A DNA stretch of 64,000 nucleotides from an uncultured delta proteobacterium (GTDB lineage: Bacteria > Desulfobacterota > RBG-13-43-22): assembly GCA_963743305.1 (NCBI GenBank), contig CAVUPH010000028.1, forward strand, positions 1 through 64,000, written 5' to 3'. The notes beneath the pieces were generated by a model. The model searched no databases, was not told the origin of the DNA, and saw only the letters and a list, made by a program, of their open reading frames with translations. Of this stretch, positions 1-64,000 are shown in pieces. The translations under genes were made by a program, and so were the position numbers. Positions within the stretch are counted from its first letter, which is position 1; each line of letters opens with the position of its first letter.

Positions 1-3
1 GAT

Positions 4-324
4 TTAGCCGACGATAAGATAGAATCCGGCGACAATAAGACCACTGACTACAAAGGCTCCCACGATTATACTGGTCAGCTTATCGGGAGCTACCGTTATG
101 CCCTGACCGTTATTCGCCTTGGCTAAGGCGAACCCCAAAACGACGAAGAGGATCAGGTCAAGAAGGGTATGGGTAATCCAGTGGTGCGGAGAGACGGCCT
201 TCATCCAGGCCAGAACCGGTTCGCTGACTTCTTTTAAAACGACCAGCAGCGCGCTGAACAGGCTGGTGATGGCGAAGGATAAGCCAAAAGACTTTCCATA
301 CTTGCCAATTTCGATATTTCCCAT
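4..324 (-). CDS. Small integral membrane protein, unknown function
   Basis: 106-aa ORF with about 3 hydrophobic segments; GAGGTG RBS-like sequence upstream; co-oriented with 347..802. Confidence 0.7.
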   Translation of the reverse strand: MGNIEIGKYGKSFGLSFAITSLFSALLVVLKEVSEPVLAWMKAVSPHHWITHTLLDLILFVVLGFALAKANNGQGITVAPDKLTSIIVGAFVVSGLIVAGFYLIVG

Positions 325-346
325 GTTTTCACCTCAACCCTTCTTT

Positions 347-802
347 CTATTTAGGGAGTAAAGCAACCCGGACACCCATACTGATAATGGCGCCGGCGCC
401 CTCCATGGCCACGGTGGTCAGGATAAGCAATCCTGTTGCCCAGAGCACAATCTTGCGCGCACCTTTATTGGCCACGGGGTTGTTATAAGCCATGATCGGC
501 AGAAAAGTAGCCAGCATGAGAAGCATCATCACCACGTGCTCTTTCGTTTCCATAAAAAAATTGTGGGCGAACGTCCATGGTCCTTTAAGAATGAACCCTC
601 TATCCACAGAATAGAAGACGACATAAAAATATCCCGCTAACAGATAAGTCAGCCACATTAGGCCGGCGATGATCAGGCTCATGATCCTAATCCTGGCCAG
701 GTTTTCTTCTTTGGCGTTTAACACGTCCACGAAAAGCCAAACCCCCGCCAGACCTAAGAGGGAACCTAAAACCGCATGCGACATTAAAAGAAAATTGGTC
801 AT
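347..802 (-). CDS. Integral membrane protein (about 4 TM), unknown function
   Basis: 151-aa hydrophobic ORF, AGGAGG RBS upstream. Confidence 0.75.
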   Translation of the reverse strand: MTNFLLMSHAVLGSLLGLAGVWLFVDVLNAKEENLARIRIMSLIIAGLMWLTYLLAGYFYVVFYSVDRGFILKGPWTFAHNFFMETKEHVVMMLLMLATFLPIMAYNNPVANKGARKIVLWATGLLILTTVAMEGAGAIISMGVRVALLPK

Positions 803-1201
803 TATGCCTCCTTTATGGCCTGCGCTCGAGGGGTGTTCGCTCCTCTATCCCCCGTCGATCGCATTTTGCTTGGAAATTTAGTTAAGGCATCGGCTGATTT
901 TTGCTTACACGTATGCCTCCGGAGGGGTTAATCATTCCCCACGGAGGCTTCACATCAGATATTTCTGCAATGGACTTTTCATGGCCTGCCTCAAACCATT
1001 TCACCTTCCATCGCTGGTGAGGTTTGTCTTTTAATACTTGTAGATATATTCTAGGGGTTAAAGAAACCAATGAAAATAGGGTAAATTGCGTATTTCTTAT
1101 TGAAAAAGTAGTTATTTCACAGGTATTCCAAGCAACTTTTCTTTCTCGACGATCCGAACTCCGATCTTTCCCAGCTCGGAGGGTACGGCGGATCTGAATG
1201 G

Positions 1202-1578
1202 GTGGACCTACGGCCCACCGGGCCGACCAGCCCCTGGACAAAATTTACCATCACCCCCGGTTTGAACCGGGCGCATACCCTCCAGGTGGCCGATAGGGAT
1301 AGGGACGGAGCCCTGACGTCCTCGTGGCCCGGATGCACACCTCGATCGAACGGGAAGGGATGGTTTGGTATAATCTGGACGGCCGGGGGACTTCCTGGCT
1401 GAAACAAGTGGGGGGCAGGTCGGGGTTGCACAACGGGCAAGTGGTGGACATCGGAAACAACGGCCGCTGGGATCTATTCGGAGCCAACAGGAGCGGCAAT
1501 CCACCGGTAAAGTTGTGGCTGAACATCCCGACCTTCCCAGTCACCGATCGCTGTTATCTGCCGTTGATCCTGCGGTAA
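1202..1578 (+). pseudogene. 3' remnant of an FG-GAP/VCBS-repeat surface protein ending in YLPLILR
   Basis: Joining two frames near 1320 gives AHTLQVADRDRDGALDV...HNGQVVDIGNNGRWDLFGAN (DxDxDG calcium-blade motifs); no good start codon. Confidence 0.55.
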
Positions 1579-1678
1579 AGCCGAGGAGGCTGCGGAAGGT
1601 CTGGAGGACTAGGAGCTAAAGAAAATTCACCATCCGGCGAAAACCAGACCCTGTCGGGCTAATGGGTCTTGAGACTGT

Positions 1679-2065
1679 TCACCCCTTCGGTTTGCACTTC
1701 AGCAGGGCCAAGCCCTGCTCAATCGCTTGAATAATCCGTTCCCGACGAAACGGTTTGGGGATATAATCAAAGGCCCCCTTCCGCAGGGCCTCCTCGGCGG
1801 CCCCCGGACTGTCGTGAGCCGTAATGATGATGACCGGGATTTGGGGATGACCGGCCCGGATCATTTCCAGCAATTGAAAATCGTCCATCCCCGGCATGTG
1901 CATATCGGCGATCACCAGAGCGATTTCCTTTTCCGCCAGGATCTGTTTCACTTCCAAAGGGTTGGGGGTGATGACCGGTTCATAGGGGGTTTGGGTCTGG
2001 ATGACGATCCGCAGCAGGACCAGCATATCGGTTTCGTCGTCAACGATTAATATCTTTTCAGCCAT
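1679..2065 (-). CDS. Single-domain response regulator (REC)
   Basis: KILIVDDE...ADMHMPGMD...ITAH...KPF. Confidence 0.9.
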   Translation of the reverse strand: MAEKILIVDDETDMLVLLRIVIQTQTPYEPVITPNPLEVKQILAEKEIALVIADMHMPGMDDFQLLEMIRAGHPQIPVIIITAHDSPGAAEEALRKGAFDYIPKPFRRERIIQAIEQGLALLKCKPKG

Positions 2066-2073
2066 GTTTATTG

Positions 2074-2494
2074 TCAGGCTTCCGTTTTAGGCTGCTCTTT
2101 GAAACCGGCCAGTTCCTTCTTCAGGGCGCCCCATTCCAAGGCTCGGTTGAGGGTGATCAGGATCTGCTCTTTCCGGAAAGGTTTGGTGATATAATCGTAG
2201 GCCCCGGCGGCAATGGACTCCTCCGCCGACTGGGAGGACCCGTAGGCGGTGATGACAATGACCGGAAGGTTCGGGGTAATATTCCTTAACTTTTTGGATC
2301 AGGTCGATCCCGCCCATGGCCGGCATGCGCAGATCGGTAATCAGGAGATCGGCATTGTGCTGCCGCATCAACCGGGGCACTTCCAGCGGGTTATTGGTGG
2401 TCACCACCTGATGGGGGGTCTTCTCGCTGATAATCATCTCCAGCAGTTCCAGCATATCCAGTTCGTCATCGACGATTATGATCTTGGCGCTCAT
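2074..2494 (-). CDS. Single-domain response regulator (REC), one frameshift near 2270
   Basis: KIIIVDDE...TDLRMP; a second frame continues VITAYGS...YITKPFRKEQIL. Confidence 0.8.
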
Positions 2495-2588
2495 GGGTGG
2501 TTCTCCAAATCCTTGTTAGGAAATTCACACCGGATGATTGATTTCTCCGGCTTCCTTCCGTGAAACTTAGAACGAATGCCGGCCTTTG

Positions 2589-5182
2589 TCAATAAGCGGG
2601 AGAACCGGCCAGTTCCGCCATCAGTTCCCGGCCGATATGTTCCTTGAAAAATTCCTCCGTCGACCATTCCACTATGGCGTCATTGAACATGACCATGTCC
2701 AGTTGTTTGGTATAAAGGGTCAACTTGCCCATGACGAAAAGGATCTTTTCCATCAGTTCCCGGGGGTAGCCGGATAAAACGGCGTCCAGGAAATCCAGCT
2801 TCCGAGTGACTTGAAAGCCCAGTTTATCGAGCACCTTGGTGATCACCCGGGTCCTCCGGTCCCGTCGTTCTACAGTGGCCCCTCCCCCCTTGAATATGAA
2901 TTTGATGAAATTTTCGTTTTCACTGGCACCCCCCGAATACTTCGATCGTGGAAAGATGATATCCCAGACGGATATTGAAATTCATATAATCTTCGGACAG
3001 CAGGGCAAAGCTTTTATCCGAATAGATCGACTTCCGATCCGTCGGTTGCGGTCTGGGCGACCACGGAGGCAAACCCCTTGATGTCCACCGGCTTGGGGGC
3101 GGGCCATTTCATGGATTCGATGCCTTTCCAGAGGGCCTGTAACGGCCAGGAATGAATATGTTCTATTTTTACCTTTGCTTTCCGGTGCTCCGGCTGGATC
3201 GCCTCTCCCAGATCGACTAAAAAAATCTCAATCGGAATCCGGGTGTCCAGTTTGATGGCTTTGGCCTCGGAGACCCTGGACTCTGGAACTCAGGTTAAAC
3301 ATTTCCTGGGTGGCGGTCTGATGAACGAAGCGGGTCAGATCATGATAGGTTTGACAGTTTTGAGGGATGAATCCCGGATCGAGGGGATCAATCAAGTTCA
3401 GGGGGACAATCTTGTCTAAGATCTTGTCAAACAACAGGAACAGAGAGGTCTCTTCAAAGAGATTATGCCGTTCCTCCCGCGTGCTCCACCAGATTTTCGA
3501 CGATTCCCTGGTAGACGATCCGGTTGCTCGCATCCACCGTCACTTCCAGACCGGGAGTCAGCACTTGGGTGGCCCTTTGGGTGTTCAGGATGGTCGGGAC
3601 ATGAAAGTCCCTGGCCAGGGCCGCCATATGGCTGGCGGCGCTGCCCAGGTCGGTAATAATCCCCCGGGTCCGGTTCATAACCGTCACGTACTTGGGGGAA
3701 GGCACCCGCGCGACCAGGATGGCCCCGTCGGGAAAGCCCGACCAGATCCTCATCCCGGTGGACCACCACCACCGGACCGGTCCCCACCCCCGGAGCCCCC
3801 AGGACCCCGGTGTCCAATAAAATGGGATGTCGGATCGGATCTATTTTTTCCCCGTTCGTTTTCCCGGGCCGGTTTGGCTTCAAATACCTTGAGCGGCCGG
3901 GTCTGGAGGATATACAGCTTTCCCTGACCGTCCACGGCCCATTCAATATCCTGGGGATGTCGATAATGGTCCTCGATCCGTTTGGCGATCACGGCCAGTT
4001 CCAGGATCAACGGCTCCGTTAAGGAAGGGCGGTTCCGCTCTTCCGAGGGAACCGAAATCGCTTCCAAATCACCCGGGCCGCTGCAGACCAACAACGTTTC
4101 CTTGCAGGCCAGGATCGATCTCCTTGACCTGAAAAGGCTCTTTCTTGGAAACCAGGAAAACGTCCGGCGTAACCGACCCGTCCACCACGGCCTGTCCCAG
4201 GCCCCAGTGGCCATGGATGACCAGTTCTTCCCGCTCCGGATTCATCGGATCCACGGTATACAGCACGCCCGCGGCCCGAGCCTGGACCATGGCGATACAG
4301 CCCGTACCCATGGCCAGGTCTTCTTCCCGGAAGCCTTTGCCCAGGAAGTAGAAGATCGCCCGGGGCGTGAACTTGCTGGCCACGATCTCCCGGTAGCGCC
4401 GTCCTACCTGATCCGAAGGCACATTAAGCACTGTTCCATACTGCCCGGCAAAGGAAATCTTACTGTCCTCCCCCAGGGCACTGCTGCGCACAGCGAAAGA
4501 AATCGCCGGGCCCCTGACGGTCAACCAGGGATTTGATTTCCCGGTCGATGGCCTCCTGCAAGGCCGGAGGAAGTTCCTTTTCCAGGATCATTTCTTGGAT
4601 CTCCCGGCTGACTACGATCAGGTCCTCCAGGTTGTCGATATCCAATCGGGCCAACCGCTGGGAAATGGCCTCCTGAAGCCGATGAGCGTCGATGAAATCC
4701 TTATAGGCCTGAGCGGTAATGGCAAAGCCCTCCGGCACGGTCACCCGGACCCGGTTGCGCAATTCTCCGAGGTTGGCCATTTTGCCGCCCACACTGTCTT
4801 CCTTCTCCCGGGTGATTTCCTCCAGGGACAGGACCGGAGAGTCCGGAGGAATTTTCTTTCGGCGGGATAAAAAATCCTCGAGTTCCTCTCGCATCCGGCT
4901 GTAAACCGGGTAAAGGTCCTTATAGCCTCCTTCGGAGATTTCGTTCAAATTCTGGATAAGGTGATAGACTTTTTCGGAGAGCCGCCGCACATTGGACCGC
5001 AGGTACTGCATGTCGAAGAGAAAATCTCCGTCCCGTTTCTCCTCCAGGTCGGTGATGATCTCCAGGATCTCCCGGTTTTCTTCCAACAGGGATCGAAAGG
5101 CCCCATAGCGGTGACGAAGCGATTCCACATCCTCCGGCCGGGACGTGTCTTTCTTCTTAAAAAAATCGGTCAGTTTAACCAT
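2589..5182 (-). CDS. PEP synthase/pyruvate,water dikinase-like protein (ATP-grasp plus phospho-His domain), multiply frameshifted
   Basis: Fragments in order: VGGKMANLGE, FAVRSSALGEDS..SFAGQY, PQDIEWAVD..LYILQTRP, TDLGSAASHMAALARDFHVP. Confidence 0.8.
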
Positions 5183-5187
5183 GATAC

Positions 5188-5219
5188 CCTCGCAAAAAGT
5201 CCAAAAACGACTTTTTGCC
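5188..5219. repeat. Collapsed copy of the CTCGCAAAAAGTC...GACTTTTTGCG inverted-repeat family
   Basis: ctcgcaaaaagtccaaaaacgactttttgc; a longer copy lies at 56820-56975. Confidence 0.6.
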
Positions 5220-5330
5220 GGACGGGAAATGGCCGTCCCTCTCCCGCCATTTGAGGTGAATTCGTATTTCGAATGTACAGGTCCTCATGGTTCAAATGCT
5301 ACCGATTATTTTTCTAGATAGAAATCCGTA

Positions 5331-5462
5331 ACGCTTCGACCTATTGGGCGGGTACCCTCGCCTATCAGGTTGGCCGCCGGGTCTTGGCGGCCACGGAGGT
5401 CCAATTTTAGGATCGTCTGTCTATATTGTGGCCGCCCAGCTAAAAGGGCGATTTTCAACCAA
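5331..5462 (-). repeat. Nested palindromic element, medium copy
   Basis: Reverse complement aligns with both ends of 58622-58950 (tcgccctttt..ggccacaatat..cctccgtggccgcc / gacccggcggcc..gggtaccc.ccca..cgaagcgt). Confidence 0.8.
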
Positions 5463-5490
5463 CTAGGTACGCCATGAATCGCTCCCCCCT

Positions 5491-5926
5491 CTAACCCTGT
5501 TGTTTTAGACGCAACGCTTCCAATTCCTTCTTTAGCGCCAGGTTTTCCTTCTGGAGGCGCCGGAATTTCATGGCCTTTTCTACGGTCAGCAGGATCTGCT
5601 CCTGGCGGAAAGGCTTGGTAATATAATCCAGGGCCCCCTTTCGCATGGCCTCAATGGCCGATTCGACGGTTCCGTAGGCCGTCAGAATAATATACGGAAG
5701 CTGGGGGTCGATCTCTCGCACCCGATCCAGCAGTTCCATCCCGTCCATTTGAGGCATCCGCAGGTCACTGATCAACAAATCAAAGCCGCCTTTTTCAAGA
5801 TAGCTCCGGGACCTCTTGGGGATTGCTGACGGTTACTACCTGGTAGGCGGTCCGATCGGTGATGATCAGTTCCAGCAGCTCCCGCATATCCAATTCATCA
5901 TCGACGATCAGGATTTTTTCAGACAT
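5491..5926 (-). CDS. Response regulator (REC plus coiled-coil tail), one frameshift near 5800
   Basis: [14 protein letters not shown]... then LISDLRMPQMDG...LTAYGT...TKPF. Confidence 0.85.
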
Positions 5927-8188
5927 CGCCGTCTCCCTCGGCGTCTATCCCCCGCCGGGAATGATACGCCGGGAAAGTGAGGGTAAAAACCGTCCCGTGA
6001 TGATCGGGATCTTCCTCGACGGTTTTGGTCTCCATGGCGATGGTCCCCCCGTAATGGGTAATGATATTATAGGTTACGGTGAGGCCCAGACCGGTCCCTT
6101 CGCCGACCTGCTTGGTGGTAAAAAAAGGATCGTAGATGCGCTCTCGGTTTTCCTTGCGGATGCCGGTCCCGGTGTCGGCAATCACGATTTTCACCCGGTC
6201 GGTAGTCGTCCTCCCAGCCGGTGGACAAGGTCAGGGCCCCGCCCTCCGGCATGGCCCCCATGGCATTGCTGATCAAATTCATAAAGACCTGCTTGAGTTG
6301 AATCGGATCAACCTTGATCCGGGGCAGGTCCTTCCCCAGGTTCTAGATTAACCTGGACCTTTTTGATCATCAGGTTATTCCGGACCACATCCAAAATATT
6401 TTCCAGATGGGCGTTCACGTCGCTGATGTCGTCGTAGCGCTCGCTGTAACGGGAAAAGCTGAGCAGGTTTTCCACGATCCTTTTGCACTGGTTGCCCTGC
6501 CGCTCGATCTTCTCCAAAATCTTGTAGGACTTCTCTTCCGGCGGCGTTTTTTCGATCAAATATTCGCAGTAACCTAAAATGATCCGAGCGGATTGTTGAT
6601 CTCATGGGCCACCCCGGCGGCCAGCAAACCCAGAGAGGCCAGTTTCTCGGTGTTCATCATCTGTTTTTCGATTTTCTTTTTTTCGGTGACATTCGCGCGA
6701 AATTCCCAGGATGGCCTGCACCTGACCCTGTTCATTCCTGATGACAATCAATTGGGTCTGAGCCAGTGTTCATTATCCGCTAGGCGAACCAATGTTCAAT
6801 AGACCTTGGGTTTCGCCTCTTTGCCAGACTTCCTCGACACAAGGGGTTGAAGGTCCTCGGAGATGCCGAAAGCCGAAAGATGCTTTTCCCAGAAAGTCCC
6901 GGGGAAGTTCCGATGGTGGTTGGGCTTTCTGGCGAGGTTCATTTCATTTCCGGCTTTATCCCCCGTACCTTGCAGAAAGCTCGCCCCGTAAGGAATTAAT
7001 GGATAAAAACCGGCCTTCCCGATTGATGGAAAAAATGACGTCTTCAGCGCTTTCCACCAGTTTTTTGTAACGCTCCTCCGATCGCCGCAGTTCTCTGGTC
7101 TTTTCTTCGATTTCTTTTTTAAGAATTTTTGCATTCTGCCATTCGTAGCCGATGATGAAGAGACTGCCGCAAAGAATGGCGAATAAAATAACCCCCTGCA
7201 CGACGAACTGGCGGGTGTAGGCGGTATGAATCACCTCGTCCACTTCAGTGACCGGGGCCGCCACGGCCACGGACCAGTTGAGGCTTTGCGGGGGCAGATG
7301 CAAACGGATGGGGGCGAAGGCGATCAGTTTCTTGATGTCTCCGGTCACGCCCCGGTGCCAGCCGGAGACATAGAAAGAAGTCCCTTGTTCGCCCCGGAGC
7401 ATCTTTTCCTTTTGGATCTGGTTGATCTTGGCAAAGGAAATCTTGACCCCCCGTTGTTCGCGGACCTCAAAAGCGTTTTTACCAATGAACTCTTTCACCG
7501 GGTGGTAGAGGAAATTCCCCTGCTGGTCGATTACCCAGGCATATCCGGTTTTTCCGGAGCGGATGTCCTTGACCATCTGGCTGACAAAAAGATCGGTATC
7601 CAGGAGCAGATAAATAAAACCGGCGAATTGATGGCTGGGTACCGGGTGGGCATCATCCGCCGAATTCAGATAAGTGGGTAAGACCAGGGTCATAACCTGC
7701 TGCTGGGATTGGCCGGCGATCTCTTGGGGCGGTTTGGCAAAAAGGGCGCTGTTTTTATTTTCGTTCCGGCGGGCCCAGGATAAAACCTCCTTGAATTGGG
7801 GAGATACCGGATAGGTGCGAATTTCATCCTCCATGGTAACGGCCTGGGTCTGTTTTCCCTGGCCGTCTACCCGGCCGATCTCCAGGACCCCGGTACCCCG
7901 CATCATCGAGAGGGTAATTTTAATCCGGTTGGCCCAGGAGACCCTTTCCAGGTATTGGACCGAAGGGGATTGGTTCAGGGTGGTCAGGTCCTGGGTTATA
8001 TTGAGAAACTGGTTCTCCAATTGGCGGGCCGCGTGCTGGGCCAGCTCGAGTTGCTGTTGATTGAATTGGTCGCTGACGATCTCCTTCATGGTGGTGAGGG
8101 AATAAAAACCGAGGATCAATCCGCCCAGCAGCAAGGCCAGGGTCAGGAGGCCAATGGACAGGATTATTTTTTTAGAAGGCAGTACCAT
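5919..8188 (-). CDS. Cache/PAS sensor histidine kinase, multiply frameshifted
   Basis: N-terminal TM plus Cache ([10 protein letters not shown]), H-box [11 protein letters not shown] near 6600, N-box NLISNA, G-boxes DTGTGI / FFTTK / GTGLGL. Confidence 0.85.
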
Positions 8189-8310
8189 AGAAGCAACTCA
8201 TCGGGAAATTAGGGTTGGTACGAAAACAGATACTGGATAAAGACAAAAAGCGATACCGCATCCGGGGTCCTTCCCTCGGAAGGACTCGGGTAGCACTTTC
8301 GGACCTGTTG

Positions 8311-8385
8311 AAATCCCCCTAAATCCCCCTTTGCAAAGGGGGACTTCAACTCCCCCCTTAGAAAAAGGGGCGGGGGGGGATTTTC
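8311..8385. repeat. REP-like palindromic element
   Basis: aaatcccc..tccccctttgcaaaggggga..ggggggatttt nested stems in an intergenic region. Confidence 0.6.
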
Positions 8386-8405
8386 GTCCCACAGGGGGCT
8401 CCGTA

Positions 8406-8846
8406 CTATTTCACCACCAGCACATTCACCCCGGTCTGTTTGATCAACTCCTGGACGTGGTCTTCCACCTCTCCCCCGAAGAGGATTTTTTCAAAAAAAG
8501 ACCGGTCTTCATGCCCCAGGACCAGCAGGTCGGCCTTTTCCTCCGCGATGACCTGCTTCAGGACCTCCAGAACGGCGCCGGAGCGGATAATCTTTCGGGG
8601 GGTCACCCCCAGGGCCTGGGCCGACGCTTCGGCCCTTTCCAGGATGTGGCCGCCCAGGTGCTCCAGGGTCTTTTCCGCGAAATCCGGAGTGAGCTGGATG
8701 GTCATGCCCTTCAGAAAATTGACATCCACGGCATACACATAGGTCAACCCGGCCTGGTTTTCCTTGGCCAACCGGGCCGACTCCCGGGCCGCTTTCTGGG
8801 AAGGTTCCGAACCGGTAACCCCGCAAACAATATTTTTATAGGTCAT
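8406..8846 (-). CDS. Universal stress protein (UspA family)
   Basis: YKNIVCGVTGSEPS...ADLLVLG...VLVVK. Confidence 0.9.
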   Translation of the reverse strand: MTYKNIVCGVTGSEPSQKAARESARLAKENQAGLTYVYAVDVNFLKGMTIQLTPDFAEKTLEHLGGHILERAEASAQALGVTPRKIIRSGAVLEVLKQVIAEEKADLLVLGHEDRSFFEKILFGGEVEDHVQELIKQTGVNVLVVK

Positions 8847-8963
8847 GATAGAACTCCCTTAAGTTCTTAGAGGAAATTATTAATGCGCATTTCCAGTAGA
8901 TCACCGATTGCCGGTGCCGCTTTTCATTATAAACCGGTAACCGGCAACTCGCAATCTATTTTA

Positions 8964-10710
8964 TTACATCTCCACCAGCAACAGCCAGAACGAACAGAGG
9001 ATAATAGTAATGATCATGGGGATAAAAGCCGCCTTCAAATAATACATGAAGGAGATGGGATAGCCGGCCCGCTCGGCCATGCCCACGGTGACCACGTTGG
9101 CGCTGGCCCCGATCATGGTCCCGTTGCCGCCCAGACAGGCCCCCAGGGACAAGGCCCACCAGAGGACCCCGCTCTGGGCCCCGGGGATGACCGTGGTCAG
9201 GTAGGCCACAATGGGCAGCATGGTGGCCGTGAAGGGAATGTTGTCGATGATGGCCGAGGCCAGGGCCGAGACCCAGAGGATCATCAGGATCGCCACCACC
9301 AGGGAGCCGCCGGAAACGTTCTTGACCCAGTCGGCAATGATCTGGATCAGTCCCGTTTCCTCGGCGCCGGCCACCACCACGAACAGCATCATGAAAAAGA
9401 TCAGGGTGGGCCACTCGATCTCCTTTTCCAGCATCTCTACGATGTCCACCCGGCTGATGACCATCAGCAGGGCGGCCCCGATCAGGGCAGCGACGGCGGG
9501 CTCCATGTGCAGGGCCCCGTGGATGATGAAGAGAAAGATGGTCAGACCCAGCATCAGACCACAGTAGATAAAGTAATTTTTTATTGGTGATTTTATATTC
9601 TTCCCGCAGGTGGTTGATCATCTTCTGGACATCCCCCACCTGGGCCTTCAGATAATCTTTTTTATACCAGTAAATGAAATAAACAATGATCACGATCAGA
9701 CAGATCAGGTTGATCACGGTCAGGTGTCTGACGAAATCCATGAAGGTCAGCTTGGCGTAGGAACCGATCATGATATTGGGCGGGTCCCCGATCAGGGTGG
9801 CCGTGCCGCCCACATTGGAGGCAAAGGCCTCGGGCAGCAGCAGGGTAATCGGGTTTATTTTTAGGGTGATGGCGATCTCGATGGTCACGGGGATGATCAG
9901 CATCATGGTGGTGACGTTGTCCAGAAAGGCCGAGACGAAGGCGGTGATGAACATCATGATGCCGGCTATGGCATAGACGTTGCCCCGGGCTAACTGATAG
10001 GACTTGTAGGCGATCCACTGGAAGACCCCGGTCTTCTTGGTGACCCCGACGATGATCATCATGGCCATGAGCAAGAGGATGACGTTCATGTCCACGGCCT
10101 TCATAGCGCTCTCAAAATTGAGGATGGTGTACTCCGGGTTGAAGTGCCCGGCGGTATAGGTGATAGTCATCATCAGGGCGGCCCCCAGCAGGGCAGCCAG
10201 GGTCCGGTGCATGATTTCAAAGGCAATCAGGACATAGACCCCCAGGAGGATCAGGGTGGCGATCCAGAAGGCCGGGGAGACGGCCCGCGCCAGGGCCAGA
10301 CTCTGGTGGGCCAGATAATAGCGATTTCCTTTAGCGTCGATCTTTTCCTGGACCGGATTGGCCAGGGTCACCCGTTCTGATTTTTTATAAGATGGTTTTT
10401 CGGCCTCCAGTTCCACCCGGGTCTGGGCCAGGGTGCCGGCCGGTAATTTTAATTCGACTTTATAGATCCCGTTCGGCGCGGTGGTGGTTTCTTCTTCCAT
10501 TTCCACCTTTTTCCCGTTTGCAAAAAAGGTCAGCCCCACCTCCTTGACCGGTTTGCCCTGCACATTGGCCACGGTGCCGGAAATGACCAGGATATCGGAC
10601 GGCCTTGGGGAGGGCGTCGGTTTTTCTGCTTCCGAGGCTTCGATCACTCCTGCCGGAATGGCCATCAGGAAAAGTAAGGCCAGAATATAGGCTAAGAACT
10701 TTCTTTTCAT
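8964..10710 (-). CDS. ArsB/NhaD/SLC13-type anion permease with an N-terminal periplasmic domain, one frameshift near 9560
   Basis: SAFLDNVTT, ASNVGGTATLIGDPPN, IIDNIPF, GGNGTMIGASAN motifs; signal peptide. Confidence 0.88.
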
Positions 10711-10848
10711 TAAACCCGCTCCTTCCTTAATTTGATGCGTGTAGATTTCAACTGACCAGATTAATTCCCTCTTCTCGCTCTTCCTCCCGATTACCCGGCG
10801 CGACGGACGAGGTTACCCCCGCCCGTAGCAGAATGAAGGAAAGATAGG

Positions 10849-12378
10849 TCACTTAACCAGGATCGGCATCCCGAGCATAGGCCAGATGATGGTAATAAAA
10901 ACGGCCAGTACCCCGATCAACACGATACTGGCAGGAATCCCGGCCCAGAAAAATTCCCCGGTAGTGAATTGCTTGGACTCGTAAGACATGGCATTGGGCG
11001 CCGCTCCGATCAGCAACACAAAGGGCATGCCGGCGGTGACCAGGGAAGCGAAAAATACCACTTCCGGGCTGACCCCCAGATATTTGGCAATGACCAGGGA
11101 AACCGGCAGACGATATGGCAATGGCCGCCACGTTCATGATGAAGTTGGTCATGATCAAGACAAAGGTGGCGATGCTCAAGACAAAGACCAGCCAGTGAGA
11201 CTGCTTGAACATGTTCAGCCAATGCACGGCCATCCATTGGGCCGAGCCCACATTCCAGAGACAGAAGCCGATGCTCATGGCGCCGCTGAACAGCAAGAAC
11301 GATGTTCCAGGGAATATCCTCCAGTTCTCGCACTTCCAGGAGCCGGGCGAAGAAAAACAAGAGCCCGGCCACCAGGATGATGGCCGACCGGTCTAGATAT
11401 TTCATGGCCGGAGTGAAAGACTGCAAGGTCATGACGATCACTATCCCGATTACCGTAAAAATAACAAATTTTTCCTTACCGGCCATAGGTCCCAATTGTC
11501 GATATAGATCTTCGGCTTTTTTCTTTAATCCTTCGATTCTCGGCTTTTCGGGTTTAAAGAAAAGTGATCAGTATGAGCCAATCAGACAATAACCATGATC
11601 CAGAAAGGGGAACCAGGTATTTGGAAAGATCGAAAAAAGTAATATCCTGACCGGTAAATTGCTTGAACATCCCCACCCCGGCCGGGGCCCGGGCCGAACC
11701 CAGCATGGTGGCGACGCTTCCGGCCCCGGCGGCGTAGGCCATGCCGATGAAGAGGGCCTTGCCGAATTTGGTCGGCCGGTCGCCTTCACCGTAGAGCGAG
11801 TAGATGGCCATGAGGATAGGGAAAACCGTGGCCGCCGCCGCGGTGTGGGCCATAAAATGGGCCAGGGCGGCCACGAGTAATCATGGTCCCCAGCAGGATG
11901 GTCTTGGTGTTTTCCCCGACTAATGGCCAGCATTTTATAGGCCAGACGCCGGGTCAGACCGGATTTGGTAAAGGCCAAGCCGACCAGCAGAGAACCGAAA
12001 GATGAACATGACCGAAGGGTCCATGAAGTCCGGAAGGCGTCCTAGGCCTGCGGATCCAGAAAACGGCCTGAAAGAGCGCCGATGGCGATGCTGGTTACTC
12101 CGATGGGCACCACTTCAAAGACCCACCAGATGCCGGCCATCAGAAAAAGCCCGATGGCCGCCTTGCCCTGCTGGAAATAGCGAAAGTGCTTTCCCGGTCG
12201 GATCCACGCGTCGGGCAGCGGGGCATCAGGTAGAACCAGAAAAAGAGGGCCAGCCCCAGAGCGACGAAAAAAGATCCTCTTCCAGTCAATTCGCTTGTAT
12301 AAGGGGGCTAGCTTTGATTTCATCGGGTATTTCAGGAAGTCCGGCGGATACGACCGGTTTTTTCTTTGCGTCAGTCAT
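10849..12378 (-). CDS. SLC13/DASS family anion permease, multiply frameshifted
   Basis: Fragments GIWWVFEVVPIGVT, HFMAHTAAAATVFP, YAAGAGS, TNFIMNVAA, LIGAAPNA. Confidence 0.8.
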
Positions 12379-12901
12379 CCATCATCCTCGTTATCAGTCG
12401 CGCCATGACCAGCATGGCTAATTCATTAAAAATTTCCTGCAGGCGGATAACCCCTTTCACCACGCCTTGGTCAATCACCGGCAGGAGGGTCAGGTTGTTT
12501 TCCATCATCAGATAAATGGCCTTGATGATGGATTCATCCGGGCCCACCGATTCCTTGACCGGAGACATGATTTCGCTGACCGGCTTCTGGGCCTCTTCCT
12601 TGACGCCTTCATTGAATAATCCCTCGAAAAAAACCGGCGTGTCCCATTCCTTGGACATGAAGCCGTTGGAGCGGGAGAATTTTTTTTCAATGCCCCGGAT
12701 CAGGTCCTCCATGGTCAGGGAGCCCATGAGCTGGTATTTCTCATCGAAGACCAGCAGGGTGGTGGGTTCGGATTTTCCTTCCAGCCCCAAAGCGGCTTTT
12801 TTGGCGATGGACACGGCCTGCTTAATGGTGAACCAGTAGGGGATGTGGGGGTAATCGGTCAAGGGAATCATCAATTCCTTTACTTTTTTCTCGTGCGGCA
12901 T
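12371..12901 (-). CDS. CBS-pair domain protein
   Basis: KVKELMIPL...KPVSEIMSP...LLPVID. Confidence 0.85.
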   Translation of the reverse strand: MPHEKKVKELMIPLTDYPHIPYWFTIKQAVSIAKKAALGLEGKSEPTTLLVFDEKYQLMGSLTMEDLIRGIEKKFSRSNGFMSKEWDTPVFFEGLFNEGVKEEAQKPVSEIMSPVKESVGPDESIIKAIYLMMENNLTLLPVIDQGVVKGVIRLQEIFNELAMLVMARLITRMMDD

Positions 12902-12984
12902 GGGTCTCTTCCCTCCCTAATAATTAAAAATTAAGAATTAAGAATCGATTATTGATCATGAGCGTCAGTCAAAATCCTTCCTCC

Positions 12985-14406
12985 TTACGGCCGGATCTCT
13001 ATCGTCGGGTACAACCCTTTCAAATTACCCTGGGCGTAGGGCTGAATCGTATTAAAGGAAATGTCCTGATTTTTTTGGGCATGGCCTCGATTTTTATCCT
13101 TCTTGAAATAGGCCCCGTTGGCCTCCAGGATATGTTCGATTCGATTTCGGAAAGCCTCCACAAAGGCCCCGCCGTGGCCCTGGAAATGCAACGATCCCCG
13201 GCGAAAGCTTTTCTTGATTTTGGAGAAGGCCCCCAAAGAAAGGCTGTTCTCTTTCAGGTCGGCGGCGTTCCGGATAAATCCCCAGACCAGGTGCCGGGGC
13301 GGTATTTCCAGGGGGGTTTCCAGGTCGATGATGGTATGGGGCATGATAATGCTATCGTCGCCGACCTTCAGGGCGCATTCCCGGTTGCCTTGCAGGAAGG
13401 CGTTGAAACCGACAAAGACCTTTTTCCCCAGGTGAGCGCAGATGACCTTCCCGCCATGGGCGGTAACGTTATTTTCCTCCAGGCGGGACTGAATGATGCA
13501 GCAGTTCTCCTGGGCGTTGGCCCCCCGACCCAGCAGGGCGTCTTCCAGGTAAGCCCTCTGGGCTACCAGGACGTTTTCACTAAGTCGGGTGTTCCCCTTC
13601 ACTACGGCGTAATGGTTCAAGGCCGCGCCGGGGGGGACGGGGATGGGATGCTGGTGCTGCGCCCGTTCAAACACCTTCTGGAACTCTCCCTTATGGGTGT
13701 TGATGAAATCGATAAACAGCCCGCGGACCGGCTGATCGGGTTGCAGCTCGATATATTTTTTCAGAATGTCGGGGGGAAACTGATAATGAAAGCTAAAGGT
13801 CTCGCCATTCTGGATCCAGATGGTGCCCGGTTCCACCAGGTGATGGGCGAGTTCACCTACCTGGACATAGGCATGGGTCCCGATGACACAGTCATGAAGG
13901 GTGGTCAGGTCTACGGTGGCGAAAGGCCCCAGAAAGCAGCCTTCCACCGTCGAGCCGTGGATGTTGGCGTAGTGCATTGAGGCGGTATTCTGGATCAGGA
14001 GCTCCTCCGGGTTTTCCGGGTCGTGGGAGAAGCTGTGTACCAGGGTCTTGATCAGGAAGCTGTCCTGGATGCGGATCACTTCATCATTATGCAGCGGTAT
14101 TTCCCGGCCTTGGTAGTGGAAAAGATGCCCCCGGGACTTCAACTCATCCCCTCGAATATCACTTTTATAAAGGACGGAATAAGCTACAGTGCATTTTCCG
14201 AGAAAATAGCTGCCGGCCAGGCTGGAAAAATGGAAGCGAAAATAGAGAGGGTGGTGAGAGGTCAAACCATAGAAGCCATAAAACTTGCCGAATTGGCCCA
14301 GGGGAATGGTCCGGCGGATATAGGGCCCCACGTCAAAAGCAGGCTCACGAAGGTTGATGTTGACCCGATTAATGATTCGGTCGATCAATTTTTCGAGCTG
14401 CTTCAT
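12985..14406 (-). CDS. Hexapeptide-repeat (left-handed beta-helix) transferase-like protein
   Basis: Repeating [LIV]-G-x4 pattern (LGPFATVDL, LGRGANAQENC, LGKKVFVGFNA); AGGAGG RBS before MKQLEKL at 14406. Confidence 0.75.
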   Translation of the reverse strand: MKQLEKLIDRIINRVNINLREPAFDVGPYIRRTIPLGQFGKFYGFYGLTSHHPLYFRFHFSSLAGSYFLGKCTVAYSVLYKSDIRGDELKSRGHLFHYQGREIPLHNDEVIRIQDSFLIKTLVHSFSHDPENPEELLIQNTASMHYANIHGSTVEGCFLGPFATVDLTTLHDCVIGTHAYVQVGELAHHLVEPGTIWIQNGETFSFHYQFPPDILKKYIELQPDQPVRGLFIDFINTHKGEFQKVFERAQHQHPIPVPPGAALNHYAVVKGNTRLSENVLVAQRAYLEDALLGRGANAQENCCIIQSRLEENNVTAHGGKVICAHLGKKVFVGFNAFLQGNRECALKVGDDSIIMPHTIIDLETPLEIPPRHLVWGFIRNAADLKENSLSLGAFSKIKKSFRRGSLHFQGHGGAFVEAFRNRIEHILEANGAYFKKDKNRGHAQKNQDISFNTIQPYAQGNLKGLYPTIEIRP

Positions 14407-14504
14407 GCCTCCTCCTATTCCCGCAGATCCATATATTTTCCTACTCAATCCGAGTATTCGGCCAACTTGTAACAAAAAAAATGCTTTATTTCAAGAAAAA
14501 AATT

Positions 14505-14580
14505 TTGTATAGTTAAACTATTATTTGTAGTTAAACTATTTGTATCTATTATTATTACACTAGTGTAAATTTATTAAACA
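14505..14580. promoter_or_regulatory. AT-rich divergent control region with a tandem TAGTTAAACTATT repeat and a TTACACTAGTGTAA palindrome
   Basis: 13-mer at 14510-14522 and 14528-14540; perfect 14-bp palindrome at 14555-14568. Confidence 0.6.
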
Positions 14581-14582
14581 TA

Positions 14583-15983
14583 ATGGCCGCAAAAATCCTG
14601 ATCATCGATGACGAACCTGAACTGCTTGAATTACTTCAGTTGGTCATAGAGGAAAAGACCCGCCATAGGGTGGTCACCACCACCGATCCCCGGACTGCTC
14701 CGGCGCTCCTGGCTGAAACCCCCTTTGATCTGGTGATTACCGATCTCAAAATGCCTAATCTGGGGGGGATCGAGTTACTGGAGACCATTCATAAAATTGA
14801 TCCCGGCCTGCCGGTTATTATCCTGACCGCCTACGGGACCATTGAATCGGCCGTGGAGGCCCTCCAGAAGGGGGCCTTCAGCTATGTCACCAAGCCCTTT
14901 AAGATCGACGAAATTCTGATTAATATCGAAAAGGCCTTGGCCTTTGAACGAATCAGGCGAGAAAATATCAATCTTCGCCGGGAGTTGGACCTAAGGAGGC
15001 CGTCTCCCTTTTTGATCGGGAAGACCCCGACCATGAAAAAAATCAATCAGACTATTCTGGAGGTGGCCAACAGCGAAGCCACCGTACTGATTTCCGGAGA
15101 ACCGGGGACGGGCCGAGAACTGGTGGCCAAGTCCATTCACTTTCAAGGCCCTCGAAAAGACAAGAATTTCGTGACCTTCAATTGCTCCGCCATTCCTGAA
15201 AACCTGGTGGAGGGTGAACTCTTCGGCTATGCCGCCGGGGCCTACCCGGGGACACTGCAAGACAAAAAAGGAATGGTCGCCGATGCGGAGGGAGGGACGC
15301 TGTTTTTGGATGAAGTGGGGGAGTTGAACCTTTACAACCAGACCAAGCTGTTGCGACTCCTGTTGGAGGGCGAATATAAACCTCGGGGAGGTAACCGCGG
15401 CTCTCTGGCCAACTTGCGATTCATGGCCTCCACCGGTCAGGATTTAAAAGAAAGGTTGAGAAAGAAGGATTTCAGGGAAGATCTATACTATCGCCTCTCG
15501 GTGATCCACATCCCGCTCCCGCCCCTCCGGGAACGGAAACAGGACATCCCGGCCTTAGCCCGTCATTTTCTGGAAAAATACGGGAGGATCAATCAGAAGG
15601 AAATCCGGGGCATCCACGCCGAAGCCCTGGAGGTGCTCCTTTCCTGGGATTGGCCCGGGAATATCCGGGAATTGGAGACCGTGATTGAACGAGGGGTTAT
15701 TTTCTGTAAGGCCGATTTGTTGACGATCCCGGATTTGATTCTGCCCGACCGCCCCACCTCCACCCTACTGGCCATTGAAGAGGAGCTTTTCACTCAGCCG
15801 ATCAAAGAGGCCCGCGAACGCCTGATATCTCACTTTAATGCTGAATATATCAAACGGATTCTGGCCAAGCACAAAGGCAATGTATCCCTGGCGGCCCAGG
15901 CGATCGGTCTGAAGCGTCCCTACCTGCATCGCCTGATGAAGGAAAGCGCCATCAAGGCCAAGACTTTCAAACAAATCAACTGA
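14583..15983 (+). CDS. NtrC-family REC-AAA+-HTH regulator with degenerate sigma54-interaction motifs
   Basis: REC, GEPGTGRE, ELFGYAAGAYPGT, LFLDEV, FREDLYYRL, WPGNIREL, Fis-type HTH. Confidence 0.9.
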   Translation: MAAKILIIDDEPELLELLQLVIEEKTRHRVVTTTDPRTAPALLAETPFDLVITDLKMPNLGGIELLETIHKIDPGLPVIILTAYGTIESAVEALQKGAFSYVTKPFKIDEILINIEKALAFERIRRENINLRRELDLRRPSPFLIGKTPTMKKINQTILEVANSEATVLISGEPGTGRELVAKSIHFQGPRKDKNFVTFNCSAIPENLVEGELFGYAAGAYPGTLQDKKGMVADAEGGTLFLDEVGELNLYNQTKLLRLLLEGEYKPRGGNRGSLANLRFMASTGQDLKERLRKKDFREDLYYRLSVIHIPLPPLRERKQDIPALARHFLEKYGRINQKEIRGIHAEALEVLLSWDWPGNIRELETVIERGVIFCKADLLTIPDLILPDRPTSTLLAIEEELFTQPIKEARERLISHFNAEYIKRILAKHKGNVSLAAQAIGLKRPYLHRLMKESAIKAKTFKQIN

Positions 15984-16048
15984 GTATTAACCCCCCCGGG
16001 CCGGGGTAGGCCGCAAAGCGGGGAGAATTGATTAGATCATTCGAGGTT

Positions 16049-16150
16049 CGTCATTCCCGCCCCGCCTCAAAAGCAGGGTAAACTCCAACCGGGATCCATG
16101 CCCGTTTTAAGCTTCGAATGGCCTGGATCCCGGATCGGGTCCGAAATGAC
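16049..16150. repeat. REP/RPE-like palindromic element (GTCATTCCCG...GGATCCA...TGGATCCCG...AATGAC)
   Basis: Terminal gtcatt/aatgac and internal gggatcca/tggatccc inverted repeats between convergent genes. Confidence 0.6.
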
Positions 16151-16234
16151 TTCAAAAACAAAAAATAGCTTTATTTTCGGATAAACTCCTCTCGCCTGGG
16201 CAGCATGCAAAAAGTAGGAAAAACTGTCCGCTTC

Positions 16235-16663
16235 CTACCAACCCTTTTCGGCCAACAATTTCTTGATCTTTTCCTCGGTATGCCTTTCCACCAAAAGCAT
16301 CTTCTTGGCCTGAGCCTTTTTGATCTTTTCCGTCAATTGGCTCAAGTCCGCCGGTTTTTCCAGAAAATCCATGGCCCCCAGTTTCATGGCCTCGATACCC
16401 TTCTCCACGGTAGCTTGCCCGGTGAGCAAAATCACTTGCAGGTCCGGATTTTTCTCTTTTAGAATTTTCAAGGTCTCCAGGCCGTCCGTCCCCGGCATCA
16501 TCAAATCCAGGATGATGACATCATAGGATTCCTTTTCCACCTTCTTCAGGGCTTCCGCGCCGGAACTGGAAGTGGCCACCTCCATGCCTCGGGTTCGCAT
16601 GCGCTCCGAAAGGGTATCCAAAAATTCGACCTCGTCATCGACCAGTAACACTTTCTCGGACAT
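16235..16663 (-). CDS. Single-domain response regulator
   Basis: KVLLVDDE...LDLMMPG...LTG...EKP. Confidence 0.92.
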   Translation of the reverse strand: MSEKVLLVDDEVEFLDTLSERMRTRGMEVATSSSGAEALKKVEKESYDVIILDLMMPGTDGLETLKILKEKNPDLQVILLTGQATVEKGIEAMKLGAMDFLEKPADLSQLTEKIKKAQAKKMLLVERHTEEKIKKLLAEKGW

Positions 16664-16721
16664 GGTACATCTCCTTTCCGGCCTCAGCCAAACGGGTTTC
16701 TTCCGTTGGGAGAGGCCGCAA

Positions 16722-17375
16722 CTAAATATTTTTTTGTAGGGAGAGGATCATTTCCCCCACCTGCGGTTCCATCCGCAATTCGGCCTTCAAAGCACCCAGG
16801 AGGGCCTTTTCTTTTTCGGACGGGAAGACCCGTGCGGGGTCACTCGGGAACCCGAATTGACCGACCAGGCGTATCCGTGCGCCCTCCCCGGTCGTTTCGG
16901 GAATGAGTTTGACTACTTTATGATTTTCAGTCAAGAAAAAATCCAGGCACAACCAGATTATATTTTCCAGTAAAAAAAGGTTGGTGACCGCCATGACCGG
17001 ATGATCCGGCATGACCAACTCCAGCCGGGCCTCCCGCATGGCGGCCAGACGCTGGACCAGGGAAACGACCAGGTCCAAGGTCTCACTCAAATCGATAATT
17101 CTTGTCGCGTCATCGGCACTGTGGGCAAAACGATTCATTTTCTTGACCAGCCCGTCGGCCCGATGAACCTGTTTCAATACCGATTGGGCTAAGAGCTTCA
17201 GCCGTTCGGGGTCGAGGGGTCTTCCTTTTTCGGCCAGCAAGGAAAAATCTTCCAGCAGCCCGGCACTTTCATTAATAATCGCCAATGCATTTTTGATCTC
17301 ATGAGAGATGGAAGCCGACATTTTACCGAAAAACTGGAACCCTTCCCGGGCGATCGTTTCCCACGGCATAAGCAT
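16722..17375 (-). CDS. Histidine kinase-like protein with H-box but a degenerate ATPase domain
   Basis: ASISHEIKNALAII present; N, G1 and G2 boxes not recognisable; no sensor domain. Confidence 0.75.
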   Translation of the reverse strand: MLMPWETIAREGFQFFGKMSASISHEIKNALAIINESAGLLEDFSLLAEKGRPLDPERLKLLAQSVLKQVHRADGLVKKMNRFAHSADDATRIIDLSETLDLVVSLVQRLAAMREARLELVMPDHPVMAVTNLFLLENIIWLCLDFFLTENHKVVKLIPETTGEGARIRLVGQFGFPSDPARVFPSEKEKALLGALKAELRMEPQVGEMILSLQKNI

Positions 17376-17387
17376 AACCCCTTTCTT

Positions 17388-17747
17388 TTAGGACTTGACA
17401 ATCTCTTTGAGTTTCTCAATCAACAGATTCAAATCGACCGGTTTGATCAAGTAGTACGCCTCTCCGGCCTCGGCGCTGCCGATCATGAAATCCTCCTCGG
17501 AGCCGTGGCCGGTCAGAAAGATAAATTTCATTTGGGGGTCTTTCTCCTCCAGCAGTTTTTTCAGGGCCAGGCCGCTGATCCGGGGTATTTTAACGTCCAG
17601 GACGGCTGCATCGTAGTGCTGCATTTCCACTTGTTTCAGGGCCTCCTCGCCCGAAGTGACCCAGTCGGCTTCGATCCCCCGAAAGGACAGACGTTCCGCC
17701 AAGGTGGAAACCAGCTCGGCTTCGTCATCGACCAATAGTATGCGCAT
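17388..17747 (-). CDS. Single-domain response regulator
   Basis: MRILLVDDE...LDVKIP...LTGHG...IKP; likely true start at 17747. Confidence 0.88.
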   Translation of the reverse strand: MRILLVDDEAELVSTLAERLSFRGIEADWVTSGEEALKQVEMQHYDAAVLDVKIPRISGLALKKLLEEKDPQMKFIFLTGHGSEEDFMIGSAEAGEAYYLIKPVDLNLLIEKLKEIVKS

Positions 17748-19482
17748 CGATCTCTCTGCTCCTTTTCTCGTACTTGAGGGGTATAGTAACGGTAAATCGG
17801 GTCCCCTGCCCCACGGTGCTCTCCACCCGGATGCTGCCGCCCAATTCCTGAACCAGGCCATAGGTAATGGAAAGGCCCAGACCGGTCCCTCCCTTGCTGG
17901 CTTTTGTGGTGAAAAAGGGCTCAAATACTCGTTTCAGGTCCTCCTCCGGTATACCGCGGCCGGTATCGGCGAAGGAGGTGGAAACCGAATTTTCACCTAC
18001 CCGGTCCAGGAGAATATCCAGCCGGCCCCCGTCCTCCATGGCCGCAAAGGCATTGTTGATGATATTCAGAAAAATCTGCTGCAGCTTTCCCCGATCGCTT
18101 TCGAATGGGGGGATTTCCCCCTGCACCTTCACCAGAACCTCGATGCTTCGATACTCCGCCTCTTTTCCCACAAAACCCAGGACCTCTCGAACCAGTTCCT
18201 CCAAATGAATGGTCTGGATGCTGACCTCCATATGGCGGGCGAAACGCAATAGACGGCGGGTAACGGCGGCACAGCGTTCCACGGAGGAAATAATGGAATC
18301 CATCAGGACGATCAACCGTGGTTCGGCCTGAAATTCCTTTTTAAAGGAAAAAATATCCTTAATTAACCCGGCCTTTTCATTGATGATGGCCAGCGGGTTG
18401 TTGATTTCGTGGGCCACCCCGGCCGCCAGCCGGCCGATGGAAGCCAGTTTGTTGGCGTATTCCACTTTATGCAGCATAGCCACTCGCCGCTGATCGGCCA
18501 GGTAAATCTGCTCGACCAGGTAGGTGGCCGTCCCCAGAATGACCAGCAGGATGATGGAGACGCTGATTAACAAAAATCCGATCAGTTCCAGCCGGGTCCA
18601 GTTCCAGTCCTTCATCAAATCCTTTTTATGCTTGACCATCATCAGAATAAAGGGGGAATCCTGAATATAGGCATAGCCGATCACCAGCGGCTCTCCTTTA
18701 CCGCTTACGGCCTCAAATACCTCCGTGGTGGAAGAGTAGATCGGTATGGGCAGCGGGATATCCTGGAAGACCGGCCCGTAGGTTCGGGACGGAGTTTGCA
18801 GGATCCCGCGGTGGTTGATCAAAAAAGCATCCCCCACTCCGAGAACTTCTTTTCCGGAAATCAGGTGATTGAAACGTTCCGTGTCCAGGGTAGCGCGCAA
18901 GATGTGATAGGAGCCGTCGGGCAATTGATGCTTTACGGCGATGACCAGATGCGGGATATGCCGGAACCCTGAAAAGACCTCACTGATATAGCTCCCCTTC
19001 CGGATGACCTGCTGAAACCATTCCTGATCCCAGTAATTCTTTCCCTTCAAATCGTAAGGCCCGACATACGTCCTTTGATTGCCGTCGGCATCGATAGTTC
19101 CGAGATCCGCGAACCCACCGAAGCTCTTTTTCAGGTTTTCCAGAATAAACCCCAACCGGCTGGAGGTATCGAGATCCTTGTACGGTTGGAGCCGGGTGAT
19201 GAAGCCGATCGCCGAATGGCGCTCTTCCAGGAAAAAACTCACCGAGCGCCGGATATTGGAAACCAGACGGACCGTCCGCAGCCGGATCTCCGATTCGATC
19301 CCTTTCTGGGTCGCCCGGTAATTAACCACGGTGATAAAGATCAGGGGCAGCAGGGAGACGGCCGCCGTGATCAAAACGGCCAGGAGCCAGACCCGGCGGA
19401 AATTAAACAGGGACCGCTGCGGACCGGACGCCACATCGTAATGGTCCCAGAATCTTGGCTTGAGTTTTTCCAGCAGGCCCAT
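17725..19482 (-). CDS. Cache-domain sensor histidine kinase
   Basis: Two TM segments, [31 protein letters not shown]. Confidence 0.93.
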   Translation of the reverse strand: MGLLEKLKPRFWDHYDVASGPQRSLFNFRRVWLLAVLITAAVSLLPLIFITVVNYRATQKGIESEIRLRTVRLVSNIRRSVSFFLEERHSAIGFITRLQPYKDLDTSSRLGFILENLKKSFGGFADLGTIDADGNQRTYVGPYDLKGKNYWDQEWFQQVIRKGSYISEVFSGFRHIPHLVIAVKHQLPDGSYHILRATLDTERFNHLISGKEVLGVGDAFLINHRGILQTPSRTYGPVFQDIPLPIPIYSSTTEVFEAVSGKGEPLVIGYAYIQDSPFILMMVKHKKDLMKDWNWTRLELIGFLLISVSIILLVILGTATYLVEQIYLADQRRVAMLHKVEYANKLASIGRLAAGVAHEINNPLAIINEKAGLIKDIFSFKKEFQAEPRLIVLMDSIISSVERCAAVTRRLLRFARHMEVSIQTIHLEELVREVLGFVGKEAEYRSIEVLVKVQGEIPPFESDRGKLQQIFLNIINNAFAAMEDGGRLDILLDRVGENSVSTSFADTGRGIPEEDLKRVFEPFFTTKASKGGTGLGLSITYGLVQELGGSIRVESTVGQGTRFTVTIPLKYEKRSREIDAHTIGR

Positions 19483-19537
19483 AAAGCCTCTTCCCTCTTA
19501 ACAGCTTATCCTGAGTTAATTCAGACCGAGGCCTTTT

Positions 19538-20755
19538 TCACTTCTTTTTTCCCCGGAGCTCTTCGTTGGCCTTTTCAAGGGTCTTGCTCAAGAGATCGAT
19601 ATCGACCGGCTTTTGGAGATAGGCGAAGGCCCCCAGGTTCATACAGACCTCCCGGTCAGCCTCCGACCCGTGACCGGTGAGCATAATCACCTCAATATCG
19701 GGGTTGGTGGATTTGACCCGCCGCAGGACCTCGATGCCGTCGATGCCGGGCATCTTCAGATCCAGGATCATCACCTCGGGTTCATCCTCTTTAATCAGCG
19801 CCAGCGCCGATTCTCCGTCATAAGCCACGGCCGACCCCATCTCCCGCAGCAGCAGCCGTTCCGAGAGGGTCTGGACAAACTCCCGTTCATCATCTACCAG
19901 GAGGACCTTGGACGGTGCCTCAAAATTAAACTTTCGGTAAATATCCGCCTGATGAAATCCCTGGCCGACCCGGGTTTCCACACCCCGGACCCCCGGGACC
20001 TGACTGACGACGGAACGCAGCTCATCCTCCAGACGGCTCAACATGAGGACATGCTTGTTAATGGTCAAAGTGACGACCCCTTTTTGGGCGGTGGCCCCCA
20101 CATTGTGCCCTTCCCGGGCCAGAGCCACTCCTGCCTGGGCGGCCAGCAGGAAATCCCGGACCGCCTGCTCGGACTCGGGCGAAGTCCGGACGATATCCCG
20201 GCTCAGGTTTTTTTCAACCAGTTGGACGGCCTCCTCCGGGCTCATTTTGTCTGTAGGAATCATGATATCGTACAAGGAGGGGTCCCAGGGGTCTTTTCCT
20301 TGAAAAAGGGTGTCGATCCAGACACTCCGGTCTTCGTCCGCCTTGTGAATGGCTTTCAGCGCCTCGCTGTCCGATAACCCTCGTTCTTTTTTTGCCCAGG
20401 CTACCCGGGATTTCATGTCCGCGATCAGGCACAGATGCAGGACATGGCCGATCTCCCGGGGAATCAACTGGCCGGAAAAGCCGTGGAACAAAAAATTATC
20501 TTCGGCCAGCAGTTCCGCCATAGCCAGTCTCAGATAAGCAATGGACCGCTCTTTTTCGTGGGTGAACTGATTAAAAACCGAAGCTTTGCCGAAAAAAGCC
20601 CTGGCGATTTTGCTTTCTGCGATCCCGGATTGTTTGCCGGCCTTGGTCACGATGTTGGTGTCGACCATCAACTTGTACCCGGTCCGGTCCAGCAGTTTGT
20701 TGATCAACGGTTCCTGGTTGCTGAAAATCCCGTTAAAAACCGTAATAATGGACAT
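19538..20755 (-). CDS. Cytidylate-kinase-like domain fused to a C-terminal REC domain
   Basis: DPWDPSLYDI in the CMK-like region; KVLLVDDE...LDLKMPG at the C-terminus. Confidence 0.82.
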   Translation of the reverse strand: MSIITVFNGIFSNQEPLINKLLDRTGYKLMVDTNIVTKAGKQSGIAESKIARAFFGKASVFNQFTHEKERSIAYLRLAMAELLAEDNFLFHGFSGQLIPREIGHVLHLCLIADMKSRVAWAKKERGLSDSEALKAIHKADEDRSVWIDTLFQGKDPWDPSLYDIMIPTDKMSPEEAVQLVEKNLSRDIVRTSPESEQAVRDFLLAAQAGVALAREGHNVGATAQKGVVTLTINKHVLMLSRLEDELRSVVSQVPGVRGVETRVGQGFHQADIYRKFNFEAPSKVLLVDDEREFVQTLSERLLLREMGSAVAYDGESALALIKEDEPEVMILDLKMPGIDGIEVLRRVKSTNPDIEVIMLTGHGSEADREVCMNLGAFAYLQKPVDIDLLSKTLEKANEELRGKKK

Positions 20756-20766
20756 GAGCGCCCCCT

Positions 20767-22898
20767 TTATGAAGTGATGTAACAGGCGGTCAACAAAGGA
20801 CAGTCTTTTTCCTGCCCCTCTTTATGCGTCGTATAATGGACGGCCGCAATGGCCCGTTCCATGGTGGGGAAGATGTGATCTTCGCCAATTTTTTCCGGAA
20901 AGTGCGTTCTTTTCAGCACCTGCATTACGTTTTCATTCACCCCGCTCAGAGAGACGTCGATCCCGGCGCTGCGGACCCGGTCCACCAGCAGGGACAGGGC
21001 CTCCTCGCCGGTGGCGTCGATATCGTTGATCCCGTTGGAAACGATGATGATATGTCTCAAGCTCTTCTTGGTGCGCATCAATTCCATGATCTTGTCTTCC
21101 AGGTAGCTGGCATTGGCGAAAAAGAGCGGCCCTTCAAAGCGGACCATGGCCACATACTCGCATTCCCTGAGACCGTGCGTGCTGGCGCAGCGCAGGGCTT
21201 CGTCGGCATGGCGAGACAGGGAAGCAAGCTTGGGCCGCATGCTCTTATAAAGAAAGACACGCGAGCGACAGGACCACCCCGATCATGATCCCCTTGTCCA
21301 GGTGGGGGGCGAAGGCCAGGGTGGCGATAAAGGAGATGATGGAAATCACCCCGTCATACCACTGGGCCTTGTAGGCATGAACAAACCCGGAAACGTTCAA
21401 CAGGCCGATAACCGCCATCATGATGACCGCGGCCAGGACCGATTGGGGCAAGTGATAGAGCAGCGGGGTGAAAAAGAATAGGGTGAGGACCACAGTCAAC
21501 CCGGTGAAGACGCTGGAAAGCCCGGTGATCGCCCCGGCCTGCAGGTTTACGGCGGAACGGGAAAAGGAACCGGAAGTGGGATAACTTTGACCGACGGCTC
21601 CCAGGATATTGGCCAATCCCTGGCCGATGAGCTCCTGATTGGGGTCTAACCGCTGGCCGGTCTTGCCCGCCATGGCCTTGGCAATCGAGATGGCTTCCAT
21701 AAAGCCCAACAAGCGCTATGATGGCGGCATAGGAAAACAAAGTCCCCATTACCTTGAAATCGATCTGCGGCAGGGAAAAAGAAGGCAGCCCCTTCGGCAC
21801 CTCGCCGACCACGGACCCGCCCCCTTTCAAAGGAATTTTTCCCTCCGGGAGGGCGGTGTTACCCACGCGGATCCGCCAGATCCGCGCGTCGGCCCGGGCG
21901 CCCGCCGGCACCTCATCCTTCAGATAGAATTTCAGAGACCCGTCCGGCTGTTGGACTCCGCTGAAAAACAATCCCCGGATCTCGCGGCGTAACTCCGCGG
22001 ACTCGTGCTTCAACTTTTCGATATTGAAGGTCAGCACGCTGGCGGCGTGCTCGGCATCCAGGACCGCCCGAAAGTCATGGCCGGCGCTGGCCGAATCCAG
22101 GGCTTTGCTGACTTCCGTTCGCTCCCGGGCCAGGGAGGGCATCAAAGTCACGGTTTTATTAAAATGGGCGATCAAAGTCTTGGCCCGGTCCGATTCAATC
22201 CGGGAAAGGATTACCTGGTCATCGTGCTGGAAACCGAAAGCCCAGGAAATGATGGTGGTGATCGTCACCGCCACCAGCACATTGGGCACCTTGGGCGATA
22301 TTTTTTTCAACCCGAACATGATGGCGAAGGCCGCCGCGCCCATGATCAGGGTAGGCCAATGGGTATAATGGGCCGCGGCCTGGATGACCCGGATGATGGT
22401 TTCATAATGATGTTCGGCCGTATCTACCGACGCCCCGAACATTTTATCCAATTGGGATGTGGCGATGATGATGGCCGCCGCGTTGGTAAAGCCGTTGACT
22501 ACGGGGTGGGACAGAAAATTCACCACCAGCCCCAGCCGCAGAATGCCGAGCAGGAGTTGAAAGGCCCCCACCATCAGGGCCAGCAGGATAGCATAGGCGA
22601 TATAGCCCTGGCTCCCGGCCGTGGCCAGGGGCGAAAGGGAGGCGGCCGTCATCAGGGAAACCACAGCCACCGGTCCGGTGGCCAATTGGCGGCTGGAACC
22701 GAACAGGGCGGCCAGCATGGGAGGCAAAAAGGCGGCATAGAGGCCGTAATAGGTGGGTAGACCCGCCAATTGGGCGTAGGCCATGGACTGAGGGATAAGG
22801 ACCAGCGCCACGGTCAAGCCGGCCAGGGCGTCGGCCCGGAAGGCCGCGCCGTTATACGTTTTGAACCATTCCAGGAAAGGAAAAATTTTTTTGATCAT
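20767..22898 (-). CDS. sulP: SulP family sulfate/anion permease with STAS domain, two frameshifts
   Basis: DALAGLTVALVLIPQSMAYA, GSSRQLATGP, NQELIGQG, GSFSRSA, EGPLFFANA. Confidence 0.9.
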
Positions 22899-22954
22899 CA
22901 GGGATCCTCTTGAACCTCAATCCGCGCCAATCACGGTTTTTCGATCTCTTTGGT

Positions 22955-23569
22955 TTACAGCGGTGACGGTGTTCCCATTCCCCGCCCCCGGGTATTTCCC
23001 AACATCCTTCGACAAGCTGAAATCAATTCATGGTATAATCCTCCAGGATCATATAGATTATAGGTCTTGAAGCGGACCAGACCGTCCACCATGGTAAAAA
23101 GGATCAAGGCCATTTTTCGAGCCGGCAGCGGCTCGATGGACCCGTCCTCCTGGCCCCGCCGGACGGCCTGCTCAAAAATATCCACGATGCGGTTATAGAT
23201 GGCTTCCAGGTGGTTCCGACAAATCGGATTGACGGCAGCCAGCTCATAGGGATAGCGGTGATGCAGAAGGTGAAACCGGTCATCCTTCATGCCGGCCAAA
23301 TACAGGTAATAGCTGACGGCCCCTTCCACCATGTCCAACCCCGACTCAAATTTTTTTTCCTGGAAGTATCGGTCATACCCGTTGATGATCTCGGTCTTCA
23401 GTCCCTCCAGGATGGCCAGGAAAAGACCTTCCTTGCTCTTGTAATGGTAAAAAATAGTCCCTTCAGCCACCTTGGTTATCTCGGAAATGTCTGAGATCGA
23501 GGTTTCTTTAAATCCCTTATCCGAAAAAAGCCGGCTGGCGGCCTGTAAAATGACTTCTTTCCTGGTCAT
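22955..23569 (-). CDS. TetR/AcrR family regulator
   Basis: ILQAASRLFSDKGF...VAEGTIFYHYKSKEGL. Confidence 0.92.
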   Translation of the reverse strand: MTRKEVILQAASRLFSDKGFKETSISDISEITKVAEGTIFYHYKSKEGLFLAILEGLKTEIINGYDRYFQEKKFESGLDMVEGAVSYYLYLAGMKDDRFHLLHHRYPYELAAVNPICRNHLEAIYNRIVDIFEQAVRRGQEDGSIEPLPARKMALILFTMVDGLVRFKTYNLYDPGGLYHELISACRRMLGNTRGRGMGTPSPL

Positions 23570-24147
23570 CGATTTCCCTCAAAACAAACTGAGCACTCAG
23601 TCATTTTTAAAATATTAAATTGTCTTTTTCTTGTCAAGAAAAAATTATTCAATTTGGGAGGGCCGCTGGGAATATAATTGAATACAAACAGCTCATCCAG
23701 AAAGGAGAGCATCAGTTTCCAGGAACGCTGGTCAGCGATTTTATCATAGGCCAGGGCCGGGATGCCCGCTTTATCGGCATCGGGATTGGTAAAGCTGTGC
23801 TTGGCTCCCCCGTAGGACATGAACTGCCAATCCGCTTCCCCAGTCCTTAGGTTATCCTGGTACGCCCAAATCTGCTCCTTGGTAGTCAAAGGATCATCCG
23901 CGCCGTGACAGACCAATACCTTGGCTTTGGCGTAATCATTAAGCCCCCACCATTCATGGACCACGAGGACCCCGGGGCGGGGCGTGGGATAGCTGTCCTC
24001 ATAGACCAGGTAACCGGTCAACACCGTGCTCCCCTGCTTATACTCCACTTTTTCAGCCTTCAAAGCGGCTTCACTCCGGAGGGATAAACAAAAAAATGAA
24101 ACCATCACCATTGCCAATGTTGTCGTCATTCTTCTTTTCACGATCAT
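23566..24147 (-). pseudogene. Dienelactone hydrolase family protein with an in-frame internal deletion
   Basis: VVHEWWGLNDYAK joins directly to AKVLVCHGADDP; the G-x-C-x-G nucleophile elbow is missing; YGGAKHSFTNP is retained. Confidence 0.7.
23588..23637 (-). promoter_or_regulatory. Sigma70-like promoter with a TetR-type operator
   Basis: Minus strand TTGACA-17 nt-TATTTT followed by the palindrome ACTGAG-TG-CTCAGT (23588-23601) just upstream of tetR. Confidence 0.65.
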
Positions 24148-26318
24148 TCCTCCAATTCAAAGTGCTTTTTTTTCAACAAGAATTCCCGATCCTCCGGCCA
24201 GCCCTGTTCCACCCCTTCCCGAAACCAGGCCAGGGCCGCCCGCCGACAGAGGGATTCGACCTGGGCGCCGGTCCAGCCGACGGTTTGCCCCAGCAGCCAA
24301 TCCATGGTCACTTCCGAGGAAAGGGGCTTCCCGGCGAGATGAATGGCCAGAATTTCTCTTCGCTCCGACTCTTCGGGAATGGCCAGGACGATATGAAGCT
24401 CAAAACGGCCGGGCCGAAGCAGCGAGGGGTCTATCACCTCCGGTTGGCTGGTGGCTCCGATGATAAATACCCCCTTCAATTTTTCGACCCCATCCATTTC
24501 GGTGAGAAGCTGGCTGACCATACGGCTGGTCACCCTGGAGCTCCCCCAGTCCAAACCCCTCTGGGCGGCGAAGGAATCAAGTTCATCGAAGAAGAGAATG
24601 CAGGGGGCCGTCAACCGGGCCTTGCGAAAAATTTCCCTTATTCGCTCTTCGCTTTCCCCCACAAACTTGCTGAGCAGTTCCGGACCCTTGACGGCGATGA
24701 AATTCAGACCGCTCTCCCGGGCCAGGGCTTGGACCAGCAGGGTTTTCCCGGTTCCGGAAGGCCCGGTGATCAGTATCCCTTTGGGCGGTTCGAGGCCCAG
24801 GGCCGCATACCGTTCCGGAAATTCCCAGGGCCATTGGAAGGCCTCTTTCAGGGCCTTTTTAGCCTCATGGCAGCCGCCCACCTGGTCCCAGCGCACCTGG
24901 GGCAACTCCACCTGCACCTCCCGGATGGCCGAGGGTTCCACCTCTTTGAAGGCCTCGTCAAAATCCACCGCCTCCACGGACAACCCCTCCAGAAACTCGG
25001 GGGTCACCGTATCCTGGCCCAAGTTTAAGCGGGGCTGGATCCTCCGCAGCACGCAGAGACCTGCTTCCTGGCAGAGGGACTTGAGGTCGGCGCCCACAAA
25101 GCCATGGGTTTTTTTGGCCCAGGCCTCCAGGTCGATATTCGAGGACAAGGGCATCTTCCGGCTGTGGATCTTCAGAATTTCCAGACGCCCTTTTTCGTTG
25201 GGCACTTCAATGGAGATCTCCCGGTCAAACCGGCCCGGCCGTCTCAAGGCCGAATCCAGGCTGTTGGGGATATTGGTCGCCCCCATGACCACCACCTGCC
25301 CCCGGGGTTCCAAGCCGTCCATCAGAGCCAATAACTGGGCTACGATCCGCTTTTCCACCTCGCCCTCCGTCTTTTCTCTTCGAGGAGCCAGAACGTCGAT
25401 TTCATCCAAAAAGATGATGGCCGGGGCATTTCCCTGGGCCTTTTCAAAAATGGAGCGGAGTTTTTCCTCGCTTTCCCCGTAATGACGCTGCATGATTTCG
25501 GGACCGTTGATGTGATAAAATTGCGCCTGGGTCTCCCGGGCCACGGCCCGGGCGATCAGGGTTTTTCCCGAACCGGGCGGGCCATGAAGCAGAATCCCCT
25601 TGGGGGCATCAATCCCCAGCCGGGAAAAGATCTGCGGGAAGCGCAGCGGCAGTTCCACTATCTCCCGGATCCGCTCGATCTCCTTCTCCAGTCCCCCGAT
25701 ATGTCTATAACTGATGGCGTTGTCCCTGCGCCCTTCCCCGGTTTCTTCCTCAAAAACCAGGGTAGTTTGTGGCTCGACTTGAACCGGGCCTTCCGGTTGG
25801 GTGGCCTGGACCCAAAAAACACCTTTTTTGTCCCCGCCCAGGGAAACCGGAATGCGGTTGCCGGCCAACAGGATAACCCCTTGAAGACGTTCTCTGAGGA
25901 TCGCCTGCCGTTCCTCCTTGATCAAGTGGTGCGTTTCGGGGATCAAAATGATTTCCCCGGCCGGAAGGGGGATGGCCTTTTGGACAATAACCTTGCTGAA
26001 AAGAAAGGTCCCGGCATTGCTGAGCGTCAACGGGTCCAGGTGAATAACGGCTTCCGAGCCGATAACGGGGGCCGAAGGACCCACCGGGACCACGGCCGAT
26101 TGGGTACCCTTCAGCAGCAGAAAATCGCCTTCCTGAACCTGGAGGTACTTCATGTTAGACGGAGAGATACGGACCTTGAAGGACTCCCCGTCTTCAAGTA
26201 AGGCCTTGACTACGTGAAGGGCCACCTGATGATGGCCGCAAGTTTGATCCCGGCAATCCTTACAAGTATGGTGGAAAGGATCGTTTACCTGGGTTTCATG
26301 GGGGCAGTGCTCGGACAT
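24144..26318 (-). CDS. CDC48/p97(VCP)-family double AAA+ ATPase
   Basis: GPPGSGKT / FLDEID and GPSGTGKT / FFDELD; two LRRPGRF-type motifs; N-domain. Confidence 0.92.
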   Translation of the reverse strand: MSEHCPHETQVNDPFHHTCKDCRDQTCGHHQVALHVVKALLEDGESFKVRISPSNMKYLQVQEGDFLLLKGTQSAVVPVGPSAPVIGSEAVIHLDPLTLSNAGTFLFSKVIVQKAIPLPAGEIILIPETHHLIKEERQAILRERLQGVILLAGNRIPVSLGGDKKGVFWVQATQPEGPVQVEPQTTLVFEEETGEGRRDNAISYRHIGGLEKEIERIREIVELPLRFPQIFSRLGIDAPKGILLHGPPGSGKTLIARAVARETQAQFYHINGPEIMQRHYGESEEKLRSIFEKAQGNAPAIIFLDEIDVLAPRREKTEGEVEKRIVAQLLALMDGLEPRGQVVVMGATNIPNSLDSALRRPGRFDREISIEVPNEKGRLEILKIHSRKMPLSSNIDLEAWAKKTHGFVGADLKSLCQEAGLCVLRRIQPRLNLGQDTVTPEFLEGLSVEAVDFDEAFKEVEPSAIREVQVELPQVRWDQVGGCHEAKKALKEAFQWPWEFPERYAALGLEPPKGILITGPSGTGKTLLVQALARESGLNFIAVKGPELLSKFVGESEERIREIFRKARLTAPCILFFDELDSFAAQRGLDWGSSRVTSRMVSQLLTEMDGVEKLKGVFIIGATSQPEVIDPSLLRPGRFELHIVLAIPEESERREILAIHLAGKPLSSEVTMDWLLGQTVGWTGAQVESLCRRAALAWFREGVEQGWPEDREFLLKKKHFELEE

Positions 26319-26748
26319 AACCGGTTCTCCCATTACTATGAAAATAGAAACGAATATCGAATGACGACGTATTTTTTCATCCCAAGAGGAGGGATCCGGT
26401 CAAGTCTCCCGCCTGACAGGAGGGGTCGGGGGTCGCGGGCCCTATAGAAAACGACGACTTGGAATCTTTTCATGCTTCGCGAATGCCCGCCCCCAGCCCG
26501 CATGTTTTAGGTAAAATAAGTCATTTTGGACATAATGCAATAGTGCCCTAGTGCACCTTATCCCCGGGTCCCGAATTAGAAAAGTAACCATTCAACATTC
26601 GATCTAAACTTTTTTCTTTACTGGCCCCACGAATTGATATATTCTTAAATGAGGAAATAGTAGTCCCTACCTCCCTCGCATTTAATCCTGATGCTGTTCG
26701 GAAAATCCGGGCAAGGCGATTCATCTTCAGTGAAAAGGACAAAACCTC

Positions 26749-28266
26749 TTGAAAATACTTTTAATTTACCCCAAGTACCCTGAAACCTTCTGGGGCTTCA
26801 AATACGCCCTTAAGTTCATCTCCAAAAAAGCCGCCTTCCCCCCCCTGGGCCTGTTGACCGTGGCGGCCCTACTACCGGAAGCCTGGGAAAAACGTCTGAT
26901 TGATCTGAACGTGCGCAATCTGAAGGATGAAGACCTGAAGGGCGTGGACCTGGTCTTCATCGGGGCCATGTTTATTCAGAAGGACAGCGTAGAGGAGATC
27001 ATCCACAGGTGTAAAGCCCAAGGGGTCAAGATCGTAGCCGGTGGCCCCTTGTTTACCATGAGCGAGGAAAGCGAACTGGACCGGCGGATCGACTACTTCG
27101 TCTTGGACGAGGGAGAAATCACGGTCCCGCTATTCCTGGCCGATCTGGAAAAGGGAAATCCCCGCAGGGTCTATACCTCTCCGGAGCGGCCCGATGTTAA
27201 AAAGACCCCCCGGCCCCTCTGGGATCTGATCTCCTTCAAACACTACGCCACCATGTCGATTCAGTATTCCCGGGGTTGTCCCTTTAACTGCGATTTTTGC
27301 GACATCATCATCCTGAACGGCCGGGTTCCGCGCAGCAAGGGAAGCGACCAGGTCCTGGGGGAACTGGATGCCCTTTACGATCGGGGTTGGCGGGGCGGAG
27401 TTTTTATCGTGGACGACAATTTTATCGGCAACAAGCAGAAAGTGAAGCGGCTCCTCCCCGACCTGATGCAATGGAGTCGGGAGCGCAAGTATCCCTTTCA
27501 TTTTATTACCGAAGCCTCGCTAAATCTGGCGGACGATGACGAACTGATGAAGATGATGGCTGATGCCAACTTTTCCCAAGTCTTTCTAGGCATCGAGACT
27601 CCTAATGAAGGAAGCCTGACGGAATGCAACAAAATCCAAAATTCCGAGCGCGATATGGCGGACTCCATCCGGAAGATCCAGCAGGCCGGGCTGGAGGTCA
27701 TGGGAGGCTTCATCGTGGGGTTCGACAACGATCCCCCCTCCATCTTTGAGCAGCAAATCCGTTTTATCCAGCGGGTCGGGGTGGTGACCGCCATGGTGGG
27801 CTTGCTGCACGCCGTTCCGCGGACCCCCTTGTATCAGCGCCTCAAGCAGCAGGGCCGGATCCTCATGAACAGCACCGGGAACAACACGGACGGCACCCTG
27901 AATTTCATCCCCAAGATGGACACCCAATTGCTGGTGGAGGGTTACCGAGAAATCATCAACACCATCTATGCTCCGAAGCAATACTACGAACGGGTCCGGA
28001 CCTTCCTCAAAGGTTACCAGCCCAGGTTGAAGGGTCGCCGCCTCACCTTAAGGGATACCCGGGCCTTCGTGAAATCCATTTTCATCCTGGGTATTTTTGC
28101 CAAGGAGCGGAGTTACTACTGGAAACTCCTGACCGCCACCTTGTTCAAAAACAGAAAAGCGCTTCCTCAGGCTCTCACCTGCATCATCTTTGGTTATCAT
28201 TTCCGCCGGGTCTTAAAACACCTGAGCCTTGCACCCCGGAAAGGGGTCGCCCCGGAGGCCTCTTGA
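26749..28266 (+). CDS. B12-binding radical SAM protein (DUF4070-like C-terminus)
   Basis: PPLGLLTVAA, SRGCPFNCDFC, VDDNFIGN, GFIVGFDND. Confidence 0.92.
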   Translation: MKILLIYPKYPETFWGFKYALKFISKKAAFPPLGLLTVAALLPEAWEKRLIDLNVRNLKDEDLKGVDLVFIGAMFIQKDSVEEIIHRCKAQGVKIVAGGPLFTMSEESELDRRIDYFVLDEGEITVPLFLADLEKGNPRRVYTSPERPDVKKTPRPLWDLISFKHYATMSIQYSRGCPFNCDFCDIIILNGRVPRSKGSDQVLGELDALYDRGWRGGVFIVDDNFIGNKQKVKRLLPDLMQWSRERKYPFHFITEASLNLADDDELMKMMADANFSQVFLGIETPNEGSLTECNKIQNSERDMADSIRKIQQAGLEVMGGFIVGFDNDPPSIFEQQIRFIQRVGVVTAMVGLLHAVPRTPLYQRLKQQGRILMNSTGNNTDGTLNFIPKMDTQLLVEGYREIINTIYAPKQYYERVRTFLKGYQPRLKGRRLTLRDTRAFVKSIFILGIFAKERSYYWKLLTATLFKNRKALPQALTCIIFGYHFRRVLKHLSLAPRKGVAPEAS

Positions 28267-28272
28267 TCAAGT

Positions 28273-29391
28273 TCATGAACAGCAAATCTTCTCCAACGGC
28301 GCGCAGGCATAGCCCAGGTCGCCGGCCACATTGGCGCAGGTGACCTGGCCCCGGTATACGTTCACCCCTTTGGCCAGGGCCGGGTCATCGGCCACGGCCT
28401 TGGCGATCCCCTTATTAGCCAGGGCCTGGGCATAGGGCAGGGTGACGTTGGTCAGGGCAAAGGTGGAGGTGCGGGCCACGGCGGCCGGCATGTTGGTCAC
28501 GCCATAGTGGATCACTCCGTCCACTAAATAAATCGGCTCGGCGTGGGTCGTGGGCCGGGTGGTTTCGCAGCAACCGCCCTGATCCACCGAGACGTCCACC
28601 ACCACGGTACCCGGTTTCATCGAAGCGATCATCTCCCGGGTGACCAACTTGGGCGCCCGGGCCCCGGGGATCAGCACCGCCCCGATAACCAGATGGGCGT
28701 CCTTCACCGCTTGGGCGATGTTGTCGTGATTGGACATGAGGGTATTGATCCGGGTCCCGAAGATGTCGTCCAGATAGGCCAGGCGCTGAGCATTGTTGTC
28801 CACGATGGTTACGTAGGCCCCCATCCCCACGGCGATCTTGGCCGCGCTGGCGCCCACTGTTCCGGCGCCGATAATCGCCACCTTGCCCCGGGCCACGCCG
28901 GGTACGCCTCCCAGCAGGACTCCCCGACCGCCGAATCCCTTTTCCAGATAGTGGGCCCCCACCTGAACGGCCATACGTCCGGCCACCACACTCATGGGAG
29001 TCAACAGGGGCAGCGAGCCGTCTAAAAGTTGAATGGTTTCATAGGCCACCCCGATAACCCCCCGCTGCAGCAGGTCCCGGGTCAATTCGGGCCCCGGCGC
29101 CAGATGCAGGTAGGCGAAGAGGATCTGACCTTCCTGGAGCAAAGGGATTTCCGCGGGCAGGGGCTCTTTGACCTTCATGACCATCTCGGCCCGGCCGTAA
29201 ACGGCTTCAGCGTCGGGGACGATCATTGCCCCGGCCTCGGTGAATTCCTCGTCCAGGATGCCGCTCCCTTCCCCCGCGCCGGCCTGGATCCATACCTGAT
29301 GTCCGTCCTTGGCCAGGGCCCGCACCCCGGCCGGTACCACGCCCACACGATATTCGTGATTTTTTATTTCCTTGGGTATCCCGATAAGCAT
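28273..29391 (-). CDS. ald: Alanine dehydrogenase
   Basis: [39 protein letters not shown]. Confidence 0.96.
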
Positions 29392-29499
29392 GAAAACCTC
29401 CTTGTAAATTTTGAGATTCGATCATCTCATTCTGTGCAGGATTTCGATAGTTGAAGATTGCACAACGTCCTTCGCGCTCTGCGCCCAGCGCTCAGCGCT

Positions 29500-31515
29500 T
29501 CAGATCTTCAGCCCGATTTCCAAACCTTCCCGCACGGCCTCCAGGGCCTTCCGGGGCTTCCGGGCATCACCGATCAGGTAAATCTCCTCCACCTTGTCCT
29601 TGAACTCTTCATAAAGATCGTCCACCGGTTCCACCCCCAGGGCCAGCACCACCGTGCGGGCCGGCAGACTGCCGGTTTCCCCCTCCTTTTCAAAAAAGAC
29701 GCTTTCCGGGGTGATCTCCACGGCCCTGGAGGATAACTGGCTTCGGATCCCCCGACGGTGGATATCCTGGAGGATCGACCACCGGGTTGAGGCCCCGATA
29801 TCGCGGCCGATCTTGGCCATCATTTCCAGGATAGTGATCTCCTGAATTCCCCGGGTAACCAGCGGATACAAAACCTCCGGAGACTCGGCCTGGTTTTCAA
29901 ACAGAAAATATAGAGTTTCGGGGGGAATCGTCCCGATACGGGCCAACAACAGGGCTGTTTCGCAGCCCACCGCCCCGCCGCCGATAATCACCACCGGGCT
30001 GACCGTGTCCACTAGACCGGAGAGGACCTCCCAGGACTGGACCACGTGGGGCAGGTTGATACCGGGAATATCGGGGAGGATCGGTCTGGCCCCGGTGGCT
30101 ACCACCACCGCATCCGGGGAAACCGCTTCCAGCAAAGGCAGGGTCACCTCCTGGCCCAAATTCACCTCCACGTCAAAAAGACCAAGTTGATAGGAAAGAT
30201 CCCGACCCAGGGCAGCCATTTCCTGCCTGCCCGGAGGGACAGCGGCTAAAGGCAACTGCCCGCCCAGTTCGGGGTTGCGGTCGTAAAGCAACACCTGATG
30301 CCCCCGCCGGGCAGCCGTCACGGCGGCCATCATTCCGGCCGGACCGCCGCCGATCACCAGGACCTTTTTCTTTTTCTCCGCCCGGGAGATCGGAAATTCC
30401 TTTTCCCTCCCGGTCCGGGGATTGACCAGACAGGTGACCGGGCTGAGTTTAAACACTTCGTCGAAGCAGCCCTGGTTGCAGGCGATGCAATGCTGGATGT
30501 CCTGAAGATGTCCCCCCCTGGCTTTGTTGGGCAGATCGGGGTCGGCGATCAGGGCCCGGGCCATCCCGATCAGGTCCGCCTGTCCCTGACGTAATATACG
30601 GTCGGCCAAGAAAGGATCGTTCACCCGGTTGCAGGCCACCACCGGGACTTTGACTTTTTCGCGGACCCCCCGGGCCAGGTAGGTGAAGGCCCCCTGGGGA
30701 ACCATCATGGTGAGTTGGGGCACCCGCGTTTCGTGCCAGCCGCCGGTGACGTTGATGGCATCGGCCCCGGCGGACTCCAGGACCTGGGCGAATTGGGCGG
30801 CCTCTGTATTGGTGTTGCCGCCGGGCATGAAATCATTCCCGGCGACGCGAACCATGATCGGGAAATCCGGTCCCACTGCTTGCCGAATCTTTTCCACCAC
30901 TTCCCGGCCGAAGCGCACCCGATTCTCCCAGGGGCCGCCATAATCGTCTTCCCGCTTATTGGTGAGGGGGGATAGAAACTGGCTGATCAAATAACCGGCG
31001 CTGCCCAGCACCTCGACCCCGTCCAACCCGGCCTCCTTGGCCCGCAAGGCGGCCTGGACAAAGCGCTGCTGGACCGTTTCGATCTCCCCTGGATCCATGG
31101 CCTTGGGCGTCTCTCCAGTGAGCTTGCTGCGAATGGCCGAAGGCGCCAACGGGGTTCGTCCGCCGATCAGAAAAGAATAGGCGTACCGCCCGGCCTGGTA
31201 CAGTTGAGCGAATAAGCGGGCGCCTTCCGCCTGAACCGCCAGAGCCAGGTTAGACAGCCCTTCGATAAACCGATCTTCGTGGATGGCGATCATCTCCGAC
31301 ATGCCGCCGTATTCGTCCACCGTGCAGCCGCCGACGACAATCAACCCGACTCCGCCCTTGGCTCGCTCCCGATAAAATTCGATCAGCCGGTCCGATACGA
31401 GACCTCCGGGGGTATACCCCAGGTGCATGGCCGGAAGGATGATACGGTTTTTGATTGGCAACTGATTGATCTTAATTGGAACAAATAACTTCTTAATCGG
31501 GTTTCCGAAGGACAT
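29500..31515 (-). CDS. fadH: NADH:flavin oxidoreductase / 2,4-dienoyl-CoA reductase-like Fe-S flavoenzyme
   Basis: OYE barrel (GYLISQFLSPLTNKREDDYGG), CIACNQGC, GGGPAG and GGGAVG Rossmann motifs. Confidence 0.85.
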   Translation of the reverse strand: MSFGNPIKKLFVPIKINQLPIKNRIILPAMHLGYTPGGLVSDRLIEFYRERAKGGVGLIVVGGCTVDEYGGMSEMIAIHEDRFIEGLSNLALAVQAEGARLFAQLYQAGRYAYSFLIGGRTPLAPSAIRSKLTGETPKAMDPGEIETVQQRFVQAALRAKEAGLDGVEVLGSAGYLISQFLSPLTNKREDDYGGPWENRVRFGREVVEKIRQAVGPDFPIMVRVAGNDFMPGGNTNTEAAQFAQVLESAGADAINVTGGWHETRVPQLTMMVPQGAFTYLARGVREKVKVPVVACNRVNDPFLADRILRQGQADLIGMARALIADPDLPNKARGGHLQDIQHCIACNQGCFDEVFKLSPVTCLVNPRTGREKEFPISRAEKKKKVLVIGGGPAGMMAAVTAARRGHQVLLYDRNPELGGQLPLAAVPPGRQEMAALGRDLSYQLGLFDVEVNLGQEVTLPLLEAVSPDAVVVATGARPILPDIPGINLPHVVQSWEVLSGLVDTVSPVVIIGGGAVGCETALLLARIGTIPPETLYFLFENQAESPEVLYPLVTRGIQEITILEMMAKIGRDIGASTRWSILQDIHRRGIRSQLSSRAVEITPESVFFEKEGETGSLPARTVVLALGVEPVDDLYEEFKDKVEEIYLIGDARKPRKALEAVREGLEIGLKI

Positions 31516-31653
31516 CGGGATTACTCCTTTCGCGATTAGAAAACCATTTGGAATTACTCTATTTTGATATAACATCCCCATTGGAGACTGTCAAAAGGAT
31601 TGAAAGACTCCCCCTCCTTAAATCCAGGTAATCTCCCGGATCAGTATAAAAAA

Positions 31654-31719
31654 GGTTGTTTTGCCCTTTTGGGTGGGTGGCCAGGCGATAGGGATACCCG
31701 CCCGGGAGGGCGAAGCGTC
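31654..31719 (+). repeat. Nested palindromic element, short copy
   Basis: ggttgttttgcccttttgggtgggtggcca...tacccgcccgggagggcgaagcgtc matches both ends of 58622-58950. Confidence 0.8.
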
Positions 31720-31890
31720 CAAAAAAATTTACTCCCAGCAAAATATTTCCCTTCGGATCTCATTTTAATTGATACTTATTATTAGTTATCAATATCCATA
31801 CTTCTTGAAGCCTCCCCTTCCAGTTACCTTTTAGTAACCTTCCTTGTGATACCCTGCGCTAAATGATCTGAAAGGGAAAAGGGCCACGCT

Positions 31891-32838
31891 ATGTTTGACC
31901 GGGAGACGACTGAAGGGAACGGAGCATCAACAAAAAATAATCATTCGGATTGCCTGCCGAAAGACTTCCCGGTGCCAGGAATTTCGGGATCCCGACCTGA
32001 CAGGCAGGGCCAGCCCCCTTTTGAAGGTCCCCGGTTTAAGAAAATGAAAAATATTTCAACCGGGATAAGTCTGGACCAGATTAAAATCTACCCTTTATAT
32101 GAGTTATTCGATATGCATAACGAATTGATGCTCCTTCATCGAATCGGAGAAGTCCTGCCCCCCAAAAAGAATGGAGAAGCCTCTCTGCTGGACATGAAAA
32201 TTGAAATGGTCCGCCACCTCTTGATATTTTGTTCCCTATGTAAAAGACTTTGTTGGATTAATCGCATTAGAGGGGAAAGAGGATTATGCCGGATGGGTTT
32301 AAACCCGAGAGTTATTGATCTCTCTTTATCCGGCCCCGAAAGGACCATTTTGGAAATCACCCTGGCCGGGTCCGGAATGCGCTGTAGTTTCTGCCTGAAA
32401 GAATCAGCCCCCGAACGGAGAAGGAGCTCCGGCATCCTGTTGGATCATCATTTATGGACCCGATTGGATTTTAGGGAAGCGCGTTTCCTTTCTTTCAACG
32501 GCGGAAATCCTGAAAATTCGTTATTGGCCATCCTTGAAGTTCTGAATACCGCTCCGGCAAACTGGGAAATCCCCATCCTTTGGAACAGCCATAGTCATAC
32601 CACTCCTCCGGTTTTATCCCTTTTAGAGGGCATCGTGGACGCCTTTAGACTTGATTATTATTTTACCTGCGCCGTTTGCGGAAGGATCAGTTCTTTCCCT
32701 GCGCAATTCCCCGAGACGGCCGGAATGGTCAGGACCTTGGCCCGGGAACAAAAGGTTCCGCTTTATCCGGAAATAGGTATCCAAGGCCCGCAACCAACCC
32801 CTGCAAAAGGGGCACCCTCCGCCCCGGCCTATTTCTGA
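31891..32838 (+). CDS. Degenerate PflX-like radical SAM homologue
   Basis: CSLCKRLCWINRIRGERGLC N-terminal motif; the SAM cluster motif reads SGMRCSFC; GGNP, PILWNS. Confidence 0.65.
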   Translation: MFDRETTEGNGASTKNNHSDCLPKDFPVPGISGSRPDRQGQPPFEGPRFKKMKNISTGISLDQIKIYPLYELFDMHNELMLLHRIGEVLPPKKNGEASLLDMKIEMVRHLLIFCSLCKRLCWINRIRGERGLCRMGLNPRVIDLSLSGPERTILEITLAGSGMRCSFCLKESAPERRRSSGILLDHHLWTRLDFREARFLSFNGGNPENSLLAILEVLNTAPANWEIPILWNSHSHTTPPVLSLLEGIVDAFRLDYYFTCAVCGRISSFPAQFPETAGMVRTLAREQKVPLYPEIGIQGPQPTPAKGAPSAPAYF

Positions 32839-35800
32839 TTGATTCTCTCCCGGATCTGTTGGTGTAGAGAGAGGGTCTGGGGATTGGGTTGACTTCTCAG
32901 TTCTTCCTTCAAATTTTTTTTCAGCGCCTCAAAGAACCGTAAGGCCTCATTATAATTTCCCAAAGTGAGGCAGAGCCGCATCAGATTCCGGCAGGCCCCT
33001 TCCTTCAGAGGGTCTGTCTCCAGGATTCGCTGGTAGTAGCCGACGGCCTTTCTTATCGATCCCCTGGCTACCGAAAGCTCCGCCAGTCGTTCCAGGGTTT
33101 CAATGAAGATCGTTTTCAGTTCGACCCGACGACGGTCAACGCTCGGCAAGGAGTTCTCCTCCGGTAGAAAATCCCCCTGGTACATTTCCAGCATCCGACC
33201 ATACTCCTCCATGGCGCCTCGGGTGTCGCCCAGCATTTCCCTGCGTCTTCCGGCTCCTGCGGATTTCAGGAATTCGTCCGTATCGATCCGAATAAACTCC
33301 GGGGCCAATTCCAGCCGGTTATGGCGCAGGTGAAGATAGGTGGAACCCAAGGTAGGATGAATCGCCGCCTCCAGTGATTTACGGAGACGCAATAAGGTCA
33401 CTTTAAAATTGTTTTCCCCTTTAGCGGTCTTCTCCAGGGGCCAAAGTTCTTCAATTAATATCTCTTTAGAGGCTTTCCCGCTCGGGTGGCAGAGCAAAGC
33501 GGTCAAGAGCTTTTTGGGTTGCTGTCCGACCCAGGACGTTTCGTTGATTTGGACTCCGTCCCGAATGATCCGCAATCCCCCCAAAGTCAATATCTCCAAG
33601 CCTGGGACGTTACGGTAATGGATGGTCCGCAGCAACCCTTGTTTTTCGGTCTGCAGCCCGGGAGAACGGTCCCACCCGGTCTTTAAGAGTTCCCGCTCAG
33701 CCGTGTCCGCATAAGGTTGATCTGTTAGGATCCTTCGGGCAATCGGATAAAGCGCTTCGATCCCTAGTTCAAAGACCAGCAGACACCCTTTCACTACGTC
33801 AGTGGGGCTGAGCAACAAGAAGTAATAATACTTTTTCTCTCGGGCCAGGGTCAACCCGGCCTGGATGTGTTTTTTGGCTTCAGGTTTATTGCCGTGGTCC
33901 CAGAAGATTACGGCCAGGGCCAGATGAGTGTCGATCAATAAGATGAAATTCTTTATGGTCAGGGCATAGCGGATAATTTCTTCCAGATCGCCGACGATTT
34001 CCTTGGTTCTAAACCGGTGATGGGCAATCAAGGCTTGAACGATCCGGGCTCCATATAATCGACTTTCACAATAGCCCCTCTCACTGGCGATATAATCCAT
34101 AGCTCGGGTAATTAGTTCAGCCGCTTTTTCATGCCGGTCGGACTTATAGTAGGCAAAACCCAACATGACCCGGGGGTTTCCTTTTAAAAAATCGTTATCC
34201 AGGGATTCGGCCAAACCAATTACCGTCTGAGTTTTATCTTCGGCCTTGGACAGACTGCCAAAAAAGCCCTGCCAAAAAATCTCAAAGGACAGGATCAGGA
34301 TATTAAAATAGAACAACCCATTTTCGGATATTAACTGCCAGGCCCTGGCCAGATTGTCGGCCGCCTTCCGGCTGTTCCCGGAAAAAATGTTAAAAAGGAT
34401 CAGGGCGTTATAAGACCAGGTTTTGGTCTCAATGTCTTTGATGGATCCGGACAATTTCTCTAGTTTTTGGGCTAGTCTTTCGGCCAGCCCGTATTCTCCT
34501 AAGATGCATAGTCCTTTCAATGAATTCCCTAAAGCCAGACACTCCAGTATCGGATTTTTCAAAGCGCTGGCCAGGCGGCCGGCCTTCTGGCTGTCCTGGT
34601 ATCCTTTCCGGGCATTTCCATACATGACCTGGTTGACGCCCATATTGAGCCAGACGTAGGCCTTCTCTTCCGAATAAGATTCAGGGGGGCTTTGGGCCAG
34701 CCACCACTCGGCTTGGGTGAATAACTCCAACAACGAACTCCAGGGCGCCCGGCAGACATTGGATGCCTCCAAGAGGTACGCCAGAGTTAGGAGGATTCCC
34801 TGGGTATCGGCTTTCTTTTCGAATAGGGACAGGCAGCAGGAAAAACGGTTCAGATTTTCATTCATCTCACTCCAGCGGCGGGTTAGGGAAAACAGCAAGA
34901 GCAGCCAGGGATCCTGCCGAATGGAAGCCTCTGAGAAGGCCTGAAGTATTTTTGAGAGGTCTTCCGTTCTCCCCTTGGCAACCATCTCCAGCCCGATCTG
35001 CTTGATGATTTCGGCCGCCGCGGCCAGGTTGTTCGCCCGAAGAAAAAATTGAACCGCCTCATCCGGATTGCCCCGATTCTGAAATAGAAGTGCCGCGCGT
35101 TGATACTGGTCGACCTTTTCCTGTTCGGACAGGGTCTCCTCGAACCGGGTCAGCAAGAATTCCCGGAACAATTGGTGAAAACGGAAGACCCACCCCTTCC
35201 CCGGTTCGTAGCTTTCCTGAACAAAAAGGTTTCGGCGGGCGAAATCCTTGAGGATCCCCTCCGCCTCCGCCGCACCGGCCAACCCCCGCACCAGATCCGG
35301 ATCGACAAACGGAACCAGCGCCGACTTGACCAATAAATCCTGAACTTCGGGCGATTGGGCGGCAAAGATCTCTTGCCCTAAGTACTCAAAGGCCTCTATC
35401 CGGAAACGGTCCAATCCCCCGTCCCCCAAAAACTGGTCCGGCGCTACCGCTGGATTTTTTCCTAATGTTTCGCCCAACAGAATCAGGCCCCCCACCCAAC
35501 CTCCGGTAATCTGATGTATTTTCCCAAGTGGCTCGGCCTCGAGGGAAATCTTCCGGGTCCGGGTGAAAAAATCCCGAATTTCCGTTCGGGTGAATGCCAG
35601 GTCTTCGTTTTTCAGCACCAAAGCCTGTTGTCGAACATTCAAAGAGTCATAGTTGAAATCCCCCGGCGGGGTTTGGCGAGAGCAGAGGACCAGCCGGAGT
35701 TCTGGCGGAGATTCGTCCAAAAGGACCTGCAGGAAGGAGAAGGCCGGCGAATCGGAATTTAACCGGTCGAGGCCATCGAGGGCCAAAAAAACCGGCCCGA

Positions 35801-36173
35801 GAATAAATTCTCCCAGCCCCCGGATCCATTCCCGGTAGAAACCTACGGGATCCCGGGGGCCCATAGTCCGGGAAGGAAAATCCAGCAGAGAAGACCACTC
35901 CCTCCCCGACAGTACCCGCTGAAGCGCCTGAATGATGATCTGGAAAAGATTGACCGGATCGGATTCCTCCGCCCCCAGGTTCACCCAAGCAGCCGGGATA
36001 CCGGACCGCTCCAGAAAAGACGCCGCCAGGGTGGATTTTCCTTGGGCCGCCTGGCCCAGGATCAGGATCAATTTCTTGCCCGTATTCTTTTTCAAAAGGT
36101 TCAGCAGTCGCCGACGCGGTAGCGTGTTGGTGACTTGGGGGGGCGTAATCTTAGGGAGGTTGATGGGGGCCAT
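32829..36173 (-). CDS. MalT-like STAND ATPase-TPR-BTAD (SARP) transcriptional regulator, copy A
   Basis: KITPP..LPRRRLL, GQAAQGKST, FRFHQLFREFL, YQGDFLP, DPLKEGACR; likely start MAPINL at 36173. Confidence 0.9.
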   Translation of the reverse strand: MAPINLPKITPPQVTNTLPRRRLLNLLKKNTGKKLILILGQAAQGKSTLAASFLERSGIPAAWVNLGAEESDPVNLFQIIIQALQRVLSGREWSSLLDFPSRTMGPRDPVGFYREWIRGLGEFILGPVFLALDGLDRLNSDSPAFSFLQVLLDESPPELRLVLCSRQTPPGDFNYDSLNVRQQALVLKNEDLAFTRTEIRDFFTRTRKISLEAEPLGKIHQITGGWVGGLILLGETLGKNPAVAPDQFLGDGGLDRFRIEAFEYLGQEIFAAQSPEVQDLLVKSALVPFVDPDLVRGLAGAAEAEGILKDFARRNLFVQESYEPGKGWVFRFHQLFREFLLTRFEETLSEQEKVDQYQRAALLFQNRGNPDEAVQFFLRANNLAAAAEIIKQIGLEMVAKGRTEDLSKILQAFSEASIRQDPWLLLLFSLTRRWSEMNENLNRFSCCLSLFEKKADTQGILLTLAYLLEASNVCRAPWSSLLELFTQAEWWLAQSPPESYSEEKAYVWLNMGVNQVMYGNARKGYQDSQKAGRLASALKNPILECLALGNSLKGLCILGEYGLAERLAQKLEKLSGSIKDIETKTWSYNALILFNIFSGNSRKAADNLARAWQLISENGLFYFNILILSFEIFWQGFFGSLSKAEDKTQTVIGLAESLDNDFLKGNPRVMLGFAYYKSDRHEKAAELITRAMDYIASERGYCESRLYGARIVQALIAHHRFRTKEIVGDLEEIIRYALTIKNFILLIDTHLALAVIFWDHGNKPEAKKHIQAGLTLAREKKYYYFLLLSPTDVVKGCLLVFELGIEALYPIARRILTDQPYADTAERELLKTGWDRSPGLQTEKQGLLRTIHYRNVPGLEILTLGGLRIIRDGVQINETSWVGQQPKKLLTALLCHPSGKASKEILIEELWPLEKTAKGENNFKVTLLRLRKSLEAAIHPTLGSTYLHLRHNRLELAPEFIRIDTDEFLKSAGAGRRREMLGDTRGAMEEYGRMLEMYQGDFLPEENSLPSVDRRRVELKTIFIETLERLAELSVARGSIRKAVGYYQRILETDPLKEGACRNLMRLCLTLGNYNEALRFFEALKKNLKEELRSQPNPQTLSLHQQIRERINQK

Positions 36174-36312
36174 GAAATAGTACTTGTCTGCTCGGACGGC
36201 GTGACCGCCGGTTGTTCCCGCTTGACTAGCGGATTTCAAACCCGCCAACCATTAACCCGGTCCCAAATAACAAACCATGTAGCAACGACCGGCGGATTGC
36301 CCTAGCCAATCG

Positions 36313-39300
36313 TCATTCGATCCGGAAAACCGAGCGGATACGGTTATAAAGGGCCAGGGTTTGGGGATCGGGCCGGCTTTTTAATTCTTGGCGCAGATTC
36401 TTTCTAAGGGTTTCGAAAACCCGCAGGGCTTCGTTAAAGTTGCTCAGGCTCAGGGACAACCGCATGAAAGCCCGGCAGGCTCCTTCTTGTAAGGGATCGG
36501 CGTCCAGGATGCGCCGGTAATAGCCGGCTGCTTTCTTCAGCGATCCCTGCTCCTCGGAAAGTTTGGCCAGACGCAGCAGGGTCTCGATGAAAATCCTCCT
36601 CAGTTCGTCCCGCCTTCGGTCCACGCCGGGAAGCGAGTTTTCCAGGGGCAGAAAATCGCCCAGGTAATATTCCAGCGCTTTCCCGTACTCTTCCAGGGCT
36701 CCCCGGGCATCTTGCGCCCGATCTTTCCATCTTCCCCTGTCTACCGCTATCAGGAATTCGTCCACGTCGGTCCGGGCGAACTCCGGATTCAGGAAGACCA
36801 TATTGTTCCGCAAGTGAACATAGGAAGAACCGAAGGTCGGATGAATGTCCAGTTCCAGGAATTTCCGCAACCGCATGAGATTCACCTTGAAATTGTTCTC
36901 CCCCCGGTCGGCATCTTCTTCCGGCCAGAGTTCTTCAATCAGGACATCTTTTGAAACTTTCCCGCCGGGATGGCAGAGCAGGGCCAGCAAAAGCCTCTTG
37001 GGCTGGTGGCGAGTCCAACCCTCCTCGCCCACCCGGGATTCCCCCCGGGTGATCTGTAATCCTCCCAGGGTCTTGATCTCCAGAAATGGCACCTGTCGGT
37101 TATGGATGATCCGCAGCAATTCCAACCCCAGCGACCGCATCCGCGGAGAAGGATGGCTCTCCAGCTTCATTAATTCCGGTGTGGCGTGCTCGGCATAGCG
37201 GTTGGCCAACAGCTCCCGGGCCAGCGCCTGGGCCTCGGTCACCTCCAGTTCGTAAACCAGGAGGCAGGCTTGGACGCTATCCCCAGGACTCAAGAAAAAG
37301 AAATGCCTAAAGCCCTTGTCCCGGGCTATCCGGAAGCCGGTCTTGAGGTGCTCAACGGCCTCCGTCTCTTCCCCGTAATCGTGCTGGATCAGAGCCAAAG
37401 CCAGATGGGCCTGGGTTTGAAATAGAAAGTTGTTAATCTCTTGGCTATAATGCAAAAGGTTTTCGAGATCACTAATGATCTCTTCCTGGTCTTTCCGCGG
37501 GTGCTCGATTAAAATCCGAATAATATCAGCCGAGCACTTGTAGACCTCAGAATAGCCTTCACCACTTGAAAAAATTTTAATACACTTGGTCAAATGCTCT
37601 TGGGCTTCATCCAACACCCCCGCTCGGTAAAGGGAAATCCCCAGCCAATGGTGCATCGTTCCCTCATAAAATTTACTTCCTAACGAACCCGCGATACCGA
37701 TATTTTCAATCCCCTTGGTTTTGGCAATTTTCGGATCTCCTAAGAGGGCCAGGTATATTATTTCGAAGAGGAGCATGGGCATCTGAAAATACGAAAGCCC
37801 GTTTTCGGCAATGATCTTTTTCGCTTCAACTATAGATTCAAAGGCCTTCTCCCGGTTACCAATGACGGTGTTATAGAATATGATTGCCGTTGCATACCAG
37901 ATCTTGGATTCCACATACGGAAGATGACCGACTAGTCTTTCCAAGGTTTCGTAAACCTCTTCCGCCGCGGTGAGATCTCCAAGCATCGTCAGATTAGTCA
38001 GGGAATGGGATAAAATAGTGACTTCTAGAATTGGGTTATCCAACATCTTGGCCAGGAGGTACGCCTGTTGAAAAGCCTGATATCCTTTGTAGGGATTTCC
38101 TCGAACCATATTGGCAAACCCGACTTGAAGCCAGAGGAAGGCTCTCCACTGAGGCAGCTTTCCCAATTGGGGAGCTGCGCTCCATTCTTCGGCTTTATCC
38201 AGACAGGCGCGAAGCGTTTTCCATTCCAGGCCAACCACCATGAACGCCTCGATCAGGAAGGCCAAACATAAAACTACCCCCTTGGCATCCTGCCCTTTTT
38301 CAAAATGGACCAGGCACCGCTCAAGCCTGGCTACATTCTGGGGAAATTCCATCCAGCGTCGGGTCAGGGATAATAACAAGAGCAGCCACGGGTCCTGCTG
38401 AATCTTCTCATCCGGTAGGACCTTGAGGAATCCCGAAAGATCCTCGGTACGGCCTTTATTGAAAAGGTCCAACCCGATCATTTTGATGATTCCCGCAACC
38501 GCTTCAAAGTCTTTGGCCTGGAGGTATAAGTTCCCCGCCGCTTCCAGGTCCCCCCGCTTTTCGAACAGGGAAGCCGCCTTCCGGTACATAGCGGCCCTCT
38601 CTTCTTCCGAAAAAATCTCCTGAAAGCGGTTCAGTAAAAATTCCCGGAACAACTGATGGAAACGGAAGATCCAGCCCTTGCCCGGTTCATAGATCCCCTG
38701 CACAAAAAGGTTCCGGCGGGCAAATTTCCTGAGGATTTCTTCGGTGTCCACCCCCCCACTCAACTCGCGTATAAGGGAGGGGTCCACGAATGGCACCAGC
38801 GAGGCCCGGATCAGCATATCCTGAACCACCGGTGGTTGGGCGGCGAAAATTTCCCGCCCCAAATACTCAAAGGCCTCCACCCGAAAACGGGTCAGAAACC
38901 CGTCCCTCAGAAACAGATCCGGATCCGCGGCCAGATCCCGTCCCAGGATCTCGGCCATCAGGATCAGGCCCCCGATCCAGCCCTCGGTGGCCTGCCGGAT
39001 TTTATCGAGCGGCTGCGACTTGAGGACAATCCTCCGGGTCCGGCTGAAAAAATCCCGAATCTCGGTACGGGTGAAGGCCAGGTCCTTATTGTTCAGCACC
39101 AAGGCCTGCTGTTGCATTTTCAAGGGCTGATAATTGAAAGCCGCCGAAGGCGTCTGGCGGGAGCAAAGAACCAGACTGAGTTCGGGTGGGGATTCTTCCA
39201 ACAGGATCTGCAAAAATGAAAAGGCCGGGGAATCGGAAATCAGCCGGTCGAGGCCGTCCAGGGCCAGAAAAATCGGGGAGGAGATGAAGCCCGCCAGACC

Positions 39301-39654
39301 CCGGACCCATTCCCGATAAAAACCGGCCGGGTCCCGGGGACCCATGGTCCGGGAAGGGTATTCCAGAAGGGAGGAGAAATCACCTTCCGGCAACACCTGT
39401 TGCAGTGAATCGATAAGGGCATAGAAAAGGTTGACCGGGTCGGACTCCTCCGGGCCCAGGTTCACCCAGGCCGAAGGGATCGGGACCTGTTCAAGAAAGG
39501 AGGCCGCCAGGGTGGACTTTCCCTGGGCCGCCTGGCCCAGGATCAGGATCAGCTTCTTGTCCATACTCTTTTTCAATAGGTTGAGCAGCCGCGGGCGCGG
39601 CAGGGTGTTGGTCAACTGCGGGGGCGTTATCTTGGATAGGCTGACAGGGGTCAC
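36313..39654 (-). CDS. MalT-like STAND ATPase-TPR-BTAD (SARP) transcriptional regulator, copy B
   Basis: Same motifs as copy A; tandem paralogue. Confidence 0.9.
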   Translation of the reverse strand: MTPVSLSKITPPQLTNTLPRPRLLNLLKKSMDKKLILILGQAAQGKSTLAASFLEQVPIPSAWVNLGPEESDPVNLFYALIDSLQQVLPEGDFSSLLEYPSRTMGPRDPAGFYREWVRGLAGFISSPIFLALDGLDRLISDSPAFSFLQILLEESPPELSLVLCSRQTPSAAFNYQPLKMQQQALVLNNKDLAFTRTEIRDFFSRTRRIVLKSQPLDKIRQATEGWIGGLILMAEILGRDLAADPDLFLRDGFLTRFRVEAFEYLGREIFAAQPPVVQDMLIRASLVPFVDPSLIRELSGGVDTEEILRKFARRNLFVQGIYEPGKGWIFRFHQLFREFLLNRFQEIFSEEERAAMYRKAASLFEKRGDLEAAGNLYLQAKDFEAVAGIIKMIGLDLFNKGRTEDLSGFLKVLPDEKIQQDPWLLLLLSLTRRWMEFPQNVARLERCLVHFEKGQDAKGVVLCLAFLIEAFMVVGLEWKTLRACLDKAEEWSAAPQLGKLPQWRAFLWLQVGFANMVRGNPYKGYQAFQQAYLLAKMLDNPILEVTILSHSLTNLTMLGDLTAAEEVYETLERLVGHLPYVESKIWYATAIIFYNTVIGNREKAFESIVEAKKIIAENGLSYFQMPMLLFEIIYLALLGDPKIAKTKGIENIGIAGSLGSKFYEGTMHHWLGISLYRAGVLDEAQEHLTKCIKIFSSGEGYSEVYKCSADIIRILIEHPRKDQEEIISDLENLLHYSQEINNFLFQTQAHLALALIQHDYGEETEAVEHLKTGFRIARDKGFRHFFFLSPGDSVQACLLVYELEVTEAQALARELLANRYAEHATPELMKLESHPSPRMRSLGLELLRIIHNRQVPFLEIKTLGGLQITRGESRVGEEGWTRHQPKRLLLALLCHPGGKVSKDVLIEELWPEEDADRGENNFKVNLMRLRKFLELDIHPTFGSSYVHLRNNMVFLNPEFARTDVDEFLIAVDRGRWKDRAQDARGALEEYGKALEYYLGDFLPLENSLPGVDRRRDELRRIFIETLLRLAKLSEEQGSLKKAAGYYRRILDADPLQEGACRAFMRLSLSLSNFNEALRVFETLRKNLRQELKSRPDPQTLALYNRIRSVFRIE

Positions 39655-39794
39655 AGGAGCCGGCGAAACCTCATCGTGGGATATTCAGAATGCCTGGAGG
39701 ATTTATATCATATATATATCAAAAAATAATCTCTTATTTGTTAAATTTTCGTGGGTTGTGGTGGGGGGGGTTGGGTCCCGGCAGGACTAGAACC

Positions 39795-39820
39795 GGGCGG
39801 GTCTGGAACCCGCCCCTACT
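39795..39820. repeat. REP-like hairpin GGGCGGG-tctggaa-CCCGCCC-CTAC
   Basis: The minus strand reads GTAGGGGCGGGTTCCAGACCCGCCC, a GTAG-type REP pattern. Confidence 0.55.
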
Positions 39821-41001
39821 TCTTTGTTATTTTGGTCCCCTCCTTGATCTGGTTGGTGGGATGGGAGATGACCCAATCGCCTTCTTTCAGGCCCTGCAGG
39901 AGCTCGACTTCCCGTGGGCTGCGGTGTCCCACTTTCACAATCTGCTTTTTCGCCCGGCCATTGCGGGACGCGAACAGAGCCCAATCCTTTCCGGATCGGA
40001 ACAGGGCGCCGGCCGGGACCTTCAAGATATTCTGACCTTCCCAAATGACAATTCGAGCCTCTACCCGGTAGTCGTCGCCCAGGGGCCCGGGCGGGTCCAT
40101 AAAATCCGCTACCACATTGACCCGTTGCTCTTCGATCCCCAGGGCCGAGACCTTGGTGAATCCCTGGTCCTCGATCAGTCGGACCCGGGCCCGCAAGGGT
40201 TGTTCCCCGCCCCAGTTTTCCAGAATAACCGGCATCCCCGGCCGGACCTTCACCGCTTCACTGGACAGGAGGTCCACCACCACTTCCAGCCTGGTGGGAT
40301 CCCCCACCACCACGAGGGGTGTCCCGGCCGGAACCACCCGCTCGCTTTTTTCCTGAATTTTTAAGACCCGCCCGCTGACCGGGGACGAAACGGTGATCAG
40401 ACCTCCGGTCTTCCCCTGACTCCTTTCCGCGGCCAGCAAACGAGCCCGACTTAATTCCACTTCATAAGCCGCCGCCTTGGCCCGGAAACGGGCGGCCTCC
40501 AAGTCGCTGGCGCCGGTTATCTCCGCCTTCTCGGACTGCTCATAGGCCTGCCTGGAAATTCCGCCGGCCTTGAACAGTCGCTGGTAACGGTCCCGCTCCC
40601 GCTTGCCCTGTTCATGGACGGCCTGGGCTTCCTTCGACCTTCTCTTCGCTTGCCCGTTGGAGGGCCAGATTCATCTGAACTCGGGCTTGGGCTTCGGCCA
40701 GTTCTCGAGGGTCCAGAGGTGACGGGTGGAGCCAGGCGACCACTTGTCCCTGTCTCACTCGATCGCCTTCCCGCCAGTCCAGGCGGGTCAGGCGTCCGCT
40801 TACCGGGGCGGCCACCACATACCGATCCCGGGCCCGGGTCTTCCCCTGTTCGTCGATGGTCACCGTCAAAACCCCTTTTTGGGCCTGGGCCAAATCCACC
40901 GGCACCGGTTTCGGCCACCAGATCCAGATAACAAGGGCGGCCGGGATCAAAACCGCAACGACCGCCAACAACTTTCTTTTTAGGGATTTCATTGATTTCA
41001 C
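39816..41001 (-). CDS. Efflux periplasmic adaptor subunit (HlyD/MFP family), frameshifted
   Basis: EQGKTRARDRYVVAAPVSG, SPVSGRVL, VSALGIEEQRV. Confidence 0.85.
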
Positions 41002-41023
41002 CTAACCTGAACCAGTGAAAGCC

Positions 41024-41130
41024 AATTCACCGCAATGACGCTGTAATTCTTTTAGGAAAATCGGCGCCTCGGTCGAGTTTCACACGGCATCCCAATTCTT
41101 TGCGTCCTTCGCGCCTCTGGCGGTGAAATT
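41024..41130. repeat. Degenerate inverted-repeat element AATTCACCGC...GCGGTGAAATT
   Basis: Terminal inverted repeats bracket the intergenic region. Confidence 0.45.
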
Positions 41131-41137
41131 ACGTTTT

Positions 41138-43502
41138 TTACTCCCTGGTCTTCAACACCGCGATCAGATCCAGGTGTTTAATCCTCCGGCGAACTAAAAG
41201 GCCCGACAGCAAGGCCGAAACCGCCACAATCAGAAAGGCCAGCGCATAGGTCTTCCCGGTGATTACCAGGGGCAAGCGGTATAACTCCGACTCGGAGGCC
41301 CGAATGACCAAAGCGCAGACTCCCCAGCCCAGCAGGCAGCCCAGGGGTATGGCCAGAAGGGTTAAAAGGGCCTGCTCCCCCAAGAGGAGGACGCCGACCT
41401 CCCGCTGGGTGAATCCCAGAACCCTCAAGCTGGCCAACTCATTCCCTCGCTCGGAGAGGGCGATGCGGGCTCCATTATAAACCAGGCCGAAAGCAATCAC
41501 GCAAGCAAAAACGATCAGCATGGTGGTGGAAATCATCATATTTTCAGCAATGGTTTGCTTGAAGCTTTCCAGCATGGCCTCCCGGATCCCCACCCCGCTC
41601 ACCGCCGGGGTCTGTTTAAGCCGGGAGTATAATTGAGCGGCCTGAAGGGGTTCCACGGCCAGATAAGGCTCCGGAGACGGTAGGCTCCTCCTCCAGCAGA
41701 CGGTTCAAGGCCCGGATATCCATGTAGGCCGAAATCCCGATCAGTTCGTCCACCAGCTCGGCAACGAGCATTGTTTTGACCGGTCTCCTTCCCTCCAAAA
41801 CCTCAATTTGCAGAGCATCCCCGACCGAGACGCCCAGGATCTCAGCCAGCTTGGTGTTCAACACGATCCCCTCGGAGGGCAGGGATAGCGGCCGCAGCCG
41901 ACTATCGACCAGGGAACGGAGCCGCCCGTCCGGGGTTAACCCTAAGACCCCCAGGCGTTTGGATCGATGTTCAAACCGTAGACGGACCGGGACCATTCGA
42001 AACGTTTCGGAGGCCTTGACTCCCGGCAGATGATTCAGATCATAGCGAACCCGCGCCGGGCGGGGGTTATGGAAGAGCAGGGTGGCATCCTCCCGCTGAA
42101 TGATCCCGAACTGGACCTTCATAATATAATCGATGGCGTCGAAGCCGTAAAACCCGACCACCAAAATGGCCACCGCCCAGGCGATGCCGAAGACCGACAG
42201 AAAGGCTTTCGCTTTCTTTCGAGCCAGGTTGCGCAGGATCATGCGGGCCGCCGGATGAAACAGGCCCTGCAGTCCCAGGCCTTCCAACCATCCGGTTCGA
42301 AATCGGGCCGGAGGTTCCGGGCGCATGGCCTCAGCCGGGGGCAGGGCCACCGCTCTCCAGACGGCCGTCAGGGCGCCCAGGCAGGCCGAGCCGCCGCTGA
42401 TCAGCAGGGCCCAGCCGACCAAAGAAGGGGTGGTCCGGAAGCGAAGGGCGGGAAAATGAAAAAATCGGGAATACATCTCGGAGAGGTAGCTGCCGAACCA
42501 GATCCCCAAGGCGAATCCCAGGAGGGCCCCCCCCGCGATGATCACCAGAGCAAATTTCAGGTAGTGCCCCCCGATGGACCAGCGCGTGTAGCCGAAGGAC
42601 TTCAACAGGGCGATCTGCGGCCGCTGCAGAGCAATCATCCGGGAGAGGATGATGTGGATCAAAAAGGCGGCGATGCCCAGGAAGATGGAGGGGATGAAGA
42701 TGCCGGTCACCCGATCCTGGGCAATTTCATCGGAGAGAAAGCGATGGGAAATCTGCTCGTCCCGGCCATAGGCCCCCAGGCCGCCGTAGTCCTCCAGCAG
42801 CCGGTCCAGTTGGGCGATGATGGCGGCCGGATTCGCCCCGGGGGAGAGGGTCAGCGATACATCGTTGAAACCCTCCTTCAGGTCAAAGGCCGGACCCAAT
42901 ATCTCCCGACTCATCCAGAGGATCCCGAAACGGCGGTTGTCCGGGAAGATTTCGACGCCCCGGATTTCATAGACATACTCGGGCGAAATAGCAATCCCGA
43001 CGATACGCAACTGCTTCCGGCGTCCGTTCAGGATCGCCCCGAAGGTATCCCCGATCTTTAATCGGTTAGCGGAGGCGAAGGCCTCACTGATCAGCACCTC
43101 GTCCCGCTGCCGGGGTTCTATATAACGGCCCTCCCGCAGGTAAAGATCGTTGAGTCGGGGCCGGAATTTTTCCGGTATCGAAACCAGCCGTCCAGTGGCC
43201 GGCTCTTCCAGGCCGGGCACATCGAGCGCCACGTCGAAGACTACGCGGGTGTCCACCTGCGCCACACCCGGGATAGCGGCCAGACGGGGAACCAGGGATT
43301 CCGGGGCTCGTTTGACTTGAGCGAAGATCTCGGCGAAACGGGATTCACGGTAATATTCGGCCTGGGAAACCACCAGGGACTCGTAGGCGCTGCGCATGGT
43401 GATGTAGCTGGCCATCCCGCAGGCCACCACCAGCATGACGGCCAGCACCTGACCGCTCAAATGGACCAAGTCCCGAAGTAGCTTGCGGTTGAGGCTGGTC
43501 AT
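41138..43502 (-). CDS. ABC transporter permease (FtsX/MacB-like), one frameshift near 41660
   Basis: [37 protein letters not shown]. Confidence 0.88.
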
Positions 43503-43558
43503 TCGATCATTTGAATTTGTTTCGGATTTAACACCCCGGGCAGCGATCTATCCTAGGA

Positions 43559-44290
43559 TTACCAGCTCAACTCGCTTGGAGATGCCCGTTTTTCATTCTT
43601 CCGGATTTCCACGATTTCGCCGCTGCTGATCCGGATCACCCGGTCGGCCATGGCGGCGATGGCGGCATTGTGGGTGATGACCACCGTGATGGTGCCTAAC
43701 CTCCGGTTGACCTCTTCCAGGACTTCGAGGACCAGTTTACCGGTGGCGTAGTCCAGGGCCCCGGTCGGTTCGTCGCAAAGGAGCACATCCGGTTGCTTGA
43801 CCACCGCCCGGGCAATGGCCACCCGCTGCTGCTCCCCGCCGGAAAGCTGGGCCGGAAAATGATGCAGCCGGTCGCCCAGACCCACCCATTTCAGGGCTTC
43901 CTTCGGGTCCATGGGTTTTTCGGCGATCTCGGTCACCAAACTGACGTTCTCCAGCGCAGTCAGGCTGGGGATCAAATTGTAAAACTGAAAGACGAAACCC
44001 ACGTGCTCCCGCCGGAAGAGGGTCAGGGCCTGATCATCCAACGTCGTCAAATTATGGTCCAGGTAGTAAACCTCTCCGCCGCTGGGGACGTCGAGCCCGC
44101 CCAGGATATTTACCAGGGTGGATTTCCCGCTCCCTGAGGGGCCCAGCAAAACGACGAACTCGCCGGCATATAAGTCCAAATCCACTTTTTTCAGGGCCGG
44201 CACTATCACCTCTCCGAGGGTGTAAACCTTGGAGACATTTTGAAGGTGGAATACCGGCGGCCCGGGATATTTTTTCGTCTCTCGCGACAT
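43559..44290 (-). CDS. ABC transporter ATP-binding protein (LolD/MacB-like)
   Basis: [25 protein letters not shown]. Confidence 0.95.
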
Positions 44291-44345
44291 GGCCTCTTCT
44301 GCAATCTTTTTTTCTTATATCCTACCTGATCCAAATCCTCCATGT

Positions 44346-44375
44346 AAAAAAAAAGGGCGGGGTAAACCCGCCCTT
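44346..44375 (-). terminator. Intrinsic terminator downstream of cooS
   Basis: AAGGGCGGG-loop-CCCGCCCTT followed by a U-tract on the minus strand. Confidence 0.8.
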
Positions 44376-44409
44376 CACTCCTGGAGTAGGAGATAATTTC
44401 CACTTCCGG

Positions 44410-46387
44410 TTAGGCCGCTTCCATCTCCCGACGGCTGGCCATATCCATCAGGACCCGTTCGCGGGTCTTGTCTATGCCCAAAGCCTTCCGCTTCTTATCG
44501 ATATGGGCGATCATTAAACGGGCCATTTCGTACGGATCGGCCGTAAAGCCCCATTTGCCGAATCCCATTTCCTCCAGTCCTTCAAAAAGGAGTTTATGAA
44601 ATTTGGTCTCTTCGATAATGGGGAAGGTCACCCCAAAAATCGTGTAGACCCCGGAAGCCACGAAGTACTGACCGATGGTGATGGCCTTTTCGCTCATCCA
44701 TTCCGGGGCCGCTCCGGCCACCGGCAGGTCGGCCAGGCTCGTTCCCAATCCCCCTTCTCGGACCATCTCCGAACAGGCCTTGAGGATGCGGCTGTTGTCC
44801 ACGCAGGACCCCAGACCCAGAACCGGGGGCATGCCCACGGTTTCACAGACTTCCCGCAACCCGGGACCGGCCATATGGGCCGCTTCGGGTCGGTACAGGC
44901 CGGCCTTGGCCAGGGCAATCTGCGAACAACCGGTTTGGACCACCAGGACGTCGTTTTTGATTAGTTCTTTCACCAGTTCCACATGGACCCAATCCTGCTT
45001 GACCCGGGGATTGGTGCAGCCCACTACCCCGGCCACACCCCGGATCCGCCCGTTGATGATGTTATCATTGAGCGGTCGATAGGACGACCGGAAGCTGCCG
45101 CCCAGCATATAATTGATGTATTCATGGGAAAAGCCGTGGACGCCCAGGTTCTTGATCTGAGGAATTTCGATGGGCCCTTGCCGATGTCTTAAAGCGTTCA
45201 ATGGCCATACGCACAATGGCATCGGTACAGCGGCGGGGCTCGTGTTCCTCGAACGCAATGTGATCGGCCCCTTCAATGTGGCAGCGGGGGTTGGTGGTAA
45301 ACAGACGAGTTCCATAGCAAGCGGCCACCTTGGCCAGCCCCTGTTTGATGCACTGTACATCCACCCCCAGGGCATCCACCGCCCCGGTGACCAGAATGGC
45401 CTCGGTGGACATAAAGTTGCCGGCATGGGGGATACCGTGGCGGCAGAGCATCTCGGCCCCGGAACAGCACATGCCCACCAGGTTAAGATCCTTGGCCCCG
45501 GCGGCTTTGGCCTCCTGGATCAGGACCGGATCACTGACCGAGGCGATGATGGATTCAAAGAGGTTGGGTTCATGGCCGTGAATGATGATGTTGACCTGAT
45601 CTTCCTTTAAGACGCCCATATTCACCTCGGCCACCACCGGGGTGGGAATGCCGAAGAGGATATCCGAAATTTCAGTGCCCACCATGGATCCGCCCCAGCC
45701 GTCGGCCAAGGCCGTTCGGCTGCACTGCTTGGTGATATTCTCGTAATGCTGGTCCACCCCCATGTGGGTACGGTGGAGTAATTCCATGATCTCCCGCATG
45801 GCGCCCCGGGGGACGATACCGTGCTTGCGCCAGGTCTCCAGGGTCTTGGCCGGTACCCGTTTGGCAAAGGGAATCTCGCCCTCCACCTGGCTAAAGGTGC
45901 GTGCCAGTTCGTGGTACAGGTCGGTGGCGATCTCCATCATCTCCCGTCCTTCCACCGGGATACCCAGTTCACGGGCCACTTCTTCCAGCTTCAGGGGATC
46001 CTTGATGGTGTAATCGGGAATGGTCCCTTCAATGACCCCGCGAAAAACCTCAAGCATGACCATCCCGTGGTCGGTATGGGCGGCGGCCCCGGCGGCCACC
46101 ATGCGGGCGAAATTCCGGGACATGATGGTATCGATCGTGGCCCCGCAAACACCCACTTTTCCGTAGGGGTCTTTGGATGACAGCCTGCATGGCCCCATGG
46201 CGCAATGCTTGCAACAGGCCGAATCGGCCCCGATGGGGCAGGCTTTCATGGAATCGGCCCGGTGAAAAGCGGTTTCCACGCCGTCCCTCTCAGCCTTCCG
46301 CAGCATCTGGGCCGTGGCCTCACAACTGGTCACTGCCTGGATATTGAGGGGCTTTAATCCGGTGGGGGATTTTACTTCTTTTTCCAT
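44410..46387 (-). CDS. cooS: Anaerobic [NiFe] carbon monoxide dehydrogenase catalytic subunit, one frameshift near 45190
   Basis: CPIG..ACCKHCAMGPC, HGHEP, GMCCSG, VQCI, VGCTN, TGCS, GSCVDN, MSEKA: the D, B and C-cluster ligands are present. Confidence 0.93.
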
Positions 46388-46486
46388 TTTTTCTTCCTCC
46401 TTCGTAGTTAAAACAACCGTTTACTTCGCCCTCACACCAGCCAAGCAACAACCTTGGAGATACTGAGGCCATAAATTCAACCTCTC

Positions 46487-46540
46487 AACTATTTTAATAA
46501 TAGTTATTAATAATGTTAAACCATAAAAAGGAAAAGTCAA
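46487..46540 (-). promoter_or_regulatory. Putative cooS promoter and operator
   Basis: TTGACT-16 nt-TAACAT on the minus strand; AACTATT-N5-AATAGTT palindrome at 46487-46505. Confidence 0.5.
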
Positions 46541-46723
46541 GAGAGCGGATTACTCACTCATTGGGGGAGGGAGTCAGGGACTTGTTTTGGGCACGAGGGG
46601 GGAGGGGGGCTAACTAAAAAAAACTTGCGTCTTTGGTTTTACCTCCGAAATTCGTATTTCGAATTTTTATTTAAGCAACTTTCCAAGGGATTCTTCCGCT
46701 CACCCGGAGCCGGTCTTCGTGGC

Positions 46724-47080
46724 TCAGGTAAAAGGAGAGGACGGCGGAGGGCCGTCCAGGCTGGTCAAGGTGGTTAATCCGGGAGAGGGTTTTATCGCTT
46801 CCACCGGTTTGGGGGCCAGGGAATCCATGGCCCGCTGCTGAAGCAATTGGGTCTTCGTGGCCCCGACCGTCATGGCCAGGGCCAGGGTTTCCTGGATCTC
46901 CTCTTCGGTTGCGCCCAAATCCCTTGCGACCGCAAGGCAGTAAGCCGTTCAGGGCTCGCAGCCGGCCCCCAGCGAGGCCCCCAGGGCGATCAGGTGCTTC
47001 ATCTTGCGGTTGATGGCCCCGTCGGCATAGGCGGTCTCAAAAAATTCCCGGTATTGGTTCAATCCGTCTTCGACCCCCAT
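46724..47080 (-). CDS. AhpD/carboxymuconolactone decarboxylase-family selenoprotein (C-x-x-U); the ORF track splits it at TGA 46949-46951
   Basis: KMKHLIALGASLGAGCEP-TGA-TAYCLAVARDLGATEEEI is one continuous frame; hairpin CCTTGC-GGTC-GCAAGG after the TGA; GGAGG RBS before 47080. Confidence 0.85.
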
Positions 47081-47842
47081 GCCTTTTCCTCCTTCACTTT
47101 TGGTTGCCCTAAACAATGTCCCTTTGGTAACCGGCGAACTGTTAAACCCGGTTTCTCCGGCCGACTCAGCCCCGTTGAACCCCGCTTCCTTCATCAAAGC
47201 CAGGAAATCCTTTCCCGGTATGGCCCCGCCCTCTCAGCGGAACCAGCTTTCGATTCGTTCCGGAGGACTCTTGGTCAGCGCCCCGCTCAAAATCTGGTCG
47301 GCGATCAGTAGCCGGCCGTTCGGTTTCAAGACCCGGCAGGCCTCTTTCAACATGCGGCCCTTGGCAGGGATCAAATTGAACACCCCGTTGGAAATGACCA
47401 CGTCGAAGCTCCCGTCGGGGAAGGGCAGGTCTTCTCCGGAAAATTCCTGGAAAGCCACGTTGGTCAAGTCCGTCTGTTTCAGGTTTTCATAAGCCCGGAC
47501 GACCATCTCCGGCGACAAATCCAGACCCACCACCTTGCCTCCGGCCCCCACCATGCGGGCGGCCACCAGGCTGTCCAACCCACCGCCGCTGCCGATGTCC
47601 AGGACCGTTTCCCCCCGGTCCACCGAACCCAGAGAGAAAGGATTGCCCACACCGCAGAAAGAATCCAAGACACTTTCCGGCAGTGATTTCAGGATTTCCG
47701 GGTCATACCCCAAGGCCTCCAGACCGGCCCTTCCGGTTGGGTATTTGAACAACCCCTGGGGGCTGCCGGCCACCTTGGCGTATTTTTCCCGGATACCGGC
47801 TTCGATCTTTTGTTTATCCCCCGGGGATAATACAGTTTCCAT
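47081..47842 (-). CDS. ArsM/AS3MT-like SAM-dependent methyltransferase, selenoprotein (TGA 47234-47236 read as Sec); 3' end uncertain
   Basis: FCGVGNP, VLDIGSGGGLD, RVLKPNGR, then SWFR-TGA-EGGAIPGKDFLALMKEAGF, which matches the ArsM W-x-x-C-x-x-GA motif; hairpin CCGGGAAA-GGA-TTTCCTGG after the TGA. Confidence 0.82.
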
Positions 47843-47949
47843 CGCTCGACCTCTTGATACCTTGATATTCTAACGAAGCACCCACCTTGGTGTAGGGGTG
47901 ATTTCAGTCGTACTCACCCAAGAATAAATCCGATCGCGTCTCCTAAATC

Positions 47950-48255
47950 TCAATTTTGAGAGATCTCCTTCCAAGCCTGCTGAACGGCCTCGGTCAGATC
48001 GCCCATTTCCGGGATATGGTCAAAAGCGATCTTCTCGTTGATCACGATCGAAGGAACAGCCGGTTTGCGGCCGGACAGCCGGGTGAGTTCTTCATGCCGC
48101 AGCAGCCCTTCCCGGGCCCCCATATCCACCACTTCCCAGGTTAATACCCCGGGCTCAAATTCCGGGGCGATTTCTTCCAGGATAGCCAGGGCCAAGTCGC
48201 AGAGCAGGCAGCCCTTCTTCTTGGCGATAATCTCCACATATACTTTTCGGTCCAT
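47950..48255 (-). CDS. Small thioredoxin-fold protein (CLLC)
   Basis: KGCLLCD...AVPSIVINEKIAFD. Confidence 0.8.
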   Translation of the reverse strand: MDRKVYVEIIAKKKGCLLCDLALAILEEIAPEFEPGVLTWEVVDMGAREGLLRHEELTRLSGRKPAVPSIVINEKIAFDHIPEMGDLTEAVQQAWKEISQN

Positions 48256-48464
48256 CTCCTTACTCATCCGGTCCGGCATGACGGAGTCAACCCAGGCGCT
48301 TATTCAGCATTTACACGCGCCCAAGATACCCGGATATCTCTTGATAATTGACCCGGCCTCCTACGAATCGCTCCACTTCCGAGCCCTCCCGATGGATGGC
48401 TTTCCTTTTCCCCAGGGGCTGCCTTGAGCCTTTCTTCCTTTAACCTTTTCCTTCGAACCCTTTA

Positions 48465-48971
48465 TTAATCCAGTAATACCATACTATACCAGGCCGGCAA
48501 CAGTTTTCCCTCCTTATCAAACGCTATTTTGAAACCCAACGGCTCGATAGTTTTGCCGATATCCATCCCGTAGGCGTCCATGGACGGCCGGGCCAGGTGC
48601 GGAAAATTGCAGGGACTGGGGAAGGCACATTCTTCGCACTGGACGCAAAGGACCAGTGCCAGGGCATAACTACAGTTGTAGGAAAGCATGGCCTCTTTTT
48701 CCACGGCCAGGGCAACGTTCTGTCCTCCTTTTGGCTCTGTAGTCTGGATGACCAGGCCCCAACGATAGCGTTCGAAAGCCTCCTTGAACAGATCCTGAGG
48801 GATGCTCATATTGGGTGGACAGGTCCAGAACTTCCCCCAGCGACTGCAGCCGAACCGACATTTGAGAAAAGAGCGGGGATCGAAAACCACTTGACTGGTT
48901 TCCAAAAGCTTCGCTTTGGCTGCTCCCAGTTCAATGGCCTTCGTTTCTAAGGGTTCAAAATAGGTTCTCAT
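48465..48971 (-). CDS. DUF2284-like Cys-rich putative metal-binding protein
   Basis: KCRFGC..WTCPP, CVQCEEC, ARPSMDAYGMD. Confidence 0.8.
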   Translation of the reverse strand: MRTYFEPLETKAIELGAAKAKLLETSQVVFDPRSFLKCRFGCSRWGKFWTCPPNMSIPQDLFKEAFERYRWGLVIQTTEPKGGQNVALAVEKEAMLSYNCSYALALVLCVQCEECAFPSPCNFPHLARPSMDAYGMDIGKTIEPLGFKIAFDKEGKLLPAWYSMVLLD

Positions 48972-49073
48972 GATTTCCTCCGTATTTTCGTACTAACCCC
49001 TCAGGCCGTCGGCCTTTGGTCGAGCGCCGACAAGCAGTATCGGCAAAGATTTCACAATGGACCAGGAGAGAAT

Positions 49074-49916
49074 TTAAAGTCGATCCAGGGGCTTTTCCCC
49101 GCAGGTACAGACGATCCGCGGGCGGTCCAGCAGTCGCTGAAATACCCCTCGGAAAAGCATGGCCGCGGCCAGTCCGCCCAATAGGGGCCCCAGTATATAG
49201 ACGGTAATAAAACCGCCGCGAGGTCCCGGAATCGCAACCGACCCCCAGCCCGCCAGGTAAGCTACCAGCCGTGGGCCGAAGTCCCGGGCGGGATTCAGAC
49301 CGGCCTGGGTCAGGGGCGCCAGCAGAGAGATAATCCCCATGACGGTCAGGCCGATGAATACAGGTGCGATATCGCTGGAGGGACGGCCGACATTGCAGTC
49401 TTCGGTTAAGAAAAAGATGATGGTCACCAGGAGAAAAGTCCCGAGGGCCTCGATCAGGACGGCCATCGGCTTCGAAACGATCGTAATGGCCGCCGGGGCC
49501 GAGGGGTTGGGGAAATATTCCCCGAACAGGGAAGCGCTCCTGACCGATTCCGCGGACCCGCGAATGATCCGGTGGAAGGTTTCATACCCGATGATGGAAT
49601 CCCCGAAAATAAGCAGCAGGACCCACCCGGCAATAAAAGCCCCGAGAAACTGGGCGGCCAGATAGGCAGGCAGTTTCCTCGGCTCCATGCGTCCGGCAAT
49701 AACCATAGCTACACTGACCGCGGGATTCAGGTGGGCGCAGGAAAGGTGCCGGCTGGCGTAAATGGCCAAGGTGACCCCGATGCCCCAAATCCCGGCCACC
49801 TGGAATAAGCCGTTGTGAGCGGAGAAAAGGGTGTCCGAGGCCACCACCCCGCAGCCGAAAAACACCAGGATAAAGGTGCCCAGCAGTTCGCCGACGAAAT
49901 TGGTGGTTAAACCCAA
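49074..49916 (-). CDS. MIP family aquaglyceroporin
   Basis: HLNPAV and LNPARDFGPR (GlpF-type Asp after the second NPA); C-terminal CTC. Confidence 0.92.
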   Translation of the reverse strand: MGLTTNFVGELLGTFILVFFGCGVVASDTLFSAHNGLFQVAGIWGIGVTLAIYASRHLSCAHLNPAVSVAMVIAGRMEPRKLPAYLAAQFLGAFIAGWVLLLIFGDSIIGYETFHRIIRGSAESVRSASLFGEYFPNPSAPAAITIVSKPMAVLIEALGTFLLVTIIFFLTEDCNVGRPSSDIAPVFIGLTVMGIISLLAPLTQAGLNPARDFGPRLVAYLAGWGSVAIPGPRGGFITVYILGPLLGGLAAAMLFRGVFQRLLDRPRIVCTCGEKPLDRL

Positions 49917-49985
49917 GATTCCCCCGTGTTTGAAAACAGGTGCCCTGATAAACTAAATCCGAATTTCGTCCTTCGGGTTTCGATT

Positions 49986-51011
49986 TTAACCGGCCATGGG
50001 GTCCCGCTGCGACTCCTCGGTAAAGTCGGGATTGTTCGCGGCGACGGCGGCCAGTTGGGGCATCACCTCCGGAGGGCCGATAAATACCACCCGGTTGAGC
50101 AGGTTGATCCTTTCCGGAGGCAAAGCGGTTTCCTCCAAAGTCCACCGCCCCATGACCCAACTGAATAAATAGATCCTGATTCCATCTTCACTGATAAACC
50201 CCTTGGATCGGACCAGGGTCTTGGGAAAACGGCCGACCAGAGTCTTGAAGCCTTCCAAATCTCCCCCCTTCCAGGCATAAATGGCTGAGAGCAGACGGTC
50301 GGGCGGGGTGATTTCCCGGTTGGGATCGGCCAGCATCCGCTCAATGGCTGCTTCCAGTTCCCGGGAGGTCAGGTAACGCGCCCGGGTCCCTTCTCCTATC
50401 TGGGCCGCCGGATCCAAGCCTTTAAAGAAAAATTCCTGAAAAGGGAACTCGGCGAAAGTGGTTTCGAAAAATACCGGCGCCGGATGATGACGGGCGACCA
50501 AATCCTTCACCTGTTGGACCTGCGCGACGGTGGCCAGATCCACTTTGTTGATTATAAAAACCGTCGAAGAAGCAATCTGTTTCTCCACCGATGAAAATAC
50601 CTCGTATTCCTCTTCAAAATGGGCGGCGTCGATTACACAGAACTGCTCGGCCAGGTTGAAACGGTTATTGAAAAAGGGAAGGGTTAAATCCCGTTTCAGG
50701 TCCGTGGGGTTGGCCACCCCGGTGGATTCGATCAGCAGTACGTCCGGCTGAGTATCTTTGGCGATCTTTTGAAGCCCTTTGATGAAATCCGTCTTCACAC
50801 AAACACAGAAAATGGATCCTTTGCTGATTTCCAGGAGGTCAATGTCTTCATCCTGAACCAGTGTACCGTCCACATCCAGTTCGCCGAATTCATTCATCAG
50901 GATCATCAGTTTTTTATCCCGGGGAAAATCCTTAATGATCCGGTTCAGAAAGGTGGTTTTCCCGCTGCCTAAAAACCCGGTGATCAAGAATACGTTAGTT
51001 CGGTCGCCCAT
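49986..51011 (-). CDS. COG0523/CobW family G3E metallochaperone GTPase
   Basis: GFLGSGKTT, NEFG, GSIFCVC, ESTGVANP, NKVD. Confidence 0.9.
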   Translation of the reverse strand: MGDRTNVFLITGFLGSGKTTFLNRIIKDFPRDKKLMILMNEFGELDVDGTLVQDEDIDLLEISKGSIFCVCVKTDFIKGLQKIAKDTQPDVLLIESTGVANPTDLKRDLTLPFFNNRFNLAEQFCVIDAAHFEEEYEVFSSVEKQIASSTVFIINKVDLATVAQVQQVKDLVARHHPAPVFFETTFAEFPFQEFFFKGLDPAAQIGEGTRARYLTSRELEAAIERMLADPNREITPPDRLLSAIYAWKGGDLEGFKTLVGRFPKTLVRSKGFISEDGIRIYLFSWVMGRWTLEETALPPERINLLNRVVFIGPPEVMPQLAAVAANNPDFTEESQRDPMAG

Positions 51012-51050
51012 AGAAACACCCCTAAAAATTTAGTTCATCCCCGCAATAAA

Positions 51051-51305
51051 TTATTGAATAAACCCTTTGGCTCGCAATTTATCCAGAATCTGATCCGGGT
51101 TGAGCAGCATGCCGGTGGAAAGAACCTGGCCGTCGCAGACCAGGCCGGGAGTGGCAAAGACCCCCATTTTCATAAAGTAGTCAATATCCTTCATTTTAAC
51201 CACTTCGGCCTGGTCCCGTATTCCGGCTTTGTCCAGGGCCTTGAGGACGTTTTCATAGAGTGTTTCGCAATTTTTACACCCGGGTCCGAGAACTTCAATA
51301 CGCAT
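51051..51305 (-). CDS. MTH895-type small redox-active disulfide protein
   Basis: IEVLGPGCKNC...GVFATPGLV. Confidence 0.9.
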   Translation of the reverse strand: MRIEVLGPGCKNCETLYENVLKALDKAGIRDQAEVVKMKDIDYFMKMGVFATPGLVCDGQVLSTGMLLNPDQILDKLRAKGFIQ

Positions 51306-51321
51306 AATGGGTTCCTTTCAG

Positions 51322-51651
51322 CTAGGGGTCTAGTAAGTTGCCAGTCAGGGGGATATTGTCATCCTCTTCCATCTGCTCTAAAGGGGTTACCGATCTCTGC
51401 TCCTTATCCATAACCAAAAGAACCTCACAGAACTTGCAGACCACCAGGTCCCCTTCCCGCCCAAATTGCTCCCAGAGTTTTCGGTAATCCTCCGGACAAG
51501 GTTCCAGATCCTCGGGTTTCTCCAGAGAGTTAATCCGATCCGATTTGCCGCAGTAGGGACAGCGGATCCCGAAGAGGGCCAAGTCCCGCTTTGGAAGCCC
51601 CAGATTCCTGATCAGGTTGCGAAAGTGTTCTATCTGTTCCCAATTCGTCAT
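51322..51651 (-). CDS. Small zinc-ribbon protein
   Basis: CPYC...CKFC; GGAG RBS before MTNWEQ. Confidence 0.7.
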   Translation of the reverse strand: MTNWEQIEHFRNLIRNLGLPKRDLALFGIRCPYCGKSDRINSLEKPEDLEPCPEDYRKLWEQFGREGDLVVCKFCEVLLVMDKEQRSVTPLEQMEEDDNIPLTGNLLDP

Positions 51652-51677
51652 GGCTCCATCCTCGCTTCGAAATTCCT

Positions 51678-52658
51678 CTAACAGCATTTGTAGAGCCGCA
51701 GCAGCCGTTCATTCATCACAAAATAGAATTTCATGAAGGAGGATCCGTCCATCCGGGTTCTAACCCCGTGCAGGGTATTGGCCAGGGCAATGGTGCTGCG
51801 AAGATGGGTAACCATGATCAAATGCTTTTTGGACGCCAATTCCTTCAGCAGGGCCTGCATGGATTTATGGTTCAGATAATCCAGGGCGGGTTCCACCTCA
51901 TCCAGCAGGTAAAAAGGGCTTTGCAGGCGCTCGAACAGGGCCAATTTCAAGGCCAAACTGGTAATGGCCTTTTCACCCCCGGAAAGTTGATGGCCCCTTC
52001 GGACCAGCCTACCCTTGACGGCTACCTCTACCTCCAGGCCCTTTCCCTTTTTCCCGTTGACGATCAGCAGGTGGCCCTCCCCCTCCGGGAATAAATAGTG
52101 GAGGTACCTTTGAAACAAAGGATCGGTTTCACTCATTAGTTCTTGGGAAAGCGAGTCCGTCGACTTCTTTCCATTAAGGCTCTGGATCCAGCGAAGGCGG
52201 TCCGCCGGCAGCAGGGCCAGGAGATCGTTGATCTGCTCCTGTCGGATGATGGTCTTGATAGTGTCGGCCAATCCCAGTGCCTTGAGTTTCTTCCGGTAGG
52301 TTGCCGGGCTGACCGTCTCATCCTGGACCTGCCAGGTTTCTTGACCATCTCGGGTCACCGTTCGGGCCAGTCGGATTTCCGAAGAATTTTTCTCCGGACT
52401 TTCTTTAAAAACCAGTTCCGCCCGAACCCGGGAGGCCGGAGGGTAGGCCTTATTGCCGGCGAAAAAAAGCTCCTCGCGCTCCAGTAAACGGAGCTTGACC
52501 AAGTCATTTTCTCCCAAGGTCCAGACAATTGCATCCAGGATATTGGACTTGCCTACCCCGTTGTTCCCGATGATCACCCCGATGCCTGGTTGGAAGCTCA
52601 TCGCCGTGGGTTCGGAAAAGGACTTGAAGCCTTCAATGGTTACGTCTTCCAGATGCAT
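51678..52658 (-). CDS. SMC-family head-only ABC ATPase (no long coiled coil or hinge)
   Basis: GFKSF, GNNGVGKSNI, IIRQ, LSGGEK, LLDEVEPALD, VTH within 326 aa; ends in KCC. Confidence 0.85.
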   Translation of the reverse strand: MHLEDVTIEGFKSFSEPTAMSFQPGIGVIIGNNGVGKSNILDAIVWTLGENDLVKLRLLEREELFFAGNKAYPPASRVRAELVFKESPEKNSSEIRLARTVTRDGQETWQVQDETVSPATYRKKLKALGLADTIKTIIRQEQINDLLALLPADRLRWIQSLNGKKSTDSLSQELMSETDPLFQRYLHYLFPEGEGHLLIVNGKKGKGLEVEVAVKGRLVRRGHQLSGGEKAITSLALKLALFERLQSPFYLLDEVEPALDYLNHKSMQALLKELASKKHLIMVTHLRSTIALANTLHGVRTRMDGSSFMKFYFVMNERLLRLYKCC

Positions 52659-52679
52659 TTTTATGGTTCCCTTTCTTTC

Positions 52680-52955
52680 TTATTCTTTCAGTCCAAATTC
52701 CCTCAGAGCCTTCCAGAGCGTTTCCCTGCTGGGGCTGATTCCCTCGATTCGTATCAGGCTTTCAATCACTATGGCCGGGACCACCTTCAAACCCAGTTCC
52801 GCCATCCGTTCCTTTCCGTCGCCCCCCTTATGCAGAACGCAGTGCACCCGTTCTCCTAACGAACCCTTCAACTCAGCGCACAACTGCTCCAACTCTTGAC
52901 AGCCCGGGCAAGGCGGTTCTCCTATAAAAGCCTCCAATTGAACCGGTGGGGACAT
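52680..52955 (-). CDS. Small thioredoxin-fold protein (CPGC)
   Basis: EPPCPGC...VVPAIVI. Confidence 0.8.
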   Translation of the reverse strand: MSPPVQLEAFIGEPPCPGCQELEQLCAELKGSLGERVHCVLHKGGDGKERMAELGLKVVPAIVIESLIRIEGISPSRETLWKALREFGLKE

Positions 52956-52960
52956 GGTTT

Positions 52961-53380
52961 TTACCCTTCCCCGGCGGCTTCCCGCAGCCAAGTTCGAAGC
53001 AATTCGGACTCGGGCACGCTGCCATGGTGCTTCAGCTCTCCGTTGACGATCAGGACCGGAGTCATCCACATGTTCAGATGGTCGGCCTTTTCCTGACAGG
53101 GGAGCAGGGCCTGGTCCAGGTCCGGCGACCAGTCCTGTTTCAACAGACCCGCCACCCGGCTCCAGTCCACCTCCACAGTGCCCTCTTGGGCCACGTCTTT
53201 GGCCGTCCCCAGCCCCCGCTGCCATTGACGGGCCAAAGCCTGGGCTTCCGACGACCGGCAGTCCATTTTCCGGACCTTCACTTCGATACCGGCCCCCTCC
53301 GCTTCCTGGTTAACCCGCTGGACCAGGAGGCTGCAGCGGATACAGGGCGGTTCTGTCCCGATAACGATGACCTCAACCAT
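52961..53380 (-). CDS. Thioredoxin-fold protein (CIRC)
   Basis: GTEPPCIRC...MTPVLIVNGELKHHGSVP. Confidence 0.82.
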   Translation of the reverse strand: MVEVIVIGTEPPCIRCSLLVQRVNQEAEGAGIEVKVRKMDCRSSEAQALARQWQRGLGTAKDVAQEGTVEVDWSRVAGLLKQDWSPDLDQALLPCQEKADHLNMWMTPVLIVNGELKHHGSVPESELLRTWLREAAGEG

Positions 53381-53663
53381 TTTTCAATCCCCAGCGGCGT
53401 CGAATTTCCTCGGCTAGTTCTTCCTGCCCGGGAATTAAGGATTCATAAACCAACTGTTCGTCCAGAGCGATGCTGGGCAGGGATTTGGCCTTTAATTCCC
53501 GAAACCGGTTCACTCCTTCCCGGGTGCGCATATCCCACTCCCGGACCTTCATGAGGTCCTGAATTTCCTGCGGTAAAACCTTTACCGCCTCGGCCATATA
53601 GACGCAGGCCAGTCACTGGCGGAAATCGGTTAAGAGGACGTCAACAAGAACTTTTTTTTCCAT
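53373..53663 (-). CDS. Thioredoxin-fold selenoprotein (U-x-x-C), Sec at TGA 53613-53615
   Basis: GGAG RBS, MEKKVLVDVLLTDFRQ-TGA-LACVYMAEAV...LPSIALD; hairpin GCGGTAAA-GGT-TTTACCGC downstream. Confidence 0.85.
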
Positions 53664-54618
53664 GATCTCCTTTCCCGGGCCAGGGAAACGACTGGACCTC
53701 AAAGTGAAGGTGGGCCTCCGCAACGGTCAACAAACCCCAGTTCAGCCGGCCGTCTTCATAAGCCGACCCAACGCTGATAAAATCCACTCCACCCACCTGC
53801 CAGTAACCCCATTTCTTTCGTTGGCCGAAAATCACGATCCCGCTCCTGAACTGAGGGGTCATGGCCTCCAGCGCTGGAAAGACCGATTCGTCCTCCATGA
53901 ATTGAGTCAGATTGCCCACCAGGTTTATCTCCAAGGCAAAGGGCTCGTAGTCGGAATAGCCGGGGAGGCCCTGAATGAATCCCCCGTAAAAAGCCATGCC
54001 CTTTTTCGTCCCCAGTTGAATAGAGAGGACCTGGGCCATGGATTCCAGATAGTCTCGATCTTTGGGGCTAAGCGTTCCCCCCGGGCTGGCCCCCAATTTC
54101 CGGGCGTATCGCCAATCCTCCTCTCCCTGGATGGTCATCACTTTTTTATCTTTTCGCAGGGCCTTTAACAGCGGGCCATTCTCCACCGAAGGCCCCGTTT
54201 GGTTTCCCAGGCAATAGACCGCTTCCACTTTCTTTTTTTTGAGTTCGGCCCTCAGGGTTTCCCAGATTTCGAGCCGACCGGCCAAATTTCCCACCAGGGC
54301 CACCCGTTTTCTTTCCCACAGGTCGGCCGCTAGACGAAACGATTGGGCCGGGAGCAGGGTCCCATCCAAGGCTGCCCCCAGGGCCCGATCCAATTGATCG
54401 GGGCAGGAGGTCTGGTTCTGGCAGTGAATATCCTTCAGCCAGGGTCGGATCTCCGCGACCGCTCGATCTTTGATTAATCGGCTGACCAACTGGGCATTGC
54501 CAGGACAGCCTCCGCCGCGGAAATCCACTTCGGTCAGAATCCCTTCTTTGATTTGGAAATGTATTTCCGGAGGACAAATACCCTGGGTCCGGAAAATATA
54601 CCTGCCGGCTTCAATCAT
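53641..54618 (-). CDS. TSCPD-domain (TIGR03905-like) protein fused to a degenerate metallophosphoesterase-like domain
   Basis: GICP, GGGCPGN, TSCPDQL; C-terminal VALVGNLAG / VYCLGN / IQGEED. Confidence 0.75.
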   Translation of the reverse strand: MIEAGRYIFRTQGICPPEIHFQIKEGILTEVDFRGGGCPGNAQLVSRLIKDRAVAEIRPWLKDIHCQNQTSCPDQLDRALGAALDGTLLPAQSFRLAADLWERKRVALVGNLAGRLEIWETLRAELKKKKVEAVYCLGNQTGPSVENGPLLKALRKDKKVMTIQGEEDWRYARKLGASPGGTLSPKDRDYLESMAQVLSIQLGTKKGMAFYGGFIQGLPGYSDYEPFALEINLVGNLTQFMEDESVFPALEAMTPQFRSGIVIFGQRKKWGYWQVGGVDFISVGSAYEDGRLNWGLLTVAEAHLHFEVQSFPWPGKGDHGKKSSC

Positions 54619-54619
54619 C

Positions 54620-54916
54620 TTAGCCCGCTACGATCCTTTGAATTTTTTCTCTCAATTCCGTCGGATCCAAAACCCTCCCCACCCCAACCTTTTCACCGTT
54701 GATCATTGTGGTGGGGGTCATGGTTATCCCTGATTTTCGGGCCTTTTCCGACCAGGCATCCACTTTTTCAACTGCGATCAGCCCATCGGGAAAATCGGCG
54801 GCTACTTCCCGGGCGTTCCTTTCGGCCAGGAGACAACGACTGCAGGGAGGTTGGGTGCCGAAGATCAGAATGTCGACTTTCCCCCGTTGTTTTTCTGCTT
54901 TTAGTTTAATCCCCAT
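54620..54916 (-). CDS. Small thioredoxin-fold protein (CSRC)
   Basis: GTQPPCSRC...MTPTTMINGE; start codon uncertain. Confidence 0.8.
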   Translation of the reverse strand: MGIKLKAEKQRGKVDILIFGTQPPCSRCLLAERNAREVAADFPDGLIAVEKVDAWSEKARKSGITMTPTTMINGEKVGVGRVLDPTELREKIQRIVAG

Positions 54917-55202
54917 TTTCAGCCAGAAGCCCATCTAGATAATCCTTCAACTCGGCCTGCCTGGGTGTCGTTTCAAAAACCAACTGATCATTGATATATA
55001 TGGATGGAACGGGAGCAGGCCGGCCCAGCTTTTTGCTTAACTCAATAAAACGGAGTGCCCCTTTTTTTTCTTTCGTGACCACCTTTTCCCAAATCAGGGT
55101 TTCCGGATAATCCGGCGTAATGGACTCGACCACCCGGGTCATATAGACGCAGGGGATTCAGTGCTCCCCTTCGTGCAGGACTTCCAGATGGATTTGTTTC
55201 AT
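54906..55202 (-). CDS. Thioredoxin-fold selenoprotein (U-x-x-C), Sec at TGA 55158-55160
   Basis: GGAG RBS, MKQIHLEVLHEGEH-TGA-IPCVYMTRVV...APVPSIYIND; the Cys paralogue CLPCFYM is next door; hairpin GACC-CGGGT-GGTC. Confidence 0.88.
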
Positions 55203-55262
55203 TTCATCTCCATAATTAATAATTAACAATTAATTATTAATTATTAACGATCAGTTAGGTTC

Positions 55263-55592
55263 TTACTCTCCCACCCCATCCCGCAGGGCCTTCTCAATCG
55301 CTTCCTCCAGTTCAAATCGGGGAGGAATCATATCAAAGATTAGTTCCCCGTCAATGAACAAGGATGGCACCGGCGCCACCTGCTCCAGGTTTTCCACCTT
55401 TTCCAGACCGTAAAGTTTGCAGGAAAGTTCCTTAAACCGCTCGGCATCCTCATCGCTGTCCATGAAACAGACCCGTTTATAGATGATCTGATCCGCGAAT
55501 TTAGGCAGGACTTCCTGCAGGGCCTCGTCCATGTAAAAGCAGGGAAGGCAGTAATCGGCCTTGTAGATGATTTCGATGGTGATCTTTCTCAT
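55263..55592 (-). CDS. Thioredoxin-fold protein (CLPC), Cys paralogue of the UxxC proteins
   Basis: ADYCLPCFYM...APVPSLFIDGELIFD. Confidence 0.85.
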   Translation of the reverse strand: MRKITIEIIYKADYCLPCFYMDEALQEVLPKFADQIIYKRVCFMDSDEDAERFKELSCKLYGLEKVENLEQVAPVPSLFIDGELIFDMIPPRFELEEAIEKALRDGVGE

Positions 55593-55729
55593 AATATCAG
55601 GGTGTAGGGTTGGGGGTTAGGACAAGGCAAGGGCTTCCAGATGACTTCTCTCTTCTCTCCACTGTCCTCTTTTTTTCTTCCCTCTTCCATCTTCCCTCTG
55701 CCTTCTCTCCCCTACCCCCTAAGCCCTCC

Positions 55730-56182
55730 CTATGTTCCGCAAATATTGGCCTGTCGTTCCTCCAACGCCCTCAAGTAGGTTTGGGCGTCCATGAATTTCC
55801 GCTGTGGGTCGAAACCCTCTTCCGCTTCCAGGGCAAAGAGGACGTAGTGATAAGGGTTTTCATCAATGACCTTGACCCCTTCCCCGTCCAGTTCCTGATT
55901 CAAATAAACCACCTTTCCGGATACCGGGCTGTACAACTCAAAGGACACTTTATACGTGTCCACGGCCAACAGCGGTTTCCGCTCCGGAATTAAATCACCC
56001 TCCGCCGTGATAAATTCAAGGTAGGTAAAACCGCTGATCATGGCCACCCCCGCCTCAGTAAAACCGAAGGCCCAAGTGTTGGAGCCAGACCAGATTTTGA
56101 CCCACAGTTCCTGCTCTTTATAATAAAGGAGCTCCTCCGGAAGAGAAATCGTATGACCGTAAAAACCTTCAAGTTGGAGCAT
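55730..56182 (-). CDS. Glycine cleavage H-like (lipoyl carrier) protein
   Basis: LWVK..FGFTEAG, AVDTYKVSFELYSPVSGKV..NPY; lipoyl Lys retained. Confidence 0.8.
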   Translation of the reverse strand: MLQLEGFYGHTISLPEELLYYKEQELWVKIWSGSNTWAFGFTEAGVAMISGFTYLEFITAEGDLIPERKPLLAVDTYKVSFELYSPVSGKVVYLNQELDGEGVKVIDENPYHYVLFALEAEEGFDPQRKFMDAQTYLRALEERQANICGT

Positions 56183-56222
56183 CCCGGGACCCAATCATAT
56201 GCCTTTAACTACCGATCTTGGC

Positions 56223-56798
56223 TCAATCGTTTTCGCTCAGCGCCCTACGCTCAGCGTCTTCCATCCCCGGCAACGACGGCATGGATTCCGGCCGATGAAC
56301 ACGCGGATTCACTTCATCATAAGCCAGGGCTTCCTCGATATCCAGGGAGTATTCACAGCAGTGAAGATTTTCTCTTTTCACCTTCTGGGTCTTGAAGGTG
56401 TAGGGGCCTTTCAGAATCCCACAGGCCACCTCGACGGCTTCTTCCGCCATGACTTCCGACAATCGACGGCCTTCTTTCTCCAACTGGGCCCGGCACATCC
56501 CCGGTTTCAGCTTGGTCTTGGCGATATAGGCGGGTGTATAAAGACGGGCCGCGGGTTTGATCCCCAACATATTCAGAAAATAAGAGCCACATTGCTGCTT
56601 GCAGCCATCCAGGACAATGACCGGATATTTTTCCAGCAAGGCGATTTCATCAGGAGCGCCCCGCTGGCAGCGGTGCATGTCCAGGAGTTCCAGTTGACCG
56701 GGCAGCATCTCTTCCGTCGCCTTCAAGGAGGCCTGGCGGGTCACAGTCGACACCACCAGGCCGACGCCGCCGCAGGGATAGAGCAATACCTTTTTCAT
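56223..56798 (-). CDS. DGC-domain putative zinc-binding protein
   Basis: YPCGG, VLDGCKQQCG. Confidence 0.75.
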   Translation of the reverse strand: MKKVLLYPCGGVGLVVSTVTRQASLKATEEMLPGQLELLDMHRCQRGAPDEIALLEKYPVIVLDGCKQQCGSYFLNMLGIKPAARLYTPAYIAKTKLKPGMCRAQLEKEGRRLSEVMAEEAVEVACGILKGPYTFKTQKVKRENLHCCEYSLDIEEALAYDEVNPRVHRPESMPSLPGMEDAERRALSEND

Positions 56799-56819
56799 AA
56801 TGAAAAACCGTAATTATTG

Positions 56820-56975
56820 ATGGACTCGCAAAAAGTCCATCAGCAACCCGAGCGCGATTAAGCGTCGGGTTGGGGTGAGGGTGGAACCATTTGAATTCAC
56901 TTCAAATGGCGGGGGAGGGGAAACCCTTCCCCGCCGAGCAGAAAGTCGTCTTTTGACTTTTTGCGAGGTTATCAT
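56820..56975. repeat. Inverted-repeat element CTCGCAAAAAGTC...GACTTTTTGCGAG
   Basis: 13-bp perfect inverted ends; internal ggcgggg/ccccgcc stem. Confidence 0.65.
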
Positions 56976-56997
56976 TATTGATTATTCGCTTTTATGA

Positions 56998-57570
56998 CTA
57001 TCCCCCCGACCTTGATTTCGCGGCTTCCATCGGCAGGGGTGGCATGTTTTTCGGGCGGTAAAGACCCGGTTTGATCCGAATATACCCCAGGTCCCTGGCC
57101 GGGTTCCCCTTCCAGTCCCCGATCCGGCCTTCAAAGGGAACGTTTACTTTTTGCGGAGTAAAACGATAGTCGGGGTCGCTCAGCAACCCCCCGGCCACCT
57201 CGGCCATCGTTTCGGCTACCCGTTCGACCAGGTCCAGGCCCTGGCCTTCCAGGTCCGGACGTCCCGCCTGCGGTTGCAGCCCCCAACTTTCCATCAGTTC
57301 CGGCAACAGGATACGGGCCGCCGGCCGGAGACCGATCTGTTTCATCAGAAAGGAACCACAGCTTTCCTCATGGCAGTCGATCACCAGCGTTGGATTTTTT
57401 TCCACCATAACCAGATCTTCCGGAACCCCCCGGTAATAGGCGGGTACGCAGAGGAGCAGCGTCTTTTTCGGAAGCAGTTCCTCATTAACCCGATAGGTGG
57501 CCCAGCGGACCACGGTGGCTTCAGCCTTTTTTATTCCCCCGCAGGGAAAAAGGACAACGCGACCGACCAT
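56998..57570 (-). CDS. DGC-domain-like protein, paralogue of 56223..56798
   Basis: FPCGG, VIDCHEESCG, shared PAAR and RPxxMP motifs. Confidence 0.72.
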   Translation of the reverse strand: MVGRVVLFPCGGIKKAEATVVRWATYRVNEELLPKKTLLLCVPAYYRGVPEDLVMVEKNPTLVIDCHEESCGSFLMKQIGLRPAARILLPELMESWGLQPQAGRPDLEGQGLDLVERVAETMAEVAGGLLSDPDYRFTPQKVNVPFEGRIGDWKGNPARDLGYIRIKPGLYRPKNMPPLPMEAAKSRSGG

Positions 57571-57619
57571 TAGGGTATTCCTTTAAAGGAAAATAGTCAA
57601 AAGAAGGAAATTACCGGAC

Positions 57620-58573
57620 CTAACCCCGGCAGGCCTTTAGACAGTCCAAAATCTCTTCTTCATTAATCTTCCACCCCACGAAGGCCAGCGTGGTCGGCCC
57701 CTTGGTGTCCAGGGCCAGCCATTCGGTCTTTTTACCGACATGATTGATAAAAAACCGGTGACCGTCCAGCAACACATATCCCTTGATCCGGTACAGCCCG
57801 GCCGGCACGGACTTGATGAAATCCTTGAAGCAACTTTCGCGCAAAGGTTTTTCTTCCTCGAAAGCGAAGGCCACGTACCCCAGTTCTTCCGCGTTTCCTG
57901 GTTGATCCCGCTTGAACGGGGTGGTCAGTGATATTTCCCCTTTTCTGATCATGGTGGGCAGCGGTTGCCAGAAGATCTGGGGTTCAATCATACAATGCTC
58001 AGTGGGGACAACGGTGCAATAGGGGTTGAATTCCTTGACTTCCACCAAATAGCGGGAGATGTTTTCCCGGGGCAGGAGATCAACCTTATTAAAAAGCAGC
58101 AGGTCGGCGCCTTTGATCTGGTTATAGAACAAGGGGCCGAAATATTCCCGGCCCTCCCACAGATCACCGTCCAGGACCGTCACCACCTTGGGAATTTTGA
58201 CGCGCGGCTCGATAACCGGCCCGCGCAGGAAGAGCAAGATCTCCAACGGATCAGCCACCCCGGTGGCCTCGATAAACAGGTGGAGAGGATTGAACTTCAA
58301 CAGGATCTCTTCCACCGTTTTAACCATATCGCCGGCCATGGTGCAACAGATACAGCCGTTGGTCAATTCATACACCGGGGTTTGGAAGCCTTGCAACAAC
58401 TCTCCGTCAATCCCCACCCGCCCGAACTCATTGACCAGAACGGCCGTCCGAGAAAGGTTTCCGGGCCACTGCAAAATACGACGGAGCAGGGTGGTCTTTC
58501 CGGCCCCTAAAAATCCGGCGAGGAGGATAAGGTCGCACAAGGATTCAGGAGGAGCTTCTTGGGGGGATTTCAT
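57620..58573 (-). CDS. COG0523/CobW family G3E GTPase
   Basis: GFLGAGKTT, NEFG, NGCICC, EATGVADP, NKVD, YRIKG. Confidence 0.92.
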   Translation of the reverse strand: MKSPQEAPPESLCDLILLAGFLGAGKTTLLRRILQWPGNLSRTAVLVNEFGRVGIDGELLQGFQTPVYELTNGCICCTMAGDMVKTVEEILLKFNPLHLFIEATGVADPLEILLFLRGPVIEPRVKIPKVVTVLDGDLWEGREYFGPLFYNQIKGADLLLFNKVDLLPRENISRYLVEVKEFNPYCTVVPTEHCMIEPQIFWQPLPTMIRKGEISLTTPFKRDQPGNAEELGYVAFAFEEEKPLRESCFKDFIKSVPAGLYRIKGYVLLDGHRFFINHVGKKTEWLALDTKGPTTLAFVGWKINEEEILDCLKACRG

Positions 58574-58621
58574 TGGATCTCCTTTCCAAGGGCGACAGAA
58601 AGTTTTTATCCTAATAATTTT

Positions 58622-58950
58622 TTGGTTGTTCGCCCTTTTGGGTGGGTGGCCACAATATCTGGTAGCTTAGACTAAATTCGGGCCTCCGTGGCCGCCGGGT
58701 CTCGGCGAAAGGGTTTTCCACCTTGCTTTTTAGGTTCTAACCCGGCCCCTAGGTCTTCAAATTTTCCAGGAGGCAGGGCCGGCCTGGGAGACGCCAAGAA
58801 ACACGGGGTTCGGGCCTGCTTAAAATAAAATTAAACACTTAGGCCCGGATTCAAAGTCCGGAGTACCTTGGAACCTTTGGCAAGGCCTTTCGCCGAGACC
58901 CGGCGGCCGCACCAGATCTGATGGGTACCCACCCAAAAGGGCGAAGCGTC
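58622..58950 (+). repeat. Nested palindromic element, long copy (MITE-like or structured RNA)
   Basis: Perfect 19-bp inverted repeat 58629-58647 / 58927-58945 and perfect 23-bp inverted repeat 58690-58712 / 58886-58908. Confidence 0.85.
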
Positions 58951-58976
58951 AATTTTTTCAGATCTTTTTGAAAAAA

Positions 58977-59321
58977 TTATTTTTCAAACTTTATTTCAGC
59001 GTCCTTGGGCAACGCCATACCCATGGCCACTTCGGCCGTTTTTAATAACGCTATCGGCACCGGACACATGGGATGGCAGCCGGACTGCTGCGCTGCCTGG
59101 AATACGGGGCTCCGGCTGATCGGGGCAAAGAGGTCTCTCAGACTGATTTCCCTGATCTGTTCGAAGAAACGCTGGATGTGCTTGCACTCGGAGCCCTGAC
59201 CCCGAAGTTCGACCAGGTATTTATCTTTTCTTTCCCCGACAATGACGCAGGGAAAACCGCAGATTCCCGGATTGACCTTCACCCGGGTGAGGGGTTGTTC
59301 ATCGGATTCTGTTTCTTCCAT
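58977..59321 (-). CDS. Small Cys-rich protein (DUF6951-like)
   Basis: VNPGICGF, SECKHI, CHPMCPVP. Confidence 0.7.
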   Translation of the reverse strand: MEETESDEQPLTRVKVNPGICGFPCVIVGERKDKYLVELRGQGSECKHIQRFFEQIREISLRDLFAPISRSPVFQAAQQSGCHPMCPVPIALLKTAEVAMGMALPKDAEIKFEK

Positions 59322-59442
59322 TTGTAATCAAAAATTTAAAGCGGAAAGTTTGGGGAGCGGGTGAAACCGAAAGGTTCGGCTCCGTCGGCTTCACCCCTCC
59401 TTGCTTCCCTGCAATAATTACTAATTAACCATTAATTATCAA

Positions 59443-61503
59443 TTACTTCTGGTGCAGCACTTCCGCCGGCACGATCCCTTCCAGATGCGGGAAGGCGTCC
59501 TTCATATGCGGAATTTGCATGGATTCCATGAACTGGACCTGGAAATCCTTTTCCACGGTCAGTTCGATGTATTCTACGTTGCGGGAGACCCAGTTGGCTT
59601 CCACCCGTTTCTCCCGGTTCAACAGGGCCGCCCGGGCGCCGTCACCGGCCGCGTTGCCCACCGAAAGGATCTTTTCGATAGGGCAGTCCGGGAAGAGACC
59701 CATGATCAGGGCCTTGGTCCGGTCCACGTGGGTCCCGAAGGCCCCGGCGATCTTGACCACATCCACTTTGTCGATGTTCATTTTCCGCATCATCAGCTTA
59801 CAGCCCGTGTACAGGGCCCCTTTGGCCAACTGGATCTGACGAACGTCCTTCTGGGTGACGACCACGTCCTTCTCGATGCTGGTCTCATTGGCCCAGGCGA
59901 TAACGAATTCCGGCTGTTTGGTGTCGGCGTTCAGACGGTACCGATTGGATTTCTGCGTCTTGTTGAACACCCCACTCTTCACAATGACCCCCGAGGTATA
60001 CAGTTCGGCCAGCACATCCAGAATCCCCGATCCACAGATTCCCTTGGTCTTCATCTCTTCGGGCTTGGAAAAGCTCAACCAGGCATCGCGGCCGATGACC
60101 TTGTAATCCACCGCGTGGGTCTCCGGATCGATCTTGATCCGTTCGATGGCCCCGGGGGCGGCCCGCATGCCGAAGGCCAATTGGGCACCTTCCAGGGCCG
60201 GGCCGGTGGCGCAGGAGGAGGAGATGAGTTTTTCCTTGTTCCCCAAGACCAGCTCGCCGTTGGTCCCGATGTCGATGAGCAATTGGACTTCATCGCTCTT
60301 ATAAGGCGCCTCGGCGATGAGCACGCCCACGTTGTCCGCCCCCACAAAACCGGCCTCATTGGGCAGGACATGGACATAGGCCGAATCATTGATCTTGATC
60401 TTCAGGTCCCGGGCCTTGATATCCAGGCTCCGGTGGATGACCGGAGGAAAAGGGGCCAGGCCCACAAATTCCGGGTCCAGCTTAAGTAGGATGTGATGCA
60501 TGGCCGTGTTGCAGACGATGGTCATGTCCACGATATCCTTCGGTTCCAGGCGCAGGTAGGTCTTGCCTTCCTCGGGCACCTCTTCCCAGGTCTCAACAAC
60601 CTGATCGCCTTCTTTGACCTTCTTTTTCTTTTTGGGTGGATAAGTGGACTCCACGGCCTGCTTGACCAGGGTGTTCAGGCCCTCGATCATGTCGTTGCTC
60701 ATCCGCTCCAGGCCGTCTTCGTTCATCATATGGTAGGTAATCCGGCTCATCACGTCTTCCCCGTATTTGCATTGGGGATTCATCATGGAAACCGTTTCGA
60801 TGACCTCCATGGTCTTCAGGTTACAGAAATAGGCGGCCACGGTGGTGGTGCCGATATCCACGGCCAGCCCGTAATTGGCCCCCTCTCTTTTGCCGGGCAG
60901 AACCCGGATAATTTCTTTGTCCATCCAGATCGAGACGGTCATGGCCCAACGTCGTTTATCCCGCAAACGGGCCGGCATTTTCATCAGGGCCCAGTAGTCA
61001 ATGGTCAGATCCTTGATGCCGAACTGACGGTTCAACTCATCCTGAAGCCGCTCGAAATCCCCGGTGGGGTGCTCAAAGGTGGGCTCAATGACTTCCACGT
61101 AATATTCCTTAACCGCCGGGTTCCAGTCGATGGGAATATCCCGGGCGGCCTTGCTGACGATCTGCTTTCCGGCCCGCGATTCCTCGGGTACAAAAATCAA
61201 CAGGTCCCCTTCGATCTTGGCACAACACCCCAACCGGTATCCCAGTTCGCGCTGTTCCTCGTTGACGAACTTCTCCTCTTCTTCCATCCAGGGGCTGACG
61301 TTGTTGCGGCTGGACTGGATTCCGTATTTTTCATAAAAGCCTTCCTCAATCCGCACCTTGCATTTGCCGCAAACTTTTTTCTCTCCGCAAAGGGCTTCGA
61401 TATCCACGCCTACCCGGCGGGAGGCTTCAATGATGGTCATCCCTTTGGCCACTTCGCCTCGCCGGCCGGAAGGCTGAAAAATGATCTTCGCATTTTCACT
61501 CAT
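59443..61503 (-). CDS. ASKHA-domain [2Fe-2S] reductive activator of corrinoid proteins (RACo/RamA-like)
   Basis: CGEKKVCGKC...RLGC, AVDIGTTT, NPQ..YGEDVMSRI, IDIGTNGE, CATGPALEG, GICGSG, AGAFG. Confidence 0.93.
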   Translation of the reverse strand: MSENAKIIFQPSGRRGEVAKGMTIIEASRRVGVDIEALCGEKKVCGKCKVRIEEGFYEKYGIQSSRNNVSPWMEEEEKFVNEEQRELGYRLGCCAKIEGDLLIFVPEESRAGKQIVSKAARDIPIDWNPAVKEYYVEVIEPTFEHPTGDFERLQDELNRQFGIKDLTIDYWALMKMPARLRDKRRWAMTVSIWMDKEIIRVLPGKREGANYGLAVDIGTTTVAAYFCNLKTMEVIETVSMMNPQCKYGEDVMSRITYHMMNEDGLERMSNDMIEGLNTLVKQAVESTYPPKKKKKVKEGDQVVETWEEVPEEGKTYLRLEPKDIVDMTIVCNTAMHHILLKLDPEFVGLAPFPPVIHRSLDIKARDLKIKINDSAYVHVLPNEAGFVGADNVGVLIAEAPYKSDEVQLLIDIGTNGELVLGNKEKLISSSCATGPALEGAQLAFGMRAAPGAIERIKIDPETHAVDYKVIGRDAWLSFSKPEEMKTKGICGSGILDVLAELYTSGVIVKSGVFNKTQKSNRYRLNADTKQPEFVIAWANETSIEKDVVVTQKDVRQIQLAKGALYTGCKLMMRKMNIDKVDVVKIAGAFGTHVDRTKALIMGLFPDCPIEKILSVGNAAGDGARAALLNREKRVEANWVSRNVEYIELTVEKDFQVQFMESMQIPHMKDAFPHLEGIVPAEVLHQK

Positions 61504-61675
61504 GCCGCTGACTCCTTTTTATTGACAGTATTTGCATAACGTTGTTTGGGTTCGGCCGGTTCGGGACGCACACCTGACCATCGGAATGGGGGGTGATAAA
61601 ATTGTAGCTGATTGCCGGCCAACGATCCCCCCGAGGTGCCGGGGGGATCGTTCCAGCCGCACCCAACAAACGGGG

Positions 61676-62344
61676 CTATTGTTTTTTCTGCATTTCCCGC
61701 AAACGGGCGATCATCTTGATCCCCTCGGCCACGGCATTCCCGGCTGATTCCGCGTAGCCGTCGGCGCCGAAGAGGTTGGCCACGTCTTTGGTCACCGGAG
61801 CGCCGCCGAGCATGATGGCCACATTGGGGTTTTTATCCTTGATCATCTTGATGACCTTTTTCATGCCCAACATCGTAGTGGTCATCATGGCCGACATGGC
61901 TACGACTTCCGAGTCGGTCCGCATCTGCTCTTCCACGAACTTTTCGAGCGGCACGTCGCGGCCCAGATCATGGACATCCCAACCGGCCACGTCAAACATC
62001 ATTTTGACCAGGTTTTTGCCGATGTCATGCACATCACCCTGGATGCTGCCGATGACTACCTGGGCGTTCACACCGCCTTCTTTCTTGGGCACGTGGGGGC
62101 GCAGGATAGCCAACCCGGCATACAGGGCATCGGCGCACATCAGGACCTCCGGCACGAAATACTCGTTCCGCTCGTACAACTGCCCGACGACTTCCATTCC
62201 GGCGGCCAGACCGTCCATGATCATTTCCAGTGGGGTATAACCGGCATCAAGGGACTCCTGGGCGGCTTCCTTTACCTGGTCCTCTTTATAGTTGATGACC
62301 CCGTCCTTCAAGAGTTCCAATATTTCTTCTTTCGATTTAGCCAT
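61676..62344 (-). CDS. Methyltransferase cognate corrinoid protein (MtaC/MttC-like)
   Basis: Cap domain GLAAGMEVVG..YFVPE, DVHDIGKN, SAMMTTT, GGAP. Confidence 0.93.
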   Translation of the reverse strand: MAKSKEEILELLKDGVINYKEDQVKEAAQESLDAGYTPLEMIMDGLAAGMEVVGQLYERNEYFVPEVLMCADALYAGLAILRPHVPKKEGGVNAQVVIGSIQGDVHDIGKNLVKMMFDVAGWDVHDLGRDVPLEKFVEEQMRTDSEVVAMSAMMTTTMLGMKKVIKMIKDKNPNVAIMLGGAPVTKDVANLFGADGYAESAGNAVAEGIKMIARLREMQKKQ

Positions 62345-62406
62345 AACACGTTCCTCCTAAAAAATATTTTTTGTCCTAAAGGGATAGGCTTTGATTTGTC
62401 AAATCT

Positions 62407-63531
62407 CTAAATCAATGATTTTTCAGGGCCAACCTTGGGTCGGCTCGATCCGCCATCTATTCTTCCCACGGCCGGCGTGGGACCCGTCTTGTAGGTCCGG
62501 GCGGTCTGTTCGATAGCCCGCATGTTTTCTTCCTTGATGTCCGGCCAGAGATCGCAGCCCGGCCAGACGGCGTCCACCAGACCGTCGATATTGGTTTTGA
62601 TCCCTGCAATCGCCATCTCCACCGTAGTCTCCTCGGCGCAAGGCAGCTTAAAGACGTCAAAGTTGCCGACAATCAGGGCTTCGTTGCCCAGCTTTTTCCG
62701 GGACTCCAGAAGATTGTTTTTGATATCCACGCTGACTGCCTGGGCCCCGGAGTCCTTGACGATCTCCCACATCATCTCGATCAACGGATCGGTCGATCCG
62801 CAGATATGCAGCACCTTGGGCGCGTTCCAGGCCTTTAGAATCCGAGTCAACCGGGGTTTGATCATTTCCCGGAAGGTCTTGGGGCTCAACAGGTCGGCGG
62901 CTACCCCGGGTTCCCTCAGGGTGATGTAATCCGCCCCGGCGGCCAGCAGGGCCTTCCCGTTGTTGGCGATCATCTCGGTAAACTGGTCGAGGATAGCTTC
63001 TACTTTGGCCTTTTCTTTGAAGACCCCCTTAAGGACCTTATCCAGTTCGATGGTCTGGCCGCATTGGGTAAAGGGGCCCAACTGCCAGGCGCCGAGGGCC
63101 AGTTCCGGGGCCTCTTTTTTCACGATCTTTATGGCTTCGGGGATGAGATTCATGGGGTAGCGATCCATAAGGTGATCGATATCGTTCCGGGTAATCTTGA
63201 CGTCATCCATCGTCACCCACTTTTTGGTGGGGATCGTGGGATAAAGGGTATCCTCGGAATCCGCATACAGGCTGATCTCGTTCCCCAAGGCTTCTGATTC
63301 CCAGCACATATCATAGGGAATAACGACGGAATCCAATTTGAACATGCGGGCCGACTCGATGCCCGACCAGGCCAACTTCTCGGCATCGCGATGAACGGAC
63401 GGAAATTTTATTCCCAGTTTCTTGATGGCCGGGCGAAGCACCATGCCCATGCCGGTGAAGAAAGGCATCACATCCACCGGTTCTCTTTTAAAAAACTTCA
63501 TGACACGATCATAAGGGGTTAGTTGCGCCAT
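62407..63531 (-). CDS. MtaA/CmuA-like methyltransferase (URO-D superfamily)
   Basis: ESEALG, GPFT, Zn ligands LHICG and PGCD. Confidence 0.85.
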   Translation of the reverse strand: MAQLTPYDRVMKFFKREPVDVMPFFTGMGMVLRPAIKKLGIKFPSVHRDAEKLAWSGIESARMFKLDSVVIPYDMCWESEALGNEISLYADSEDTLYPTIPTKKWVTMDDVKITRNDIDHLMDRYPMNLIPEAIKIVKKEAPELALGAWQLGPFTQCGQTIELDKVLKGVFKEKAKVEAILDQFTEMIANNGKALLAAGADYITLREPGVAADLLSPKTFREMIKPRLTRILKAWNAPKVLHICGSTDPLIEMMWEIVKDSGAQAVSVDIKNNLLESRKKLGNEALIVGNFDVFKLPCAEETTVEMAIAGIKTNIDGLVDAVWPGCDLWPDIKEENMRAIEQTARTYKTGPTPAVGRIDGGSSRPKVGPEKSLI

Positions 63532-63565
63532 TCGTATCTTCTCCTTTCCAAAAGCTTAAGTTAAT

Positions 63566-64000
63566 TTAGACGCTCAGAGTCACCACCCGGTAGCAGCGCA
63601 GGCAGCGTTCCGCCTCGGCAACCGCCGCTGCGGGGGAATAACCCTGTTCCACTTCCATGAAATTCCGGTTCCGTTCCTCCGGGAGCAGCTTCGTCAGCGG
63701 GATCCGCTCCTGTTTTTCGGGTACTCGGACCTCCTCCTGCGGATCATAGACCCGAATGGTCTTAAAAAGGCTGTCAAAAAGATCATCCTGATCCGGCTCC
63801 AACGGCAGACCATTGATCAGGCGGTCAATACTCTCTGCGGCCTTTTTTCCGTTGGCCGCCGCCTCGATAACCGATCGGGGTCCGTTGACCGCGTCCCCCC
63901 CGGCAAAGATGTTCGGATCATCGGTCTGCAGGGTATACGGGTTTACCTTGACCGTTCCCCAGTCGGAGAGGGTGCATTGGCAATCGGGCCCCAGGCAGGC
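63566..64000 (-). CDS. C-terminal part of a GltD-like FAD/Fe-S oxidoreductase, truncated by the window edge
   Basis: Open frame from 64000: TLQTDDPNIFAGGDAVNGPRSVIEAAANGKKAA...EAERCLRC. Confidence 0.85.
   Translation of the reverse strand, partial: ACLGPDCQCTLSDWGTVKVNPYTLQTDDPNIFAGGDAVNGPRSVIEAAANGKKAAESIDRLINGLPLEPDQDDLFDSLFKTIRVYDPQEEVRVPEKQERIPLTKLLPEERNRNFMEVEQGYSPAAAVAEAERCLRCYRVVTLSV

Follow-up and report, generated by a model that had tools for sequence, protein, structure and literature searches.

Which process is served by a long, one-strand array of genes for corrinoid-dependent methyl transfer, selenoproteins, thioredoxin-fold proteins and an ArsM-like enzyme, and is it concerned with a metalloid, as a preliminary description had proposed? 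The array lies on contig CAVUPH010000028.1 of a Desulfobacterota genome, of which positions 1-64,000 were analysed (the window; window positions are contig positions). The answer developed here, to which we give about an even chance, is a corrinoid methyl-X:tetrahydrofolate (THF) system joined to a thiol/selenol and metallochaperone module that would load or repair its cofactors. No characterised operon of such composition was found in the literature searched, in agreement with the preliminary description.

Extent of the cluster and its methyl-transfer genes

Between 46724 and 64000 lie 23 complete genes and one cut by the window end, all on the minus strand, with families assigned by Pfam and NCBIfam profile matches. 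This confirms the co-oriented cluster and its stated families; the count of about 22 is revised, and the 5′ end is outside the window. The cluster continues for ~8.5 kb past the window end, forming a supercluster of ~26 kb (contig ~46.7-73.2 kb) of which the window region is the 3′ two-thirds. Intergenic gaps within 46724-58573 are at most 199 nt, and a single 403-nt gap (58574-58976) separates the RACo/DUF6951 block from the remaining genes. The methyl-transfer genes and the upstream part of the cluster are as follows.

58977-59321, minus, DUF6951 protein, Cys-rich, 114 aa (Pfam)
59443-61503, minus, RACo-type reductive activase, 2Fe-2S ferredoxin domain and ASKHA ATPase (Pfam/NCBIfam)
61676-62344, minus, corrinoid protein, B12-binding_2 and B12-binding domains (Pfam; GDVHDIG motif in translation)
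62407-63531, minus, UD1, MtaA/CmuA-like methyltransferase of URO-D fold, 374 aa (Pfam/NCBIfam)
63566-64000 (gene to 65527), minus, 3′ part of a NuoF-FeS/GltD-like NAD(P)H oxidoreductase, 653 aa (Pfam/NCBIfam)
65602-66591, outside the window, MtrH/MtgA-like methylcorrinoid:THF methyltransferase
66670-67089, outside the window, thioredoxin-like CxxC protein
67182-68117, outside the window, UD2, URO-D-like or second MtaA-like protein, 311 aa
68458-69120, outside the window, LuxR response regulator
69104-71596, outside the window, PAS histidine kinase
71970-72494, outside the window, V4R protein
72621-73160, outside the window, CobO

UD1 is closest to MtaA (4ay7), and its H242, C244 and C326 (H-x-C...C) are invariant in 20/20 aligned sequences; its score against TIGR01463 is 159.4 bits, below the 235.4 cut-off. 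The nearest PDB match of the MtrH-like protein is the methylcorrinoid:THF methyltransferase 6sj8 (E 1e-35). The corrinoid protein has a median identity of 88% over related loci, and like UD1 and the MtrH-like protein it scores under the curated thresholds that NCBIfam sets for the named equivalogs. DUF6951 follows RACo in 8/46 related loci.

The preliminary description saw no MttB/MtaB-type methyltransferase in the window. That stands, since no MtaB-, MttB- or MtvB-type enzyme was found among the genes scanned, but the MtrH/MtgA-like gene and a second URO-D-like gene lie just outside. The sole substrate-side methyltransferases seen are MtaA/CmuA-family proteins. Characterised members of this family transfer methyl groups to or from thiols or halides, with thioethers also among the compounds on which relatives of UD1 act, and a methyl-sulfur or methyl-selenium substrate is therefore plausible here; that part of the original substrate claim survives, whereas its metalloid part loses support because the marker genes are rarely conserved. 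A link to C1 metabolism through an adjacent cooS is likewise not supported, cooS being present in 0/46 related loci. The MtrH/MtgA-like methylcorrinoid:THF enzyme adjoins instead, and the link would therefore run through THF.

By homology, these genes would encode a three-component corrinoid-dependent methyl-X:THF methyltransferase system. UD1, a predicted zinc enzyme, perhaps with its truncated paralogue UD2, would move a methyl group between a small substrate molecule and the corrinoid protein in its Co(I) state, and the MtrH/MtgA-like enzyme would pass it to or from THF. RACo and the NAD(P)H oxidoreductase would re-reduce Co(II), formed by oxidation, to Co(I), and the V4R protein may control expression with the PAS kinase and LuxR regulator.

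Accessory proteins and selenocysteine

The remaining cluster genes in the window, apart from those of metalloid type, are as follows.

47950-48279, minus, HUIPC-like thioredoxin-fold protein, Cys form, CLLC (Pfam/NCBIfam)
48465-48971, minus, DUF2284 Cys-rich protein (Pfam/NCBIfam)
49986-51011, minus, COG0523 GTPase b, FCVC in place of CxCC (Pfam/NCBIfam)
51051-51305, minus, MTH895/ArsE-family thioredoxin-like protein of Thioredoxin_3 type (TIGR00412, 74.6 bits, above the cut-off of 62)
51322-51687, minus, 121-aa protein, CPYC...CKFC, Zn-ribbon-like, in 8/46 related loci; no family match in Pfam/NCBIfam scans
51678-52658, minus, SMC-head-only ABC-type ATPase (SMC_N), 326 aa (Pfam/NCBIfam)
52680-52955, minus, Thioredoxin_3-like protein, PPCPGC, start uncertain (Pfam); in 1/46 related loci, the congener's
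52961-53380, minus, Thioredoxin_3 protein, PPCIRC (Pfam); in 1/46 related loci, the congener's
53373-53663, minus, t14, HUIPC-like thioredoxin-fold selenoprotein (NCBIfam; motif F[NR]Q-U-x-A-C-V-Y-M)
53641-54618, minus, TIGR03905-type TSCPD domain fused to a metallophosphoesterase-fold domain (Pfam/NCBIfam and Foldseek)
54620-54934, minus, Thioredoxin_3 protein, PPCSRC (Pfam); in 2/46 related loci
54906-55229, minus, selenoprotein, thioredoxin-like, with the HUIPC motif (NF047660, 143.1 bits, above the cut-off of 105)
55263-55592, minus, HUIPC-like thioredoxin-fold protein, Cys form, CLPC (NCBIfam)
55730-56194, minus, GcvH-like protein (NF045810, 70.8 bits, below the cut-off of 150)
57620-58573, minus, COG0523 GTPase a, CxCC = GCICC (Pfam/NCBIfam)

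The window holds eight thioredoxin-fold genes, four HUIPC-like and four of Thioredoxin_3 type, where seven had been counted. At least four in-frame TGAs had been placed at catalytic Cys positions, and four are confirmed at Cys positions: in the UIPC motif of the thioredoxin-like gene 54906-55229 (55160-55158), the ULAC motif of t14 (53615-53613), UEGG of the ArsM domain (47236-47234) and CEPU of the AhpD domain (46951-46949). Two further TGAs (46726-46724 and 46702-46700) fall in the C-terminal tail, before a TAA at ~46667, and are outside the four counted. The codon at 53615 is TGA in all 73 loci that cover it, out of 77 related loci, so that t14 carries Sec in every locus examined. The hairpin at +29 to +45 after this TGA is conserved, with AU-to-GC compensation in 5/28 aligned sequences, and at the UIPC position 13 orthologues have TGA where 6 have a Cys codon. 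As the genome also contains tRNA-Sec, SelB and SelD, these observations argue for recoding beyond chance; SelA was not found in the genome, which is 90% complete.

The t14 model has a thioredoxin fold (pLDDT 91; TM 0.67 to Bacillus subtilis TrxA) with Sec opening helix 1. In the TSCPD fusion, the TSCPD domain has four invariant Cys, and the second domain matches the metallophosphoesterase fold (Foldseek E ~1e-9) with degenerate motifs. The SMC-head ATPase matches the SMC head 1e69 (E 4.7e-57) and ends in an invariant KCC.

Conservation of the core

Around TSCPD homologues, 77 related loci were fetched, 46 of them at least 15 kb long; the flanks end at 10 kb, and counts for distal genes are therefore lower bounds. 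The constant core of the 46 loci comprises the TSCPD-metallophosphoesterase-like gene (46), t14 (46), the SMC-head ATPase (45) and COG0523 (41). Its partners, the distal ones as lower bounds, are the histidine kinase (28), V4R (27), MtrH (27), UD1 (26), the response regulator (24), cobO (18), the corrinoid protein (17) and RACo (11). At least one corrinoid-methyltransferase gene stands beside the core in 36/46 loci and at least two in 21/46, in several different gene orders; 10/46 have none within 10 kb. A congener, G003, retains the gene order of the whole cluster. In the organism's order, 5/21 genomes have UD1 orthologues (at least 87% identity). Four of these have TSCPD, and in G007, the fifth, the SMC-head gene lies at the edge of a contig; the TSCPD query found no match in the other 16, three of which the SMC-head query covered. 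Gene neighbourhood thus upholds a conserved, Sec/Cys redox-rich cluster around the corrinoid protein, RACo and the MtaA/CmuA-type zinc methyltransferase, but not the arsenic-type genes or cooS, which are rarely or never kept.

Other neighbours of the TSCPD/t14/SMC-head trio in 76 loci are FNR-like (24), DUF1638 (22), CxxCxxCC (22) and cobO (18) genes and, more rarely, TrxR-like (10), CbiM (5), CobD (5) and BtuF-like binding protein (4) genes, no cobamide gene occurring in more than 24/76 loci, a minority. Published work (PMC5764234) describes DUF1638 as co-fit with an activase, RamA-like, that serves methionine synthesis dependent on B12. The conserved partners (CobO, DUF1638, FNR-like reductase, COG0523, CbiM, CobD, BtuF-like) point to cobamide and cofactor handling, and from its neighbourhood we infer such a role for the trio. 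The TSCPD fusion on its degenerate metallophosphoesterase scaffold, t14 and the ATPase ending Cys-Cys, with one or two COG0523 GTPases, the HUIPC-type thioredoxin-like (seleno)proteins, DUF6951 and DUF2284, may use thiol/selenol chemistry powered by nucleotide hydrolysis to load, process or repair methyltransferase cofactors (cobamide and/or zinc-thiolate sites). This accessory Sec/Cys-rich set is widely conserved and without prior characterisation, and the arsenic-type genes are a local add-on.

Alternative readings

The genes of metalloid type are the following four.

46724-47842, minus, ArsM-like SAM methyltransferase with a fused C-terminal AhpD/CMD domain (Pfam/NCBIfam)
49074-49916, minus, MIP-family channel/aquaglyceroporin, NPAVS/NPARD (Pfam)
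56223-56798, minus, DGC protein b (Pfam, 41.3 bits)
56998-57570, minus, DGC-like protein a (Pfam, 24.6 bits, below the cut-off of 27)

In the metalloid proposal a neutral metalloid or methylated chalcogen would enter through the MIP channel, be reduced or bound by a Sec/Cys relay and exchange its methyl group with cobalamin, with the ArsM-like protein as SAM partner. NPARD is typical of aquaglyceroporins, an MTH895/ArsE-family thioredoxin is present, UD1 retains the Zn-thiolate site of MtaA-type enzymes and the t14 model resembles the ArsD metallochaperone (TM 0.5). The ArsM-like ORF belongs to NF041537 (598.9 bits, cut-off 510); the match covers residues 1-341, so that the AhpD-like protein once listed separately is its C-terminal domain. 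Yet the generic ArsM model NF008823 gives it 180.3 bits, below 263, and no ArsR, ArsB/Acr3, ArsC or ArsA family was found among the cluster proteins scanned. ArsM-like genes occur in 1/46, MIP in 2/46 and DGC in 1/46 loci though the remaining cluster is retained, and the additional genes that recur nearby are those for cobamide and cobalt. Among the fetched loci, only this genus has the added ArsM-AhpD selenoprotein, aquaglyceroporin, two DGC genes and three further Thioredoxin_3 genes. Some link to ArsM-type chemistry may exist, since the conserved DUF2284 is elsewhere fused to ArsM-like selenoproteins (NF041536), in locus L031 a DUF2284-like ORF again comes after an ArsM-like gene, and a published Desulfofundulus cluster includes an aquaporin (PMC10907483). 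The metalloid reading is nevertheless weak, with perhaps one chance in a handful, and we do not think it likely that the accessory module handles a metalloid.

It is less likely still that independent operons, one for methyltransferases, one a redox/selenoprotein island and one an ars-like module, lie side by side without joint function. Gaps of 403, 373, 340 and 336 nt leave room for their own promoters, promoter and terminator counts reach at most ~1.7 standard deviations above shuffled sequence, and the genus-limited genes and the ten loci whose trio has no methyltransferase neighbour would fit; the association in 36/46 loci through several gene orders, and the all-or-none co-occurrence over the order's 21 genomes (TSCPD query; G007 by its SMC-head gene), speak against such a juxtaposition.

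Most improbable is that the HUIPC-like proteins are methyl acceptors or carriers, protein-borne stand-ins for coenzyme M (de)methylated on selenol or thiol by MtaA-like enzymes, for which we know of no precedent: MtaA-family enzymes do methylate thiols, five paralogues have a common [C/U]xxC-x-Y-M motif, and the gene at 66670-67089 follows truncated UD2 in every locus holding UD2, whose 311-aa form lacks the His and distal Cys of the Zn site, but UxxC on a thioredoxin fold is the usual redox arrangement and t14 accompanies the TSCPD and SMC-head genes, not a methyltransferase, in 46/46 loci.

Organization of the gene cluster

The cluster is rated here as a corrinoid methyltransferase system combined with an unprecedented selenium-dependent accessory module. 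It lies at the end of the window on a contig of 86,642 bases. Between 46724 and 64000 all plausible genes are on the minus strand and, leaving aside one gap of 403 nt, the intergenic distances from 58573 down to 46724 do not exceed 199 nt, with several genes overlapping.

Genes of the cluster within the window, 5' to 3' on the minus strand (Pfam, NCBIfam)
Up to 64000 (-), end of a NuoF/GltD-like oxidoreductase
62407-63531 (-), UD1, an MtaA/CmuA-like methyltransferase of URO-D fold
61676-62344 (-), corrinoid protein
(-), RACo
(-), DUF6951 protein, followed by the 403-nt gap
(-), COG0523 protein
(-), two DGC-like proteins
(-), GcvH-related protein
(-), three thioredoxin-fold proteins, the middle one (54906-55229) with the motif UIPC
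53641-54618 (-), TSCPD fusion protein
53373-53663 (-), t14, a thioredoxin-fold selenoprotein with the motif ULAC
(-), two Thioredoxin_3 proteins
51678-52658 (-), SMC-head ATPase
(-), Zn-ribbon-like protein of 121 aa
(-), MTH895/ArsE-type thioredoxin
(-), second COG0523 protein
(-), MIP channel
(-), DUF2284 protein
(-), HUIPC-like thioredoxin-fold protein
46724-47842 (-), ArsM-like methyltransferase with a fused AhpD/CMD domain

The same strand continues upstream of the window with the remainder of the oxidoreductase, an MtrH-family protein, a HUIPC-like CxxC protein and a second URO-D-like protein (UD2; contig 67182-68117), and further upstream with a LuxR-type response regulator, a PAS histidine kinase, a V4R protein and CobO. 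The gene list of the preliminary description is borne out by Pfam and NCBIfam with small corrections. Thioredoxin-fold genes are indeed present but number eight rather than seven, the AhpD-like protein is a domain of the ArsM-like ORF and not a separate gene, and one of the two DGC matches falls below the Pfam cut-off. An Rfam scan of 44000-64000 returned two sub-threshold chance matches and no SECIS family. Promoter and terminator scans, whose counts exceeded those in shuffled sequence by no more than ~1.7 standard deviations, were set aside.

The adjacent cooS gene (44410-46387, minus strand) is split over two frames near 45185 into ORFs of 421 and 338 aa. In a congener (G003) it is an intact ORF of 665 aa. 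Compared with that ORF, a single additional base is present here after ~1203 nt of the gene, owing either to an error in assembly or to a genuine frameshift.

The proposed methyl-transfer core

The core is a known kind of system. A substrate methyltransferase of a known family is missing among the genes scanned. The corrinoid protein matches PF02310 (95.3 bits) and PF02607 (78.6 bits), and its translation contains GDVHDIG, an instance of the motif DxHxxG. RACo has the domains of an ATP-dependent reductive activase (RACo_C_ter, 311.2 bits; Raco_middle, 160.9 bits; Fer2, 36.9 bits). The MtrH-like protein encoded upstream matches PF02007 (133.9 bits) and scores below the MtgA equivalog cut-off of NCBIfam (157 versus 550); its closest solved relative is a methylcorrinoid:THF methyltransferase (6sj8; E 1e-35), and thus a THF-side enzyme exists.

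MtaB-, MttB- and MtvB-type MT1 enzymes were not found among 24 window genes and 10 upstream ORFs, where only MtaA/CmuA-like proteins are present. UD1 resembles MtaA, MtbA, MtsA and CmuA (TIGR01463; MtaA, 4ay7) in its URO-D fold and in a conserved H-x-C...C site. In all 20 sequences aligned it retains H242, C244 and C326, which correspond to the zinc ligands of MtaA. UD1 differs from these enzymes in being paired with a THF-side enzyme and in its TIGR01463 score (159.4, with 128.8 for UD2, against a cut-off of 235.4 that neither passes); no curated cut-off is reached by UD1. Given this pairing within the genome, UD1 would have to work at the substrate end. A methyl-sulfur or methyl-selenium substrate would be consistent with the known activities of MtaA-family enzymes. 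In the 311-aa form of UD2 the His is replaced by F and the distal Cys is absent.

Several smaller observations concern the core. The corrinoid protein has a median identity of 88% across the related loci L012-L087, far above its neighbours at the same loci (UD1, 58%; MtrH, 68%; TSCPD fusion, ~50%). A second UD1-like copy with 69% identity lies directly upstream of UD1 in G003 and in another genome of the order, G007. The V4R protein (contig 71970-72494, minus strand, outside the window) is rich in Cys and His. NCBIfam gives it a single, weak match (23 bits), to the V4R domain of MsvR, a regulator that senses redox state in methanogens. This hints that the protein might sense redox state rather than substrate.

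Selenoprotein genes

Four in-frame TGAs fall at Cys positions in the cluster. The ArsM-AhpD ORF passes model NF041537 across both of its TGAs (598.9 against a cut-off of 510 bits), with UEGG and CEPU in frame. The UIPC protein passes NF047660 (143.1 against 105), of which its paralogues, at 73.1, 59.7, 47.7 (t14) and 31.5, are not members; t14 matches no other model. A review credits both models to Haft and Tolstoy 2025 and lists three Sec residues for the ArsM/AhpD family NF041537 (PMC13188914). The tail of the ORF here (46667-46726, minus strand) has two further in-frame TGAs (PFT-U-ATKTGSG-U-AEE) before the first TAA, and both are present in G003.

The t14 gene is a bacterial selenoprotein gene by the conservation of its TGA and by a compensatory pair in its hairpin. 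The Sec codon is TGA in all 73 loci that cover it, out of 77 related loci, and the 16 residues ahead of it are conserved. From the TGA onward 66 bases are nearly invariant at synonymous sites, and a hairpin at +29 to +45 carries GG in its loop. Of 28 aligned sequences, drawn from 70 available, five have GC in place of AU at one pair of this hairpin. The HUIPC gene qualifies by exchange of TGA (13 orthologues) for Cys (6 orthologues). Most of the public entries ranked highest for t14 are truncations of 74 aa that begin past the TGA and are named hypothetical protein or left unnamed.

The genome encodes tRNA-Sec, SelB and SelD; SelA was not found in the assembly, which is 90% complete. The selD gene (G000:C26:75850-76774, minus strand) is matched as two separate segments. 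The first contains an in-frame TGA, which would fit a Sec-containing SelD; the division in two could reflect a frameshift or have arisen from searching in six frames.

The trio of TSCPD fusion, t14 and SMC-head ATPase

The C-terminal 240 residues of the TSCPD fusion (model with mean pLDDT 82.8) adopt a calcineurin-like metallophosphoesterase fold, related to 1nnw, SapH and Vps29 (Foldseek E ~1e-9, best 1.2e-9), and the fold search favoured YfcE/Vps29-like over Mre11-like enzymes. No Pfam metallophosphoesterase match was obtained for this protein. At the positions of the usual metal motifs (GDxHG, GDxxDRG and GNHE) the window protein has GNLAG and GNQTG and the consensus LIGxLxG and CLGNLTG, so the catalytic residues look lost. 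The t14 model is a thioredoxin fold (pLDDT 91) with Sec at the start of helix 1. The third protein, of 326 aa, is an SMC head without the coiled coil. It is not a full SMC (TIGR02168, 198.8 versus 567.35) and aligns end to end with the engineered head construct 1e69 (E 4.7e-57). Its C-terminus is Lys-Cys-Cys in 20 of 20 aligned orthologues, a terminal vicinal dithiol. Complex prediction for the TSCPD fusion with the ATPase, considered as a hypothetical Mre11/Rad50-like pair, scored 0.01 against a mark of 0.32, and gives no verdict for or against binding.

PDB sequence searches gave no match for DUF2284 or DUF6951, and an ESM Atlas search returned matches from the query protein's own family only, in Thermodesulfobacteriota.

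Distribution of the cluster

In the protein collection 574 relatives of the TSCPD fusion were found, of which most belong to Desulfobacterota. A single-protein TSCPD query against genome contigs found no loci; a profile scan with the TSCPD alignment, taking one genome per species, gave 77. The genomes concerned are mostly metagenome bins. Partners were counted by tblastn over the 46 loci that span 15 kb or more, with flanks ending at 10 kb.

Partner genes at the 46 loci (number of loci)
t14, 46
SMC-head ATPase, 45
COG0523, 41
Histidine kinase, 28
V4R, 27
MtrH, 27
UD1, 26
Response regulator, 24
cobO, 18
Corrinoid protein, 17
NuoF-like, 13
RACo, 11
MIP, 2
ArsM-like, 1 (L031)
DGC, 1 (the congener's locus)
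cooS, 0

Of the 46 loci, 36 carry one or more corrinoid-methyltransferase genes. The genes are arranged in at least two different orders, a pattern that speaks for selection and against mere inheritance of one ancestral arrangement. The congener G003 has the full set in the same order plus an insertion of 7.7 kb. This insertion (G003:C53 43189-50928; ~15400-21000 of locus L011) sits between the MIP gene and DUF2284 and holds further COG0523-like and response-regulator-like matches. In the order of the organism, 5 of 21 genomes have both UD1 orthologues and the trio, although one of the five (G007) shows only the SMC-head gene of the trio, at a contig edge. The TSCPD query had no match in the other 16, of which the SMC-head query covered three; the class-level search comprised the same 21 genomes.

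All other ORFs of 76 loci were clustered and representatives scanned. The recurrent neighbours are an FNR-like reductase (24 loci), DUF1638 (22), a CxxCxxCC protein (22), a TrxR-like protein (10), CbiM (5), CobD (5) and a BtuF-like binding protein (4).

Possible functions

Judged purely from gene neighbourhood, the accessory module most likely serves in the loading, processing or repair of a cofactor through thiol/selenol chemistry. The reading rests on the recurrence of CobO, DUF1638, genes for cobalt and cobamide uptake, flavin reductases and G3E GTPases. DUF1638 is itself co-fit with a RamA-like activase for methionine synthesis that depends on B12 (PMC5764234). A more specific version, which we regard as rather unlikely, is that the trio and COG0523 would form a selenol-based machine that processes imported cobamides, by upper-ligand stripping or otherwise, and delivers them to the corrinoid protein of an anaerobic methyltransferase. 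Such a machine would be a bacterial functional counterpart of CblC/CblD/MMAA trafficking that depends on selenium.

The preliminary description proposed a system for (de)methylation of metalloids or methyl-chalcogens, of which the metalloid part appears weak yet retains some standing. In other genomes DUF2284 occurs as a fusion with ArsM-like selenoproteins, at one other locus (L031) an ArsM-like gene is followed by a DUF2284-like ORF, and the published Desulfofundulus insert lists an aquaporin by annotation name (PMC10907483). The metalloid idea, however, rests on genes found among the fetched loci only in this genus (ArsM-like and DGC at 1 of 46 loci each, MIP at 2), and the neighbours that do recur are instead those pointing to cofactor loading, processing or repair. 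Nor is the ArsM-like protein a canonical ArsM by the generic model NF008823 (180.3 against a cut-off of 263), and ArsR, ArsB, Acr3, ArsC and ArsA families were absent from the cluster proteins scanned with Pfam and NCBIfam. An O-demethylase acting on methoxy-aromatics, with V4R as aromatic sensor, could not be supported: MtoB is related to MtvB and not MtaA-like (PMC8630106), and V4R matches only MsvR, and that weakly.

No paper characterizing the cluster or the trio was found in the literature searched; Haft and Tolstoy 2025 and Haft and Gwadz 2023 may describe these neighbourhoods. Corrinoid methyltransferases carry much of the turnover of methyl groups in anoxic sediments, from methanol, methylamines, methyl sulfides and methoxy-aromatics. 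The conserved set defined here has more than 20 genes and occurs in dozens of species of Desulfobacterota and, by annotation names, in Desulfofundulus. It ties a core without a known substrate enzyme to a trio whose selenoprotein uses TGA at every locus examined. Working out its function could identify either a methylotrophic route by which sulfate reducers use a new substrate or a novel means of upkeep for B12 or zinc enzymes; it would also explain the need for selenium and correct the annotation of t14.

Comparison with known systems

Class II ribonucleotide reductases have a C-terminal TSCPD tail that is reduced by thioredoxin. Similarly, the TSCPD domain here carries four invariant Cys and is encoded directly beside a thioredoxin-fold protein, but it is fused to an inactive-looking metallophosphoesterase fold, partnered by an SMC-head ATPase and free of any reductase domain. 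Factors for B12 trafficking and repair include CblC/CblD, which use thiol chemistry, the G-protein chaperones MeaB/MMAA, adenosyltransferase and methionine synthase reductase. Analogous activities are predicted here beside a B12 enzyme, namely COG0523 (a G3E-family GTPase), CobO (an adenosyltransferase), an FNR-like flavoprotein and thiol/selenol proteins. The likeness drawn here, to CblC and CblD too, is one of function and not of sequence.

The cluster is like MtgABC of Desulfitobacterium hafniense (MtgA, 6sj8) and Mto of Methermicoccus (PMC8630106) in encoding a corrinoid protein, an MtrH-family enzyme and a RACo/RamA-type activase together. It differs in that no substrate methyltransferase of MttB type (Mtg) or related to MtvB (Mto) is seen, leaving MtaA/CmuA-family proteins as the only candidates, and in its large Sec/Cys accessory module, which is not part of Mtg/Mto as described (PMC8630106).

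Two aspects were already known: two of the selenoprotein families are curated by NCBI, and a similar insert has been noticed in Desulfofundulus. An ‘incomplete methyltransferase operon’ is reported in D. kuznetsovii TPOSR, D. thermosubterraneus and D. australicus; its insert, between B12-binding, MtrH-type and MtaA/CmuA genes, comprises, by annotation names, aquaporin, TSCPD, AAA ATPase, GTP-binding and binding proteins and short ORFs, and the authors state that its function cannot be proposed (PMC10907483). The insert resembles the cluster here by these names and comes from a different phylum, Bacillota.

The SAO/Tso operons likewise hold several selenoprotein genes in one neighbourhood, thioredoxin-like UxxC proteins among them, and the C-terminal Cys-Cys found here recalls the SaoC motif, but the gene content differs (PMC13188914). 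The Sao/Tso models had no match among 30 scanned proteins (E up to 0.01, in part of the scans up to 0.001). Rhodanese, DsbD_TM-thioredoxin fusion and GcvH-related genes recur together beside the trio, upstream of the TSCPD gene (L013, L026, L036, L040), and may correspond to a ‘Tso’ neighbourhood of selenoproteins, of rhodanese/DsbD type, that the same review mentions (PMC13188914). At five loci (L038, L039, L055 and others) an FGE-sulfatase-domain protein lies inside the conserved block, between the SMC-head and COG0523 genes.
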